Below are positions 1 to 64,000 of a stretch of 64,000 bases of DNA, in pieces (the first letter of the stretch is position 1; every line of letters begins with the position of its first letter). Position numbers and translations under genes: made by a program. The notes under the pieces are model-generated. The model searched no databases, was not told where the DNA came from, and saw nothing but the letters and a program-made list of their open reading frames with translations. The stretch spans positions 62,001 through 126,000 of the forward strand of contig JABVCE010000007.1 of NCBI GenBank assembly GCA_014905635.1. The letters are read 5' to 3'. The stretch comes from Scenedesmus sp. PABB004 (Eukaryota).

Positions 1-203
1 CGGGCGCTGCCGCCGAGCGTCGCGGCGCTCACCGGGCTGCGCAGCCTGAGCATGCACTACTGCCTCCGCCTGAGCGCCCTGCCGGACGGCATCTGCGACC
101 TGGCTGGCCTCGAGACGCTCTCGCTCAGCAGCTGCAGGCGCGGCGCCGGCGCGGCAGCAGCGCGGCCCGCCTCCCGCCGGCGGCCGCGCCCTGACGCCGC
201 CCC

Positions 204-255
<52 letters not shown>

Positions 256-883
256 GCGCGCCCGCAGGCGCCTGGAGGCACTGCCGTCGGGCCTGGGGCG
301 GCTTGGCAGCCTCAAGAGCCTCTCCATCAGCGACTGCGGCCTGCGGGCGCTGCCGGACAGCCTCGGGTGCGTGCGCGCCCGCCGCGGGCGGCGCGCGGGC
401 GCCGCGCCGGCCGCGCCGGCGCGCCGCCGCCGACGCCCGCGGCCGCGCCGCAGGTCGCTGCCCGCGCTGCGCGAGCTGACCATCACCAACTGCCGCATGC
501 TCACGAGCCTGCCCGCCTCCCTGGGCGGTCTGGTCGCGCTCGAGTCGCTCAGCCTGTGCCTGTGCCTCGCGCTGGAGGCCCTGCCGCGCAGCATCGGGTG
601 CGCGCCAGAGGGCCGCGCCGCCCGAGTCGCCTGCCGCGCCGGCGGCCTGCCGCGCGCGCGCGCGCTCACGCGCCCGCGCCGCCCGCCGCGCGGCGCGGCC
701 AGGCGGCTGTCACGGCTGCGCGTGCTGGTGCTGCACTACCTCTGCCGCCTGACCGCGCTCCCGGACGAGCTCGGCGCGCTGCGCGGCCTCGTCTCGCTCA
801 GCGTGCTGGGCTGCCCCGACGTCTTCGCGCTGCCCCGCATGGACACGCCCCTGCTCAAGGAGCGCACCGTGCAGCTCCGCTGA
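1..883 (+). CDS. Leucine-rich-repeat protein, 3' part (5' end outside window)
   Basis: Spliced exons (~1-137, 268-367, 454-597, 703-883) give repeated LxxLPxxLGxLxxLxxLxLxxC units (LRALPDSLG, LTSLPASLGGLVALESLSL, LTALPDELGALRGLVSLSV); stop TGA 881-883. Confidence 0.85.
205..253. repeat. (GCC)n intronic microsatellite; a similar run lies at ~63118-63157
   Basis: Pure CCG/GCC run inside the first visible LRR-gene intron. Confidence 0.85.
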
Positions 884-1953
884 CGCAGCGCGCGCGCGCC
901 CCGGCGCAGCCGCCGGGGGCACGGCGCAGCCTTCCGGGCGCCGCCCTCTGTACTGTACACTAGCACTGCTGCTTGGCTTGAGGAGCAAGCCGGCGCCCGC
1001 CGGCGCCCGCCCGTCGCAGAAGGCGCGGGGGCCGGAATGAAGCTCGCGCGCGCCGCGCGCGCGCGTCAGTGACCCTCCCCCTGCTGGGCGGCGAGCGCAG
1101 GTGTGCGTGCCGCGGCGCGCAGCAAGGGGGTGCCCCGTCTGGGCAGTGCTCTGCCGCGCTCCCTCTTTGAAATGGGTGTGCGGCGCTGCCTATGTGTGTC
1201 GTCACGTTTCACCAAGTTTGTCTGTCTGTCTGTCTGTCTGTCGCGCAGCGGCGGCGCGCGCACCGGGCTGGGGGCCCACAGGCCCCTGCCTCTGCGCCCG
1301 CGCGCCGCCGCCGCTGTCGCCGCCGCTGGCGCCCGCTGCAACTGTGGGCGCCGCACGTTCTGGGGGCCTGTGTCAACCCAGTTTTGCTGCTGTTGCGTTG
1401 GAGGCCGGTGTTTGCCGCTGCCCGCTGCGGGCGTGGGTGTGTTGTGGTGGTCGGTGGTTGCCGCGTGTACGATGATGCCCCGTCGTGTTGTGCGTCGCTG
1501 TCGTCGAACGCCCGCCCGCCTGCCGCGGCCAGCCGCCAACGCGCGGCGGCGCGCGCGGGGGGCGCCTGCCCTGACTCGTATGACTGTGCCGGCTGCGCGC
1601 ATCCGAGTGCCCGCGCCTGGCGGGCTGCTGCTCGCGCTACCTGTAATTTGTTGTCGCCGATTACCCGCCGCCAACTGACGGATCGCCACGCCGACCGACC
1701 GACCCAGGCCCAACCACACTCTCGCGCCCGCAACACGCTCTGCCACCCTAGTTATTCCTCGCTCACGCGCCGCTCAAGGCCGATCGGCCGCCGCCGCCGC
1801 GGCTTCTTGAGGCCAGGCGCGCGCGCCCGGCTGGTTCGCAAGCCGGGCGCTGGCGCGTGACCGCAACTGCACAGCTGCACAACAACTCCATCCTGCCCGC
1901 CCTGTACACGGCCGCGCGACCACAAAACCTGGCGCCCCGCTGCTCCCGCTCCC

Positions 1954-4900
1954 TCACTTGACTCCCTCGAGCTCGTCGTCCATCTCGCCGTACAGCCGGC
2001 GCAGCCGCTCGAGCAGCTCCGGCGCGGGCGCCCACAGGCCGCGGCCCGCGGCCTCGAGGCAGCGCGCGAGGACGTTGCGGAAGGCCTGCGGGTTGGCCTG
2101 CCGCAGCGTGTCGGCCATCTCACGGTCCAGCACGTACGTCTCCGCCGCCTGGCGCCCGGCGGCGCAGGGCGGCGACACACGCGGTCAGCGTGGCGCGGCG
2201 CGCGCACTGGCCGCGCGCGGCACGGCGCCCCGCAGCCGCGGACGCGCCGCGGGCGCGCGGCGTCACCTGGTCCCACGCAAACTTGTCGGCGTAGCCCACC
2301 GTGCCGCCCCAGCCGACGAGCGCGGTCATGCGGGTGCTGATCTCGTACGCGCCGCCGCTGCCCTGCGCGGCCATGGCCGCCGCCCAGCGCGGGTTGAGCA
2401 GCTTGCTGCGGTACTCCAGGCGCAGCACGTCCTCCAGCTCCCGCGGCGCCACGTCCTTGCTGCGCGTGCGCACAGAGCGGCCGGGTTGAGGGCACGGGCG
2501 GCGGCGCAGCGGCGCGCCGCCGGCGCGCGGGCGCCCCTCTCCCGGCGCGCGGCGCGCGCGGGCGCACCCAAACGTCTCGACGATGCTGCAGCCCACGGGC
2601 TTGCCCTTGCGCGCGGCCTTGGCGGCCGCCACGAGCGCGCCGGTGTTTGCATAGTACTCCTGGGGTGAGGGGAGGCGCGGGGCCCGGGGCGCGGGGCGGG
2701 GTGAGGGGCGGGAGGGTGGTGGTGGTGGTGCGGCGTCGGCGTCAGCGACAGGCAACGGGCGCCGCGCGGCGGCGACGCGGCGGCGGCGGGCGCGCGCCTG
2801 TATGTCTGTGAGGCCGTACTCCACGCTGTCAATCTCCTGCACCACGCGCTCGCAGCTGCCCAGCAGCGCCTGCAGCACCTCCGGCCGCGCCACGCCGCGC
2901 TCGCCGCCCTTGCCTGCGCCGCGCCGAGCAGGGGGCCGTGGGACGGCGTGGGCCTCGGCCGCGCGCCGCCGCGCTGCCGCCGCGGCGCCGGCCGCGTGTG
3001 GGGCGGTCGTCGCGGCGCGGCGCCGCACCGTAGCTGAACGCGTTGCGCGCGGCCCACGTCTCGCCCAGCTCCTCGCTGCTGCCCCAGCTGCCCGCGCCGA
3101 CGCGCTCGTTGACCATGGACCCGTAGTCGCCGGCGGGGTTGCTGAACAGCCGCGCGTGCGCGCCGCGCCCCGCGCCGGCGGCGGCGAGCGCGCGCGCGTG
3201 CTTGGCGATGTAGTTGGCCTCGTCCGGCTCGTCCGCCGCCGCCGCGGCGGCAAAGAGCGCGTCCAGCAGCTCCACCACGTTCTGGAACGCGTCCCTGCGG
3301 GGGCGGCGGGGGACGGAGGACGGGTCAGCACGCGAAACCCAGCGCGGCGCGGGCGACCGTGGGCGGCGGGGGCCGGCGGCGGGGGCCGGCGCGCCCCGCG
3401 CGCCCCGCCTGCGCGTCGCCGCCCCGCCGCGAGCACCCCCCCCCCCCTTGCACGCATGCGTCGCGCGCCGCGCCTGAAGATGCCGCTCATGTTGCACAGG
3501 CAGTCCACGCGCGGCCGGCCGCCCAGCTCGCTCAGCGGAAGCAGCTCGTACCTGCGCGTCGCCGCGCAGGCGGGCGCGCCCAGCGCTCGGCGCCGCGCCC
3601 CCGCGCGCCGCGCCGCAGCCGCCGCGCCGCGCCGCGCCACGCGCCGCGCCGCGCCGCTGCCGCGCCGCAGCCGCGCGGCGCCGGCGCACCGCGCGATGCG
3701 GCCGGTCCCCTCCTTGACGGGCCGCGCGCCGACCATGTGCAGCACCATGCCCACGCTCTCGCCCTTGGTCTTGATCGCGTCCAGGCCCCACAGGTTAATG
3801 GCCACGGTCTCGGGCCACGCGCCGCCGTTGGCCGCGCGGTGCGCGTCCAGGATGGCCGCCGCCGCCGCCGCGCCGCGCGCCTGCGCGGGGCGCGCGCGGC
3901 GCGGGGTGGAGCCGCGCCCACACGCGCGCGCGCGGCGCGCGGCAGGGGATCGGTGGCGGGGGCGGGGGCAGCCGCGCCGCGCCGCGCGTGCGCGCGCGCG
4001 GCTGTCACCTCTGCCGCAGGGCTGGGCATGCGGTAGGGGTCGAGCGCGTGGATGTTGCGCCCTGACGCCGCGTGTGCGGGGCGAGCAGGGGGCGCGGGCG
4101 TGAGCGGGGGACGAAGGTATGAGCGGGCTGCCCCCTGCAGCCGCGGGGCGAGTGCGTCGCCGCACAGCGCGCCGCCGCCGCACCGGTGGGCAGCACGCCG
4201 GGGCCGTCGCGCAGCAGGTCGCCGCCCGCCTCTGGCGGCACCCAGCCGCCGTCGAGCGCGCCGAGCAGGCCGGTCAGCTCCTCGCTGTTGCGCAGCAGCA
4301 GCCCCCGGATGGTCTCTGCCTCGTCCAGCAGCTCCGTGGGGCTGCGCGCCTCGCCGCCAGCGGCCGCGGGCGCGGGCGGCGCGCCGCCGTCGGCGGGGGG
4401 CTGCGCGCGGCGGGGGGCAGGGCGGGCAGGCGGGCGGGCGGTGAGCGCGGGCGCCGTGCGTCAGCGCGGGCGCGCGCCGCCGCCCGCCGCCGCCCCTTCC
4501 TTCCCCACGGGCGCCCGGCCGCGCGCCCGCCGCGTTGCGTGCCTGGCGCCACGCGGCCTCCAGCGCGGAGCGCGCCGCGTCCATGCCGCGCCCGTCCGCG
4601 AGCGCCGCGAGCGCCGGCTCCGGCAGGGCGTCGCCGTAGTACGCGGCCAGGTAGGCCGCCATGGCTGCCGGGCCGGGCGGCGCGCCGAGGACGTGGAGGC
4701 CCTCGCTGAAGAGGCGGCCCTCGAGCAGCTGCAGGTAGGCGTGCAGCCGGTCAACCCAGGCCAGGAACTCGGCGTCGTCCACGCCCGCCGCCACCTCCTC
4801 GCCACTCAGCGCGCCGCCGCCCTCGCGCAGCGGGCAGTCGGACTGCGGGCGCGCGCGGGCGGGCGGACGAGCGCGCGGGCGGCGGCGCGGTCGGCGGGAC

Positions 4901-7900
4901 GCGGTCGGCTGCGCGCGGCCGTGCGCCCCCGGCGCCGCGCGGCGCCGGCGCACCTGCAGCCCCGCCGAGTCGACCGCGCCCAGGATGGCCTCCCGCAGGC
5001 TGCCCACGGCGCCGCGGTCGGCGCGCACGTCGCTGATCAGGTCGCGCAGCGCCGACAGCTGCTTGTACAGCCCTGCGCGGCGCCCGCGCGGCATAGGGGG
5101 CGGCGGGCGGCGGGCGGCGTCACACAGAGGGCGGCGCGCGCGGGGCGCGTGGGGGCCGTCGCCGTGTGTCGCGCCCGCCCGCGCGCCGCACCCGCGCGGC
5201 CGTATGGCGGCACGTTGTGGCTGACGATGGTCCCGTAGCTGCGGGAAGGGGCAGGATGGTCACGCGCGGCGGCGGCCGCGCGGCGCGGCGGTCGCCCTGC
5301 GCGCGCGCGCCGCGCCGCGCCGCGCTGCGCCGCGCCGCGCCGCGCCGCCGCACCCGCGGCGCTTTGCGACGATCGACTCGCTCGGGTTGTTGGCGGCGTA
5401 GAGGTACACGTTTGGCAGCGGGCCCAGCAGCACGTCGCTCCACGACTGGCGCACCGCACACGGCGCGGCGCGCGCGCGTCAGGGCGCGGCAGGCGCGGCG
5501 GCGGCGGGGCGGGCGCGCGGCGTGCCGCCCCAGCGCGCACCAGGCCGGTGTTGCCGAGCGGGCTGCCCGGGAGCCACTCCACGGTGCCGTGCATGCCAAA
5601 ATGCACCACCGCGTCGGCGCCGTACCCCTGCGACCACGCGGCGCGACGCGCGGGCGCACGCCGTGAGCGCGCGCGTCTGGGCCGCCGCCGCGGCGGCAGT
5701 GGCGGAGGCGGCCACATCCCCCACCGAGCGCCGCGCGGTGTGAGGACGCACCTCCTGCAGCCACTTGTACGCGGCCGCGTACTGTGGGTGCGGCGTGAGG
5801 TCGCGCTCAAACAGCAGGCGCATGGGGTCGCCCTCGAGGCCCAGCAGCGGCTGCACGCCGATCCAGAGCTTCCCCAGCGCCAGCCCCGGCACGAGCAGGG
5901 CGCCCGCGCTGGTGGAGGCGATGCCGCGGTAGCTGGCCAGGCGGCCCCACGCCGCCTCCATGCGGCGCACCAGCACGTCCTCGTCCGGCAGGAAGGGCAT
6001 GGGGCCCCACTCGGTCGGGCCCCAGCCGCGCGGGAAGGTCAGCGCCGCCGCGAGCTCGGCCGGCGACACCTCGGCCGCCGCGGGCGACACGCCCCACGCC
6101 TCCGCGGCGCCCGCGCCCGCGCGCAGCACGCCCGCCGCGCCCGCCGCGACCGTGCGCGGCTCCTCCTGCGCCCTGAGCGCGTCCAGCAGCGCCTCGCCCA
6201 GGCCCGCCAGCGCGCCGGGGCCGCGCGGCAGCGCGCCGAGGTCGTAGCCGGCCTCCTGCGGACCGGCGGACGCGGCGGCGCGGTGAGGCGGACAGCGGCG
6301 CGCGCGCGGCGGGGCCCGGCTCGCGCAGCGCGCGCGCCAGGGCGCGCGCGCGCGCCTGCAGCGCGCCCAGCAGCGCCTCGAGCGAGCGCGGCACGTTGAG
6401 CAGCGCCGCCGTGCCGGTCGCGCCGACGCCCGGGGGGAAGCCGTAGAGCATGAGCGCGACCTTGCGCTCCCCCGGGGGCTTGCGCCGCAGCGACACCCAC
6501 CTGCGCGCGCGGGGCACGCGCGGCGTGGCAGGGCTCGGCGCCGCGCCGCTGCCGCCGCGCCCCGCGCCCTGTGCCCCCAGGCCCTGCGCCCCCAGGCCGG
6601 GTGCCCCGCGCCGCGCCGTGCGCGCGCACTTGTGGACGCGCTGCGCGAGGCGTGTGACGCGCTCAGGGACGAGGAAGATGTCGTCCCCCACCAGCCCGCC
6701 GAGCGGCACGGTGTCGATCGCGCCGTCGAGCTCGGGCAGGGAGTAGAGCACCACCGACTGCAGGCCCTGTACTCCCTGCTCGCTCCAGCTGGCGAGGTCC
6801 TGGATGAGCAGCGGCGCGGCGACAAAGTAGGGCACGTCCAGCTGCCCCAGGATGGCCTTGGCCACCTCGGCCTGCCGCCCGCCCTCCATCGTGCCTGCGC
6901 GCCGCGGCGGCGAGGCCGGTCGGCGGCCGGGACGGCGCCGGGCGGCGAGCGCCGGGCGGCCAGCGCGCGGCGGCAAGCGCCGGGCGGCGAGCGCCGGGCG
7001 GCGAGCACGCGGCAGCGAGCGCCCAGCGCGCGGCGGGTGCGGCGGGGGGTGGTGGTGGTGCGCGCACCCGCGGGGCCGCCGACGAGGGGGAAGCCGATGG
7101 TGGAGACGACCGCGTCGACACGCACCGCGTCGCGGCGCAGGGTGCCGCGCGGCGCGCCGCCCGCCGCAATCGCCGCCTGCTCCGCCGCGCTCGTGAGCTG
7201 GTCGCGCACCACGGTGTGCGCCTCGACGCCGTTGATGAACACCGGCACCGGCAGCAGGCCCTCCGCCTCGAGCTGGCTGCGCGGGACGGCGCGCGTGGCG
7301 CGTCAGACCGGGCGGCGTCAGACCGCCGCCAGCTTTCGAGCCTGTCAGCGCGCGTCGCGGCCCCGCCCCACCGGCCGCGCGGTCCACCCCCCCCCCCCTT
7401 CCGCCCCCCTCCTGCGCGCGCCTGATGAGCTGCGCCACGTAGGGCTGCTCCGTGATGACGTGCTTGCGGTACAGCAGCACCCCCACCACGGGCGCGGCGG
7501 TGCCCCGCAGCGGGCCCTCGCGCGCGTACCTGCGAGCCGGCGGCGCAGCGCCGCCGCGGCACGCGCGTCGGCCCACGTGCAGCCCGCGCGCCGCGCCGCG
7601 CGGCGCCGGCGTGGCGCGCTTGGGGGCGGGTGCGCGGCGGGTGCGCGGCGCTCACCAGGCCATGTACTCTGCCGGCCCGCCCAGAACGTGCCCGGGCGGC
7701 TGGGGTGCAGGCAGCCCGTCTGCGGCGTCTCCACCGGCGGCGGCGGCGGCGGCAGGCCCGCGGGGCAGAGGTGCTGCTCCGCGAGGTAGCTGAACATGGA
7801 CACCACGTTGGACAGGCCGCCCTGCGCGCACCCGCGCACCGCCGCAGCGGCAACGGGCGGTGAGGCCGGCGCGGCGGCGGCGGGGCGGCGGCGCGGGGGC

Positions 7901-9627
7901 GGCGCGGCGGGGCGGCGCGGGCGCCTGCGGCCAGCGCCCTGCGCCCCGGGCGGCGCCCGCGCGGCGCGCCTGGTTCCAGTAGGAGTAGATGGTCAGCCAG
8001 CTGCGCAGGTCGCGCGCCTGCGCGGCGGCGGCGCGGTGCGCAGCGGGCGGCGGCGCGTGAGCGCGCGCGCGGGCCCCGCCGCGCCCCGCCGCGCCCCGCC
8101 GCGCCGCACGCCTTGCGCCCTGGCACGAAGCGCAGGAGCGAGGGGCCGAGCTTGAGGAATGAGAGGTAGCCGGTCAGGCGGTCCTCCTCGCGCCCGCTGC
8201 CAAACAGGCCCAGCACCTTTTTCACCGCGGGCGGCGGGCCCTTGGACTTGCCTGCCCCGCGCACGCACGGGCCGGCGGCGCGGCGGCGTGAGCGCGCGGG
8301 CCGGCGCCGCGCGCGCCGCGCGCCGGCGTGGAAGCAGCGCGCTGCGCGCCGCGCGCGCCGCACCCGAGGGGTCGAGCGCGAATGAGCCGAGGCGCGTCAT
8401 GCCCATCAGCTCCAGCGCGCTCTCAAACACGAGCACCACCGGCACGCCCGCGACCGCGCCGCGCAGCCACTCCACGGTGTCGTAGTCAAACAGGAGGCTG
8501 CCGAAGAACGCGTCCGCGCCCGCCAGCGCGGCGGCGACCTCGGCGCGGCGCGCCGCGACGTCGCGGTCGCTGAACACGCGCAGGCTCACGTGCGGCGCCG
8601 ACGCCGCGAGCGCCGCCGCGGCGGTGTTGTAGAGGGAGACGTTGAACGACTCAAAGCCGCACACCAGCACGATGCGCACGGGGCGCACGCCCGGCGGCAG
8701 GCGCCGCGGCGGCGCGCCGGCCGCCGCGGCGCCGGCCGCGGCGGCGCCGGGCGCGGCTGGCACGCCGAGGCCCTCGCGCTTGGCCGCCTCGCGCGCCGCG
8801 ACGTCCAGCAGGCCGCGTGCGTCCGCGAGCTGCCCCGCGAGCCGCTGGCGCCGCAGCTTGAGCGTCTGCAGGCCCGACTGGAAACCCGGGTCGGCCGCGG
8901 CCGCGGCGTCGAGCAGCGCCACGAGCAGGCGCGGGTTGTCGCGGCCGAGCGCGGCAAAGGCCGCCTCGTCCAGGTCGGGGAAGGTATGGACCTCCGGCTC
9001 GCCGCCGTCGCCGCGCGCGCCGCCGGCCAGCGGCGCAGGCTCCGCGGGCAGCGTCACGGCCACGCCCGCAAACGTGGCACGCACGCGCTCGTCGATCTCG
9101 CGCTGCAGCTCCGCCATCTGCGCGAGCGCCGCGCCGCCGGGCGGTGTCGGCGGCGGCGCCGGCCGGTGTGGCGGCGGCGCCGCCCCCGCGCGGGCGGTGT
9201 GGCCACGGCGCGCCGCGCTGCCGTTGTTGAGGCTGCGCCGCGCCGGCGCCGCCGCGCAGGCGCCGGGCCGATCGGCGCGCCCTGGCCGCGCCCATGCGAG
9301 TGCGCGCGCTACGCCGGGCGCCCCGCGGCGCACCTGGGCCTCCAGCGCCGCCACCTCCGCCGCTGCTGCGCCGCCGCGCCGGGCCTGCTCCGCCTCCTCC
9401 GCCGCCTCCGCCGCCTCCTCCGCGTCGGCCTGGGCCCCCAGATCGCGCTTCACGCTCTCAATGAACTCCTCCGCGCTGCTGCGCGCGCCGGGGGCCTCTC
9501 CCAACACTCGCGCGGCCACGCGGCGCGCGGGCAGCCGCCGGGGCGCGCCGCCTGCGCGCCGAGCGCATGGCACCGCGACCGGGCGCGCCCCCGGCGGCCC
9601 TGGCCGGCGCGCCGCGGCGCGCAGCAT
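1954..9627 (-). CDS. CHLH2: Magnesium chelatase H subunit, CHLH2/BchH-like type, 24 inferred exons, probable plastid transit peptide
   Basis: Motifs IVLVCGFESFNVSLY, STIGFPLVGGPAG, GDPMRLLFERDLTPHPQY, VHFGMHGTVEWLPG, LYAANNPSES, LPTGRNIHALDPY, RLFSNPAGDYGSMVN, EYRSKLLNPRW, ending DELEGVK; ATG 9627, stop 1954-1956. Confidence 0.9.
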
Positions 9628-9972
9628 TGCCGCGTGGCAGCAGTGCGCCTGCTGCTGGTCTCTCGCCTGCTGCTGGGCGCCCTGCGTGCGTGGGGCGGTG
9701 TGGTTCTGCTCCGGGCGGGCGGGCGGCGACGTGTGAGCCCTGGGCGCGCCGGGAGTCGCCGGTCAGCGCGCGGTTCTGCCTTTGTCGCGGCGGCGCGCGG
9801 GCCAGCGCGCTCGCACCGGTCCCCGGCCCCGCCCGCACCCCGACAATCACCGCCGCCACCCACCGCCGCCGTGCCACCAGGCGCCGCCGCCGGTGCCGAC
9901 CGCGCGCAGCCTCCGCGCGCCGCCGCTGCTCCGCGCGCCGCCCGCGCGCCCGGGGGCGGGCCGGCGGGCGCC

Positions 9973-12130
9973 ATGAGCTTCCGGGAAGTGCGACGTGAGC
10001 GCGCGGCGCCGCCGGCGGCTGAAGACGGGCCCGCGCCGCGCCGACGCCGACGCTGCGCCTGGGGCGCGCGCAGTGTTTGCGGAGACGATGCGCGCGCTGG
10101 GCTACCCGCGGCTCATCTCGCTGGAGAACTTTCGCTCCCCCAACTTTGAGCTCGTGGCCGACTGCCTGCACTGGCTCATCCAGCGGTGCGCCGCGGCGCG
10201 TGCGGGGTCCGGCGCGCGCGCGCCGCGGTCGCAGTGTCGCAGCCGCGCGGCCGCCGCCACCCACGCCCGCGCGTGGGCCGCCGCCGCCGCCGCCCCCACC
10301 GCCGCGCCGGGCCAGCTTCTACCCCGAGTGCGCCATCGCGGACGACATCGGCACCGAGGCGCAGCGCGTCGCGTTCCTGCAGGCCGTCGCGGGCGTGACG
10401 GCGGCCAAGGCGCGCATGCGGCTCAACCTGCGCCGCCTGTACGCCGCCGACGGCGCGGCGGTGCGGGAGCTGCTCAAGCTCGCGAGCCTGCTGCACCGCG
10501 CGACGCGCAGCGCCGAGACGGGCGAGGAGGTGCGGGCGCGGCGGAGCGCGGGGCGGGGCGCGCGGGTGCGGCGCCGGCCGCGGCGCCCCGCCCGAGCGCC
10601 CCGCCCGCCCGCTTGCCCGCAGGAGTCGCAGGAGGCGGCCGACCCGGCGACCGCGCTGCGGCTCTTTGACGCCGCGGGCGCGGCGGCGGCGGCGTCCGAG
10701 GTCGCGCGCTGCGGCGTCGCGCTGCACGACGGCCTGCTCGCGGAGGCCGGCGCGCTGCGCGAGGCGCGCGCGCGCGCGATCGCGGCGGCGCACGACACCA
10801 GCGCGGTGGGTGCGGGGGGCGACGCACGCGCGCGGGGCGGGGGCGCCCGCAGCTCGGCGGCCGCCGCAGCTCGGCGCGGGGCTGAGCGGCCGCGCGCGCA
10901 CGCGGGCGTGCCAGGTCGAGGCGGGCATCCAGGAGACCATCGCCGGCCTCGCCGACGCGCTCGCGGGCCTGCGGGCCAAGGCGGCCGAGGCGGGCGCGAG
11001 CGAGGCGGCGCTCGCGGCACGGGTGGACAAGCGGCGCGGCGAGCTGGAGCGGGCCGAGAAGCGGCTGGCCACGCTCGCGGGCGTGCGGCCGGCCTACATG
11101 GACGAGCACGACGCGCTCACTGCGCAGCTGCAGGCACGCATGGGCTCGCGGGGGCGCTGCCACCGCCGCAGCTGCTGCAGCCGCCACGCCGGCCCTCTCT
11201 TGGTTGCCGCGCGCACCCGCCGCCGCGCCCTGCCGCCGCCCACGCCCGCCCCGTCCCGCCGCCCGCCCCGCCCCGCCCCCGCCTGGCAGGTGCTGTGGCT
11301 GCACTACCTTGAGCGCCACCGCAACCTGCAGTACCTCGAGGCGCAGCTCGACGGCTACCACAGGGCGGAGCAGGCCGACGCCGACGCGGCGGAGCGGCGC
11401 CGACGCAAGATGCAGCGCCGCCTCGCGTGCGCGGGCACGGGGCGCGGGCGCGCGGGCGGCGGCGGGGGCGGGCTGCCGGCCCGCGCCACGCGCGGCGGCG
11501 CCCCGGCTGCCAGGCGGCGGCCGACGCGCCGCGCGCCGCGCGCGCGCCCGCCGCAGCGAGGAGGAGCTGCGCATCCTGCGCGGCGAGGCGGCGGTGGACG
11601 AGGCGCGCCTCGGCGGCGCCAGCAGCGACGACAACGGCGGCACCGACAGCGCGGACGACAGCGTGGCCACACGCAGCGACACGGGCGGCCGCCGTGGCGG
11701 CGGCGCGCCCGGGCGCCGGCCGCCGGCGGCCGGGCAGGCGGGCGCCAAGCGGCAGAGCTTGGTGCAGCCCGCAAAGCGGCCAGACGCGGGGCAGGTGGGC
11801 GGGCCGGCGTGCTCGAGCCGCCGCCAGCCAGCTGGCGCGCGCTCGCGGCTGGCCGCGCGCGCTCACGGCCGCCGCGCCGGTCGACGCGCGCCGCAGGTGG
11901 TGGGCTCGCTGGCGCCGCCGGGCGGCTGGGAGGAGGAGGACGACGACAGCATCGACGACGACACCGCCAGCGACGGCGGCGACGTCTCGCGCCTCGGCTC
12001 GGACCGCTCCGACGGCGGCGACGCGGGCGGGCGGGGCGGCGGCTTCGGCGGGCTCGCGGGCGGCGCGGGCCAGCTCACCGACAGCGGCGGCGGCGGCGGC
12101 CCGCCCGAGAGCGAGGACTCGGGGTTTTGA
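9973..12130 (+). CDS. CLUAP1: Clusterin-associated protein 1 / IFT38 (intraflagellar transport B)
   Basis: [73 protein letters not shown]; acidic tail ending ESEDSGF; about 7 introns. Confidence 0.92.
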
Positions 12131-12501
12131 GGCGCACGCCGCCGCCGCCGCCGCTCACGGCACAAAGGTTAACAGCTCCGCCCCGCACTCTCCCGTTCGC
12201 ACACACGGCAGCGACGCACCCCGCGCGCCCAAGCCCCCGGCCCCCCCCTCGCGCCGCCCGCCGCCGGCCCCCGCAGCGACGCCGCTGCTGACCGGGCGCG
12301 CGAGCCCCGGGCTCGCCCCTCTGCCCAGGTTGCCAAGCCGCCGCCGCACGCGTGCCGGCCGGCGCAGCCGCTGCTGCCCCGCCGCCACGCGCCCCTGCTG
12401 CAGGCCGCCGGCGCGCGCCGCGCAGTGTTCCGCTGCCGCGCGCAGCGGCCGCCTGCACCGGCACCGCCGCGACCACCGCCGCCGCAGGCGCCCCGCGGCC
12501 G

Positions 12502-13497
12502 TCACTGCAGGGAGGGCTGGACCTGCCAGATGAGCAGGCGCTTGCTGGCGGGGTTGAAGGCGTCGTAGACCTTGCGGTTGGCCAGGATCATCTTGCTCAC
12601 GTGCGCAGACACGTCCTTGGGCTGCGCGCGGCGCGGCGCGGCGGTTGAGCCGAGCGGCGCGCGCCTGCCGCCGCCGCGGGCCCCGGCGCGGGCCCCGCGC
12701 GCGCGCGCGCGCGCCTGGGTGTGGTTGATGTGCTCGAGCATGAGGTTGCGGGAGACGGCGGAGTAGCGCAGGTCGCGGTCGTACGCGTGGTTGAGGCGCC
12801 ACACGTTCTCGTGGTACTTTTTGAACGCCGCGTTCCAGCTGTACGCCATCTTCTCCTGCCGGTACAGCGCGGGCAGGATCCAGGACTCGTAGTAGTACAT
12901 GAAGTACGCTGCAGCGCCGGGCGGCGGCAGGCAACAAGGGGAGGGGGGGCAGAGGAGGGGGCAGTCGCGGGGTGAGGCCGCGGGCGAGCGGGGGCGCGGC
13001 GGCGCCGCGGTGCTGCGCTGGCGGCGCCGCGGCGCTGCGCGCGGCCGGGCGCGGCGCGCACCCATCATGAGCCCGCCCATCGCGCACTCCTGCGGGGCGG
13101 CGGCGGCGGCGCGCGCGGGCGGCGCGTGCGGGCGGCGATCGGCGGCGGCCGGGCGCGCGCCGGCCGCGCCGACAAGGCGCCCCGACCGCGGCCGCTGCCG
13201 GCGGCTCGATGCGCTGACCGCTGCCCGCACGCCGCGCCGGCGCGGCGTGCCGCCGCCGTGCTGCTGCCGCTGCTCCGCCGCGACGGCCCGCCTGCGGCTG
13301 CTGCCGGGCCCGCTGCTTCCAGATCAGGAGGTTCGGGCCGGCAACCCGTCGCTCAACAGCCCCCGGCGCGCCCAGGCGCAGCCGCGCGCCGGCGACGGCC
13401 CGCGACCGCCCTCCCCCGCCCGCGCCGCGCGGCAGGCTGCCCTGGACGCGTGCTTCCCGGACCGCACCTGCGCCAACGCATTGGAAACGAGCTGCAT
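12502..13497 (-). CDS. ASA5: Mitochondrial ATP synthase-associated subunit ASA5
   Basis: Four exons give MQLVSNALAQ|ECAMGGLMMG|AYFMYYYESWILPALYRQEK...HINHTQ|PKDVSAHVSKMILANRKVYDAFNPASKRLLIWQVQPSLQ, matching the chlorophycean ASA5 C-terminus as I recall it (KVYDA..SKR.LIWQV.P). Confidence 0.85.
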
Positions 13498-13885
13498 GGT
13501 CGCGCCCCTGCGCCCGAGGCGCTCGCAGGGGCGAGGGTCGATCGATCTGCTGCTGCCCCGGCCAGGCTCAGGGCGGCTCCTGGTCGCTCGTGCGGGGATG
13601 GCTGTGCGAGCACGGGGTGCGCCGGGGAGCGAGGGGCCGGCGGCGGCGCGCGGCGACGACGGGCGCTGAAACCTCGAGCGTTGCGCCGCCGCCGCTGCGC
13701 ACGCGCGCCGGTGCCGCCGTCGCCGCCGCAGCCGCCCCACAACTCCACACCACCACCACCGGGGCCGCAGCACGCCGCCGCACGCCGCTCCACGCCCGTC
13801 CGCCCCCGCGCCGCGGCGCGTTCGGACTCGCGCGGCAGCCCGCGCCGCAGCTCCACGCCCCCTTGCCCGAGCAGCGGGGGCCACC

Positions 13886-15179
13886 ATGCTGGGCGCGCTC
13901 AAGTTCAACTCCGCCAAGTGGTGCGGGCCCGCCGCCGCCGCAGCAGTTGGCGCGCATGCGTGCGGGCCGCGCCGCCCACCGCGCTCGCCCGACCACGCTC
14001 GCCCCGCAGCGAGACGGCGTGCCGGCTGTGCATAGCGCGCATCCGGCTGCTGAAGAACAAGCGCAACATGCAGGCGCGCGTGGCGGCCCCGGCGCGCCGC
14101 GCTGCTCGGGCTGGCGGCGCCGCCGCAGCAGCGGCGGAGCGTACACCCCCCCTTCCCGTCGCGGGCCCGCGCCCAGAGCGCCGCCAGGGCGCCCGGCGGC
14201 GTCGCGGCGCCGGGGCGGGCAGCTGGGGCAGCGTGGCGCCCGGCCAACCGCCGCGCGCCTGCTGTCGCGCAGATGAAGGCGTACCGCAAGGACATCTCGG
14301 AGCTGCTGCGCGCGGGCAAGCAGGACTACGCGCGCATCCGCGTCGAGGCGGTCATACGGGAGGCCTTCACGCTGACAGGCAAGCGCGCCCACGCCGCGCC
14401 GCGCCGCGCCGCGCCCACGCGCCCACGCACCCACGCGCCGCCGCACCGGTGCCGCGCGCGGCGCGCGTCGCGCCGCAGCGTACGAGATCATTGAGCTGTA
14501 CCTGGAGCTGCTCGCGGTGCGGTCGGGCCTCGTGGCGAGCAGCAAGGAGGTGCCGCGCGACATGCTCGAGGCGCTGAGCAGCGTGCTCTACGCCAGCAGC
14601 CGCGTGCCCGACCTGCCCGAGCTCACGACGCTGCACAAGATGTTCACCGCAAAGTTTGGCAAGGTGCGCACGCGCCGGCCGCGGCGGCGGCGCGCGGACG
14701 GCGCGCGGACGGCGCGCCGACGGCGCGCGGACGGCGCGCGGAGCCGCGCAGCGCAACCCGCGCCCGCCCGCCCCGGCGCGCCGCGCAGGAGTATGTGGGC
14801 GAGGCGTGCAGCGACGTGGCGTGCGGGCGGTGGATGGTGAACGAAAACCTGCGCGCCTGCCTCACCGTGGAGCCGCCCGAGCCGGCGCTCAAGCTGGAAG
14901 CGCTCAGCGAGATCGCGCAGGTGACGGGGCGCGCGGGCGGCGGCGGCGGCGGCGCGGACGCGCGCGGTCCCTCGCCTCGCGCGTGCTGCGCGCCCGCCCT
15001 CACGGCCGCGCGCCTCAGGAGTATGGCGTCGAGTGGGACATGGACCGCATGCGCCGCGAGCTGCTGCCCGACGGCGACCTGCTCGGCGGCGCGGCGCAGG
15101 CGCCGCCGGCGCAGGACGCGCAGCCGGGCGCCGGCCTCGCCGCGTACACGGCCGCGGCGGGCGCGCAGCCGCCCGCGCC
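13886..15179 (+). pseudogene. 3'-truncated IST1 copy 1 (core domain intact, C-terminal tail and MIM lost)
   Basis: Same exons as the full IST1 up to QPPAP, then joined to the next repeat unit. Confidence 0.75.
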
Positions 15180-15638
15180 GCGCGGCAGGCTGCCCTGGAC
15201 GCGTGCTTCCCGGACCGCACCTGCGCCAACGCATTGGAAACGAGCTGCATGGTCGCGCCCCTGCGCCCGAGGCGCTCGCAGGGGCGAGGGTCGATCGATC
15301 TGCTGCTGCCCCGGCCAGGCTCAGGGCGGCTCCTGGTCGCTCGTGCGGGGATGGCTGTGCGAGCACGGGGTGCGCCGGGGAGCGAGGGGCCGGCGGCGGC
15401 GCGCGGCGACGACGGGCGCTGAAACCTCGAGCGTTGCGCCGCCGCCGCTGCGCACGCGCGCCGGTGCCGCCGTCGCCGCCGCAGCCGCCCCACAACTCCA
15501 CACCACCACCACCGGGGCCGCAGCACGCCGCCGCACGCCGCTCCACGCCCGTCCGCCCCCGCGCCGCGGCGCGTTCGGACTCGCGCGGCAGCCCGCGCCG
15601 CAGCTCCACGCCCCCTTGCCCGAGCAGCGGGGGCCACC

Positions 15639-16939
15639 ATGCTGGGCGCGCTCAAGTTCAACTCCGCCAAGTGGTGCGGGCCCGCCGCCGCCGCAGCAGT
15701 TGGCGCGCATGCGTGCGGGCCGCGCCGCCCACCGCGCTCGCCCGACCACGCTCGCCCCGCAGCGAGACGGCGTGCCGGCTGTGCATAGCGCGCATCCGGC
15801 TGCTGAAGAACAAGCGCAACATGCAGGCGCGCGTGGCGGCCCCGGCGCGCCGCGCTGCTCGGGCTGGCGGCGCCGCCGCAGCAGCGGCGGAGCGTACACC
15901 CCCCCTTCCCGTCGCGGGCCCGCGCCCAGAGCGCCGCCAGGGCGCCCGGCGGCGTCGCGGCGCCGGGGCGGGCAGCTGGGGCAGCGTGGCGCCCGGCCAA
16001 CCGCCGCGCGCCTGCTGTCGCGCAGATGAAGGCGTACCGCAAGGACATCTCGGAGCTGCTGCGCGCGGGCAAGCAGGACTACGCGCGCATCCGCGTCGAG
16101 GCGGTCATACGGGAGGCCTTCACGCTGACAGGCAAGCGCGCCCACGCCGCGCCGCGCCGCGCCGCGCCCACGCGCCCACGCGCCCACGCACCCACGCGCC
16201 GCCGCACCGGTGCCGCGCGCGGCGCGCGTCGCGCCGCAGCGTACGAGATCATTGAGCTGTACCTGGAGCTGCTCGCGGTGCGGTCGGGCCTCGTGGCGAG
16301 CAGCAAGGAGGTGCCGCGCGACATGCTCGAGGCGCTGAGCAGCGTGCTCTACGCCAGCAGCCGCGTGCCCGACCTGCCCGAGCTCACGACGCTGCACAAG
16401 ATGTTCACCGCAAAGTTTGGCAAGGTGCGCACGCGCCGGCCGCGGCGGCGGCGCGCGGACGGCGCGCGGACGGCGCGCCGACGGCGCGCGGACGGCGCGC
16501 GGAGCCGCGCAGCGCAACCCGCGCCCGCCCGCCCCGGCGCGCCGCGCAGGAGTATGTGGGCGAGGCGTGCAGCGACGTGGCGTGCGGGCGGTGGATGGTG
16601 AACGAAAACCTGCGCGCCTGCCTCACCGTGGAGCCGCCCGAGCCGGCGCTCAAGCTGGAAGCGCTCAGCGAGATCGCGCAGGTGACGGGGCGCGCGGCGG
16701 CGGCGGCGGCGGCGCGGACGCGCGCGGTCCCTCGCCTCGCGCGTGCTGCGCGCCCGCCCTCACGGCCGCGCGCCTCAGGAGTATGGCGTCGAGTGGGACA
16801 TGGACCGCATGCGCCGCGAGCTGCTGCCCGACGGCGACCTGCTCGGCGGCGCGGCGCAGGCGCCGCCGGCGCAGGACGCGCAGCCGGGCGCCGGCCTCGC
16901 CGCGTACACGGCCGCGGCGGGCGCGCAGCCGCCCGCGCC
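15639..16939 (+). pseudogene. 3'-truncated IST1 copy 2
   Basis: Near-identical to copy 1 and truncated at the same microhomology junction. Confidence 0.75.
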
Positions 16940-17398
16940 GCGCGGCAGGCTGCCCTGGACGCGTGCTTCCCGGACCGCACCTGCGCCAACGCATTGGAAA
17001 CGAGCTGCATGGTCGCGCCCCTGCGCCCGAGGCGCTCGCAGGGGCGAGGGTCGATCGATCTGCTGCTGCCCCGGCCAGGCTCAGGGCGGCTCCTGGTCGC
17101 TCGTGCGGGGATGGCTGTGCGAGCACGGGGTGCGCCGGGGAGCGAGGGGCCGGCGGCGGCGCGCGGCGACGACGGGCGCTGAAACCTCGAGCGTTGCGCC
17201 GCCGCCGCTGCGCACGCGCGCCGGTGCCGCCGTCGCCGCCGCAGCCGCCCCACAACTCCACACCACCACCACCGGGGCCGCAGCACGCCGCCGCACGCCG
17301 CTCCACGCCCGTCCGCCCCCGCGCCGCGGCGCGTTCGGACTCGCGCGGCAGCCCGCGCCGCAGCTCCACGCCCCCTTGCCCGAGCAGCGGGGGCCATC

Positions 17399-18457
17399 AT
17401 GCTGGGCGCGCTCAAGTTCAACTCCGCCAAGTGGTGCGGGCCCGCCGCCGCCGCAGCAGTTGGCGCGCATGCGTGCGGGCCGCGCCGCCCACCGCGCTCG
17501 CCCGACCACGCTCGCCCCGCAGCGAGACGGCGTGCCGGCTGTGCATAGCGCGCATCCGGCTGCTGAAGAACAAGCGCAACATGCAGGCGCGCGTGGCGGC
17601 CCCGGCGCGCCGCGCTGCTCGGGCTGGCGGCGCCGCCGCAGCAGCGGCGGAGCGTACACCCCCCTTCCCGTCGCGGGCCCGCGCCCAGAGCGCCGCCAGG
17701 GCGCCCGGCGGCGTCGCGGCGCCGGGCGGGCAGCTGGGGCAGCGTGGCGCCCGGCCAACCGCCGCGCGCCTGCTGTCGCGCAGATGAAGGCGTACCGCAA
17801 GGACATCTCGGAGCTGCTGCGCTCGGGCAAGCAGGACTACGCGCGCATCCGCGTCGAGGCGGTCATACGGGAGGCCTTCACGCTGACAGGCAAGCGCGCC
17901 CACGCCGCGCCGCGCCGCGCCGCGCCCACGCGCCCACGCGCCCACAAGCCCACGCGCCGCCGCCGCGCCGGTGCCGTGCGCGGCGTGTGTCGCGCCGCAG
18001 CGTACGAGATCATCGAGCTGTACCTGGAGCTGCTCGCGGTGCGGTCGGGCCTCGTGGCGAGCAGCAAGGAGGTGCCGCGCGACATGCTCGAGGCGCTGAG
18101 CAGCGTGCTCTACGCCAGCAGCCGCGTGCCCGACCTGCCCGAGCTCACCACGCTGCACAAGATGTTCACCGCAAAGTTTGGCAAGGTGCGCACGCGCCGG
18201 CCGCGGCGGCGGCGCGCGGACGGCGCGCGGACGGCGCGCCGACGGCGCGCGGACGGCGCGCGGAGCCGCGCAGCGCAACCCGCGCCCGCCCGCCCCGGCG
18301 CGCCGCGCAGGAGTACGTGGGCGAGGCGTGCAGCGACGTGGCGTGCGGGCGGTGGATGGTGAACGAAAACCTGCGCGCCTGCCTCACCGTGGAGCCGCCC
18401 GAGCCGGCGCTCAAGCTGGAGGCGCTCAGCGAGATCGCGCAGGTGACGGGGCGCGCG

Positions 18458-18488
<31 letters not shown>

Positions 18489-18902
18489 GCGCGGCGCGGA
18501 CGCGCGCGGTCCCTCGCCTCACGCCGCGCGTGCTGCGCGCCCGCCCTCACGGCCGCGCGCCGCGCGCCTCAGGAGTATGGCGTCGAGTGGGACATGGACC
18601 GCATGCGCCGCGAGCTGCTGCCCGACGGCGACCTGCTCGGCGGCGCGGCGCTGGCGCCGCCGGCGCAGGCCCCGCAGCCGGGCGCCGGCCTCGCCGTGTA
18701 CGCGCCCGCGGCGGGCGCGCAGCCGCCCGCGCCCCCGGCCGGCCCGCAGCAGCCGCCGCAGGCGCCGCCGCCCGCCGCCGCGGCGGGGGGCTACGCCGAC
18801 GCAGCAGCCGCGGCGGCGGCCGCGGTCGCGGCCGCGCAGCAGGCGCGCAGCGCGGCGGAGGCCGCGGCGCGGCTGGCGGGCGTCGCCGGGCCAAAGCACC
18901 CG

Positions 18903-18936
<34 letters not shown>

Positions 18937-19394
18937 AGCGCGCTGCGCCGCCGCAGGGCTGGCTGGCGGGCGCCGACGGCGCGGGGCAGCTGCCCGCGGC
19001 GGCGCCGCCCGTGCCGCCGCCTGCGCCGCCCGCGGGCGCCGGCCCCTCTGCTGGCGCCCCCGGCCCGCCTGCTGGCCCCGGCGGCAGCAGCGGCGGCGGG
19101 TTCCGCCTGCCCAGCGCGGAGGACATCCAGCGCGCTTACGACAGCGCGCCGGGCGGCCCGCCCCCAAAGCCCGGCCCGCCGCCGGCCGCGCCGCCGGTGC
19201 GCGCAGACGACGTCGACCCCGCCGCCGGCGCCGCCGCCAGCGGCGCGGGCAGCAGCAGCGGCTCCGACCTGCCCGCGCTGCCGGGCGTGCCGCTCAGCGG
19301 CGGCGGCGCGGGGCCCAGCGCGGCGGCGGCGGCGCAGCCCAGCAGCGAGTACGACGAGCTGCAGCGGCGCTTCGAGGCCCTCAAAAAGGCTTGA
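17399..19394 (+). CDS. IST1: IST1-like ESCRT-III regulator of Vps4, full-length copy
   Basis: MLGALKFNSAKCETACRLCIARIRLLKNKR..ARIRVEAVIRE..AYEIIELYLELL..PDLPEL..KFGKEY, a Pro/Ala-rich linker and C-terminal MIM-like YDELQRRFEALKKA; 5 introns. Confidence 0.92.
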
Positions 19395-19409
19395 GCCTGG
19401 GGCCGCATG

Positions 19410-19420
19410 TGTAAGTTACA
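19410..19420. terminator. Back-to-back poly(A) signals TGTAA-G-TTACA for two convergent genes
   Basis: TGTAA on + (19410-19414) and on - (19416-19420), between the IST1 stop (19394) and the EMI1-like stop (19537). UGUAA is the chlorophyte poly(A) signal. Confidence 0.65.
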
Positions 19421-19536
19421 TACGCCCAGTCAATCGATTTGCAGCGCAGGCGCGCCGCAGAGGGCAGCGGGCCCCACACGCGCTCCCGCCGTTGGTCGAC
19501 GGCAGGTGTCCGGCCGCAGCCCGCCGACGCCGGCCG

Positions 19537-20193
19537 TCACGACGGCGCCGCGCCTGGCGCCGCCGCCGCGGCCCCTGCCGCGCTTGGCGGCGCGCCGCTG
19601 CCCCCGCCCGCCGGCTGCTTCGCCTCGGGCTGCTGCTGCTGCTGCTGCGCCTCGGGCTGCGTCGCCGCCGTCGTCGCGCCGGCGCCGAGGTGGGCGTAGT
19701 GGGCGCGCCAGAACGCGCCCGCCTCCTTGCGCGTGCGTATGTGCCAGAGCGGGTGGGGCCCCGGCAGCACCGCGATCGCGGCGTCGGGGTTGAGCTTGCC
19801 CACGAGGCAGTTGCGGAAGCGCGTGTACTCGTCCGCGCAGCGCGCCAGGCGGCCGTGCACGTAGAGCTGGCGCACGCGCGCCGCGGGCCCGCCGCACGTC
19901 ACCCACGACCAGAAGCGGCCGAGGCAGTCGTTCAGCTCCTCCGTCAGCGCCTGCGCGCCAGGGGGCGCGGCGGGGCGGGCGTGTGGGGCGCGGCGCTCGC
20001 CGCTGGCGCGCAGGAGCTCCGCTCGCCGCTAGGCCGGAACGGCGCCCACCTCGCTGCGCCGCTCCACGGGCTTGTTCACCACCCACTTGTCCTCGCCCGG
20101 CGGCTGCTCCGGCTGCGGCTGCGGCTGCGGCTGCGGCTGCGGCTGCGGCTGCGCAGCAGCGCCCGTCGCCGCTGCCGGCGCCGGCGCCGCCAT
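19537..20193 (-). CDS. Small Cys-motif protein, EMI1/DUF3128-like
   Basis: Two exons (intron ~19951-20049): (QP)n N-terminus, then DCLGRFWSWVTCGGPAARVRQLYVHGRLARCADEYTRFRNCL..HPLWHIRTRKEAGAFW. Confidence 0.6.
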
Positions 20194-20685
20194 GCAGGGC
20201 GCGCCGCTGGCGATGCTGCAGGTGAGCGCTGTCCAGGGACGGTCGGGACCGCGCCCAGAGAGGCGTGGGGATGCTGGGGGCGTGGCTGCACGCCCTTGCG
20301 GTGCCTGCCTGCGGCGGATCGGCGCCTGGAGGATGCCTTTCGACGCTGAAAGACCTGGTAGACTTCTGGCTGGCGGCGCGCGGCCGGGGGAGGCATGCAC
20401 ACGGCGCGCGTCGCCGCCATCTCTCTGCGGCCCGTCGCCGCCGCCCAAACCCCGGCAGCTCCAGTGCCGCGCCAGACTCGTGCGGCTTTGACTGAAAGCA
20501 GCGTCTCGCGCGCGGCGCACCGCCAGGACGCCGCCGTGCTCGCCGCTCGGGCGCGTTGACCGCCGCCGCCGCTGTCGCTCGCGGCGCCGCGGCCGGGCCC
20601 CGCGGAGCGGCTGCGCCGCTCCCACGACAGCGATCCGGCGGCTAGCCGCCCGGCCGGCGCGGCGCCGCGGGCGCGGCACGGCAGG

Positions 20686-21695
20686 ATGCAGCAGCCGGCC
20701 GCGCTAGCGTCCCGGCTGCGCGCCATCTCGAGTGCGGCGGCGGCGCGCGGCCGGCGCGGGCTGCAGACGCCGCCCGGGCTCACCCCGCCGCCGCCGCCGC
20801 GCCGTCGTCGCCTTGGCACAGGCCGCGAGGTGTGCTCGAGCCTGCTGCTGCAGCAGCTGCTCTTCTACAACCTCTTCGCCTCGCCCGGCTGGCTGCTGGC
20901 CGTGGGCGCGCGCTGCCACGCCAAGGCGCGCGCCGCGGCGCGCCGCCGCGGGCAGCCCGACGGCCGCGCCCCCGCCGCCCGCGTGACGCGGCGCGCCGCG
21001 CGGGGCGCGCCCCTCGTCGCCGCCGCCCGCGCAGTACGGCCGCGGGCTGAGCCTGCCCGACCCCGACATCGCGCGCACGGTGCTCGTGGTGTTCTGGATG
21101 CTCGCGGAGCCCGTGCGCCTCGCGGCGGGTTGGTTTGGCAACCTGCAGGAGAACGTGCGGCCCCCGCCGCGCTGTGCACCGTGCACGCGCTGTGCGCGCC
21201 TGGCGCCGTCGCAGCAGCCGGTCGCGCGCGCGCGAGCGCCGCCCGCGCGCCCTGCCCGCCGCGCCGCGCGCAGGTGCCGTGGCTGGTTGTGTTTGGCGTG
21301 CTCACGCTCGTCCCCCAGACCGCGGTCTGCTACTACCTGCTGCTCGCGGCATACGTGAGGGCCAGGGGTGGGGGCGCGAGGCAACGACGCACCGCGCCGC
21401 GCGATCGCGCGCCAGGCCGCGCGCGCGTGCCGCAGCACGCGCGCGCGGGCCGAGCGCGGCGCGCGCGCCCGCCGCTGCCGCCGCCGCCGCCGCCGCGCAG
21501 GACCTGCGGCCCGTCGACCAGGCGCTGCAGGTGGCGATGGCGGCGCTCATCCACGCGGAGCTGCTCGTCACGCTGCGCGCGGTGAGGCGCATATTTCGGT
21601 CGCAGCGCAAGCAGTTCTACCTGTTCGAGCACGAGCTGCAGCAGCAGCACCGGCGGCTGCGCGCCGGCGCCTGGGCGGCGGGCGCGGAGCAGTGA
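20686..21695 (+). CDS. TMEM17: TMEM17-family ciliary transition-zone membrane protein
   Basis: EVCSSLLLQQLLFYN..AEPVRLAAGWFGNLQENVPWL plus about four hydrophobic segments; 3 introns. Confidence 0.78.
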
Positions 21696-22179
21696 GCGTC
21701 GACGTCGCGCGGCGGTGCAGGGGTGAACCTCGGCGGCGCTCGCTGCACGCGCGGCTTCGCGCCCCGAACTCCCGCCCATCTCCCTCGTCAGCACGGCACA
21801 GGCAATCGCCCTTGCTTGGCGTGTGCGAGCCCACGGCGCGGCCGGCCGGCCGCTGCCGCCGCGCCGCCGAGCTGAGACAGCCGCCGTCCGCGTTCCGCGT
21901 CTCCGCTCCGCCGCACGCCTTGGGAGCGCTCCCTCGCGCTGGGCTGCCTTGCTGCGCGCACGCTGGTGGGCGACGCGCGGCGCCTGAGCGCCGGCCAGCG
22001 CCCCCCGCGCGGCCCGCGCGCCGCCTCGCGGGCTGCGTTCGCGAGGCTCACACCCTGGGCCGGCCGGCCGGGCCCCGGAGCCCGGCCTGCGCGCAGGCTG
22101 GGGGCATATCAAACGTACCGGCGCCGCGCCCGCCGCTCGCTGCGCAGGCCGCGAAAGCCTGGCCTGACCGGCCTCAGCC

Positions 22180-25100
22180 ATGGAGGGCGGTGACACCGGC
22201 CCGGAGGCGGCGGTGGGCGCCAGCGGCAGCCCCGCCGGCGCCGTGGCGCCGGCGGGCGGCGGCGGGCCGTCCGCTGCCGCCGCTGCGGGCGAGCAGTGGT
22301 GCGCCGACGACTTCACCTGGGACGCGTTCACGATGATCGCGGCGCCCGCGGCGCCCGAGCCCGAGCCCGAGCCCGACGGCGCGCGGCGGCGCCCCGCGCG
22401 CGCGGCGGCGGGCGCGGCGCTGCGCGACCTGCTCGGCTCGCGCACGGCGCGCGCGCGGCGCGGCGCGGAGCTGGTGTGCCAGGTCCCCGGCTGCACGGCC
22501 GATCTCGCGGCCTGCAAGGGGTACCACCAGCGCTACCGCATCTGCGAAGACCACGCCAAGGCGCGCGCCGCCTCGGGGCGACGGGGGCGCGGGGCGGGCG
22601 ACGCCGCCTCGCGCGCCGCGGCGTCACGCGCCGCCGCGTCACGCGTCGCCGCGTCACGCGCCGCCGCGTCACGCGCCGCCGCCGCCGCAGATGGAGGTGG
22701 TCCAGGACCTGCCCGGCGGGGCGCAGCGCTTCTGCCAGCAGTGCGCGCGCTTCCACGCGCTCGCGGCGTTTGACGGCGCGAAGCGCAGCTGCCGGCAGCA
22801 GCTGCAGCGCCACAACGCGCTGCGCCGCAAGGGCCCCGCCGCGCCCGCCGGCGGCGCCACGAGCGTGACGGCGTCCGCCGCCGCGACCGTGGTGGCGCCG
22901 CGCGGCGGCAAGCGCGGCGCCAGCGGCGGCAAGCCCGCGCCCGCGCCGGCCAAGCGGTCCAAGGCGCCCGCCTCGCTGCGCCGCGCCAGCCCGCCCAAGA
23001 CCTCGAGCATCGAGTCCAACACCCAGCTCAGCCACGACCTGGCGAGCGAGGGCGGGGAGCGGCCGGCGGCGCAGGGGCGCACGGCGCCGACGACGGCTGC
23101 GGGCGCCGCCGCCGGCGGCGGCACCCCGCGCGCGCCGACCGCCTCGCTGCACCAGTCGCCGCAGCGCTCGTCCGCGGCGGCCGGCGCGCCGCCCCCTCCC
23201 CGGGAGGGCGACGCGGAGCTGCTGTGGGACCTCGTCGGCCAGCTGCTGGACGCGCCGGCGCCCGAGAGCGCCGCGCCCGCGCCGGCGCCGGCGCCCGCTG
23301 GCGACGACGAGGCCGCGGCGGCGCGGGCGCTGGAGAGCATCCTGGGGCAGCTCGCGGCGCCGGCGGGCCAGCAGCAGGGCGCCACCTCGGCCCCCGCGCG
23401 CCTGCAGGACGGCGGCTGGCAGGGCAGCCACAGCAGCAGCGTGTCGGCCGCCAGCGGCAGCGACCTCGGCGGTGCGGGCGGCGCGGCGTGCTTCAGCTCC
23501 GCGCCCGGCTGCGGCGGCGGCGGGGCGCTGCCGGTGCCGGGCGACCTGCTGGGCGACGTCCTGTCGGCGCTCGCCGCGTTTGAGCCGCAGCAGCAGCCCC
23601 AGCTCGCGCCCGCGGGCCTCGCGCCGCTGGGCGGCCTCCTGGCGCCGCAGGCGGCGCCGCGCGGCAGCCCCGAGATCATATCGGCGGCCCCCGCCTGGCC
23701 CGCCGGCGGTGCCGCCGTCCCGGCGCGCCGGGCGGCGGCGGCGGCGGCGGCGCATGGCGCAACCCGCTCGCCGCGCCTCTGTCGGGCGCGGCACGCGCGG
23801 CCGCGGCGACGCACGTGCGGCGCGTGCTCGTCGTCGCCGCGGCGGCGGGCGCCGGGTCGGGCGGCGTGGTCTCTCGCGCGCTGCAGCTGATGGAGGCGTG
23901 CGGCGACTGGGTGCCCCACACGGCGTTGCTGCAGCTGCACACGGTGAGCCTGAAGCTCCACGGCGTCACGCCCGCGTCGCTCGCGCCCGACCTGCGCGAC
24001 CAGCTCGTGTCCGCCGTGCTGCGCGCGAGCCTGCACGAGGCGTTCCTGCGCCCCGGCTGCACCCTCGTCACGCTCGACGCGTGGGCGCGCCACGCGCCGT
24101 GCCCCGGCGGCGCGGGCGCGGCGGCCGAGGCGGCCGAGACGGCGCGGCGCCTGTGCGGCGGCGCCGGCGGCGCCGGCGGCGGCGGCGCGGCGCGCGGCGC
24201 GGCGCGCGCGCGGGTGCAGGCCGGGCGCGGCCTCGCGGAGTGGGCGCCCGGCCGCGGCGTGGCCGAGCTGCGCGCCGAGCCGCCGGCCGTGACGCTCGTG
24301 AGCCGGCCCGCGCTGCTGTCGGGCGCCGACGGCGACGACGACGGCGGCCCGTGGCTGGCGGTCGCGGTGGACGGGCTCGCGCGCGGCGAGGCGCTGGCGG
24401 TGAGCGTGCGGTGCGGCGGGGCTTACCAGGCCATCGCCCCCGGCAGCGTGACCGTGGAGCCCTGCGCCCTCGCGGGCGCCAGGCGCGCCGGGGAGGCGGT
24501 GCTCGTGTGGCTGCAGCTGGCGCGGGCGCCGCCGCGGCCGGGGCCGCTGCGCCTGGAGGTCACGGCCGCCAGCAGCGGCGCGTCGGGCAGCGCGCTGGCG
24601 CTCGCGTGCGACGACGCCGCGCTGGTCGCCGAGCTCAACGCCGCAGCCGAGCGCGGCACCACCGGCGATGTGGCGTCGGAGCAGGCGCTGCTGGGCGAGC
24701 TGGGGCTGGCGCTGGAGGTCGGGGCGGCCCTTGCCGACGACGCGCCGCGCGGCGTGGGGGCTGCCGGGCGGCGCCTGGCCCACTACAGCGGCGCAGACGT
24801 GGCGCTGCTGGTGCGCAGCGCGCGGCGCCTCGTCGCCGCGGCGGTGCGCGCGGGGTGCCCCGCCACCGCGGCGGCGCTGCTGCCGCTCGCGGGCGTGGGC
24901 CTGGGCAGCGCCGACGCGCTGCTCGACGCGGTCGCGGCCGCGGGCACCGACGCGCTGCCGCGCGACTGGGCGGGCGCGGGCCTGCTGCACCTGGCCGTGG
25001 CGTCGCAGAGCGCGCCCACGCTCGCCTGGCTGCTGGCGTGGGGCGCCGCGGCGGGCGCGACCTGGCTCCCGCGCGTGACTGCTGCGGCGGCGCCGGGCGG

Positions 25101-25800
25101 GCTGTCGCCGCTCCACCTTGCCGCGCTGGCCGACTGCTGGCACATGGCGGAGCTGCTGACCGACGTCGCCCCCGCGGCCGCAGCGGCGTGGTTTGGGCGC
25201 GCGGCGGCGGGCGGCGACGACGGCGCCTCCGCGAGCGGCGCGGCGCCGGGGCCCGCCGCCGCGGCGCTGCTCGCCAGCACGGCGCTGCTGGCCGAGGGCG
25301 CCACTCCCGCGGCGCTCGCCGCACTCGCGGGCCGCGTCGCAGTCAACGCGGCCGTGGCGCGCAAGCTGCCCGGCGACTGCGCGGCGGCGCTGCTGGCCGA
25401 GGCGGCGGCCGACGCGGCGGCCATGGCGGCGGGGCGCCCGACCGCGGCCGCCGCCGCCGCGGCGGCAGCCGAGCAGGGCGGCAAGCCCAAGCCGGGCGGC
25501 GCGGCGGCCGAGCAGCTGTGCCCCGACTGCGCGCTGCCGCTGGCGTCGTTCGGCGGCGCGCGCTGGCACCAGCACGGCGCGCACGCGCCTGGCGCGGAGC
25601 CGGGCGGCAAGCGCGGCGCGTTGGGCGTGGCGGCGCCGCGCGCCGGCGGCCTGGACGCGGAGGCGCTCGCGCGGCACGCGCGCGGCGAGCCCGGGCTGCT
25701 GACGCTGCGCGTGTTGCTCGTGCTGCTCGCGGCGGCGGCGCTGCTCGCGGCGGCCGGCTGCGCGGCGTTCCAGATGGCTGAGGCGCGCTGGGGCGCGTGA
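22180..25800 (+). CDS. SBP-box transcription factor of the long SPL1/CRR1-like class with a C-terminal TM helix
   Basis: SBP domain [23 protein letters not shown]|..[31 protein letters not shown]; conserved [14 protein letters not shown] block; ankyrin-like LLHLAV and SPLHLAA; hydrophobic C-terminus. Confidence 0.88.
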
Positions 25801-26122
25801 GGGGAGGGGGTTGACACACGGCGTGCGGCGCCACATGCGCTCTCTCTGCAAACTGGCGCGCTGCATCCCTGAACTGGGGTGCTCTCCCCCCCTGGACCTG
25901 AACCTTCCTGAACATTCCTGTGCAGACGGTCGCAGTCGAGCCCGGCAGCGCATTTTGTTGGCGCCCTGTATGTCGTCGCGCCCTCGAATCGGAACGCAGC
26001 CACGCGGCGCTGTGACTGCATTGGTGCGGTCCAACTCGATCAAGGTGTCAAGCCGCTGCACTCTGATGACGGCAGAACGGCAGAACGAACGGCGGGCGGC
26101 AAACCGCGGCGGAGACCATCTG

Positions 26123-26127
26123 TGTAA
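26123..26127 (+). terminator. Putative TGTAA poly(A) signal of the SBP gene; others at 1642 (+), 27407 (-) and 36912 (-)
   Basis: Rare AT-rich pentamer on the correct strand downstream of each stop codon. Confidence 0.5.
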
Positions 26128-26161
26128 TGGCGCGAGCAAGCGGGCGTCGGCAGGCCCGGGC

Positions 26162-27267
26162 CAGCGCCCGCCCCGCGTGCGTGGCAATGCGGCCCTCCGC
26201 CGCGCCGCGCCGGCCGCCCCGCGGCGAGCCCGCCTCTCCACGGGTCCACCAATACATCCGCTGCCCGCGGCGCGGCCCCGCGGGCTGAACAGCTGCGCGC
26301 GCGCCCGGCCCGACACGCCCGCGCGACCGAGGCTGCCCCGCGTCCCGTGCGCGGCCCCGCAGCGCGCAGCGCGTGGCTGTCGCCGCGTCTCCCGGCTGGC
26401 ACGCCCCAAGGAGCGCCTGCCAGCGCGCGAGCGGCCCGCTGCAGGGCGCTCCAGCCTGGTGCTGCCTGGCCTGCGCACGCGCGCACCTCGCGAGCAGCAC
26501 GCAGGCCGTGGCCGACTGGGCGGCGAGGACGGCGAAGATGGGCCAGAGCCAGAGCTGCGCAATCACGGTGCAGCCAAACACCCACAGAAGCAGGCGCTGG
26601 GCGAGGTCGTCCGACACCTTTTGCCGCCACACCGCGCCGTCCAGCAGCGCGCGCAGCGCGCCCGGGCCGGGCAGGTTGCGCAGGGCCGACGCCATGACGG
26701 CTGCGCGGCGGCGGGCCGCAGGGGCGCTGATGGCTGCTCGCGCGCGGCCGGCGGCGGGGATCGTCAGGCGGCGCGCGCGTCCCTAGCTGGTTGTGTGTGC
26801 GTGCGCGTTGCAGAGGTTGCGGGCGTCGTCTGTCTACTAGGTCGGGGGGCAAGTGGCACGCCACCGGCGCCCCCGGCGCACCTGGGCCGCGGCGGCGGGG
26901 GAGCCGAAGCCGTGCGGGCGGCGCGGTTCTGGCGGCGCGCGACGGCCGGGTCCCAGCGCGCAGGTCACGCCCGCCCCTGCTGAGCGCGCCGAGCGCTGGC
27001 GAGCGGCCTCACTCGGGCCAGCGAGACCTGCAGAGGCGCCCCGCACGGGCCGTCGTCGCGGGCAGCAGCAGCAAGGGACGCCCCTGCATGGTGCGGGGCA
27101 AGCGCGCGCGACCCGCCGACGACGCGGGCGACGAGGCAGGGGCGGCCCAGCAGCCCGCGCCTGGCGCAGGCACCGACCGGCGCGCGCAGGCGGCCCTCAT
27201 CGCGCGCAGGTGCGGGCCGCGCGGCCACGGGCTCGCCGTGAGGCACCGCCGACGGAGCGGGGGCCGC
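26162..27267. repeat. Dispersed 1.1-kb duplicate of 29652-30753 (DGAT2 exon 1, bidirectional promoter, RAD7-like exon 1); gene fragments only
   Basis: Direct repeat offset by 3490 bp; encodes MASALRNLPGP.. on - (26695) and MVRGKRARPADD.. on + (27088), neither with downstream exons. Confidence 0.92.
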
Positions 27268-27905
27268 GGTGCGGGCCACGCGCAGCACGGGCGGGGCAGC
27301 CTTGGACAGCCTTGGATAGCCTTGGACGCCCACGTCAGTGCGCCAGGCTGCTCGCGCGGCCATTCCCAGCCTTGGGAGGGCGATGCGCGATCGCTTGACG
27401 CGCACATTACACAACCTCGGGGCGCGCGCCTCGCCTGCAGATGCAGATGCCATCCTTAACACGACACGAGCGCGTCAACACCCGCCCTCCCAACTAGCAA
27501 CTCGGTCGCTGCAAAGCGCAGCGCCGCAACCGCACGCACACATGCGGGCGCCCAGGCGCGTGCACCAGGCGTCGAGGTCAGCGCGGCGCCGCACAGGGGG
27601 CGGGCGCCGCGGGCGTGGGTGGGGGTACAAGGGCGGCGGGGCAGGAGGAGTGGAGCGTCAAACTGGTCGCGTGTCGGCCTGCGGCAGGGCCGGTGGTCGC
27701 CGTCGTGCTATGCACACACCCACTGCTGGCGGCGGCGCGGGCCCGCGCGCGCAGCGTCATCAAGGCACACCAATCCTGGTCAGCAACCAAATCGCTCGTG
27801 CGGCCGGCCGGCGCGATCAAGGCAGCCGGCGCGCTGCGGCAGCGGCGCCAGGGCGCGCGCGCGCCCCAACGCCCCTGCCGCCCTGCCTCCTCGCAGCTAC
27901 ACGCA

Positions 27906-27910
<5 letters not shown>

Positions 27911-27982
<72 letters not shown>
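27911..27982. repeat. (AC)36 microsatellite in the DGAT2 3' region
   Basis: Pure AC run. Confidence 0.95.
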
Positions 27983-27986
<4 letters not shown>

Positions 27987-28121
27987 AGTCGGTCTCGCCC
28001 CCGCCCTCGCTCGGTCCCCCTGCCTGCATGCTTGCGTCAAAGCTGGCCGGGCGGCGGCGCGCCGCCGCCCGGCCGTGGCCGGCCTCGGCCCCCCTCTCCC
28101 CCCTCCCCCTGCCCCCGGCGC

Positions 28122-30185
28122 TCAGGCCACGATGTTGAGCTCGCCCCTGCGGTGCGGCGCGAGCTGCTCCTTCCACGCGTCGAAGAGGCCCGTGAGCGCG
28201 GCCACGTAGGCGGCGTGCAGGTCGTCGACGGCGGCGTCAAACGCGGCCTGCCCCACGACCGCGGGGTCGAGGCGCGCGGGCACGGGGATGGGCGCGCCGA
28301 CGACCGTGGTCAGCGGCCGCCGCAGCGGCAGCAGGCCGCTGTCGGCAAAGATGCCGGCGCCGCGAAAGAGCGGCTGGCTGGTGCCCCAGTAGCGGTGGCT
28401 GAGGCGCTGCAGCCTGGACAGCAGGCTGCCCGGGGGCGGCACGTAGGTCTCAAACAAGTCGGTCTCGCCTGGGCGACGCGGACGCGGCAGACGCGTGTGA
28501 CGCGGCGCGGCGACGCGGCGCGGACGCAGGCACGCGGCGGCGCGGGCGGCCGCGGGGCCGCGCGCACGCACCAAAGGCAAACACCGGCACGAGGCTCGCG
28601 CCCGTCTGCAGCGCCACGCGCGCAAAGCCCTTGCGCCGCTTGAGCACCTGCGGCGCGCGCGGGCACGCGGGTGTGGGCACGGGCGGCGCCGCCGAGCGGT
28701 TGGCGCGCCCCAACCGCCGCCGAGCGGCTGCCCCAGCCGCCGCCGCCGCGGCGCACCACGTTGAAGCGCCCCTGCTCGGTGACAAGCGCCTCGGCGGCGC
28801 CGCCGGGGAATATGACGATCGCGGACCCTGGGGCGGCGAGCATCGCGCGGCAGGCGGCCGCCTCGCAGCTGCGGAGGCCGTACAGTAGGCAGTACTCGCG
28901 GATGAGGGGGCACTTGAAGTTGCTCGCCAGCGTCATGCACCACGGCCGCAGCCCTACGCGCGCGGGCGGCGGGGTGTGGGCGCGCTGGTGCGCTGGTGCG
29001 CTGGCGCGCGCGGCGCAGGGCGCCGGCGCCGGCGTGGGGCGCACCGGGGAAGAGGCGCGAGAAGCCGGCCGCCTCGGTCGCGAACGACACCCAGCCGCTG
29101 ATGGCGCTGACGCCGTGGGGGTAGGCCGCAAACACGTAGCGCCCGCGCGGGTCGAGCTCTGCGCCGGGCGCGGCGGCGGCGGCGGCGGCGGCGATGGGTG
29201 GCCCCGGCGGCGCGCGCGGCACGGGCGCGCGGCGCCGCGGGGCACGCCGCGGGCACGCCGCACCTGCGGTCTTGATGAGCCGCGCGCTCAGGTAGTCGCC
29301 CATGTGCCGCCAGACCGGCAGGCTGCGCGGCGGGGCGGCGGGGCGGCGGGCCGCCTCAGCACGCCGCGGCGGTTGGCCGCCCGCGCGCGGAGCGCCCCCG
29401 CGCCGAGCGCGCCGCTCACTGCCGCCAGGGCGCATGCCAGGGGGCCTCGCTGTACCGGGCGCGCCGGCCGGGGCCCCACAGGACCCAGGCGAGGTAGCTG
29501 CGCGAGCGGAGCAGCAGCGGGCGCACCAGCGGCGGCGCGCGGCTCAGCAAGCGGACCCCGCCTCCGCCGGTGAGCGCGTCGTCGGGGCGCGCCCGGACGT
29601 CGCCGCGCCGTGTGGCGCCGTGCGGCCCACGCCGGCCGCAGGCGGGCCGGGCAGCGCCCGCCCCGCGTGCGTGGCAATGCGGCCCTCCGCCGCGCCGCGC
29701 CGGCCGCCCCGCGGCGAGCCCGCCTCTCCACGGGTCCACCAATACATCCGCTGCCCGCGGCGCGGCCCCGCGGGCTGAACAGCTGCGCGCGCGCCCGGCC
29801 CGACACGCCCGCGCGACCGAGGCTGCCCCGCGTCCCGTGCGCGGCCCCGCAGCGCGCAGCGCGTGGCTGTCGCCGCGTCTCCCGGCTGGCACGCCCCAAG
29901 GAGCGCCTGCCAGCGCGCGAGCGGCCCGCTGCAGGGCGCTCCAGCCTGGTGCTGCCTGGCCTGCGCACGCGCGCACCTCGCGAGCAGCACGCAGGCCGTG
30001 GCCGACTGGGCGGCGAGGACGGCGAAGATGGGCCAGAGCCAGAGCTGCGCAATCACGGTGCAGCCAAACACCCACAGAAGCAGGCGCTGGGCGAGGTCGT
30101 CCGACACCTTTTGCCGCCACACCGCGCCGTCCAGCAGCGCGCGCAGCGCGCCCGGGCCGGGCAGGCTGCGCAGGGCCGACGCCAT
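28122..30185 (-). CDS. Type-2 diacylglycerol/monoacylglycerol acyltransferase (DGAT2/DGTT family)
   Basis: YLSARLIKTAELDPRGRYVFAAYPHGV, FPGGAAEAL, KRRKGFARVALQTGASLVPVFAFGE, PLTTVVGAPIPVP; N-terminal TM segment in exon 1. Confidence 0.9.
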
Positions 30186-30573
30186 GACGGCTGCGCGGCG
30201 GCGGGCCGCAGGGGCGCTGATGGCTGCTCGCGCGCGGCCGGCGGCGGGGATCGTCAGGCGGCGCGCGCGTCCCTAGCTGGTTGTGTGTGCGTGCGCGTTG
30301 CAGAGGTTGCGGGCGTCGTCTGTCTACTAGGTCGGGGGGCAAGTGGCACGCCACCGGCGCCCCCGGCGCACCTGGGCCGCGGCGGCGGGGGAGCCGAAGC
30401 CGTGCGGGCGGCGCGGTTCTGGCGGCGCGCGACGGCCGGGTCCCAGCGCGCAGGTCACGCCCGCCCCTGCTGAGCGCGCCGAGCGCTGGCGAGCGGCCTC
30501 ACTCGGGCCAGCGAGACCTGCAGAGGCGCCCGCGCGGGCCGTCGTCGCGGGCAGCAGCAGGGGACTCATCAGC

Positions 30574-32740
30574 ATGGCGCGGGGCAAGCGCGCGCGACCC
30601 GCCGACGACGCGGGCGACGAGGCAGGGGCGGCCCAGCAGCCCACGGCTGGAGCAGGCACCGACCGGCGCGCGCAGGCGGCCTTCATCGCGCGCAGGTACG
30701 GGCCGCGCGGCCACGGGCTCGCCGTGAGGCACCGCCAACGGAGCGGGGGCCGCATGAGCGTGAAATCATGGCCGTGGCGCCGCCTGCGCTGTCGTCCACG
30801 CCGCGCCTCCGCGCGCCGCTGCTGCTGCCGCCGCGGCAGGCGCGCCGCGCACTTTGCAAACTTCAGCAACGAGGACGACGCCGCGGAGGGCAATGTGCAC
30901 GTCGGCGGAGACGAGGTGGGTGCTTTCGGCGACGCGAACGGCGCGCCGGCCGCGCGGGGCCGCCCCCGGCGGTCGCCGACCGCTGCCGTGCCTGCCGCAG
31001 GCTCGCGCGCTCGGCCCCTGGAGCAGCGCCGTGGAGCTGGTGAACGCGCGGCAGGCGGCAGCGGAGCAGCGCGAGCAGCACCTGGCGCAGGCGGCGCAGG
31101 CGCAGGGTGCGCGGCGCCGCGGGCGGCGGGCGGCGGCGCCCCGCGGCGGTTGCCCGCGCCGCGCCGCCGGCCGCGCCGCCCCCTGCTGCCGCCGCCGCCC
31201 GTCCGCGCCCACCGCCGCCGTCCATGCCGCCGGCCGCAGAGCCCGAGGTCGCGTGGGTGCCGGCGCGCGACGCCGCGCTGGGGCCGCGGCCCGTGGGCGC
31301 CGTCGCGCCGCTGTACCGCCTCGCGCTGGCGGTGCTCGCGGCGCACGCGCACTCGCTGACGTCGCTGGTCGGCGTGCCGGACGCCATCCGCAGCCAGCTC
31401 GCGGCGGCGGTGTGCGCGCAGCGGCGGCTGTCGCCGCGCGTCGCCGAGCTCTTTGGCGCGGGCGTGCCGACCGAGCTCGTGCTGCCCGACTGCAGCCAGC
31501 TGGACGCGGGCGCCATGTCCGCGCTGCTGGGCCTGCTGCTCACGGGCGAGGGCGAGGTGCCGCAGTGCAGCGACGATGGCGCGCCGGCGGCGGCCGCGGT
31601 GGCGGCGCAGCAGGCGGCGCAGCGAGCGCTCGCGGCGCAGCGAGCGCTCGCGGCGCCGGTCGGCGCCGCGCGCCTGGAGCGCCTCGAGCTGGGCAGCTGC
31701 GGGCGCGGCTTTGTCGACGCCGCCGCGGCGGAGCTGGCGGCGGTGGGGCTGCCCGCGCTGCGCGTGCTGCGGCTCGGCGCCCCGTACCGCCTCGGCGACG
31801 AGGCCCTGCTGGCCCTGGTCGGGGCGTGCCCGGGCCTGCACGAGCTCGCGGTGCCGTCGGCGTCCCGCCTCACGGGTGTGTGTGTGCGCGCCCGCGTGCC
31901 CGCGAGCCGGCGCGCCCGCGCGCCGCGGCCGGGCGGCGCGGGCGGCGCGGGCGGCACGCGCCGGCGCGCGCCGCGCTGCCGCCCAACGCTCCCCGGCCCG
32001 CCCAACGCCCGCGCCGCGCAGGCGCGTTCCTGTCGGGCCTGCCGGCCGCCGCGCCGCAGCTCGCCGCGCTGGACCTCTCGCACTGCCGCGGCCTGCCCGG
32101 CGCCGACGTTACGGCGCTGCTGCCGCAGCTGGTGGGCCTGGCGCGGCTGCGCCTGGACTCAATCCCCGAGGTCGACGCCTCGGTGCTGGCCGCCGCGGGG
32201 CGCTGCCCCTCGCTGCGCGCGCTGAGCGTCGCGATGTGCCCCCGCGTCGACGACGCCGCGCTGGCGGCGTTTGCGGCCGCGCGGCCGCGCGGCGCGGCGG
32301 GCGGCTGGGCGGGCCTGGACGAGCTCGTCCTCGACGAGTGCCCCGCCGTTGGCGACGCCGGCCTGCTCGCCGCGGCGGGCGCGGCGCGCCGCCTGCGCGT
32401 GCTGTCGCTGCGCCGCTGCGCGCGCGTGACCGACGCGGCGCTGAGCGAGGTCGCGGCGCGCGGCACGCTGGAGGCGCTGTGCGTCAGCGGCGTGCACGGC
32501 GCGGGCGCCGCCACGGCGGCGGCGCTCGCGTCGTCGTGCCGCGACACGCTGCGCGCGCTGGACGTCTCATTCTGCCGCGAGCTGCCCGAGGCGGCGCTCG
32601 GGCGCCTGGTCGACGCGTGCGGCCGCCTGGCCTCGCTGTCCGTGTACGGCTGCAGCCAGCTCACGCGCCGCTTCGTGCTGGGCCACGGCAACGACGCCCT
32701 GGCGGTCGCGGGGCTCAACACCAGCGCCACGGTTGCGTGA
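30574..32740 (+). CDS. RAD7/Rhp7-like cysteine-containing LRR (RNI-like) protein
   Basis: GPWSSAVEL, VAPLYRLALAVL..LTSLVGVPD..TELVLPDCSQLD, then LRR_CC repeats (LDLSHC, LSVAMCPRVDD, LSLRRCARVTD, LDVSFCR, LSVYGCSQLT). Confidence 0.72.
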
Positions 32741-34056
32741 GTGCACGACGCGAGCGCACGACGTGAGCCGCCGAGCGGCGCGCGTGCGCAGTGAGCGGCG
32801 GCGCGTGCTTTGTTTGAGCGTGTTCCCAGAGCTCCCAGGCGTGGTGTGCAGGTGTGTCCCGGATGGGAGTGGTCGGCGAGTGCGCGAGCGAGCAATGCGC
32901 GAGGGGCAGGTCGGTGGGCGTGGCAGGTGCTGTTTTTCGCTTGCGCGGCGGTTGTTTGCCGTCGTGCATTCAGCGTGGCTGCGAGGGCATGGTGGTGGCG
33001 AGTTGTGAAGCGTGCGCGTGTGACGTCTTGGTGTGGGGCAGGCCCGCGCACGCCACCACGCACCGGCAAGCAGCGGCGGCGGCGGTGCCGCACAACGCGC
33101 GGCACGCAGCGCTGTGCCGCGCCGGCCGTGTGCGCGTCAGGCGGTTCAGCTGGCAGGCCGCGCGCCCATGCCCGCCGGCGCACACGCTGGGGGAGCCAGG
33201 GCCGTGACCAGGCTGCAGCCTGGCCAGCGGCCCGCTGGCAGCGGGCGCCACAACCGCCGCCAACCACCCTGCGCGCGCCGGCACCTGCGCGGCGCCGTGC
33301 TTGCAGAGGCGCACGCACCCGCGTGCCCCTCACCCCTGGCACGCGGCCCGGGCGGCATGCGGCGCGTGGCGGGCAGCCAGCTCCGACAGGATGGCTGACG
33401 CCAGCTCACCATCCCGCAAGCCCCCGCGTGACCGCGGACGGCCGACTGAGAGCTTCCCGAGCAGTTCCTCTGGATTTACGGCACTGCGCTGGACTGCCTG
33501 CGTCGCCCTACGCGGCGCGGCTGGCTCGACAGCAGGCCGATCGAATTGGGCGCCGCGCCGTGCATCCTGAGGCCCCCCTGTCCGCGCAGGGCGTCGAGCG
33601 TGGCGTGTCGATCGCAATGCAGCCCCTGGATTACCGAACGGCCGGCGAACGGAAACGCACGGCTCAGCCGCAAAACTTAAAACCTGGCGCACGTTTCTGG
33701 TCGCGCGCCCCTACAAGACGCCGCAGCGCCGCCCCGCCCCGACACATCTGGGGACCCTGGACGCGCCCGCGTCGATAAGGTAAGCCGAGGAGCCCAGCCC
33801 GCGCCGCGCGGGGCCGCAGTCAACAATCGTACCGTTGGCCGCTCCCCGGCCAACGACGCCCCGCCGGCCCCCGGCGCAGCGCCAGGACGCTTTGATCGCG
33901 CTCGGCACAGCTTGTTCAGCGCCGCGCGCGCTGCGGCGGCCCGCCGGCGAGCCGGGCGGGCCGGCGCCGCGCGGCTGTTTCCCAGCCGACCCCCGCCCCG
34001 GCCCGCCCTGACCCCGCCCCGCCCCGCACTGCCCGCCCACGCCTGCAGCACCCACC

Positions 34057-36383
34057 ATGGCGAAGCTCGCCGTCGCCCTGGCGCTCCTGGCCCTCGTGGC
34101 CGGCGCCTCCGCCAGTGAGTGCCCGGCGCCGCGCCGACAGCGCGCCCCAGCCCGCTGGCGCGCAGCCTATGGCTCAGAACAGCCCGCTGGATGCTCAGCG
34201 CGCGCGCGCGGGCCAGCGCGGGCGCCTGGCGAGGCGCGGCGGGCCGCCCCTGGCGGGCGGTTGGGTCCCGGCACGCCGGCCCGACCCCGCCGCGCCTCGC
34301 CGGGGCGCGCCGAGCCTACCCCCGGCACTGACAGCGCGTTATCAGCCTCGCCGGGGCAGGGCGGGCGCCGCGCGACCCTGGGCGGGGCCAACCGCCGCCA
34401 ACCAACCCCGCCACCCGGCGGCCGACCCTCACCCTGCCCGCTCCGGCCGCCGCCCGCCGCACAGAGTACCACGATGAGACCACCATGACCAAGGACGGTG
34501 AGGTCTACACCGGCCTGGACATGGACGGCAAGGAGTTCCCCGGCCGCATCACCCACCTGTACTGCTACAGCGACGCCAACGGCGTCGTGACCGGCATGGC
34601 CTACAAGAACGAGTACACCGGCTACAAGACCTTCTGCTCCCGCCCCGACGGCGGCTACTACAGCGCCAACTGCGTTGCTCCCGGCTGCGCCAGCTTCGTG
34701 CTGGGCGCGCTCGAGAACATCGTCAAGGTCGAGGCCTGCCGCGGCGGCAAGTGAGTGCCCGCGCCCCGCGCCTGCGCGCGCGCGCACGGGGACTGCGTGC
34801 TCGTGCCGCACCTGCCTCTGCCGGGCCCGCGCGCGCGCGCAGGGGGCCGCGCCGCCGCTGCCCGCGTTGCAGCCCTAACCGCCGCCCCGCCCACCTGCCC
34901 GCGCGCGTGTGTGCCGCACAGGTACGGCTACAGTTCGGTCACCTTCTGGACCGACCTGAACCGCAACTTCACCTGCGGCTCCGCGTCCGCCGACTACACG
35001 CCCAGCGACTACACGTCGTACGGCAAGGACTACCAGAGCTACAAGTGGGGCAAGGACAAGCACGACAAGTACGGCCGCCACCTGCTCGAGGACGCCGCCG
35101 GCGCCGACCTCGACTACTACTCCAAGAAGGGCTACGGCTGGGGCTGGGAGAGGTGCGCGCGCCGCACGCCACGACGCGCACGCTTGCGCGTACGGCCTGC
35201 GCGCGCGCGCCGCCTGGCCCTGCCTGGCCTGCGCGCAGGCAGCCATCCGCGCTGTCACCCTGCGGCTGCGCGCGGGCAGCCATCCGGCACGCTGCCCTCC
35301 CACCCACACGCACGCGCGCACTGCCTGGCCCTGCTGCCCTGCCTGGTTGGCCGCCTCACACCTCACCGCCGACGCCCCACCTCCTTTCTTGCGCGCGCGC
35401 AGCAAGTGCGAGGTGTACGAGGCGCCCAAGAAGCCCGAGTGGGCCGACTGCGGCTGCGGCGGCTGCGGCAGCACGTGCGACCCCGACTGGTACAAGCACG
35501 GCAAGGGCAGCGACAAGTACGGCTACGTGCAGAACAAGTACGGCAAGAGCTGGACCGAGTACGACAGCTACTACAAGCACGACGGCGCCGACGGCAAGAA
35601 GACGCACTACTACAAGGACTATGACAACTACCAGAAGTACGAGACGGCCTGCGGCACCACCGCCTGCGACAGCAAGGTCGACTACTACTACCGCCAGGTC
35701 TACCCGCTCGCGGGCTTCAAGGTCAAGTGCTCCAAGGCCGACGACGTGTACGACGTGTACAAGTTCAAGTGGAACAAGAAGTACTTCCCCCCGGTGCCCG
35801 ACAACAAGCTCCCCATCACGGTGACCATCACCCTCGCCCCGGGCATCACCTGCGCCGACATCAACGACGAGCAGGCCCGCGAGAACATCACTGCCGCGCT
35901 CGAGGCCGTGCTCGGCCCCCTGGGCGTCGGCATCTTCGTCGGCCCCGTGACCTGCACCCAGGTGCGTGCTGCGCCGTGCGCCGCCTGGCTTGCTCGGGCG
36001 CGCGCCGCCTGCCATGCCTCGCCCGCTGCCTGCGCCGCCTGCTCACCCTGCCTGCCGCGCGCGCCCCCGCCCCGCAGGAGCCCGGCGGCAACGCGACCCT
36101 GAGCGTGGAGGTGGTGCTCACCCCCCCTCCGGGCATGGACGTGCAGACCCTCATCGATCTGCTCGTGCAGAACGGCATCACGCCCGGCACGGACATTTGC
36201 ACGGTCAACCCGGCCGTCTGCCCGCCGGACCTCATCACCAGCATCGTCGTGAGCTACGGCTTCCCCGACTTCCAGCGCCTGCAGGCCATGCTGGTGGACA
36301 GCCAGTTCCAGGCCCAGATCGCCAAGTACGTGCCCCTCGCGCAGTGGGCCGCGACCGGCAAGATCACCATCCGCCGCAACTGA
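34057..36383 (+). CDS. Secreted Tyr/Lys/Asp/Cys-rich protein of unknown function (~479 aa)
   Basis: Exons 34057-34114, 34465-34750, 34922-35152, 35403-35961 and 36078-36383 join in frame; signal peptide [19 protein letters not shown]; strong C/G third-position codon bias. Confidence 0.85.
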
Positions 36384-37180
36384 GCGCGCCGCGCGCGGGC
36401 TTATGGTGTGTTGCGTGCGTGACCCCGGGCGTCCCGTCCCTTTTTGATGCGGGCAGTGTGTGGTGTGGCTCTGGAATGAGCCGCTGCAAGACCCCCAACC
36501 TGCCCACAGCAATGAATAGATGAGACGCGGTGTCGTGAGACACCCCCAGGCTGTACGCTACCAGCGGAACCCACACCGTCACCTGGGCATTGCACAAATG
36601 CTGACGTGTTGGTGCTCCTCTTGCCACCGCCGGGCTGGCCCTGCGGTGCATTCAACCGCGCGGCGCTGGTGGTAATCGATTGATCTCAACAACACCACAA
36701 ACGTCGCCCCGTTCCTTAGTGCCCTTTCCCCCTGTGCGCGCTGCCAGACTGAGCCGTGCGCAGACGGGGCAGCGCCGTGCCAGACCTGGCAGGAGTCTGG
36801 CTGACGGATGCTGGCGGCGAGCAGCGCGCCCGGCTGCAGTCTGAGCGTGGGGCTGCAGGCAGGCAGGCGGACGCGCGTGCGGCCAGCGCGGTTGGCAGGG
36901 CCCCCCGTTGTTTACACACGCGCGCCTGCACGCGCGCCGACCGACCCAGTCCTCGCCTCGCCTCGCCCAGCCACGGCCTGGCGGCGCGCGCGCTCAAGGC
37001 GCGCCGCTGGCACCCGTGGCCGGCGCACAGCTGCGTCAGGCCGCACGCACGCGGACTCGGTTGGATTAGAGATAAGCAGCAGGCTGCCGGCCAACCAATG
37101 ACTCGGACCCACCGCTCCGGACCAGTTGCCGCCCCGCCCAGCCCCGCGACGCTGTACAGCGCGCGCGCTGCAGCCCCGCA

Positions 37181-39863
37181 TCATGCCCCGCCGCGGCGCT
37201 CGCCGGCGCGCTCGCCGCCGCCCTTCAGCGGGCGGCGCGAGCGGTTGCGCCGCGGCGCCTCGCTGCCGCCACCGGCCTCGTCGAGCGCGGACAGCGCCGC
37301 CGCAGCGCCACTCCCGCCGTCGCCCTGCATGCCCCCCACGAGCGCGGCGTTGTCAATGGGCGCGCCCGCCAGCGGCAGCGACGAGCGCAGCTGCAGCGGA
37401 GAACGGCGACCCAGCTCGCGCAGCGTGGCCGCGCCGGGCGCCGCCGCGCCGGGTGCCGCCGGCGCGCCCGGCGTGGTGACTGACGTGGCCGGCGTCAGCG
37501 ACGCGCCGCCACCTGCCGAGCCGGCGCTGATGCGCTCCAGCGGGCGCGGCGGCGGCGGCGGCCCGCCCGGCAGGGGCTCCATGACGCGCTCCGCCGCCGC
37601 GGCGGCCGCGAGCGAGCGCCGCGTGAACGGGTGGTGGTGCGCCCCGGGCGCCTCGCCGCCGCTCCGCCGCGACAGCGGGTTGGGCTCGCCGCCGCCGCGC
37701 GGCCCGCCCGGGCCGGCGCGGCGCCCGACCGAGGCTGCGCGCTGCGCCAGCTGCACCGGCGCGCCCTCCTCGGCGCCCGCCGGGGGGCACACGAGCAGGG
37801 TCGCGCCCTCGGGCCCCGCTGTGATGGTCACCGCCAGCGGGCGGCGCAGCGCGGCTGCGGCGGCGGCGGCGGCGGCGGCGGCGTGCGCTGGTGAGCGGCG
37901 GGGCTGCGCGGCGCGGCGCGGCGGCGTGGGCTGCACGGCGGCGCTGGGCTGCGCGGCGCGGGCTGCTGCTCGGCACGGGCACCCACCCGGGGCGTGCGCG
38001 AGGTCGTCTGCGCCCAGGACCTCCCAGAGCCAGGGCAGCACGCTGTTGTGCTGGTGCCGCCCCGCGCTCGTCATCCAGCGCGCGACCTCCGACGCGCCTG
38101 GGTCGGCCAGCACCGCCGGGTCCACCACCTTGACCTGAGGCGGCGCGCGGGCGGTCGGCGTGCGGGCGGTCGGGGCGCGGGCGGTCGGGGCGCGGGCGGT
38201 CGGGGCGCGGGCGCGCGCAGCAGCAGCCCTGCACCCCGAGCGCCCGAGCGGGCGCGCGCCGCCGCCGCCGCCGCACCTGGGCGCTGCCCTGGAGCAGCAT
38301 GGCGTGGCCCTCCTGCGCCACGCTGCACCCGCGCGGCAGCAGCAGCAGCTCCGCGCTCACGACCTGGGCCTTGAGGTCGCAGCGCAGCGCGGCGAGGTGC
38401 GCGCGCACCCACGCCGCGCGCGCCGCCTTGCTCACGCGCTTGCCGCGCGCCCCCGACCTGCGCGCGGCGGGGCGCGTGCACGCGCGCGCGCGTGCGGCGC
38501 GTGAGCCGAGCCCCCAGCGGCGCGGGCCGCGGGCCGCGGGCCGCCCGCCGCGGCGCGTGCCTGTCGCCGTGGGCGGTCGAGCTCGGCGCCAGGCGCGCGA
38601 GGGCCTGCGACACCTCCAGGTCCACCGCCGGCCGCAGCCGCTCCAGCAGGAACAGCCCTGCCGCGGCGGGCGGGCGGGGCCGCGGCGGGTGGGCCGGCCG
38701 CCGCGGGGGTGCGTCGCGCGCGCTGCGCCGCGCGCGCGCGCGCGGCCGCCGCCGGCCCCTCCCACCCGCGAGGCGCCACATGTCGAGCTCCAGCTGCTGG
38801 AACGCGGCGTCGCCGCCCGCAGCGAGCGCGCTGAGCTTGCGCAGGCCCTTGGCGCCAAAGCAGAAGAGCACGGGGCCCTTGCCCAGCGCGTTGCCCTGCG
38901 CCACGGCGGCCGTCGTCCCGGGCAGCGCCTCGCCGGTGAGCGCGGCGTAGAGGCTGAAGACGCCGCCCGCGCCGAGGAAGTACTCCTGGGCGGGGCCCAG
39001 GTCGGGCTGGTACGTGACCTGGGCGCGGCGGGCGGGCGGGCGGGCGGGCGGCACACTTGAAGGCGCCGCGGGTGCGAGGGCGCAGCGCGCGTGCTCGCGT
39101 GTGCCCCCCCCCTCACGCACACACGCGCGCGAGCGCGCCGCCGCACCTTGATGATGCCGCTCTGCACGACAAAGAAGTCCCGCCCCACCGGCAGCGCCTC
39201 GCCCGCGCCAAACATCACGAGGTGCCCGTGCCTGCGCGGCGCGGCGGTCGCTGCGGTCGGGCGCGTGCCGGCCGGGCGCGTGCCGGCCGGCCGCGCGCCG
39301 CGCCCGAGGGCGCCCCGACTGCGCGCTGCGCGCGCTGTGCGCGCGCTGTGCGCGCGCTGTGCGTGCTGCTGCGGTCTGCGCACTTGAGCAGGAAGTCGAG
39401 CACGGCCGGCGCCTGGCCGCGCATGAAGGGCAGCGAGCGCAGCACCTCGCCCACGCCCGGCGCGCGCCACACGGGGCCCATCAGCTCCAGGCGGCGTTCC
39501 GCGGCCTCGATCGGGTGCGCCAGCGTCGACACCTCGCCGCCGTCGAGCATGCCGCTCTCAAACAGGCTCTGCGGCGGGCGCCCGGGGCGGGGCGGGTGCG
39601 GGCGCGCTCGGCGGCGGGCGCGCGCGGCGCGCGCGGCACCCGCTGGCCGCCGCGTGCGCCGCGCGCCGCGCGCCGCGCGCCGCACGTCGACGAAGAGCCG
39701 CTGCTGGCGCAGCACCGCGCTGGCGACGCGGTAGCTCTGCACCGCGCTGTAGCGCTCGGGCGCCTCGACCTCGCGGTCGATCAGGAACTGCGCGACGCGC
39801 CCCGTCTCATCCTGCACCTCGCCCAGCAGCGCAGACCACGCCTCGCCCTCCTGCGCGTCGGCA

Positions 39864-39897
<34 letters not shown>

Positions 39898-42800
39898 GTG
39901 TGAGCGCGGGAGCGCTGCCGCGGCGGCGGCGGGGCGGCGCGTCGCGCGGGGCAGCGCGGGGCGGCGGTGCGCGCCTGCAGCCACTCGACGTAGGGGCTTG
40001 TGGTGAGGCCCATGAGGTACTCCATGCCCACCTCCACGCTCGCCAGCAGCACCTAGCGCGCGCGGCGGCACGCGCGGCGCCGCGTCAGCCCGGCCCCGGG
40101 GGGGGGGGGGGTGGCACACGCCGCGTCGGCCCGGCCCCAGGCGGCGGCGGCGCGCACCTTGTTCAGCGGGCGCTGCAGCATGCTCGCGAGCGCGCGCAGC
40201 GGCCACGAAAGCAGCCGCCCCACGGCGCCGAGGGTGCCGAGGCTGACGCTGGCCTGGCGGCAGAGGAAGAGGCTGTAGGTGATGCAGCGCACCACCAGGT
40301 TGTTGGCCGCGTCCCTGCGCGACCGCGGGCGGGCGCGGCCGGGCGCGGCGGCGGTCGGCGGCAGGCGCGGGGCGCGGCGGCTGGCGCCGCGCCGGCGAGC
40401 GCGCTGCGCCGGCGGGCGCGCACGGCGGCGCGGCGCGGCGCGGCGCGGCGCCTGTGCGCAGCCGGCGGGGCGCCTGGCGCCGCGCCTGCTGATGTTGCAC
40501 CAGAGCATCAGCGGGCGGCTGGGGTCCTCCAGCGCGGCCTCGCACGCGGCGTCGAGGATGCGCAGCCCCCGCGCGCTGAGCAGCCCCTCCATGCGCTTGG
40601 AGTGGAAGTAGCGCTTCAGGCCTGGGTGTAGCGTGGGGTGTGTGTGTGTGTGGGGGGGGGGGATGAGGGGGAGAGGGGCGCTCGGCGGCGGCGGCCGGCG
40701 CGCTGCGGGCGTCGCTGACGCAACGCGGCGCGGCGCGGCGCGGCGCGGTGCGCGCGGGCGCGGGCGCGCCCTGCCGCACCCGAGAGCAGCCAGCTGCGCG
40801 CGTCGGCGAGCTCCTCGCCGCACTTGGCGTCGCTGGCCAGGCCGGTGGACGACTTGTCGAGGCCGCGCGGGCGCTCGTCGTCGCTCCCCTCGCCGCCGCC
40901 GCGGCCCGACCCCAGGCTCAGCTTGCTCACGCGCGCGACTGACTTGCGCAGCGCGGCCAGCAGCCCGCGCGGCGGGCCCTCGCCCGCCGGCGCCGCGTCG
41001 CGCGCGTCGTGTGCGCCGTGCTCCAGCGGCACCGAGTGCGCCGCGAGGCCGCGCGGGGGCGCGTCGCCGGCCGGCGCGCCGCGCCGCGCGCTGGCGCCGT
41101 ACGCGGCGCCGAGGCCGGTTGAGATGGTGTAGAGGCTGGGCGCGACCGGCGCGACCGGGGGCAGGTGGGGGTTGACGCTGCGCGTGGCCAGCCCGCGCGG
41201 CGCCGCGGCGCCGGCGCCTGGGCCGCCGCCCGCCGACGCGCCGTGCGTGCCGCTCCCCTGCCGCGCGAGGCCCGCGGCGCCGCGGGCGGGCAGGCCCGGC
41301 GCGTCGCCGTCGAGGGAGCCCCGTGAGGCGTACGCGCCTGCGGCCGGGCGGGCGGGGCGGCGCCGGCAGTCATCGCGGGCAGTCAGCGGGGCCGTGACGG
41401 GCGGCGCAGCCGCCCCAGCCCCCCGGCCCCACACACCCACACCCACCCACCTGCGAGGCCGGCGCTGCGGCAGGCCAGGCTGCGCGCCGCCGGTGCTGGC
41501 CGAGCCAGCACGTCGTCGCAGGTGGCGTCGCTGCCGCCGCCGCCGCCACGCCGGCTGCAGCGCGCGAGCGACACCATGTCGACCGCCGCGGCCGCGGGGT
41601 CAAAGCCGCCGCCGCCCGGGCAGCCCATGGCCGCCTCCTCGCCCTCCGGCAAGTGCGGGGGCAGCGCGCCGCGCCCGGCGCCGGCGAGGTCGCCCGCGCT
41701 GCCGCCCGCGGCGCCGAGGCCGCCGAGGCCCACCGAGCGCGTCGCGAGCCCGCGGTACATGCCGCTGGTGCGGCCGAGGGCCTTGTCCGTCTGCAGCGGC
41801 AGCGCCGGCCGCACGCCCGCGCGCGGCGAGCCGGCCGGCCGCTCCGCCTCGGCGCCGCCGCCGCCGGCCGCCAGCCCGCCCGCCGACACCGAGCCGGCGA
41901 GGCCCCAGCCGCCGGCGCGGGGCGCGGCGCCGGCGCCGGCGCCGCCGGGCGGCGGCGGCAGCGGCGCGCGGTCAGCGTAGACAAAGGCCGGCGCGGCGCT
42001 GCGCGTGGCGAGGCCGCGGCCGCCCAGCGCGGACGCGCTCTTGGACGAGTGCGCCGAGGGCGACCCCCCCGGCGCGCCGCCGCGGCTGCCGCTGTGCCTG
42101 CTGAGCGCGTCGGCCGCCGCGGAGCGCGAGGCGGTCGCCGCCGCAAACGCGCTCGGCAGCCGCAGCGGCGGCAGGGGCTCCCCGCCGGGCGGCGGCGGCC
42201 CCGCGGCCGGCGCGCCCGCGCCGCCCCCGCCGCTCGCCACCGGCAGCGGCGCCTGCCGCGCCCGCTGCGCCCAGAAGCGGCTCAGCACGCCGGAGCCGCT
42301 GCCGCTGGCTGCGCCGCCGCCACCACCGCCACCGGCGGCGGCCTGGTCCGCGTGGCCGCCGGCCTCCGCGGCCGGGCCTGCGGGGGTCCTGGCGGGCTTG
42401 GCGCTGCTGCTGCCCAGGAAGGGGCACTCCTGGTGCAGCACATCCACCTCATTGCCAAACACGCCGCCAAACATGGGCAGCACGCTGTTGAGCAGCCCGC
42501 CGCTGCCGCTGCTGCTGCTGGTGGCGGTGCTGGTGCTGCTGCTCGTGCTGCTAGCGCTGCGGCCGCTGGCGTCGCTGCTGCTGCCCTCGTCGTCGGACAC
42601 CGTGCCGCCGGCGTGGGAGTCGGTGGGGCGGCGGCCCTCCTCCCGCGAGGCGCGCTGGCTGGCGCGGCGGGCGCTGAGCCTGCTGCTCTTGCGCTGCGCG
42701 GCGCGGCCGGCGCTGGTGGCGCTGCCGCACGCCGGGCCCGCGCTGCCGCCGCGCAGCACGCCGTTGCCGTGCTCCAGGTCGGCGCCGCCGCCGAGCTCCC

Positions 42801-45800
42801 CCGGCTCGCCGGCCTTGTCGCCGGTGGCCGCGCGGCTCAGGCCGCCGCTGCCGTGGCGGCTGCGGTGCCCGCCGCCGTCGGGCGAGCCCGGCCCGCCGCC
42901 GCCACCGTGGCGGCTCCTGCTCCCGCGGCCGTGCTCGCTGCGGCCGCCCTTCTCCGCCGCCGGCGGTGCCCCGCCGGGCGGGCCGCGGCCGCAGCAGCCG
43001 CAGACCGCCGCCCACAGGCGGAGCGCGACGCGCGCGAGCCTGCTTGGCTTGTGCGGCTTGGCCTGCCCGGTGAAGGCCCCATAGCGCCGCCCGTGGTCCA
43101 CAAACGCAGCGACCTGCGCCCAGTCCACGCCTGCGGCGCGGGCGCGGCGGGCGCGGCGGGCGCGGCGGGCGCGGGCGCGTCGGCCGCGTCGGCACGGCGA
43201 GCGCGCGCTGCGGAGGCCGGCGCGCGCCGCGCAGCACCGCGCCGCCGCGCCCCGCCGCGCCGCACCGGCGAGCAGCTCATCCTCGGCGTCGCGCAGCTGC
43301 TCCAGCACGGCGGCCGTGTGGTCGCCCAGCGCCGCGACCGCTCGGCGCCGCCGCGCGAGCTGCTTCGGCGGCACCTGTGGCGGCGCGCGCGGCGCGCGCG
43401 TGGCGGGCCATGGGCACGGGCGGGGCCGCGCGCGGCGCGGGGCGCAGGCCCGGGCGGCGGTGTGCGCGGCGGCGCCGCACGTCGGAGAGTCCCGTGAGGC
43501 GCAGCACGGTGGGCAGCAGCGGCGCGTTGATGAGCAGCGTCAGCAGCACAAAGCCGGCCGTCCAAAACACCATCATCGCCTTGACCACCTGCCCACAGAC
43601 GCGACGCGGCGCGCAGCGCCGCGCCGAGGGGTGTGTGCGACGCGGCGCGCGGCGCCGGCTGCGCCCGCGCGCGCGCCGCCGCGGCGCCGCCGCGGCATCG
43701 GCCGCGGCGCCGCACCGAGAACTCTGGCGCGCCCTTGGTGCCGCTCGTCTGATACGTGACGACGGCGCTGCCCATGATGAGCGACGCGCTGCCGCGCAGG
43801 CCCGCGACGGTTATGAAGATGCACTCGCTGAAGCTCATGTCGCCCCGTATCGCGATGAACAGCGGGCGGAACGCGGCGGTGAGGCCGAAGCGCAGGAGCA
43901 TGAGTATGGCGTAGATGATCGGCACCATCCACAGCGTCGTCGCGAGGTCGCCGCGGTGGAGCTTGAGCGAGAGCAGGTCGTTCGACGCGCTGGGGGTTGA
44001 GTGGCGGCGGCGGCGGTTCAGCGGCGGCGGCGGTTCAGCAAAGGGAGTGGGAGGAGGGGTGAGGAGGGGTGGGCCGGGAGGGGGAGGGCGCGTGCCGCGG
44101 GCGCCGCGCGTGCGCCGCGCGCGTCGGTCACCGTATGAAAAAGTTGACCACGCTCGCGCCGGAGTAGAGGAAGACCAGCGAGTTGACCTGGCGCGGCAGC
44201 AGCAGCGGGGCGGCCGCGCCGGGCGGTCGCCGTCGCGCCCCCTGGGCGCGCCGCGCCGCCCGCAGCGCGCCCCGCAAACGCCTCCCCGCGCACGGCGCGG
44301 CGCGGCGCGGCACGCACCACAAACGCGGTCGTCTCCCAGAAGCCGTCAAAGGTGTGGTGCGCGGCGGTGGACATGTCCCACCAGTTGGTCGCCGCGCCGT
44401 ACAGGCCCAGCACCGCGACCGCGACCACGCCTGCGCGGCGCCGCCGGTGCGCTCAGGGGGGGACCGACCACACATGGCGCGGCGCGGCGGCGGCCGCGCG
44501 CGCGCGCGTGGCGGGCGGCGGCCGCGCAGCCCGCCGGCGGCAGCCCCTGCGCACCCGAACCCTTGCACGGCACCGCGGTGATCCAGTAGGCCAGGTAGGC
44601 CTGACGCGCACGCGGGCGCGGCGGACGCGGGGGCGGCGGACGCGGGTGCGGGTGTCGCGGCGCGGCGCTGCGCCGGGCGCCAGCCCGGCGCGCGCCGCGC
44701 GGGCGTCCCCGTGCATCCATCCGCCTGTGGCCGCGCGGCGGCGCGCGCGCGCGCGCGGGGCAGATCGCGGCGCGGCGGCGCACCATGCCGAGCGTGAGCG
44801 CGACCTCCTGGTCGTGCCCCGCGCCCATGTGGCGCATGAAGCGCAGGAAGAGCCGCGTCGCGACGCCAAAGGCCATGCCCATCACAAACCCGACTGGCCG
44901 CCGCGTGCCAGGCAGGGGGGGAGGGGGGGGGTGGGCGGGGAGAGAGAGAGGCGCGTGAGCGGGCGGGCGCGCGGGCGGCGGGAATGCGGGCGGGTGCGGT
45001 CGTGCGCGGTCGTGCGCGGCGGCGGCGCACTCGTTGCGAGCTGGAAGACGGCGAGGAAGACGTGGCCGATCGTCTCCCCGATCGGCCCCGTCGCCTCGGG
45101 GTGGCTCATCTGGACTTGCATCTGCGCGGCGCGCGCGCGCGGCGCCGGGGCGGGCGCCGCGGCGGCGGCGTGTCGCCGCGCCGCGGCCGGCCGGGCGCGC
45201 GCAGCGCACCACGCCGTGCGCTGCGCGCTGTGCGCGCTTGCATCCCCCCTAAGCGCGCTGGCGCACCAGGTGGAAGAAGACCTCAAACAGCGTCAGCCCG
45301 CTCGCGTCGTTCAGCAGCGACTCGCCCTCGAGCATCACGCGCAGGCGCTTGGGCCCGCCCGCGGTCTTCATGATGCTCACGATCGCGACCGCGTCCGTCG
45401 ACGCGACCATCGCGCCAAACATGCACGCGTGAAGCCAGTTCCAGCCTGCGCGGCGCCGCCGCGCCACGCGACGACGCGGTGACGCGGCGCAGCCGCAGCG
45501 CGCCGCGCGGTGCGCCGCCGCCGCAGCGCGGCGCGCGGTGCGCCGCCGTGCAGGCGCGCGTGCCTCCGCTCCCCGCCCGCCGCGCCGCGCCGCCCTGCTG
45601 CTGCGAAGCCCCTGCTGCTGCTGCTGCTGCTGCTGCTGCGCCGCGGCGGCTCACCGTACTTGCGGAGGTCGAGCATGTAGAGCATGATGGGCACGCACGC
45701 GGCGCACGTCGCGCCGACGACGAGGAACGCGAGCGTGAAGACCTGGATGAAGCTCTGGGGGCGCGGCGGCGGGGCGCGGCGCGCGCACACGGCGGCGGCG

Positions 45801-46116
45801 GCGGCGCGGCGGGTTTGGCGGGCCGGCGGCAGGGGCCCCGCGGCGGCGGCGCGCGCTGCAGCAAACAAGAGCGGCGAGGCGCGCAGCGTGAGCAGCGACG
45901 TGCGACAACGGTCGCCGGCGTCCCATGTTCGGCACGCGCACCTTGCGGAACATGAACCAGTCGATGCGCACCGCGGCGTCGAGCAGCAGGGGCGGGAGGA
46001 AGACGTAGAAGAAGAGCTGCCACGGCGCGATGCCCAGCCAGATGGCGATGCTGTTGCCCAGCGCGCCCAGGTTGACCGGCCACGCGACCGCCATGAGCAC
46101 GGCGCCTGCCGGCAGA

Positions 46117-46183
<67 letters not shown>

Positions 46184-46704
46184 CGGGCGCGGCGTCGGCG
46201 CGCGCGCGCGCTCGAGCAGGCGCGCGCGGTCGCCGCCCCGGCCGCCGCCCGCGGTTGCCGCTGCCGGCGGCGCGCCGTGCCGCGGCGGCGGCGGGTGGTG
46301 GTGGCACCACGCACCAGCGACGAGGACCATGAGCGTGTTGAGCTTGCCCTGCAGCAGGCACGCCAGCACGACCGCGACGCCGCCGAAGAGCGTGACATCG
46401 TAGGAGCTGCTGGGCACGATGCACCAGTTGTACTGCCCTGCGCGACGACCGCGCCGCCGGGCGGGCGGGCGGGATCGCCAGCAGCGCGGCCGGCGGCGCG
46501 CGCGCAGCAGCGGCGGCAGCGGCGCAGCGGCGGCGGCCTGGGCCACGCGGCGCCCGCGCGCCGGCGCGGCTCACCGGGGTTGTCCACGCGGTGCGAGTAG
46601 CTGACGTCCTGGGTGTAGCAGAAGAGGCCGCTGGGCACGGAGGCCGGGTCGACGCCGGGCAGCGCCGCGCCGCCGGCGCCGGCCAGCAGCACGCGCTCGG
46701 CCAT
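37181..46704 (-). CDS. SOS1/NHX7-like CPA1 Na+/H+ antiporter with long cytosolic tail and degenerate cNMP-binding-like region (~25 exons)
   Basis: FFYVFLPPLLLDAA, FGAMVASTDAVAIVS, MLEGESLLNDASG, AGLRGSASL, LLTLLINAPL; tail GEVLRSLPFM..FFVVQSGIIKV. Confidence 0.88.
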
Positions 46705-46956
46705 GGCTCACGGGCGCCGGAGCGGCGCCATGCGGCGCGGGGGGGAGTGGCGCGCGTGCGCGGGCGCGCCGCCGGCGCGAGCGGCAGCGGCGGCAGCAGC
46801 GGCGTCGAAGCCCTACGCGACGCGAGAGCGGCTCGGCGGGGCCGCGGAGTGAGCGGTCCGCGCGGCGCCCGCGCAAACGGCAGCGCGGAGCGGTGCGACT
46901 GCCCCCTGGGTTTTGCCGTTGGCGTGACCGTGTGCGCGCGAAGTTCGACCTTCGCT

Positions 46957-47647
46957 CAGGGTGCGCACACAAACCCAGCCGGTTCTGCCGGTTTGAGTTC
47001 TGCCAGGTTCTGCCAACGTTTTGCCAGCCGGGGGCCGGCGCACAAACCGGCAGAACTCCTAGTTTTGCCAGCGGTGACGCGGGGCATCGGCACTGGCAGT
47101 GCGCGGCGCACGGGCCACAGCACGGCCAGTAGCGGCCCCCAGACACTGTCAGCGACCTGATCAATTGCTCCAGTGGCCGTTCTGGCCGGCGCGCCGGCCC
47201 GATCAGCCATGGCGGACAGCACCGATGATGGCGCGGGCTCGGTGGAGCAGCAGGCAGCTCGCGGCAAGGGCGGAAGGCCGCCCCACCCCATTCGCACGGC
47301 GTTCTTCACGGTTGTGGGCTCAGACGGCGGCGATTCAGGCGATAGCAGCGCAGCTGCAGCGGCAGGGCAAGCGCCCGCTGCTGCCGCCCCCGGCTGCTGG
47401 TGGGGCGCCGCTGATGACCGAGCAGCAGGCCCTGCTGCTGCTGCACCAGCTTTGTTTGCCGCAGCAGCCGCCGCCGCTGCCGGAGCTGCCGCCGCCGCCG
47501 CCGCCTGACGGGCTGGAAGGGTTGGGCGGGCCGCCGCCCGCCGAGTAACGAGTTTTGCCAGTTCTGCCCCGGTTTTGCCAGTTCTGCCAGCGCCCCGGCG
47601 AGTTTTGAGTTTTCTCAGAGCCTCGGGGGGTTTGTGTGCGCACCCTG
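46957..47647. mobile_element. 691-bp non-autonomous hAT-type DNA transposon (MITE / deletion derivative)
   Basis: Perfect 20-bp TIRs CAGGGTGCGCACACAAACCC (46957-46976) and GGGTTTGTGTGCGCACCCTG (47628-47647); 8-bp TSD CCTTCGCT (46949-46956, 47648-47655); clustered subterminal GTTYTGCC motifs. Confidence 0.93.
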
Positions 47648-47913
47648 CCTTCGCTTCACGCCAGTCCCTGCTTACTCATCCAGCACGCCTCGCTTCTCCA
47701 GCGATGAAAAAGGAAGGACAGAGATCACGCACAAAAACCACGCACAAGCGGGCTCGACAGGTCTCTCGCAGTGTCGGGTGAAAAGTAGGGGAGCACGCTG
47801 CGCTGAGCCCCGAGCCGCCGCGCCACGGCGCACAGCTCCAAAGCAAGGAATGCGCAGCGCACAGCGCTCGCGCCGCCGGCCACACAGCTGCTCTCCCCCC
47901 GCCGCCGGCGCGG

Positions 47914-49853
47914 TCAGCGCGCGGCCTCGCCCGGCTGCGCCTGCGCCGCCGGGTGGGCGTGCAGGAGGTGCACCACGACCGCGGTGATGTCGTCCACCAC
48001 GCCCTCCTCCTCCGCCACCCAGCGCCGGTGCGCCTCGTCCACCAGCTGCCCCCCGCGCGGCGGCGGCGGCGGCGGAAGCGGCGGCGGCGCTGGGCGCGCT
48101 GCTGCGCCGGCGCTGGGCGGCGCGCGGCGGCGGTCGGCCGCGCACGCCCGGCGCGCACCAGGCGGGCGCCGTCCTCCGGCGTGTCGGTGCTGCCCACGAG
48201 CTCCACCGCCTCCTGGCTGCTCATGAGCTCCCACACGCCGTCGCTCGCCAGGATGAGCAGGCGGTCCGCCGGCGTGAGGCTCACCTCGGCGACCTGCGGC
48301 TCCGAGCTCACGCCCACGCTGCGGCGGCGGTGCGGGCCAGGGGCGGCCCGTTGGCGGGCGTGTGCGCCGAGAGGGCGCGCGCGGGCCGCGCGGCCGCGCG
48401 CCGCGGCACACGTGTGCGCCAGCTGGTCGCCCAGGGCCCGGCTCATCGCGAGGCCGGGGATCCACGCCGCCTGCAGCCACACCCTGTGCGGGCCCATGGG
48501 CTGCCCCTCCTCGTCGACCAGGCTGCGCGCGCGGCGGGCGCGGGATCGGCGGCCGGCGCGGCTCGGCGCGGCGCGGCGCGGCGCACGCCCGCCCCCGCGC
48601 CGGCGCACGGCCTGCGCCCGCGCACCGCTCGACGCGGCCGTGGCTGGCGGCGATGCGCGCGGCCTCCTCGGGGAGTGTGGGCTTGTGGTCCGCGCTCAGG
48701 TCGGCCGCCGCCCAGCCGCGCCCTCGCCCCTCCTGGCGCCCCAGCACGACGCGGCTGTCGCCGACCCACGCGCACACGAGCTTGCTGCCCTGCGCGGGGG
48801 CACGTCGGGGGCACGTCGGCGGCGCGCCTGCGCGTCTGCCGCCGTGCCGCGCGCCCGCGCGCCGTGCCCGCGCGCCCGCGCGCCGTGCCCGCGCGCCCGC
48901 GCGCCGTGCTGCGCGCCTGCATGTGCACGAGCGAGCAGGTGCTGCCGCTGAACTCGCAGTCCACCGCGCTGCGCGCGAGCGCGGCGTCCACGTCCAGGAA
49001 GCTCGACCGCAGCGCGCCGGGCACGTCCTGCCCGCCGCTGGTGAGCGCGGCGACGAGCAGGCCGGGCAGGTGCTGCTTCACGAAGCCCGACACCAAGTGC
49101 CCTGGGGCGTGTGGCGCACGTGCGGCGGTGCCCGTGCGCCGTGAGCTGCGGCGGGCGGGCCGGCGCGCGTGCGCGCGCGCACGCGAAAGCGCACGCGGCG
49201 CACCGTGCGGGCCGTGGCCGTCGAGGGCGCAGAAGAGCGCCTGCTGGTGTGTGACGAAGCGCTCGTACGCGAAGCAGTTGTCCTGGTTGGTCTTGCGGTA
49301 CCCCGGCTCGCGCCCCGCGACGCTCACGCACGCGACCGCGACCTCGACGGGCCGCGCCGCGCCAGGCGCAGCGCCGGCCTCACCGGCGGCCCCGACCCTC
49401 TCCGACGGCGCAGCCTGCGGGCGGCGCGGGCGCGCGGGCTGTCAGGACGGCCCGCACGCGGCGTGGCGCCGGCCCCGGGCGGCGCGCGGTGGGCTCACGC
49501 TGCCGGCTGTGACGCAGGAGAGGTCTCGCGCGCGCGCGCCGCCGCCGCCGTCGCCGCCCTTGCTGCCGCCGCCGGCCGAGACCTGTCGCAGCTCCGCCGA
49601 GCCGTCCGCGCCGCGGAGGAGCGTCATGGGGCGCACCGCCCTGGCCTCCACGGAGTAGGACAGGCGCCGCGCGCGCGTGGTGGCGGCCTTGCCGCCGAGC
49701 GCGGCTGCGCGTGGCGCGGGCAGGGTCGGGCGCAGCGCGCCGCGCCGCGCCGCGCGCGCCGCCGCGCAGCGCGCCCGCCGCCGCACGTTGCGGCTCGCGC
49801 AGCTCGTCGCCGGCCTCCCCAGACCGCGGGGGCCTGGAGGAAGCGCAGCCCAT
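47914..49853 (-). CDS. PP2C/PPM protein phosphatase, probably N-myristoylated
   Basis: MGCASS start; KTNQDN, FCALDGHGPHG, FSGSTCS, AWVGDSRVVLG, LSADHKP, PGLAMSRALGD, LILASDGVWE, DDITAVVV. Confidence 0.9.
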
Positions 49854-50303
49854 TGCGCCCGGCGCGGGGGTAGGGCGCGCCGCGCGAGCGCCGCTGCTCA
49901 GCGCCGCCGCCGCTGGCGCCGGCGCAGGCCGGGCGCCCGACTATGGCGCGCAGAACACTGGCTGAGCTGTTCTGATGCCAGGGCCCGGGGGGAGCAGCTG
50001 TGGGCGAGCTGGCCCTGGCTGGCGGCTGTGCGGCGCGACGTGCGCGCTGGCGGCGGCGTGCCTCAGTGCCGGCAGGTGGTGGTGAGCAGCGCCGCGCAGC
50101 CGCGCAGCGGCTTCTAGTTTGCAGCTCGCGAAATGTGACAGTCGCACGCGCGCGCTCGATGCTCCTCCCCCACGACGTGGCCGCGCGCTCCCACGCCCGT
50201 CATCCTCCCTGTTCACGTGGCCAGCAGACGCAGAGGCGCGCGGCGCAGAGACGACAGGCGGCAGCAGCGCCCCCAGCCATCGGCAGCAGCAGGCGGGCAC
50301 ACG

Positions 50304-52007
50304 ATGCAGCTCCAGGCGCGGGCGTTCAGGTGCGCCGGCGCCCGACCGCGGACCGGAGCGACGGCGCGCGGGGCGCGCCGCTGGGGCGCAGCGCGCGCGC
50401 CGCGGCAGCCCCTGACCACGGACGTCGCCGCGCTCGCAGGGCCGCTGGCGCGCCGCGCGGCTCCGCCAGGCCGCAGCCGCAGGTGAGGGGCGGGGGGCGG
50501 CCCCCGCGCGCCGCGTGGGCCCGCCCAATTGGCGCCAGGCTCACCCCGCGCGCCGCGCGCTGCCCCCAGGCCCGCGGGCGAGTGCTGCTCTCCGCGCAGG
50601 CCAAGGCGGCCGCGCCCACGGGCACGGAGGAGTACATTGAGGTGCGTCAGCGCGTCGTGGGCTCGCCAGCGCCGCCGAGCGCGTCGCGGCGGCGCTGGCA
50701 GCGGCGCTGGCAGCGGCGGCAGCGCCCAGACCGGCCGGGGCGCCGCGCCGCCGCCGCGCGCAGGTTGACCTGCCCAAGCCGCTGGGCCTCAAGTTTGCGC
50801 GCGGCGCGGACGGCGGCGCGTACGTGACCGTGAACGACCCGCAGCTGGGCAACACCGACCCCCGCATCCAGGCACGCAGCACGCGCACGCGCCGGCGGCG
50901 CCGGCGGCGGCGGCGGCGGCCGCGTACCAGGGGACGGCAGCAGCTGCGCTGCGCTGCGCGGCGAGGGGGGCCCGAGCGCCGCAGCGCCTGACGCCCCGCC
51001 GCCGCCCGCGCGCCACGCGCCGCCGCTCCTCGCCCGCCGCGCGGCCGCCCGCCGTCACCAGCCCGGGGACAAGATCACCAAGATCAGCGCCTCGTTCGGC
51101 AGCGACGTGTGGGACGCGCAGAACTTTGGGCAGATCATGTACGCCATCCGCACGCGCAACGGCACGGTGTACATGCAGATCAAGCGCAACTTTGGCGACA
51201 TGTCGGCGCTGCAGGTCGGCCGCGGGGTCGGGCGCCGGCCGCGGGGGCGGCGGCGGCGCGGGGGCGACCCGGGCGGCGCGGCCGGCCGCTGGCGCGCCGC
51301 CCGCGCGCCGTCGCCGCTGACGCGCGCGCGCCGCCGCCGGGGCGCAGGAGGAGGTGATGGACGCGGCGGAGCGCCAGGCCAAGTCGGAGCGCGCGGGCGG
51401 CAACTATGGCGCGGGCACCAAGGAGCTGCAGTCGCGCAACTACGTGAGCCGCAAGGAGCAGGAGCGCAAGCGCCGCGAGCTGTTTGACGACGCGCTCGCA
51501 AAATTCAACAAGGGCGACGTCGAGGTGCGGCCACGTGGCCCCCGCCAGCCGCCCGCGCCGCGCGCCAGCCGCCCGCGCCGCGCGCCAGCCGCCCGCGCCC
51601 CGTGCCGCGCGCCCGCCTGTGCCCGCGCGCACGCGCGCGCGCCCACCTCGCGCGGCGCGCAGGGCGCGCTGGTTGACTTTGAGAACGTGGTCGCGCTGGA
51701 GCCGCGCAACTACGTGGGCGACAACCTCAGCCGCGTGACGCCGATCCTGCCGGTCGCGCACTACAACATCGCGTGCTGCTACTCCATGCTCGGCCAGGCG
51801 GACGAGGGCGTGAAGAGCCTCGACCTCGCGATGGCGTGCGGGTTTGAGGACTACGCCAAGGTGCGCAGCGACAAGAACCTCGCGGCCGTGCGGGGCAGCC
51901 CCAAGTTTGAGCGCCTCATCAACATGTACGACGAGCCCGTCATCAACTGGGCCGCCGTCGAGAACACGCTCGGCGTGTTCGGCAAGCTCTTCAAGAAGGA
52001 CAAGTGA
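50304..52007 (+). CDS. MET1: Thylakoid PDZ/TPR protein MET1 (TEF30/ZKT)
   Basis: [91 protein letters not shown]; transit-peptide-like N-terminus. Confidence 0.88.
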
Positions 52008-52390
52008 GCGAGGGGCGACACGGGGTGGCCCTCGGTCCGCGCGCGACCGCGCGGGCGGGCGGCAGCGGCGGCGGGCGGCGGCGCGCGCAGCGGCGGCGGC
52101 GCGTGCCCGCCGCCGCGTTTTGGTGAGCGAGGGGCGAGCGAGTGAAACGTGAGCGCGAGCGGGGCACCCCGGACGCGCCAGCTGGGCGACAAGCGCCACG
52201 TGGCCCGCGCGCCCCGCCAGCCAGCCGCCCGCGTTCGAAGCGCGGCGCTTTGCCGCCCCGCGCCGCCGCCCGCCCGCAGAGGCGCCCACAGCTCGCGCGC
52301 CCGGTCCTCCCGGTCGGTCCCCTCGCTCAACTCGTCACCGCACGCAAGGCCGGGCCCGCAGCTGCCGGGCAGCGCGCCCCGCGCGCGGAG

Positions 52391-55300
52391 ATGATGGCGC
52401 CCGCGTCCCCGCCGCTGGCGGAGATCCCGGCCCTCCTGGCGGCCGCCTTCGACGGCCGCGATCATGCCGCGGCGTTCAGGGCGGTGTCAGAGCACTTTGC
52501 GGCCGCGCACGCGCGCTCGCCGGAGGCCCTCGCCCAGGTCCGGCCACACGGCGCGCCCGGGCTCGCAGGCTGCCGGGGCGCTGGCAGGCACGCTCCTCGC
52601 CAACATGCGCCGCGCCGCCGCAGGTGCCCGTGCTCAGCCGCGACACCGCGGACGGCCTCCCGCCCAGCAGCCTCGTGCGCCTGCGCGGCATGGTGCGCGC
52701 CGCGGCGGCCCCGGATCACGCTGAGATTGCGCTGGCGCCCCCGCCCCGACCGCCGCTGGCGCCCCCGACGCGCTGCTCGCGCGGCCGCGCCGCCGCCCAC
52801 GCCGCGCCCCCGCCCCCTCCCTGCGCGCCCAGGTGGCGGACATGTTCAACCCGGAGTTCTTCCTGGGCGCCTACCGCCTCGCCCCCGACCAGCCCTGGCG
52901 CCCGGGCGCGCTCTACACCGACGCGGGTGCGCGCCGCGCGTGCAACGCCTCCTCCCTCGCGGCCGTCTGCTGCCGCGCCGCGCTCTCTGACTCTCTGTCC
53001 CCCTCGTGCCGCCGCGCGCGCGCGCACGCGGCCGCACAGTGCCGGACGAGGTTGACGCCGCGGGCGAGACGACCATCATGGAGCGCCGCCCGCTGCTGGT
53101 CGTGCCCGTGCCGGGCGAGCAGCCCTGGGCGACGGCGGCGTGGGCGGGGCGCCCCGTGGAGCCGCCGACGCCCTGTGAGCGCCGCCGCCGGCGCGCGGCG
53201 GCGGAGCGCGCGCGCGGCGCGCCCGCCCGCGCGCCCGCCCGCCCGCGCGCCCGCGTGCGCGGGCCCGCTCACGCCCGCCCGCCGCCCGGCCGCCCGCCCG
53301 CAGCCGCGAGCGAGCGCGCCAAGCGCGTGCGCGAGCCGAGCGCCGAGCCCGCGGCGGGCGGCGCCGCGGCTGACGACGGCGGCGACGACACCGGCGCGGC
53401 GCGCCCCGCGGGCGCCAACAAGGCGCAGCGCGTCGCCGGCGGGCCCGAGCCCGGCGCGCCAGCGGTGGAGCTGGACGCGCTGCGCCGCAGCGGCGCCAGC
53501 GACCAGGGCCGGCCCCAGCCCGCGGGCGCCGCGGACGAGCACGCGGCGCGGCAGCCGGCGTTTGCGCCGGGCGACTGCATCGTCCAGGTGCGCGCGCGCC
53601 CCCGGGCCGGCCCCGCGCCGCCGGGCCTGGTCTGCCCCGCGCCGCCTGGCCCCGCGTCAGCGCGTGCCGCGCCGCCCCGACCCCGGCTCCACCCCAGGTC
53701 TACGGCGCGGGCGACAGCCTGGCGCTGCATGACGTGGTGGAGGTGCTCGGCGTGCTGAGCGTGGTGCCAGACATTGCGGCCATGCACATCGCGCGCCGCG
53801 GCGCCGGCGAGCGGGGCGGCGGTGCCATGCAGCTGGACGGCGACGACGGCGACGACGTGGGCGGCGACGCGGGCGGCGACGACGTGGGCGGCGCCAACGC
53901 CGACGCCGACGCCGGCGGCTTTTGGGAGCACCGCACCGCGGCGCTGCCGCCGACCAGCCAGGTGCGGCGGGGGCGCGCGCGGCCGCTCGCAGGCGCAGCA
54001 GCCGGCCCTGCGGCGCCGCCGCGCGGGGGCCCTCGCCCAGCCGCCCGCGCGGCCGCAGGTGCTGCGCCTGCACGCGCTGACCATTCGCAAGGTGGCCCCC
54101 AACCCGGCCGCCGCCAACCCCGAGCGCGCGCTGGCGCTGCCGCCGGCGGCGCAGCTGCCGGCGCTGCGCGCGGCGGCGCTGTCGCTGCTGGCGGCGCCGC
54201 TGGCGGGCGACGAGCTGGCGGCCGAGTACCTGCTGCTGGCCAGCCTCGGCCAGGCGCGCGCGCGCGGCGGGCGCGGCGGCGCGCGGCTGCTGCCGCTGCC
54301 CCGCGCGGTGCGCGGCGCTGGCGCCGCGCCGCTGGCGCTCACGCGCGTGGGCCCCGCGCGTGCAGGTGGTGGACCGCGAGGCGGGCGGCGCGACGGGACT
54401 GCTTCCGCTCAACCTGACGCACGTGCCCGCCAGCGCCGGCAGCAGCAAGGGTGAGGCCGCGCCACATCGCCGCCGCCGGGCGCCGCAGCGCCGCAGCCCC
54501 CGGCTGACACCGCCCTGCCGCCGCGCCCGTGCCCGCGCACACGCAGCCTGCCAGCTGGTGCCGGGCCTGGCCGCCGCGCTGGGGTGCCTGCTGCCGCACG
54601 TGTCGCTGCTGCCGCTCAGCACGGCGTCGCTCAACGCGCGCCGCTGGTACCCGCAGCAGCACGGCGACAGCGGCCGGCTTTTCCGCGGCGCGCTGCAGCT
54701 GCCGGACAGCGCTGTGCTGCTGCTCGACGAGACCGGCATGGCGGCGGGGCAGCTCAGCGACGCGGGGGTGAAAAACCTGCAGGTCCGGCCGCGCGCGGGG
54801 CGGGCGGGGGCGCGGCGGGCCGCAGCCGCGGCCCGGCACGCGCCGCGCCGCCGCGAGCGGCGTGCTCACGCGCCGCCGCCGCTGCCGCCGCGGCGCGCCA
54901 CAGGCGCTGCGGTCGGTGCTGGAGCAGCAGCAGCTGCCGTGCGACTGCCAGGTGTACACGACGACCCACAACGTCAACACGCCCGCCGTCGTCCTCAGCA
55001 CGGGGCGCAGCGTGCTGCGCGAGAGCCTGCCGCTCGCGCTGCCGCTCGTGCCGGCGCGGCCCGTGCTGGTCAAGCCGGGCTTCGAGGACCAGCAGCAGCG
55101 CGCCGGCGGCGGCGCCTGCGCGCCCGCGCCGGCCGACTGGCTCGCCGCCGACGTCGCGGGGCCGGAGGCCGTGTCCGCCGCCGCGGCGGGCCTCGGCGGC
55201 GCGCTGGGCGCGGTGCGCGACTACCTGGCGGCGGCGCGGCGCGCGAGCGTGCGGCTGGACCAGGCGGGCGCGGAGGCGTGCGTGGCGCGCTTCCGCGCCG

Positions 55301-55678
55301 CGCAGGCGGCCGACCCCGGGCTGGGGCTGGACGACCTGCACCGCCTCATCACGGTGCGCACAGCGCGGCGCGGCGCGGTGATGCGCAGCGTGGCGGGCGG
55401 CGCAGGCGCGGCCCAGGCGCCAGGCAGCGGGCGAGGACCGTCGGCGGCGAGGGCCGCGCCCGCCCACCGCCACGTGCCCGCTCGCCGCCGCGCCGCAGAT
55501 GGCCAAGCTCCTCTCCGCCAGCCTGGGGCACGAGGCGTTCAGCATGGAGAGCTGGGAGCGCTGCATGCAGCTCGAAGCGCTGCGCAAGGCGCGCGTCGCC
55601 GCCGCGGCACCGCCCGCCGCGGCCGCGCGCGCGGCAGCGCCGCGCGCGCCCGCGCCGGCTGCGCGCGCCGCGGCGTGA
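52391..55678 (+). CDS. MCMBP: MCM complex-binding protein (MCMBP/ETG1)
   Basis: SLVRLRGMVADMFNPEFFLG, ERRPLLVVPVPGEQPW, DVVEVLGVL, GDELAAEYLLL, GALQLPDSAVLLLDETGMAAGQLSDAGVKNL, MAKLLSASLG; stop 55676-55678. Confidence 0.88.
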
Positions 55679-56195
55679 TGCTGCTGCTGTGCCGCCGGGC
55701 GTGATGGGCTTGTGCGTGGTGGCGAGAGAGCGAGAGCGGGGCGGCAGTGTGGGGGCGGGCGGCCGCGCGCTCGGAACAGCGCGCACAGCAGCGGCAGGGG
55801 CGGGTGCCGGTGACACGTCGCCGCGGCGGCTCGCGGTGAACGTCACGGTAAACGCCGGGCGGTTGCGGTCGGGGCGGCGCCGGCCGCGGGGCGGCTGGAC
55901 CGGCGGCACCAGGGCACAGGCGTTCGTCCGCTGCTGCGCCGCCGGTGACATGCCGCTCCGCCTTGCATGGCGCGTCCGGTCCGCCGGTGCCATCGCCTTC
56001 GACCCCAGCCGCAGCCCCGGACCCTGCCTCGCCCCGTCCGCGCGCCAGGCGCCTCGCGCAACGGGCAGCATCGGGCGGCAGCAGGGGCCTCGAGACAGCG
56101 ATCGCCGCAGCGCGTCGCGGCCGCGCTTTTCCAACCTGTGTTAGAGCGCGGCGGCGGGCCATGCGGCGCTGAGGGCGCGCCGGCCGACGACGCTC

Positions 56196-59100
56196 ATGGC
56201 GGGGCGCTCGCGGGCGGCGCTGCTGGCGCTGCTGGGCCTCGCCGCCCTGGCGGCGCCGCTCGTGGGCGCGCGCAGCGGCCTGTACAACACCACGGGCGGC
56301 CCGGTTGCGGGCAAGCTCAACGTGCACATCATCAGCCACACCCACAACGACCCGGGCTGGCTGTCGAGCTATGTCCAGTATCACCGCACGCTGGTGCTGG
56401 ACAACCACGTCATCGGGGGCGTGGAGGCCATCCTGGACACGAGCGTGAGCGCGCTGGTCGACAACCCGGACCGCACGTTTGTGTACGCCGACCTCGCGTT
56501 CTTCACAAAGTGGTGGCAGGAGCTGCACGAGGACACGCGCGCGGTCGTGCGCCGGCTCGTGCAGGAGGGGCGGTTCGAGTTCACCAACGGCGGCATCACG
56601 CAGCACGATGAGGCGACGAGCCACTACTCGGGCATGGTCGACCAGATGACGCTGGGCATGACGTTCCTGCGCGAGGAGTTTGGCGTCTCCCCGCGCATCG
56701 CGTGGCAGCTCGACGGCTTCGGCCACTCCCGCACCGAGCCGCTGCTCAAGGCGATGGGCGGCTTCGACGCGCTCTTCTTCGGCCGCTCCGACGTCGCCGA
56801 CTTTGACCAGCGCAAGGCGGCGCACAACCTGGAGCTCGTGTGGCGCGGCAGCGAGACGTACGGGGCGGAGAGCGACCTCTGGATGAGCCAGTACCCCACG
56901 GGTGAGCCCTGGGGTGGTCAAACGGGACCAGCAGGGTTCAGCAGGGTTCAGCAGGGTTCACGGCTCAGGGCTCAGGACTGCAGGCCCTGCTGCCGCACGC
57001 CTGCTCACCGCCCCCGCGCGCCGGCGCCCGCGCCCGCGCCACAGGCAACTACGGCCCGCCGAGCATGTCGTGGTTCTTTGAGCGCCGCAACGACTACGCC
57101 AAGCCGCTCGCCGACAGCGTCAAGGACGACCCCGAGGTGTGCGCCGGCGGCGGCGGCGCGGGTGCCGCGGCCAGCGGCGCCGGCGGCGGGCAGCTGCGCT
57201 GTGGGCGGGCGCGCGCCCGCGGCCCGCGCAGCTCGCCGGCGCGACCCCGCCGCCGGCGCGCGCCGGCGCGACCCCGCGCGCGTGGCCGCCGCCCTGCCTG
57301 CAGACGAACAGCTTCAACCTGGACGAGGTGGTCAACACCTTTGTGGCCAAGGCCAAGGAGTGGCAGGTGCGTCGCTGCGCCGGCGGCCGGCGGCGGCCCG
57401 TGCAGGCGCGGCAGCCGCGGCGGCAGCCGCGGCGGCAGCCGCTGCAGCGGGGGGCCGTCGCGGCGCGCCGACGCCCGCGCGTCCGCGGCGTGCGCGCCGT
57501 CCGCTGCGCAGGCGTGCGTGCAGGGCAACGACGTGATGTTCATGATGGGCTCTGACTTTACGCACAGCGACGCGCGGGCGTGGTTTGCCAACGTGGACAA
57601 GATGATCCACTACGTCAACAGGGACGGCCGCGTCAACGCGTTCTACTCCACGCCCAGCCGCTACGTCGCGGCCAAGCGCGGCGCGGGGCTCAAGTTTGCG
57701 CTCAAGACGGACGACTTCTTCCCCTACAGCGGCAACGCACAGGCGCGTGACGCTCTGCTGCGCGGCAAACCCTAGGGGCCCCTACGGCGCGGCGGCGGGC
57801 CCGCGCCGCGGCGGCGGCGGGCCCGCGCGCGCGCGCGCGCCGCGCCGCCCGCTCACGCCTCCGCCCCTCCCCGCCCGTCTGCGTCTTCGCCCGCCCGCCA
57901 GGGCACCGACTTTTGGACGGGCTACTTCACCAGCCGGCCCACGCTCAAGGCGCAGGTCCGGCGCGGCGCGGCGCTGCTGCAGGCGACGCGGCAGGTGGAG
58001 GTGCTCGCGGAGCTGCAGCCGAGCAGCCGCCGCCTCGCGACGAGCCGGGGGCTCGCGTACGACGGCGGCCAGGCGCGCAGCGAGACGGCGCGCCTCGGCG
58101 CGGCGCTCGCGCCGGGGCACGACGCCGCGGCGCTCGACTTTGCGCTCGCGACGGCGCTGCACCACGACGGCATCACCGGCACGCAGCGCGCCGCGGTCAC
58201 GCGCGACTACGAGGCCTGGCTCCACATCGCGACCGCCAAGGCCGCGCCCAAGTTCCTGCAGGGCCTCGCGGCGCTCGTCTTCCCGGGGCGCGGCATCAAC
58301 GCGCTGCGCCCCGCCGGCGCCGCGGCCGGCAACGCGACCGCCCCCGCCGGCGCCGCCGGCGCGGCGGGGCGCATGCCCGTCGGCGCCATCTACCGGCGCC
58401 GCCGCGCGCTGCACCAGGCCGGCGGCGCCGCTGCTGGGGCGGCGGCGGGCGCCGGCGCTGCCGGCGCCGGCGGCGCTGGGTCGGTGCCGGAGCTGCAGAT
58501 GTGCCTGCTGCTCAACGCGACGCTGTGCAGCGCGAGCGTGAGCCTGAGCCGCGGCCCCGGGTTCCTGCTGGTCGTGTACAACCCCCTGGCCTGGAGCTAC
58601 GAGTGGGGCATCACCGTGCCGGTCGACGACGGCGGCTACACCGTGACCGGCCCCGACGGCGCGCCCGTGGCGTCGCAGCTGCTGCCGGTCAGCCGCGCGG
58701 AGGAGGCGGCGTGGAAGCACACGGGCGCGCCGGACGGCGCGCCGCGCCCCAAGGCCAAGCTCGCGCTGCTCGTGTCGGCGCCGCCGCTCGGGCACGCGAC
58801 GTACACGGTCAAGCGTGGCGCCGGCGCCGGCGCCGCGGCGGCGAGCACGAGCGCGGGGCTCGCGGGCCAGGACGCGGCGCTGAGCACCGGCCCGCTGCGC
58901 GTGCGCGTCACGCCCGGCGCGGGCGGCATCGCGTCGATGAGCCTCGGCGGCGCCGCGGCGCACAACTTCACCACCGAGCTCATCAAGTACAGCGGCGGCG
59001 GGCTGTCGCGCAGCGGCGCGTACACTTTCAAGGCCAACGCCGCGCCCGACGGCGTGGCCAAGCCCGAGGTCACAATCGTGCGGGGCCCCGTGGTGTCTGA

Positions 59101-60571
59101 GGTGCACCAGGTCTGGCCGGGCGAGCTCGGCAGCATCGTGACGCGCCTGTGGAAGGGCGCGTCGCACCTCGAGGTCGGCTGGTACGTCGGCCCGCCGCCC
59201 GGCGGCGCCAACTGGGAGGTCTTTGTGCGCTACAGCAGCAGCCTGCGCAGCGGCGGCGTGTGGTACACCGACGCCAACGGCCGCGAGTACCAGCAGCGCA
59301 AGCGCGGCTACCGCCCGTCGTTCAAGCTCCCCGCCTCGGCCGAGGCGCTGCCGGGGAACATCTACCCCGTCACCACGGGCGCGTACCTCGAGGACGGGGC
59401 GAGCGGCCTCGCGCTCAGCGTCGCCGTCGACCGCGCGGCGGGCGTCGCGTCGATGGCCGACGGGCAGCTCGATCTCAACGTGCACCGCGTGTCGGCGGGC
59501 GACGACGGCAAGGGCATGAGCGAGCCGCTCACCGACGGCGCGCTCGCGGCGGGCACGCACGTCGTGAGCCTCGCGCCCGCGGCGCCGCCGGCCGGCGGCG
59601 GCTCCGGCGGCAGCGGCTCCGGCGTCGTCGGCACGCCGCGGCACCACGAGCAGGTGCTGAACGACCCGCTGCAGCTCGCGTTTGCGGCGCTGCCGCCCGA
59701 CGGCGTGGCGGTGGCGCCGAGCTCGACCGGGCTGTCCGCGCCGGGCGCGCTGCCGCCGGGCGTGCACGTGCTGACGCTCAAGTGGCTGTCCTGCGAGCGG
59801 GTGCTGCTGCGGCTGTCGCACATGTTCCAGGCCGGCGAGCACCCGTCGCTGGGCGCCACGGCGCGCGTCGACCTGCACGCCCTGCTCAAGCTCGGCGTCG
59901 TCGGCGCCGTCGAGGCGGCGCTGTACGGCGAGCGGGCGCTGACCGATGCGGACGACGCGCGGCCGGCGCAGGAGCTGGGCGCCAACCTCACGACCTGGGA
60001 CCCGCCGCTCCCGCGCACCAAGGGCTACAGCTTCCTCAGCAACCGCCTCGTGGGCCCCATCCCGCCCGGCACGCACGTGAGCCTGCACCCGATGCAGATT
60101 CGGACCTTCTACCTCACCGTGCGCCGCGCCGACAGCGCCTGCACCGACCCGCCGCGCCGCGCCAAGCCGGTCGCGGCGGCGAGCTCGCTCGTCGCGCCCG
60201 GCGCGGGCACCCTCGCCGCGGGCGCGCCCGAGCGCGGCGGCGGCGCCGACAGCGGCGGCGGCGGCGACGCCGCGGCGGCGCTGGGCAGCTGGCTCGGCGG
60301 CGTCGAGGCGGGCGTGGAGGCCGCGGTCGGCGCGGGCGTCGACAAGGCGGCGGCGTGGGAGGCGGCGGCGGTGGACCAGGTTCGCCGCGGCATCCACCGC
60401 ATCAGCGGCGCGGAGCCGGGCGGCGGCCACCACGCGCCGCTGTCGCGCAGCGCGCTGCTGGGCATGCTGCTCGTGCCCGCCGGCGTCGCGGTGGGCATCG
60501 CGGTCATGCTCTTCAGCAGCGCGCGCGGGCCGTCGCGGCTGCACCACAAGCCCGGCGACGCCAAGGTGTGA
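56196..60571 (+). CDS. GH38 alpha-mannosidase (lysosomal/vacuolar type) with signal peptide and C-terminal TM segment
   Basis: LNVHIISHTHNDPGW, QHDEATSHY, AWQLDGFGHS (nucleophile motif), MGSDF, FYSTPSRY, TDDFFPY, FWTGYFTSRP, HHDGITGT, YTDANGRE, PMQIRTF; 4 introns. Confidence 0.93.
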
Positions 60572-61634
60572 GCGGGCAGCCAAGGCGTGGGCGGGGGCCA
60601 AGGCGTGAGCGGGCCGTGGCGCGCGCGGCGCGCGCGGCGCGCGCGTGAACGAAACGGGGGGCAAGCCGGGGGCAAGCCCAGGGCGCCGCAGCTGCTGCTG
60701 GTGCTGATCGTGTGAGGTGTCTGCACGCGCGTCGTGCTGTGCGCGCTGTCGATAGGCGCAGAACGACTGCCCATGTGTTCCGTGAGCGTCGAATGACGGT
60801 GGGGGTGTGGGTGCGGGCGGCTGCTGTGCTGCGACGCACGAACGAACGGCGGCCGCCCGGCGCGTGCCCGGCGTGCTGTACGCAATGGCAGCGGCGGCCG
60901 CCGCTGGTGACGCTTGACGCCCGGCGCCCGTCCGTCCCGTCCGACGTGCGGCCCGGTGCTCGGGCATGCCGATCGGCAGGCCGCACGGAGGTTTCGCCGG
61001 CGGCAGGCGACTCTTGCCGCACGAGTGGGCACAGGCTGTGCCGCACAGCCCAACGATGACCTGGGCCTCGATCTTCGCCGCCCCATTCATGTTTTTGCTC
61101 CCACGCGCCCCGCGCCATCTCAGCAGGTCCAGGACGTCCCGGCCGGGCTCCCACGCCCTCTGCCCGCTCGACCCAACCCAACCTTCGACCTTCGCGCTGT
61201 CGTGCGGCGCCAGCAGGCCCGCGTGGCTCTCCGCACGCCGCCCGAACGTGCACCGTGACCGATTAAAGCAGCGGGTGGCTCGCCAGAGCGCCAGGTGCGC
61301 GCGCCGGAGCGGGAGAGCGCGTGCCTGGCCGGCGGCCTGCCCCGCCAGCACAGCCCGCGGCCGGGCTCGTCGCTGCGCGTCATGGCATAGCCAGCGGGAG
61401 CGCTGCCACCAGGCGGCACGGCACGTGGCGACAGGCCGCACGCGCGCGGAGCGAGCTCTGTTCCGCGTCGCTCGCTGCTGCTCCCGGCCGCGCCCCGTCC
61501 GGCCCGCGTTTCCCGTACCGTCACTGCCCCGGCCCATGTGCTGCCGCTCGCCGCAGCGGCCGCCGCTCACCACGCCGCCGCTCACCCCGCCGCCGCCGCC
61601 GCTCCGCCGCTGGTGACGCGTGTGCCCCCGCAGG

Positions 61635-63116
61635 ATGGTGCGCTGCGTGACCGCCCTCCTGCTGCTGGCGGCGGCGCTGTCCGTGGCCAACGCGAGGGAG
61701 GTCCTGGGGACGCGCCGACGTGAGCCCGCCCGCGCGCGACCCGGCCGCCCCGCGCGCCGCGCCGCCGCGCTCACGTCCTCTCGCCCGCGCGCCCGCCCCG
61801 CGCGCGCGCAGCCGCGCCGGCCGCGCCGGCCACGCCCGCGGAGGTCGAGGCTGTGCTGACGCCGCTGCTGGGCGGCGCCGACGCGGGCGTGCCCGACGTG
61901 CAGCCGCTCGACCCCGGGGAGGGGCTGGTCGCCGACGCGGCGACGCTGCCGCCCGCGGGGGGCGACGCGCGCGCCGCGCGGGCGGCGCCGGCGCAGACGG
62001 GGCCGGCCGACCCGCTGCTGGCGGCGCTGCTGGACAAGCACAACGCCTTCCGCGCCCGCTACGGCGCGCCGCCGCTGACGTGGAGCGCCAAGCTCGCCAC
62101 CAGCGCGCAGGCCTACGCCGACATCTGCGCCAACGGCCAGCTCGCGCACAGCCAGCTGGGCCAGAACCTGGGGTTCACGGGCGGCGACCTCGCGCCCGAC
62201 TCGATGGCCACGTCCATGGCCACGCAGTTCAAGGGCTGGTGAGCGCGGCGCGGGCGCTGCGGACGCGTGCCCGCCCGCTGGCGGGCCGCTCCGGCTGACC
62301 CAGCGCGCCGCGACCCCGCGACCGCGAAACCGCAGGACGGACGACGAGGCGTCGCTGTACGACTACAACAAACCCGTGCTGGACGCCAGGTACGGCCACT
62401 TCACGCAGGTCGTCTGGTACAGCTCCACGCAGATCGGGTGCGGGTACAAGACCAAGTGCAGCTTCCCGTCCGCGCCGGTCGCGGATTTCAAGGTCGCCGA
62501 CTTCACCGTCTGCCACTTTGACCCGCCCGGCAACTTTGGGTCGACCTTCAGCTGGAACGTGCTGCGCCCGGGCACGCCGGTCAAGGTGCCCACGGCGCGC
62601 ATCACAGATCTGTCGACCAACCGCGCCGCGCTCGACGCCGACACCAAGGTGTCCATCCAGTCCGACCCGCCCGAGTGCCTCACCTCCGACACGATGATGA
62701 CCTACGGCTCGGTGCGCCGCGGGCGCTGGGGGGGAGCGGGAGAAAGGGCGCGGCGGCACCACGCGCGCAACAGCGCGGCCCCCCGCGCCCCGCCGACCCG
62801 CTTGCCCGCGCCGCGCCGCCGCGCTCCGCGCGGCGCAGGGCTACATCGGCTGGCGCTGGTGCTTGGGCAGCCTCCGGGGCGACATGGGGCTCATGAATAA
62901 GCAGTTCACCCTGCTGCCCTCGGCCAACCTGTACCCCACTCCGTGGGTGGCGCTGCAGCAGAACTACAGCATCTCCACGGTTGTGCTCAACCCCGCGTCG
63001 GGCGCGCTGTTCAAGTCGCCCTTCAGGCTGGAGCTCAAGGGCGGCGCCGGCACGACGCGGCTGACGCTCAGGCGTGAGTGCCCGCGCCGCCGCCTGCTGT
63101 CGAGTGCCGCGGCGAC

Positions 63117-63159
<43 letters not shown>

Positions 63160-63444
63160 GCACGCCGCCCACGCGCCGCCCTCGCCCGCGCCGCCGCCGC
63201 CGCCGCCGCCGCCGCAGTGCTCAACGCGGACGGCGCGGTCGTCCGGTCGCTGTACGACGCGCGGCCGCCGGCGGGCTTCCGCGCGCCGTACCGCCTCATC
63301 GTGCGCATGGTGCTCGTCATCGTGGACGCGCGCGGCCGCTGCGTGTGGCACAACGGCGCCGACGTCCAACCCAAGCCGCTCACGAGCGCCCTCCTCAACA
63401 CCCTCTCCTTCTACTCTGATAGGCAAAAGCTCACCTGCCCCTGA
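61635..63444 (+). CDS. Secreted CAP/SCP (PR-1-like) protein with an extra C-terminal beta-rich domain
   Basis: Signal peptide; LDKHNAFRARYGAPPLTWSAKLATSAQAYA, GQNL, YGHFTQVVWYSSTQIGCG, VCHFDPPGNF; 4 introns. Confidence 0.87.
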
Positions 63445-64000
63445 GCACCTGCCCCTGAGCACTGCCGCCAAGCCCTGGCTGGCCTGACCGGGCCCGCCAA
63501 GAACGCAACGCATCACCGCACTGCATACGTCGTCCCCGATGATTGATCGCCCCGGACCCCGCCCCTCCAGGGGCGCATCCACCCCTCTCCGCGCCCTCGC
63601 TGCGCCGCGCGGCGGCCTTGGCCCCCCGCAGCGGCGTGCGAGGGCGCGCGCTGATCCTTGGGGGGAAAGCACTGAGCCCGTGGAGCCTAGGCAGCGATGC
63701 CAGCTCACCCTGGTCGCAGCGCTGCGGCACAGCGCCGCGCTGGGCGCCAGTATACTGCTTTGATTGTGTCATGTGACATCCCATCAGCAACAGCCCGCAC
63801 GCAGGCAGCGGGCTGCACGCGCGCGGCCTGAGGCGGCGCGGCCAGCCAGCACGGTGCCCGTAGGAGGCCTGCTGGGGGGGAGCTGCCTGGTGTGTCCGAT
63901 GATCGCACGCGCGCGGGGAGGCGGGGTGTGAGTGAGTTGAGTTGCCCCGGGACACCGCCAGCGCGCGCCTGCAGGCTGGCTGCGCTGGCAGCAGCCCCGG

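Follow-up and report, generated by a model that had tools for sequence, protein, structure and literature searches.

GC-AG introns preceded by exonic AG are frequent in a GC-rich window of the Scenedesmus sp. PABB004 genome

In a 64-kb window of the Scenedesmus sp. PABB004 genome (the whole stretch of DNA that was analysed), about 18-27% of introns begin with GC instead of GT, and these GC donors follow an exonic AG. The pattern is confirmed as real from the genomic sequence, with the donors required to hold reading frames together. The introns are probably ordinary U2-type GC-AG introns that strong genomic GC pressure would have made common, and their excess is a further instance of a phenomenon already known from GC-rich algae. 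GC content is 74-81% per 4-kb bin and ~79% over the window; introns within it are 88% GC, with T at 6%.

GC donors are required by conserved reading frames

Each of the 21 donors listed in the original prediction reads AG/GC (the slash marks the exon-intron boundary) on its strand, with CAG ending 18 of the upstream exons and AAG the other three (Table 1). The introns begin with GC, end with AG and restore the frame of conserved proteins, as expected for U2-type GC-AG introns. The central claim, that conserved frames demand these donors, holds for 18 of the 21 with support from homologs, PDB structures or Pfam profiles on at least one side of the junction, and for three by frame. At those three (138, 20926 and 50872) the basis is frame, coding periodicity and the lack of a usable GT; Pfam searches gave no match for the exons flanking 50872 or for the 5' exon at 20926. 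The hexamers originally named are all present, though the list omitted GCGCGG and GCGCGT: we count GCGCGC about 11 times, GCACGC four times, GCGCGG three times, GCGTGC and GCAAGC once each, and GCGCGT about once. Four more GC donors, absent from that list, lie in two tandem IST1 copies and are identical to the donors of copy 3.

Junctions were placed by spliced-alignment DP against homologous proteins, in which GT and GC carried the same penalty and flank information was unused; some of the homologs are themselves predicted genes of other genomes, so that shared annotation errors are possible. With the Tetradesmus homolog P0001, DP reproduced the predicted 7 GC donors among 23 in CHLH2 at exactly the same sites, and all seven junctions align to the homolog without gaps. 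The DP score for this gene was 5125 with GT only, 5456 with GT and GC, and 5376 with the best control dinucleotide, CG, whose gain derives from the same sites shifted by 3 nt. An extra GC donor proposed by DP at 7660 is an artefact, caused by a frame slip of 1 nt; the intron in fact starts with the GT at 7655.

Solved structures and domain profiles bear on several other junctions. In ASA5, residues 84 and 85 of the Polytomella protein (chain 6rd4_5) flank exactly 31 unmatched intron codons at 12714. Residues 329 and 330 of the jack-bean enzyme (6b9o_A) flank the junction at 57743, which is the sole frame-keeping solution among GT and AG/GC donors. At 22561, PF03110 positions 1-28 correspond to the 5' exon and positions 34-74 to the 3' exon from its residue 7. 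The 3' exon at 48916 matches PPM1D (8t2j_A), and PF00481 position 112, from its first residue; with the 5' exon of this gene, a PDB search returned no phosphatase and a Pfam search no match. A Pfam search with the IST1 exon 17524-17586 gave no match.

Only one of the 21 sites, 17587, has a near-equivalent GT within three codons (6 nt downstream). At the others, GT alternatives lose at least four codons, gain at least six (four at 11134), or leave an intron of 52-58 nt; validated introns are 86-216 nt long. A consensus GT at +54 from 54254 would yield a 58-nt intron and 18 codons that lack a counterpart in the homolog, and a GT 5 nt downstream of 57743 is out of frame. At 38560 a GC donor is required, but it may instead lie at 38554 (CGC/GC), which DP with P0027/P0028 favours, two codons (6 nt) downstream in a variable stretch and likewise a GC.

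Table 1. GC-AG introns of the window, with exon end, donor hexamer (slash, exon-intron boundary) and the evidence for each.
Gene	Intron	Strand	Donor	Evidence and remarks
LRR gene	138..267	+	CAG/GCGCGG	phase 2; intron without any GT; joined exons hold 24-residue LRR register
CHLH2	2660..2797	-	CAG/GCGCGC	homolog DP, gapless, identical junction; GT options at least 2 codons off, with shifted acceptors
CHLH2	3295..3473	-	CAG/GCGCGG	homolog DP, gapless; GT alternatives checked
CHLH2	4401..4542	-	CAG/GCACGC	homolog DP, gapless; 3' side is a variable stretch
CHLH2	6256..6355	-	CAG/GCGCGC	homolog DP, gapless; GT alternatives checked
CHLH2	7277..7421	-	CAG/GCGCGC	homolog DP, gapless; GT alternatives checked
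CHLH2	7822..7969	-	CAG/GCGCGC	homolog DP, gapless; no in-frame GT alternative
CHLH2	8018..8111	-	AAG/GCGTGC	homolog DP, gapless; missed by ab initio pass
Cluap1/IFT38-like gene	11134..11289	+	CAG/GCACGC	PF10234 position 239 on either side; GT alternatives -17 codons or worse, or at least +4
ASA5	12622..12714	-	CAG/GCGCGC	93 nt, in frame, no internal GT
IST1 copy 1	14074..14272	+	as 17587	ab initio; copy identity 96-100%
IST1 copy 1	14379..14478	+	as 17890	ab initio; copy identity 96-100%
IST1 copy 2	15827..16025	+	as 17587	ab initio; copy identity 96-100%
IST1 copy 2	16132..16239	+	as 17890	ab initio; copy identity 96-100%
IST1 copy 3	17587..17783	+	CAG/GCGCGT	DP with P0032, P0037 and P0031, gapless
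IST1 copy 3	17890..18000	+	CAG/GCAAGC	sole phase-1 case; DP with P0032 and P0037; PF03398 positions 54/54
TMEM17-like gene	20926..21034	+	AAG/GCGCGC	frame and periodicity; GT alternatives -8 or +19 codons; 3' exon is PF09799 match
SBP zinc-finger domain (intron inside)	22561..22690	+	AAG/GCGCGC	GT alternatives at least +11 codons
Cyclic-nucleotide-binding-domain gene	38458..38560	-	CAG/GCACGC	nearest GT more than 17 codons off
Cyclic-nucleotide-binding-domain gene	39851..39974	-	CAG/GCGCGC	gapless with P0027 and P0028; no GT in intron
Cyclic-nucleotide-binding-domain gene	40315..40485	-	CAG/GCGCGG	gapless homolog junction
PP2C gene	48790..48916	-	CAG/GCGCGC	homology anchors 3' exon only; nearest GT option -4 codons
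Unnamed gene	50872..51061	+	CAG/GCACGC	frame logic; GT alternatives cost at least 14 codons
MCMBP	54254..54365	+	CAG/GCGCGC	DP with P0025
GH38 alpha-mannosidase	57743..57901	+	CAG/GCGCGT	in-frame stop inside

Frequency and exon context of GC donors

The frequency had been put at ~18%, a figure at the lower end of our window estimates. Among the four fully aligned genes (CHLH2, MCMBP, the cyclic-nucleotide-binding-domain gene and IST1, leaving out DP introns in low-complexity ends), GC donors open 13 of 49 introns (95% CI 15-41%), and an ab initio pass over the window gave ~22 of 119 (12-27%). The combination of a GC-rich nuclear genome, GC donors at a level of at least ~10% and retained AG acceptors, which marks the GC-rich algae, is found within the window.

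The exon context is strict, as had also been claimed. AG occupies positions -2/-1 at 13/13 GC donors and 14/36 GT donors of the four genes (Fisher p=1.4e-4), and the difference sharpens when all 21 GC sites are set against the same 14/36 (p=1.8e-6). GC accounts for 13 of the 27 donors preceded by AG and for none of the 22 others. In the ab initio passes, for which adoption counts were used and summed gene scores left aside, AG/GC was adopted in 22 of 259 cases (8.5%), AG/GG, AG/CG and AG/CC in 0.9-4.0%, and GC after GG, CG, TG, CC or GC in 1.1-1.6%. A finder in which GC donors were as free as GT was discarded as evidence; it called 12/27 donors of CHLH2 GC (true value 7/23) and fused neighbouring genes if applied to the entire 64 kb. 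Phase differs as well: phase 1, for which an A is needed at a third codon position, is seen in 1/21 GC donors vs 11/36 GT donors (p=0.04). Codon usage, in which third-position A is nearly absent, restricts the intron phases open to GC donors.

GC and GT donors match the consensus equally

We scored 57 validated donors, 21 GC and 36 GT, against the nine positions of the consensus MAG/GURAGU. GC donors average 6.10 matches (19 sites with six, two with seven) and GT donors 6.28. GT donors with exonic AG mostly have seven matches and those without it mostly six, and a T>C change at +2 of an AG-preceded donor lowers seven to six, the modal value in the window. The same change without exonic AG would give five or four; donors with five matches are 4 of the 57, and none has fewer. 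The remaining 5' splice site is stronger in GC than in GT introns, as compensation requires. On the intron side, A at +3 occurs in 5/21 GC donors vs 0/36 GT donors (p=0.005) and G at +5 in 21/21 GC donors, with no gain for GC donors at +4 or +6. The GCAAGT-type intronic match is lacking in GC donors, just as the original prediction had it. Its further step, that the splice code must have been re-tuned or U1/U6 altered, is not supported, because the exonic AG offsets the lost +2 pairing and both donor classes match the standard consensus equally. GC 5' splice sites in other systems are described as compensated elsewhere in the site and as using the major spliceosome (PMC3167603).

These observations suggest how GC donors may have become common. 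The T at +2 would be one of the few Ts that selection has to retain under GC pressure. Where the exon ends in CAG or AAG, a donor that has undergone T>C would match the consensus like a typical GT donor, so that the change could be tolerated and spread; where exonic AG is lacking, T>C would drop the site below the level of any working donor and be eliminated. We infer that the change ran from GT to GC, that mutation or gene conversion drove it, and that an unchanged U1 recognizes the resulting sites. In effect, the window shows a test made by nature of the complementarity that a spliceosome needs at the 5' splice site: GC donors appear only where the total consensus match remains as high as is usual in this genome.

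Alternative explanations

The high share of GC could also reflect a re-tuned spliceosome, in which a changed U1, U6, U5 or 5' splice-site protein reads C at +2 nearly like U and exonic AG is the main determinant. This would accommodate the very high proportion of GC among AG-preceded donors, the distance of the GT donors themselves from GTAAGT (GTGCGC or GTGCGG in 25/36) and the intronic part of GC donors, which apart from +3 A is not strengthened towards GCAAGT. We consider it distinctly unlikely, since the equal consensus match calls for no such change and GC-AG and GT-AG introns are otherwise alike in acceptor (CGCAG in 16/21 vs 22/36), median length (130 nt vs 121.5 nt) and GC content (0.895 vs 0.879); moreover, GC-AG shares of 14-65% occur in other GC-rich algae, for which the accounts cited below are not known to invoke altered snRNAs. 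An Rfam scan of the 64-kb window matched no family, and hence no snRNA there. Since half of the AG-preceded donors are GC, some loosening of recognition at +2 may act alongside compensation. Its strong form, a two-state rule unreported for chlorophytes in the searchable literature, whereby +2 is almost free after exonic AG (C in about half) and strictly T otherwise, seems unlikely. If such a rule and a changed U1, U6, U5 or 5' splice-site protein proved true, they would amount to a lineage-specific relaxation at +2, driven by a nuclear genome that ranks among the most GC-rich on record.

GC donors might instead be selected as regulated weak introns, slower splicing or retention tuning the expression of certain genes. 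Elsewhere, splicing from GC donors is reported to be slower (PMC3167603), in Emiliania they go with high intron retention (PMC4028052), and they open 7/23 introns of CHLH2. We give this little credence, as the GC introns are scattered over 12 unrelated genes with housekeeping, ciliary and metabolic functions, and context and phase suffice to explain which donors are GC.

It is very improbable that the donors are artefacts, whether assembly T>C errors, mis-delimited introns with a GT nearby, or retained and translated sequence. The assembly does contain at least one apparent 1-nt indel, in CHLH2, and base errors are conceivable in principle; the GTs downstream of 17587 and 54254 invite other boundaries, and the free-GC ab initio finder overcalls. 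Random T>C errors would, however, ignore the exon end, yet AG precedes 21/21 GC donors and 14/36 GT donors. Intron length is not a multiple of three in 15 of the 21, so that retention would break the conserved downstream protein; homologs and the solved structure of Polytomella ASA5 lack intron-encoded residues, and control dinucleotides gave smaller gains. Translation as in-frame insertions was considered and rejected.

Minor-spliceosome introns are virtually excluded: the non-GT start is all that recalls U12-type introns, whose hallmark is extended conserved donor and branch-site motifs, and the donor sequences, GC(G/A)(C/A/T)G(C/G/T), refute this by departing from GT donors mainly at +2. 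Chlorophyta are reported to have neither minor snRNAs nor minor introns (PMC11347168).

Comparison with known systems

The original prediction regarded a frequency of ~18% as unusual, overlooking published cases in Emiliania and pelagophytes. In Emiliania huxleyi, with a genomic GC of 65%, GC donors make up 56-65%, confirmed by RT-PCR and RNA-seq, and the authors ascribe the excess to genomic GC content (PMC4028052, Feldmesser et al. 2014). Common to both cases are a GC-rich algal genome, a share of GC donors well beyond 1%, a retained AG acceptor and junctions misplaced by GT-trained predictors. Emiliania is a haptophyte, whereas the present introns, at ~18-27% and 79% GC, belong to a green alga and are known from genomic sequence alone; PMC4028052 is not known to state a -2/-1 rule. 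In the window, gene prediction built on GT-AG would put ~1/5 of junctions in the wrong place and damage most multi-exon genes, with seven such introns in CHLH2; the first Emiliania gene models misplaced junctions likewise (PMC4028052).

Similar in frequency are the pelagophytes Aureococcus (14-17% GC-AG) and Pelagomonas (~14%), for which high GC is held responsible (bioRxiv 10.1101/2024.10.30.620910; 10.1101/2021.10.25.465678), while a low-GC relative is reported to have 0.32%. They differ in being stramenopiles, in which introner elements bearing terminal repeats supply many of the introns. On informal inspection, we noticed no shared terminal-repeat-like sequence among introns of the window. 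The window adds a chlorophycean green alga to the haptophytes and pelagophytes in which GC-AG excess is linked to GC content; we found no report of such an excess in a chlorophyte in the literature searched, whose coverage was partial and leaves room for one in print.

Animal and plant GC-AG introns, at ~1% (PMC3167603; PMC7072748), share with those of the window the major spliceosome and a +2 mismatch offset by a stronger remaining site, chiefly exonic AG. There the intronic part is strengthened too (GCAAGT type), whereas in the window it stays GCGCGC-like, as in its GT donors, and the frequency is ~20-fold higher. GC in half of AG-preceded donors far exceeds the ~1% that compensation yields in plants and animals.

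A metagenome scan for ChlH returned 80 loci, by match span mostly intron-poor prasinophyte-like or cyanobacterial, and the three that were aligned (L025, L021 and L009) had no intron position in common with the GC introns of the window. Introner elements of Micromonas carry GT or GC donors (PMC4540971). Like the window, Micromonas and the prasinophyte-like contig L025 (68% GC; its junctions come from spliced-alignment DP alone) represent GC-rich green algae with GC donors after AAG; the Micromonas introns differ in being repeated mobile elements of ~200 nt from a distant green-algal lineage.

GC donors in CHLH2 and other conserved genes

AG|GC is read, on the given strands, at all 21 coordinates for which the original prediction had claimed a GC donor. 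To check these sites without its assumptions, we used a spliced protein-to-genome alignment programme (DP) in which an intron may fall in any phase but must end at an AG acceptor, GT and GC donors carry an equal cost, and flanking sequence plays no part. With the Tetradesmus homolog of CHLH2, DP returned 23 introns and placed GC donors at precisely the seven predicted sites, and all seven junctions aligned without gaps, several of them identical residue for residue. The score rose from 5125 with GT only to 5456 with GT and GC. When other dinucleotides were permitted in place of GC as the second donor type, the best control, CG, reached 5376 at the same sites displaced by 3 nt, and GG, CC, TG, GA, CT and AG gave 5326 down to 5194. 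The placement, the gapless junctions and the control scores thus indicate that these seven introns truly have no usable GT and that GC is the best fit. An eighth GC donor proposed by DP was an artefact of a one-base frame slip (Table). At this slip, in an exon on the minus strand (about 7672-7690), homologs match one frame before and another onward to the GT donor at 7655. Either the assembly has an indel here, or the gene, which is about 1,470 codons long and intact elsewhere, carries a true frameshift.

By Pfam, genes at the claimed sites include Cluap1, ASA5, Ist1, TMEM17, SBP, DAGAT, PP2C, MCM_bind and GH38. DP found 10 introns in MCMBP, with one GC donor, 11 in the conserved part of a cyclic-nucleotide-binding-domain gene at 37-41 kb, with three, and five conserved introns in the third IST1 copy, with two. 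The ASA5 intron is 93 nt long and in frame, so that a single query spans it; the Polytomella sequence of structure 6rd4 matches both flanks and leaves over exactly the 31 intron codons. In the GH38 mannosidase, the junction lies between jack-bean residues 329 and 330; use of the GT located 5 nt downstream would break the frame, and a stop lies within the intron. The lead for the PP2C site was the spacing of PP2C motifs as we assume it to be. Only the third IST1 copy continues into the remaining gene, and copies 1 and 2 have the same two AG|GC donors; the tandem triplication either arose by genuine recent duplication or was introduced during assembly.

Donors and other features by window position
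Feature	Position	Remark
Cluap1, GC donor	11134	Pfam profile positions unbroken across junction
SBP, GC donor	22561	Pfam profile positions unbroken across junction
IST1 copy 3, GC donors	17587, 17890	DP
Cyclic-nucleotide-binding-domain gene, GC donors	40485, 39974	DP, both gapless
Same gene, third GC donor	38554 or 38560	DP favours 38554; variable stretch; 38560 used in 13/49 count
PP2C, GC donor	48916	homology anchors 3' exon only
MCMBP, GC donor	54254	DP, Tetradesmus protein
Other GC donors	138, 20926, 50872	frame, coding periodicity, no usable GT
CHLH2, rejected GC donor	7660	true donor GT at 7655, used in 13/49 count
MCMBP, rejected GC donor	53639	gone with another homolog; GT at 53588 serves, used in 13/49 count
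Ab initio candidate AG|GC donors	9551, 18843, 30622, 51914	
IST1 tandem units	13500-18790	about 1.76 kb x3, 96-100% identity; upstream region plus IST1 5' exons
Repeat-rich introns, examples	138-267, 39851-39974, 22561-22690, 48790-48916	
Lower-GC stretches	900-1900, 32000-36500	about 74% per bin; intergenic/UTR plus one gene
Gene in second lower-GC stretch	34428-35985	GC unusually low at second codon positions; no Pfam match
Tetradesmus obliquus best matches	1957-9700, 37200-41600, 52400-55600	OEZ85_013777, OEZ85_013781, OEZ85_013787

Frequency of GC-AG introns

GC-AG introns account for 13 of the 49 in the four fully aligned genes (7/23, 1/10, 3/11 and 2/5; 95% interval 15-41%). This count leaves out DP introns that lie in low-complexity ends, at 41419, 42312, 41679 and 37754 in the cyclic-nucleotide-binding-domain gene, and in IST1 that at 18825 and three from P0031, one homolog protein. 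Across 19 loci, a crude ab initio pass gave 117 introns with GT only; once AG|GC was permitted as well, with a small penalty, it was used by 22 of 119 introns. These included 18 of the predicted sites (138, 8111 and 50872 were missed) and added four candidates. Per four-letter word, adoption was 8.5% for AG|GC, 4.0% for AG|GG, 1.3% for AG|CG and 0.9% for AG|CC, and GC after GG, CG, TG, CC or GC was adopted at a noise level of 1.1-1.6%. Both counts bear out the predicted frequency, and the estimate of 21 in about 115 was fair, except that it left out two tandem IST1 copies, which together carry four identical GC donors.

Nearby GT donors, intron retention and assembly errors

The assembly is not perfect, with one apparent indel in CHLH2; assembly errors cannot account for a pattern that depends on how the exon ends. 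Retention would wreck the downstream protein in most cases, since 15 of the 21 GC introns have lengths that are not multiples of three. We also listed frame-keeping, stop-free GT alternatives systematically. Only 17587 has one within three codons, 6 nt downstream; in conserved sequence, the remainder would lose at least four codons or gain at least six, or else they would shorten the intron to 52-58 nt, compared with 86-216 nt in the 57 validated introns. Frequent AG|GC donors are confirmed at the level of sequence and alignment.

Exonic AG and donor strength

The claim that GC donors always follow exonic AG held. AG precedes 21/21 GC donors versus 14/36 GT donors in the validated set (p=1.8e-6), and 13/13 versus 14/36 in the unbiased four-gene set (p=1.4e-4); in the latter, GC makes up 13 of the 27 donors that follow AG and is absent from the other 22. 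Scored against MAG|GURAGU, the standard U1-pairing consensus (PMC3167603), GC donors average 6.10 matches of nine and GT donors 6.28. The GT donors are far from GTAAGT, with GTGCGC or GTGCGG in 25/36 and C at +4 in 28/36. All GC donors have G at +5, and A at +3 is commoner among them (5/21 versus 0/36, p=0.005). In the validated set, GC and GT introns did not differ in length, composition or acceptor.

GT donors with AG mostly have seven matches and those lacking it mostly six, and only 4 of 57 donors score as low as five. T>C at +2 would thus leave an AG-preceded donor at the usual match level and drop any other below it. Phase 1 is scarce among GC donors (1/21 versus 11/36, p=0.04), perhaps because A at -2 would then fall at the third codon position, where A is almost absent in this genome. 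Strong G+C pressure would act on the +2 T, dispensable only in a strong context; both direction and cause are what we infer. Taken together, G+C pressure and a context-dependent +2 T would probably account for the pattern with the splicing machinery unaltered. The original interpretation as a whole is partly supported: the frequency and the AG rule stand, but a re-tuned code, with donor choice set by exonic -2/-1 bases or altered U1/U6 snRNAs, would not be needed. No snRNA gene was found within the 64-kb window.

Genome composition and comparison with other algae

This eukaryotic nuclear DNA is 74-81% G+C per 4-kb bin, and its introns are short, densely packed and 88% GC, T making up only about 6%. 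Short tandem repeats, either GCC-triplet runs or three to four copies of 15-21 nt units, make up much of many introns. Sphaeropleales genomes are described at up to about 72% GC (PMC7354681, PMC12571836). The top homologs of three genes are from Tetradesmus obliquus, Scenedesmus and Raphidocelis, which points to a Sphaeropleales-like green alga of the chlorophycean lineage. The Tetradesmus locus tags are consecutive, and the three best matches on a single 5.8-Mb T. obliquus contig suggest conserved gene order with this far less GC-rich relative.

GC 5' splice sites are reported to be compensated elsewhere in the site and handled by the major spliceosome (PMC3167603), and the minor spliceosome to be absent from chlorophytes (PMC11347168). 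A GC-AG excess is itself already published for other algae: GC donors reach 56-65% in Emiliania huxleyi, checked by RT-PCR and ascribed to 65% genomic GC (PMC4028052), and GC-AG introns 14-17% in Aureococcus and Pelagomonas, with 0.32% in a low-GC relative (bioRxiv 10.1101/2024.10.30.620910). Genomic and splice-site GC content are reported to correlate across kingdoms (PMC7072748). A partial literature search found no report of such an excess in a chlorophyte. The window clearly illustrates a 5' splice-site complementarity threshold, and it is of practical use in annotating very GC-rich algal genomes. In a prasinophyte-like CHLH gene on a 68% GC metagenome contig (L025:2800-8700), DP placed three putative introns of 184-212 nt, two with AAG|GC and one with AAG|GT, that recall introner elements.
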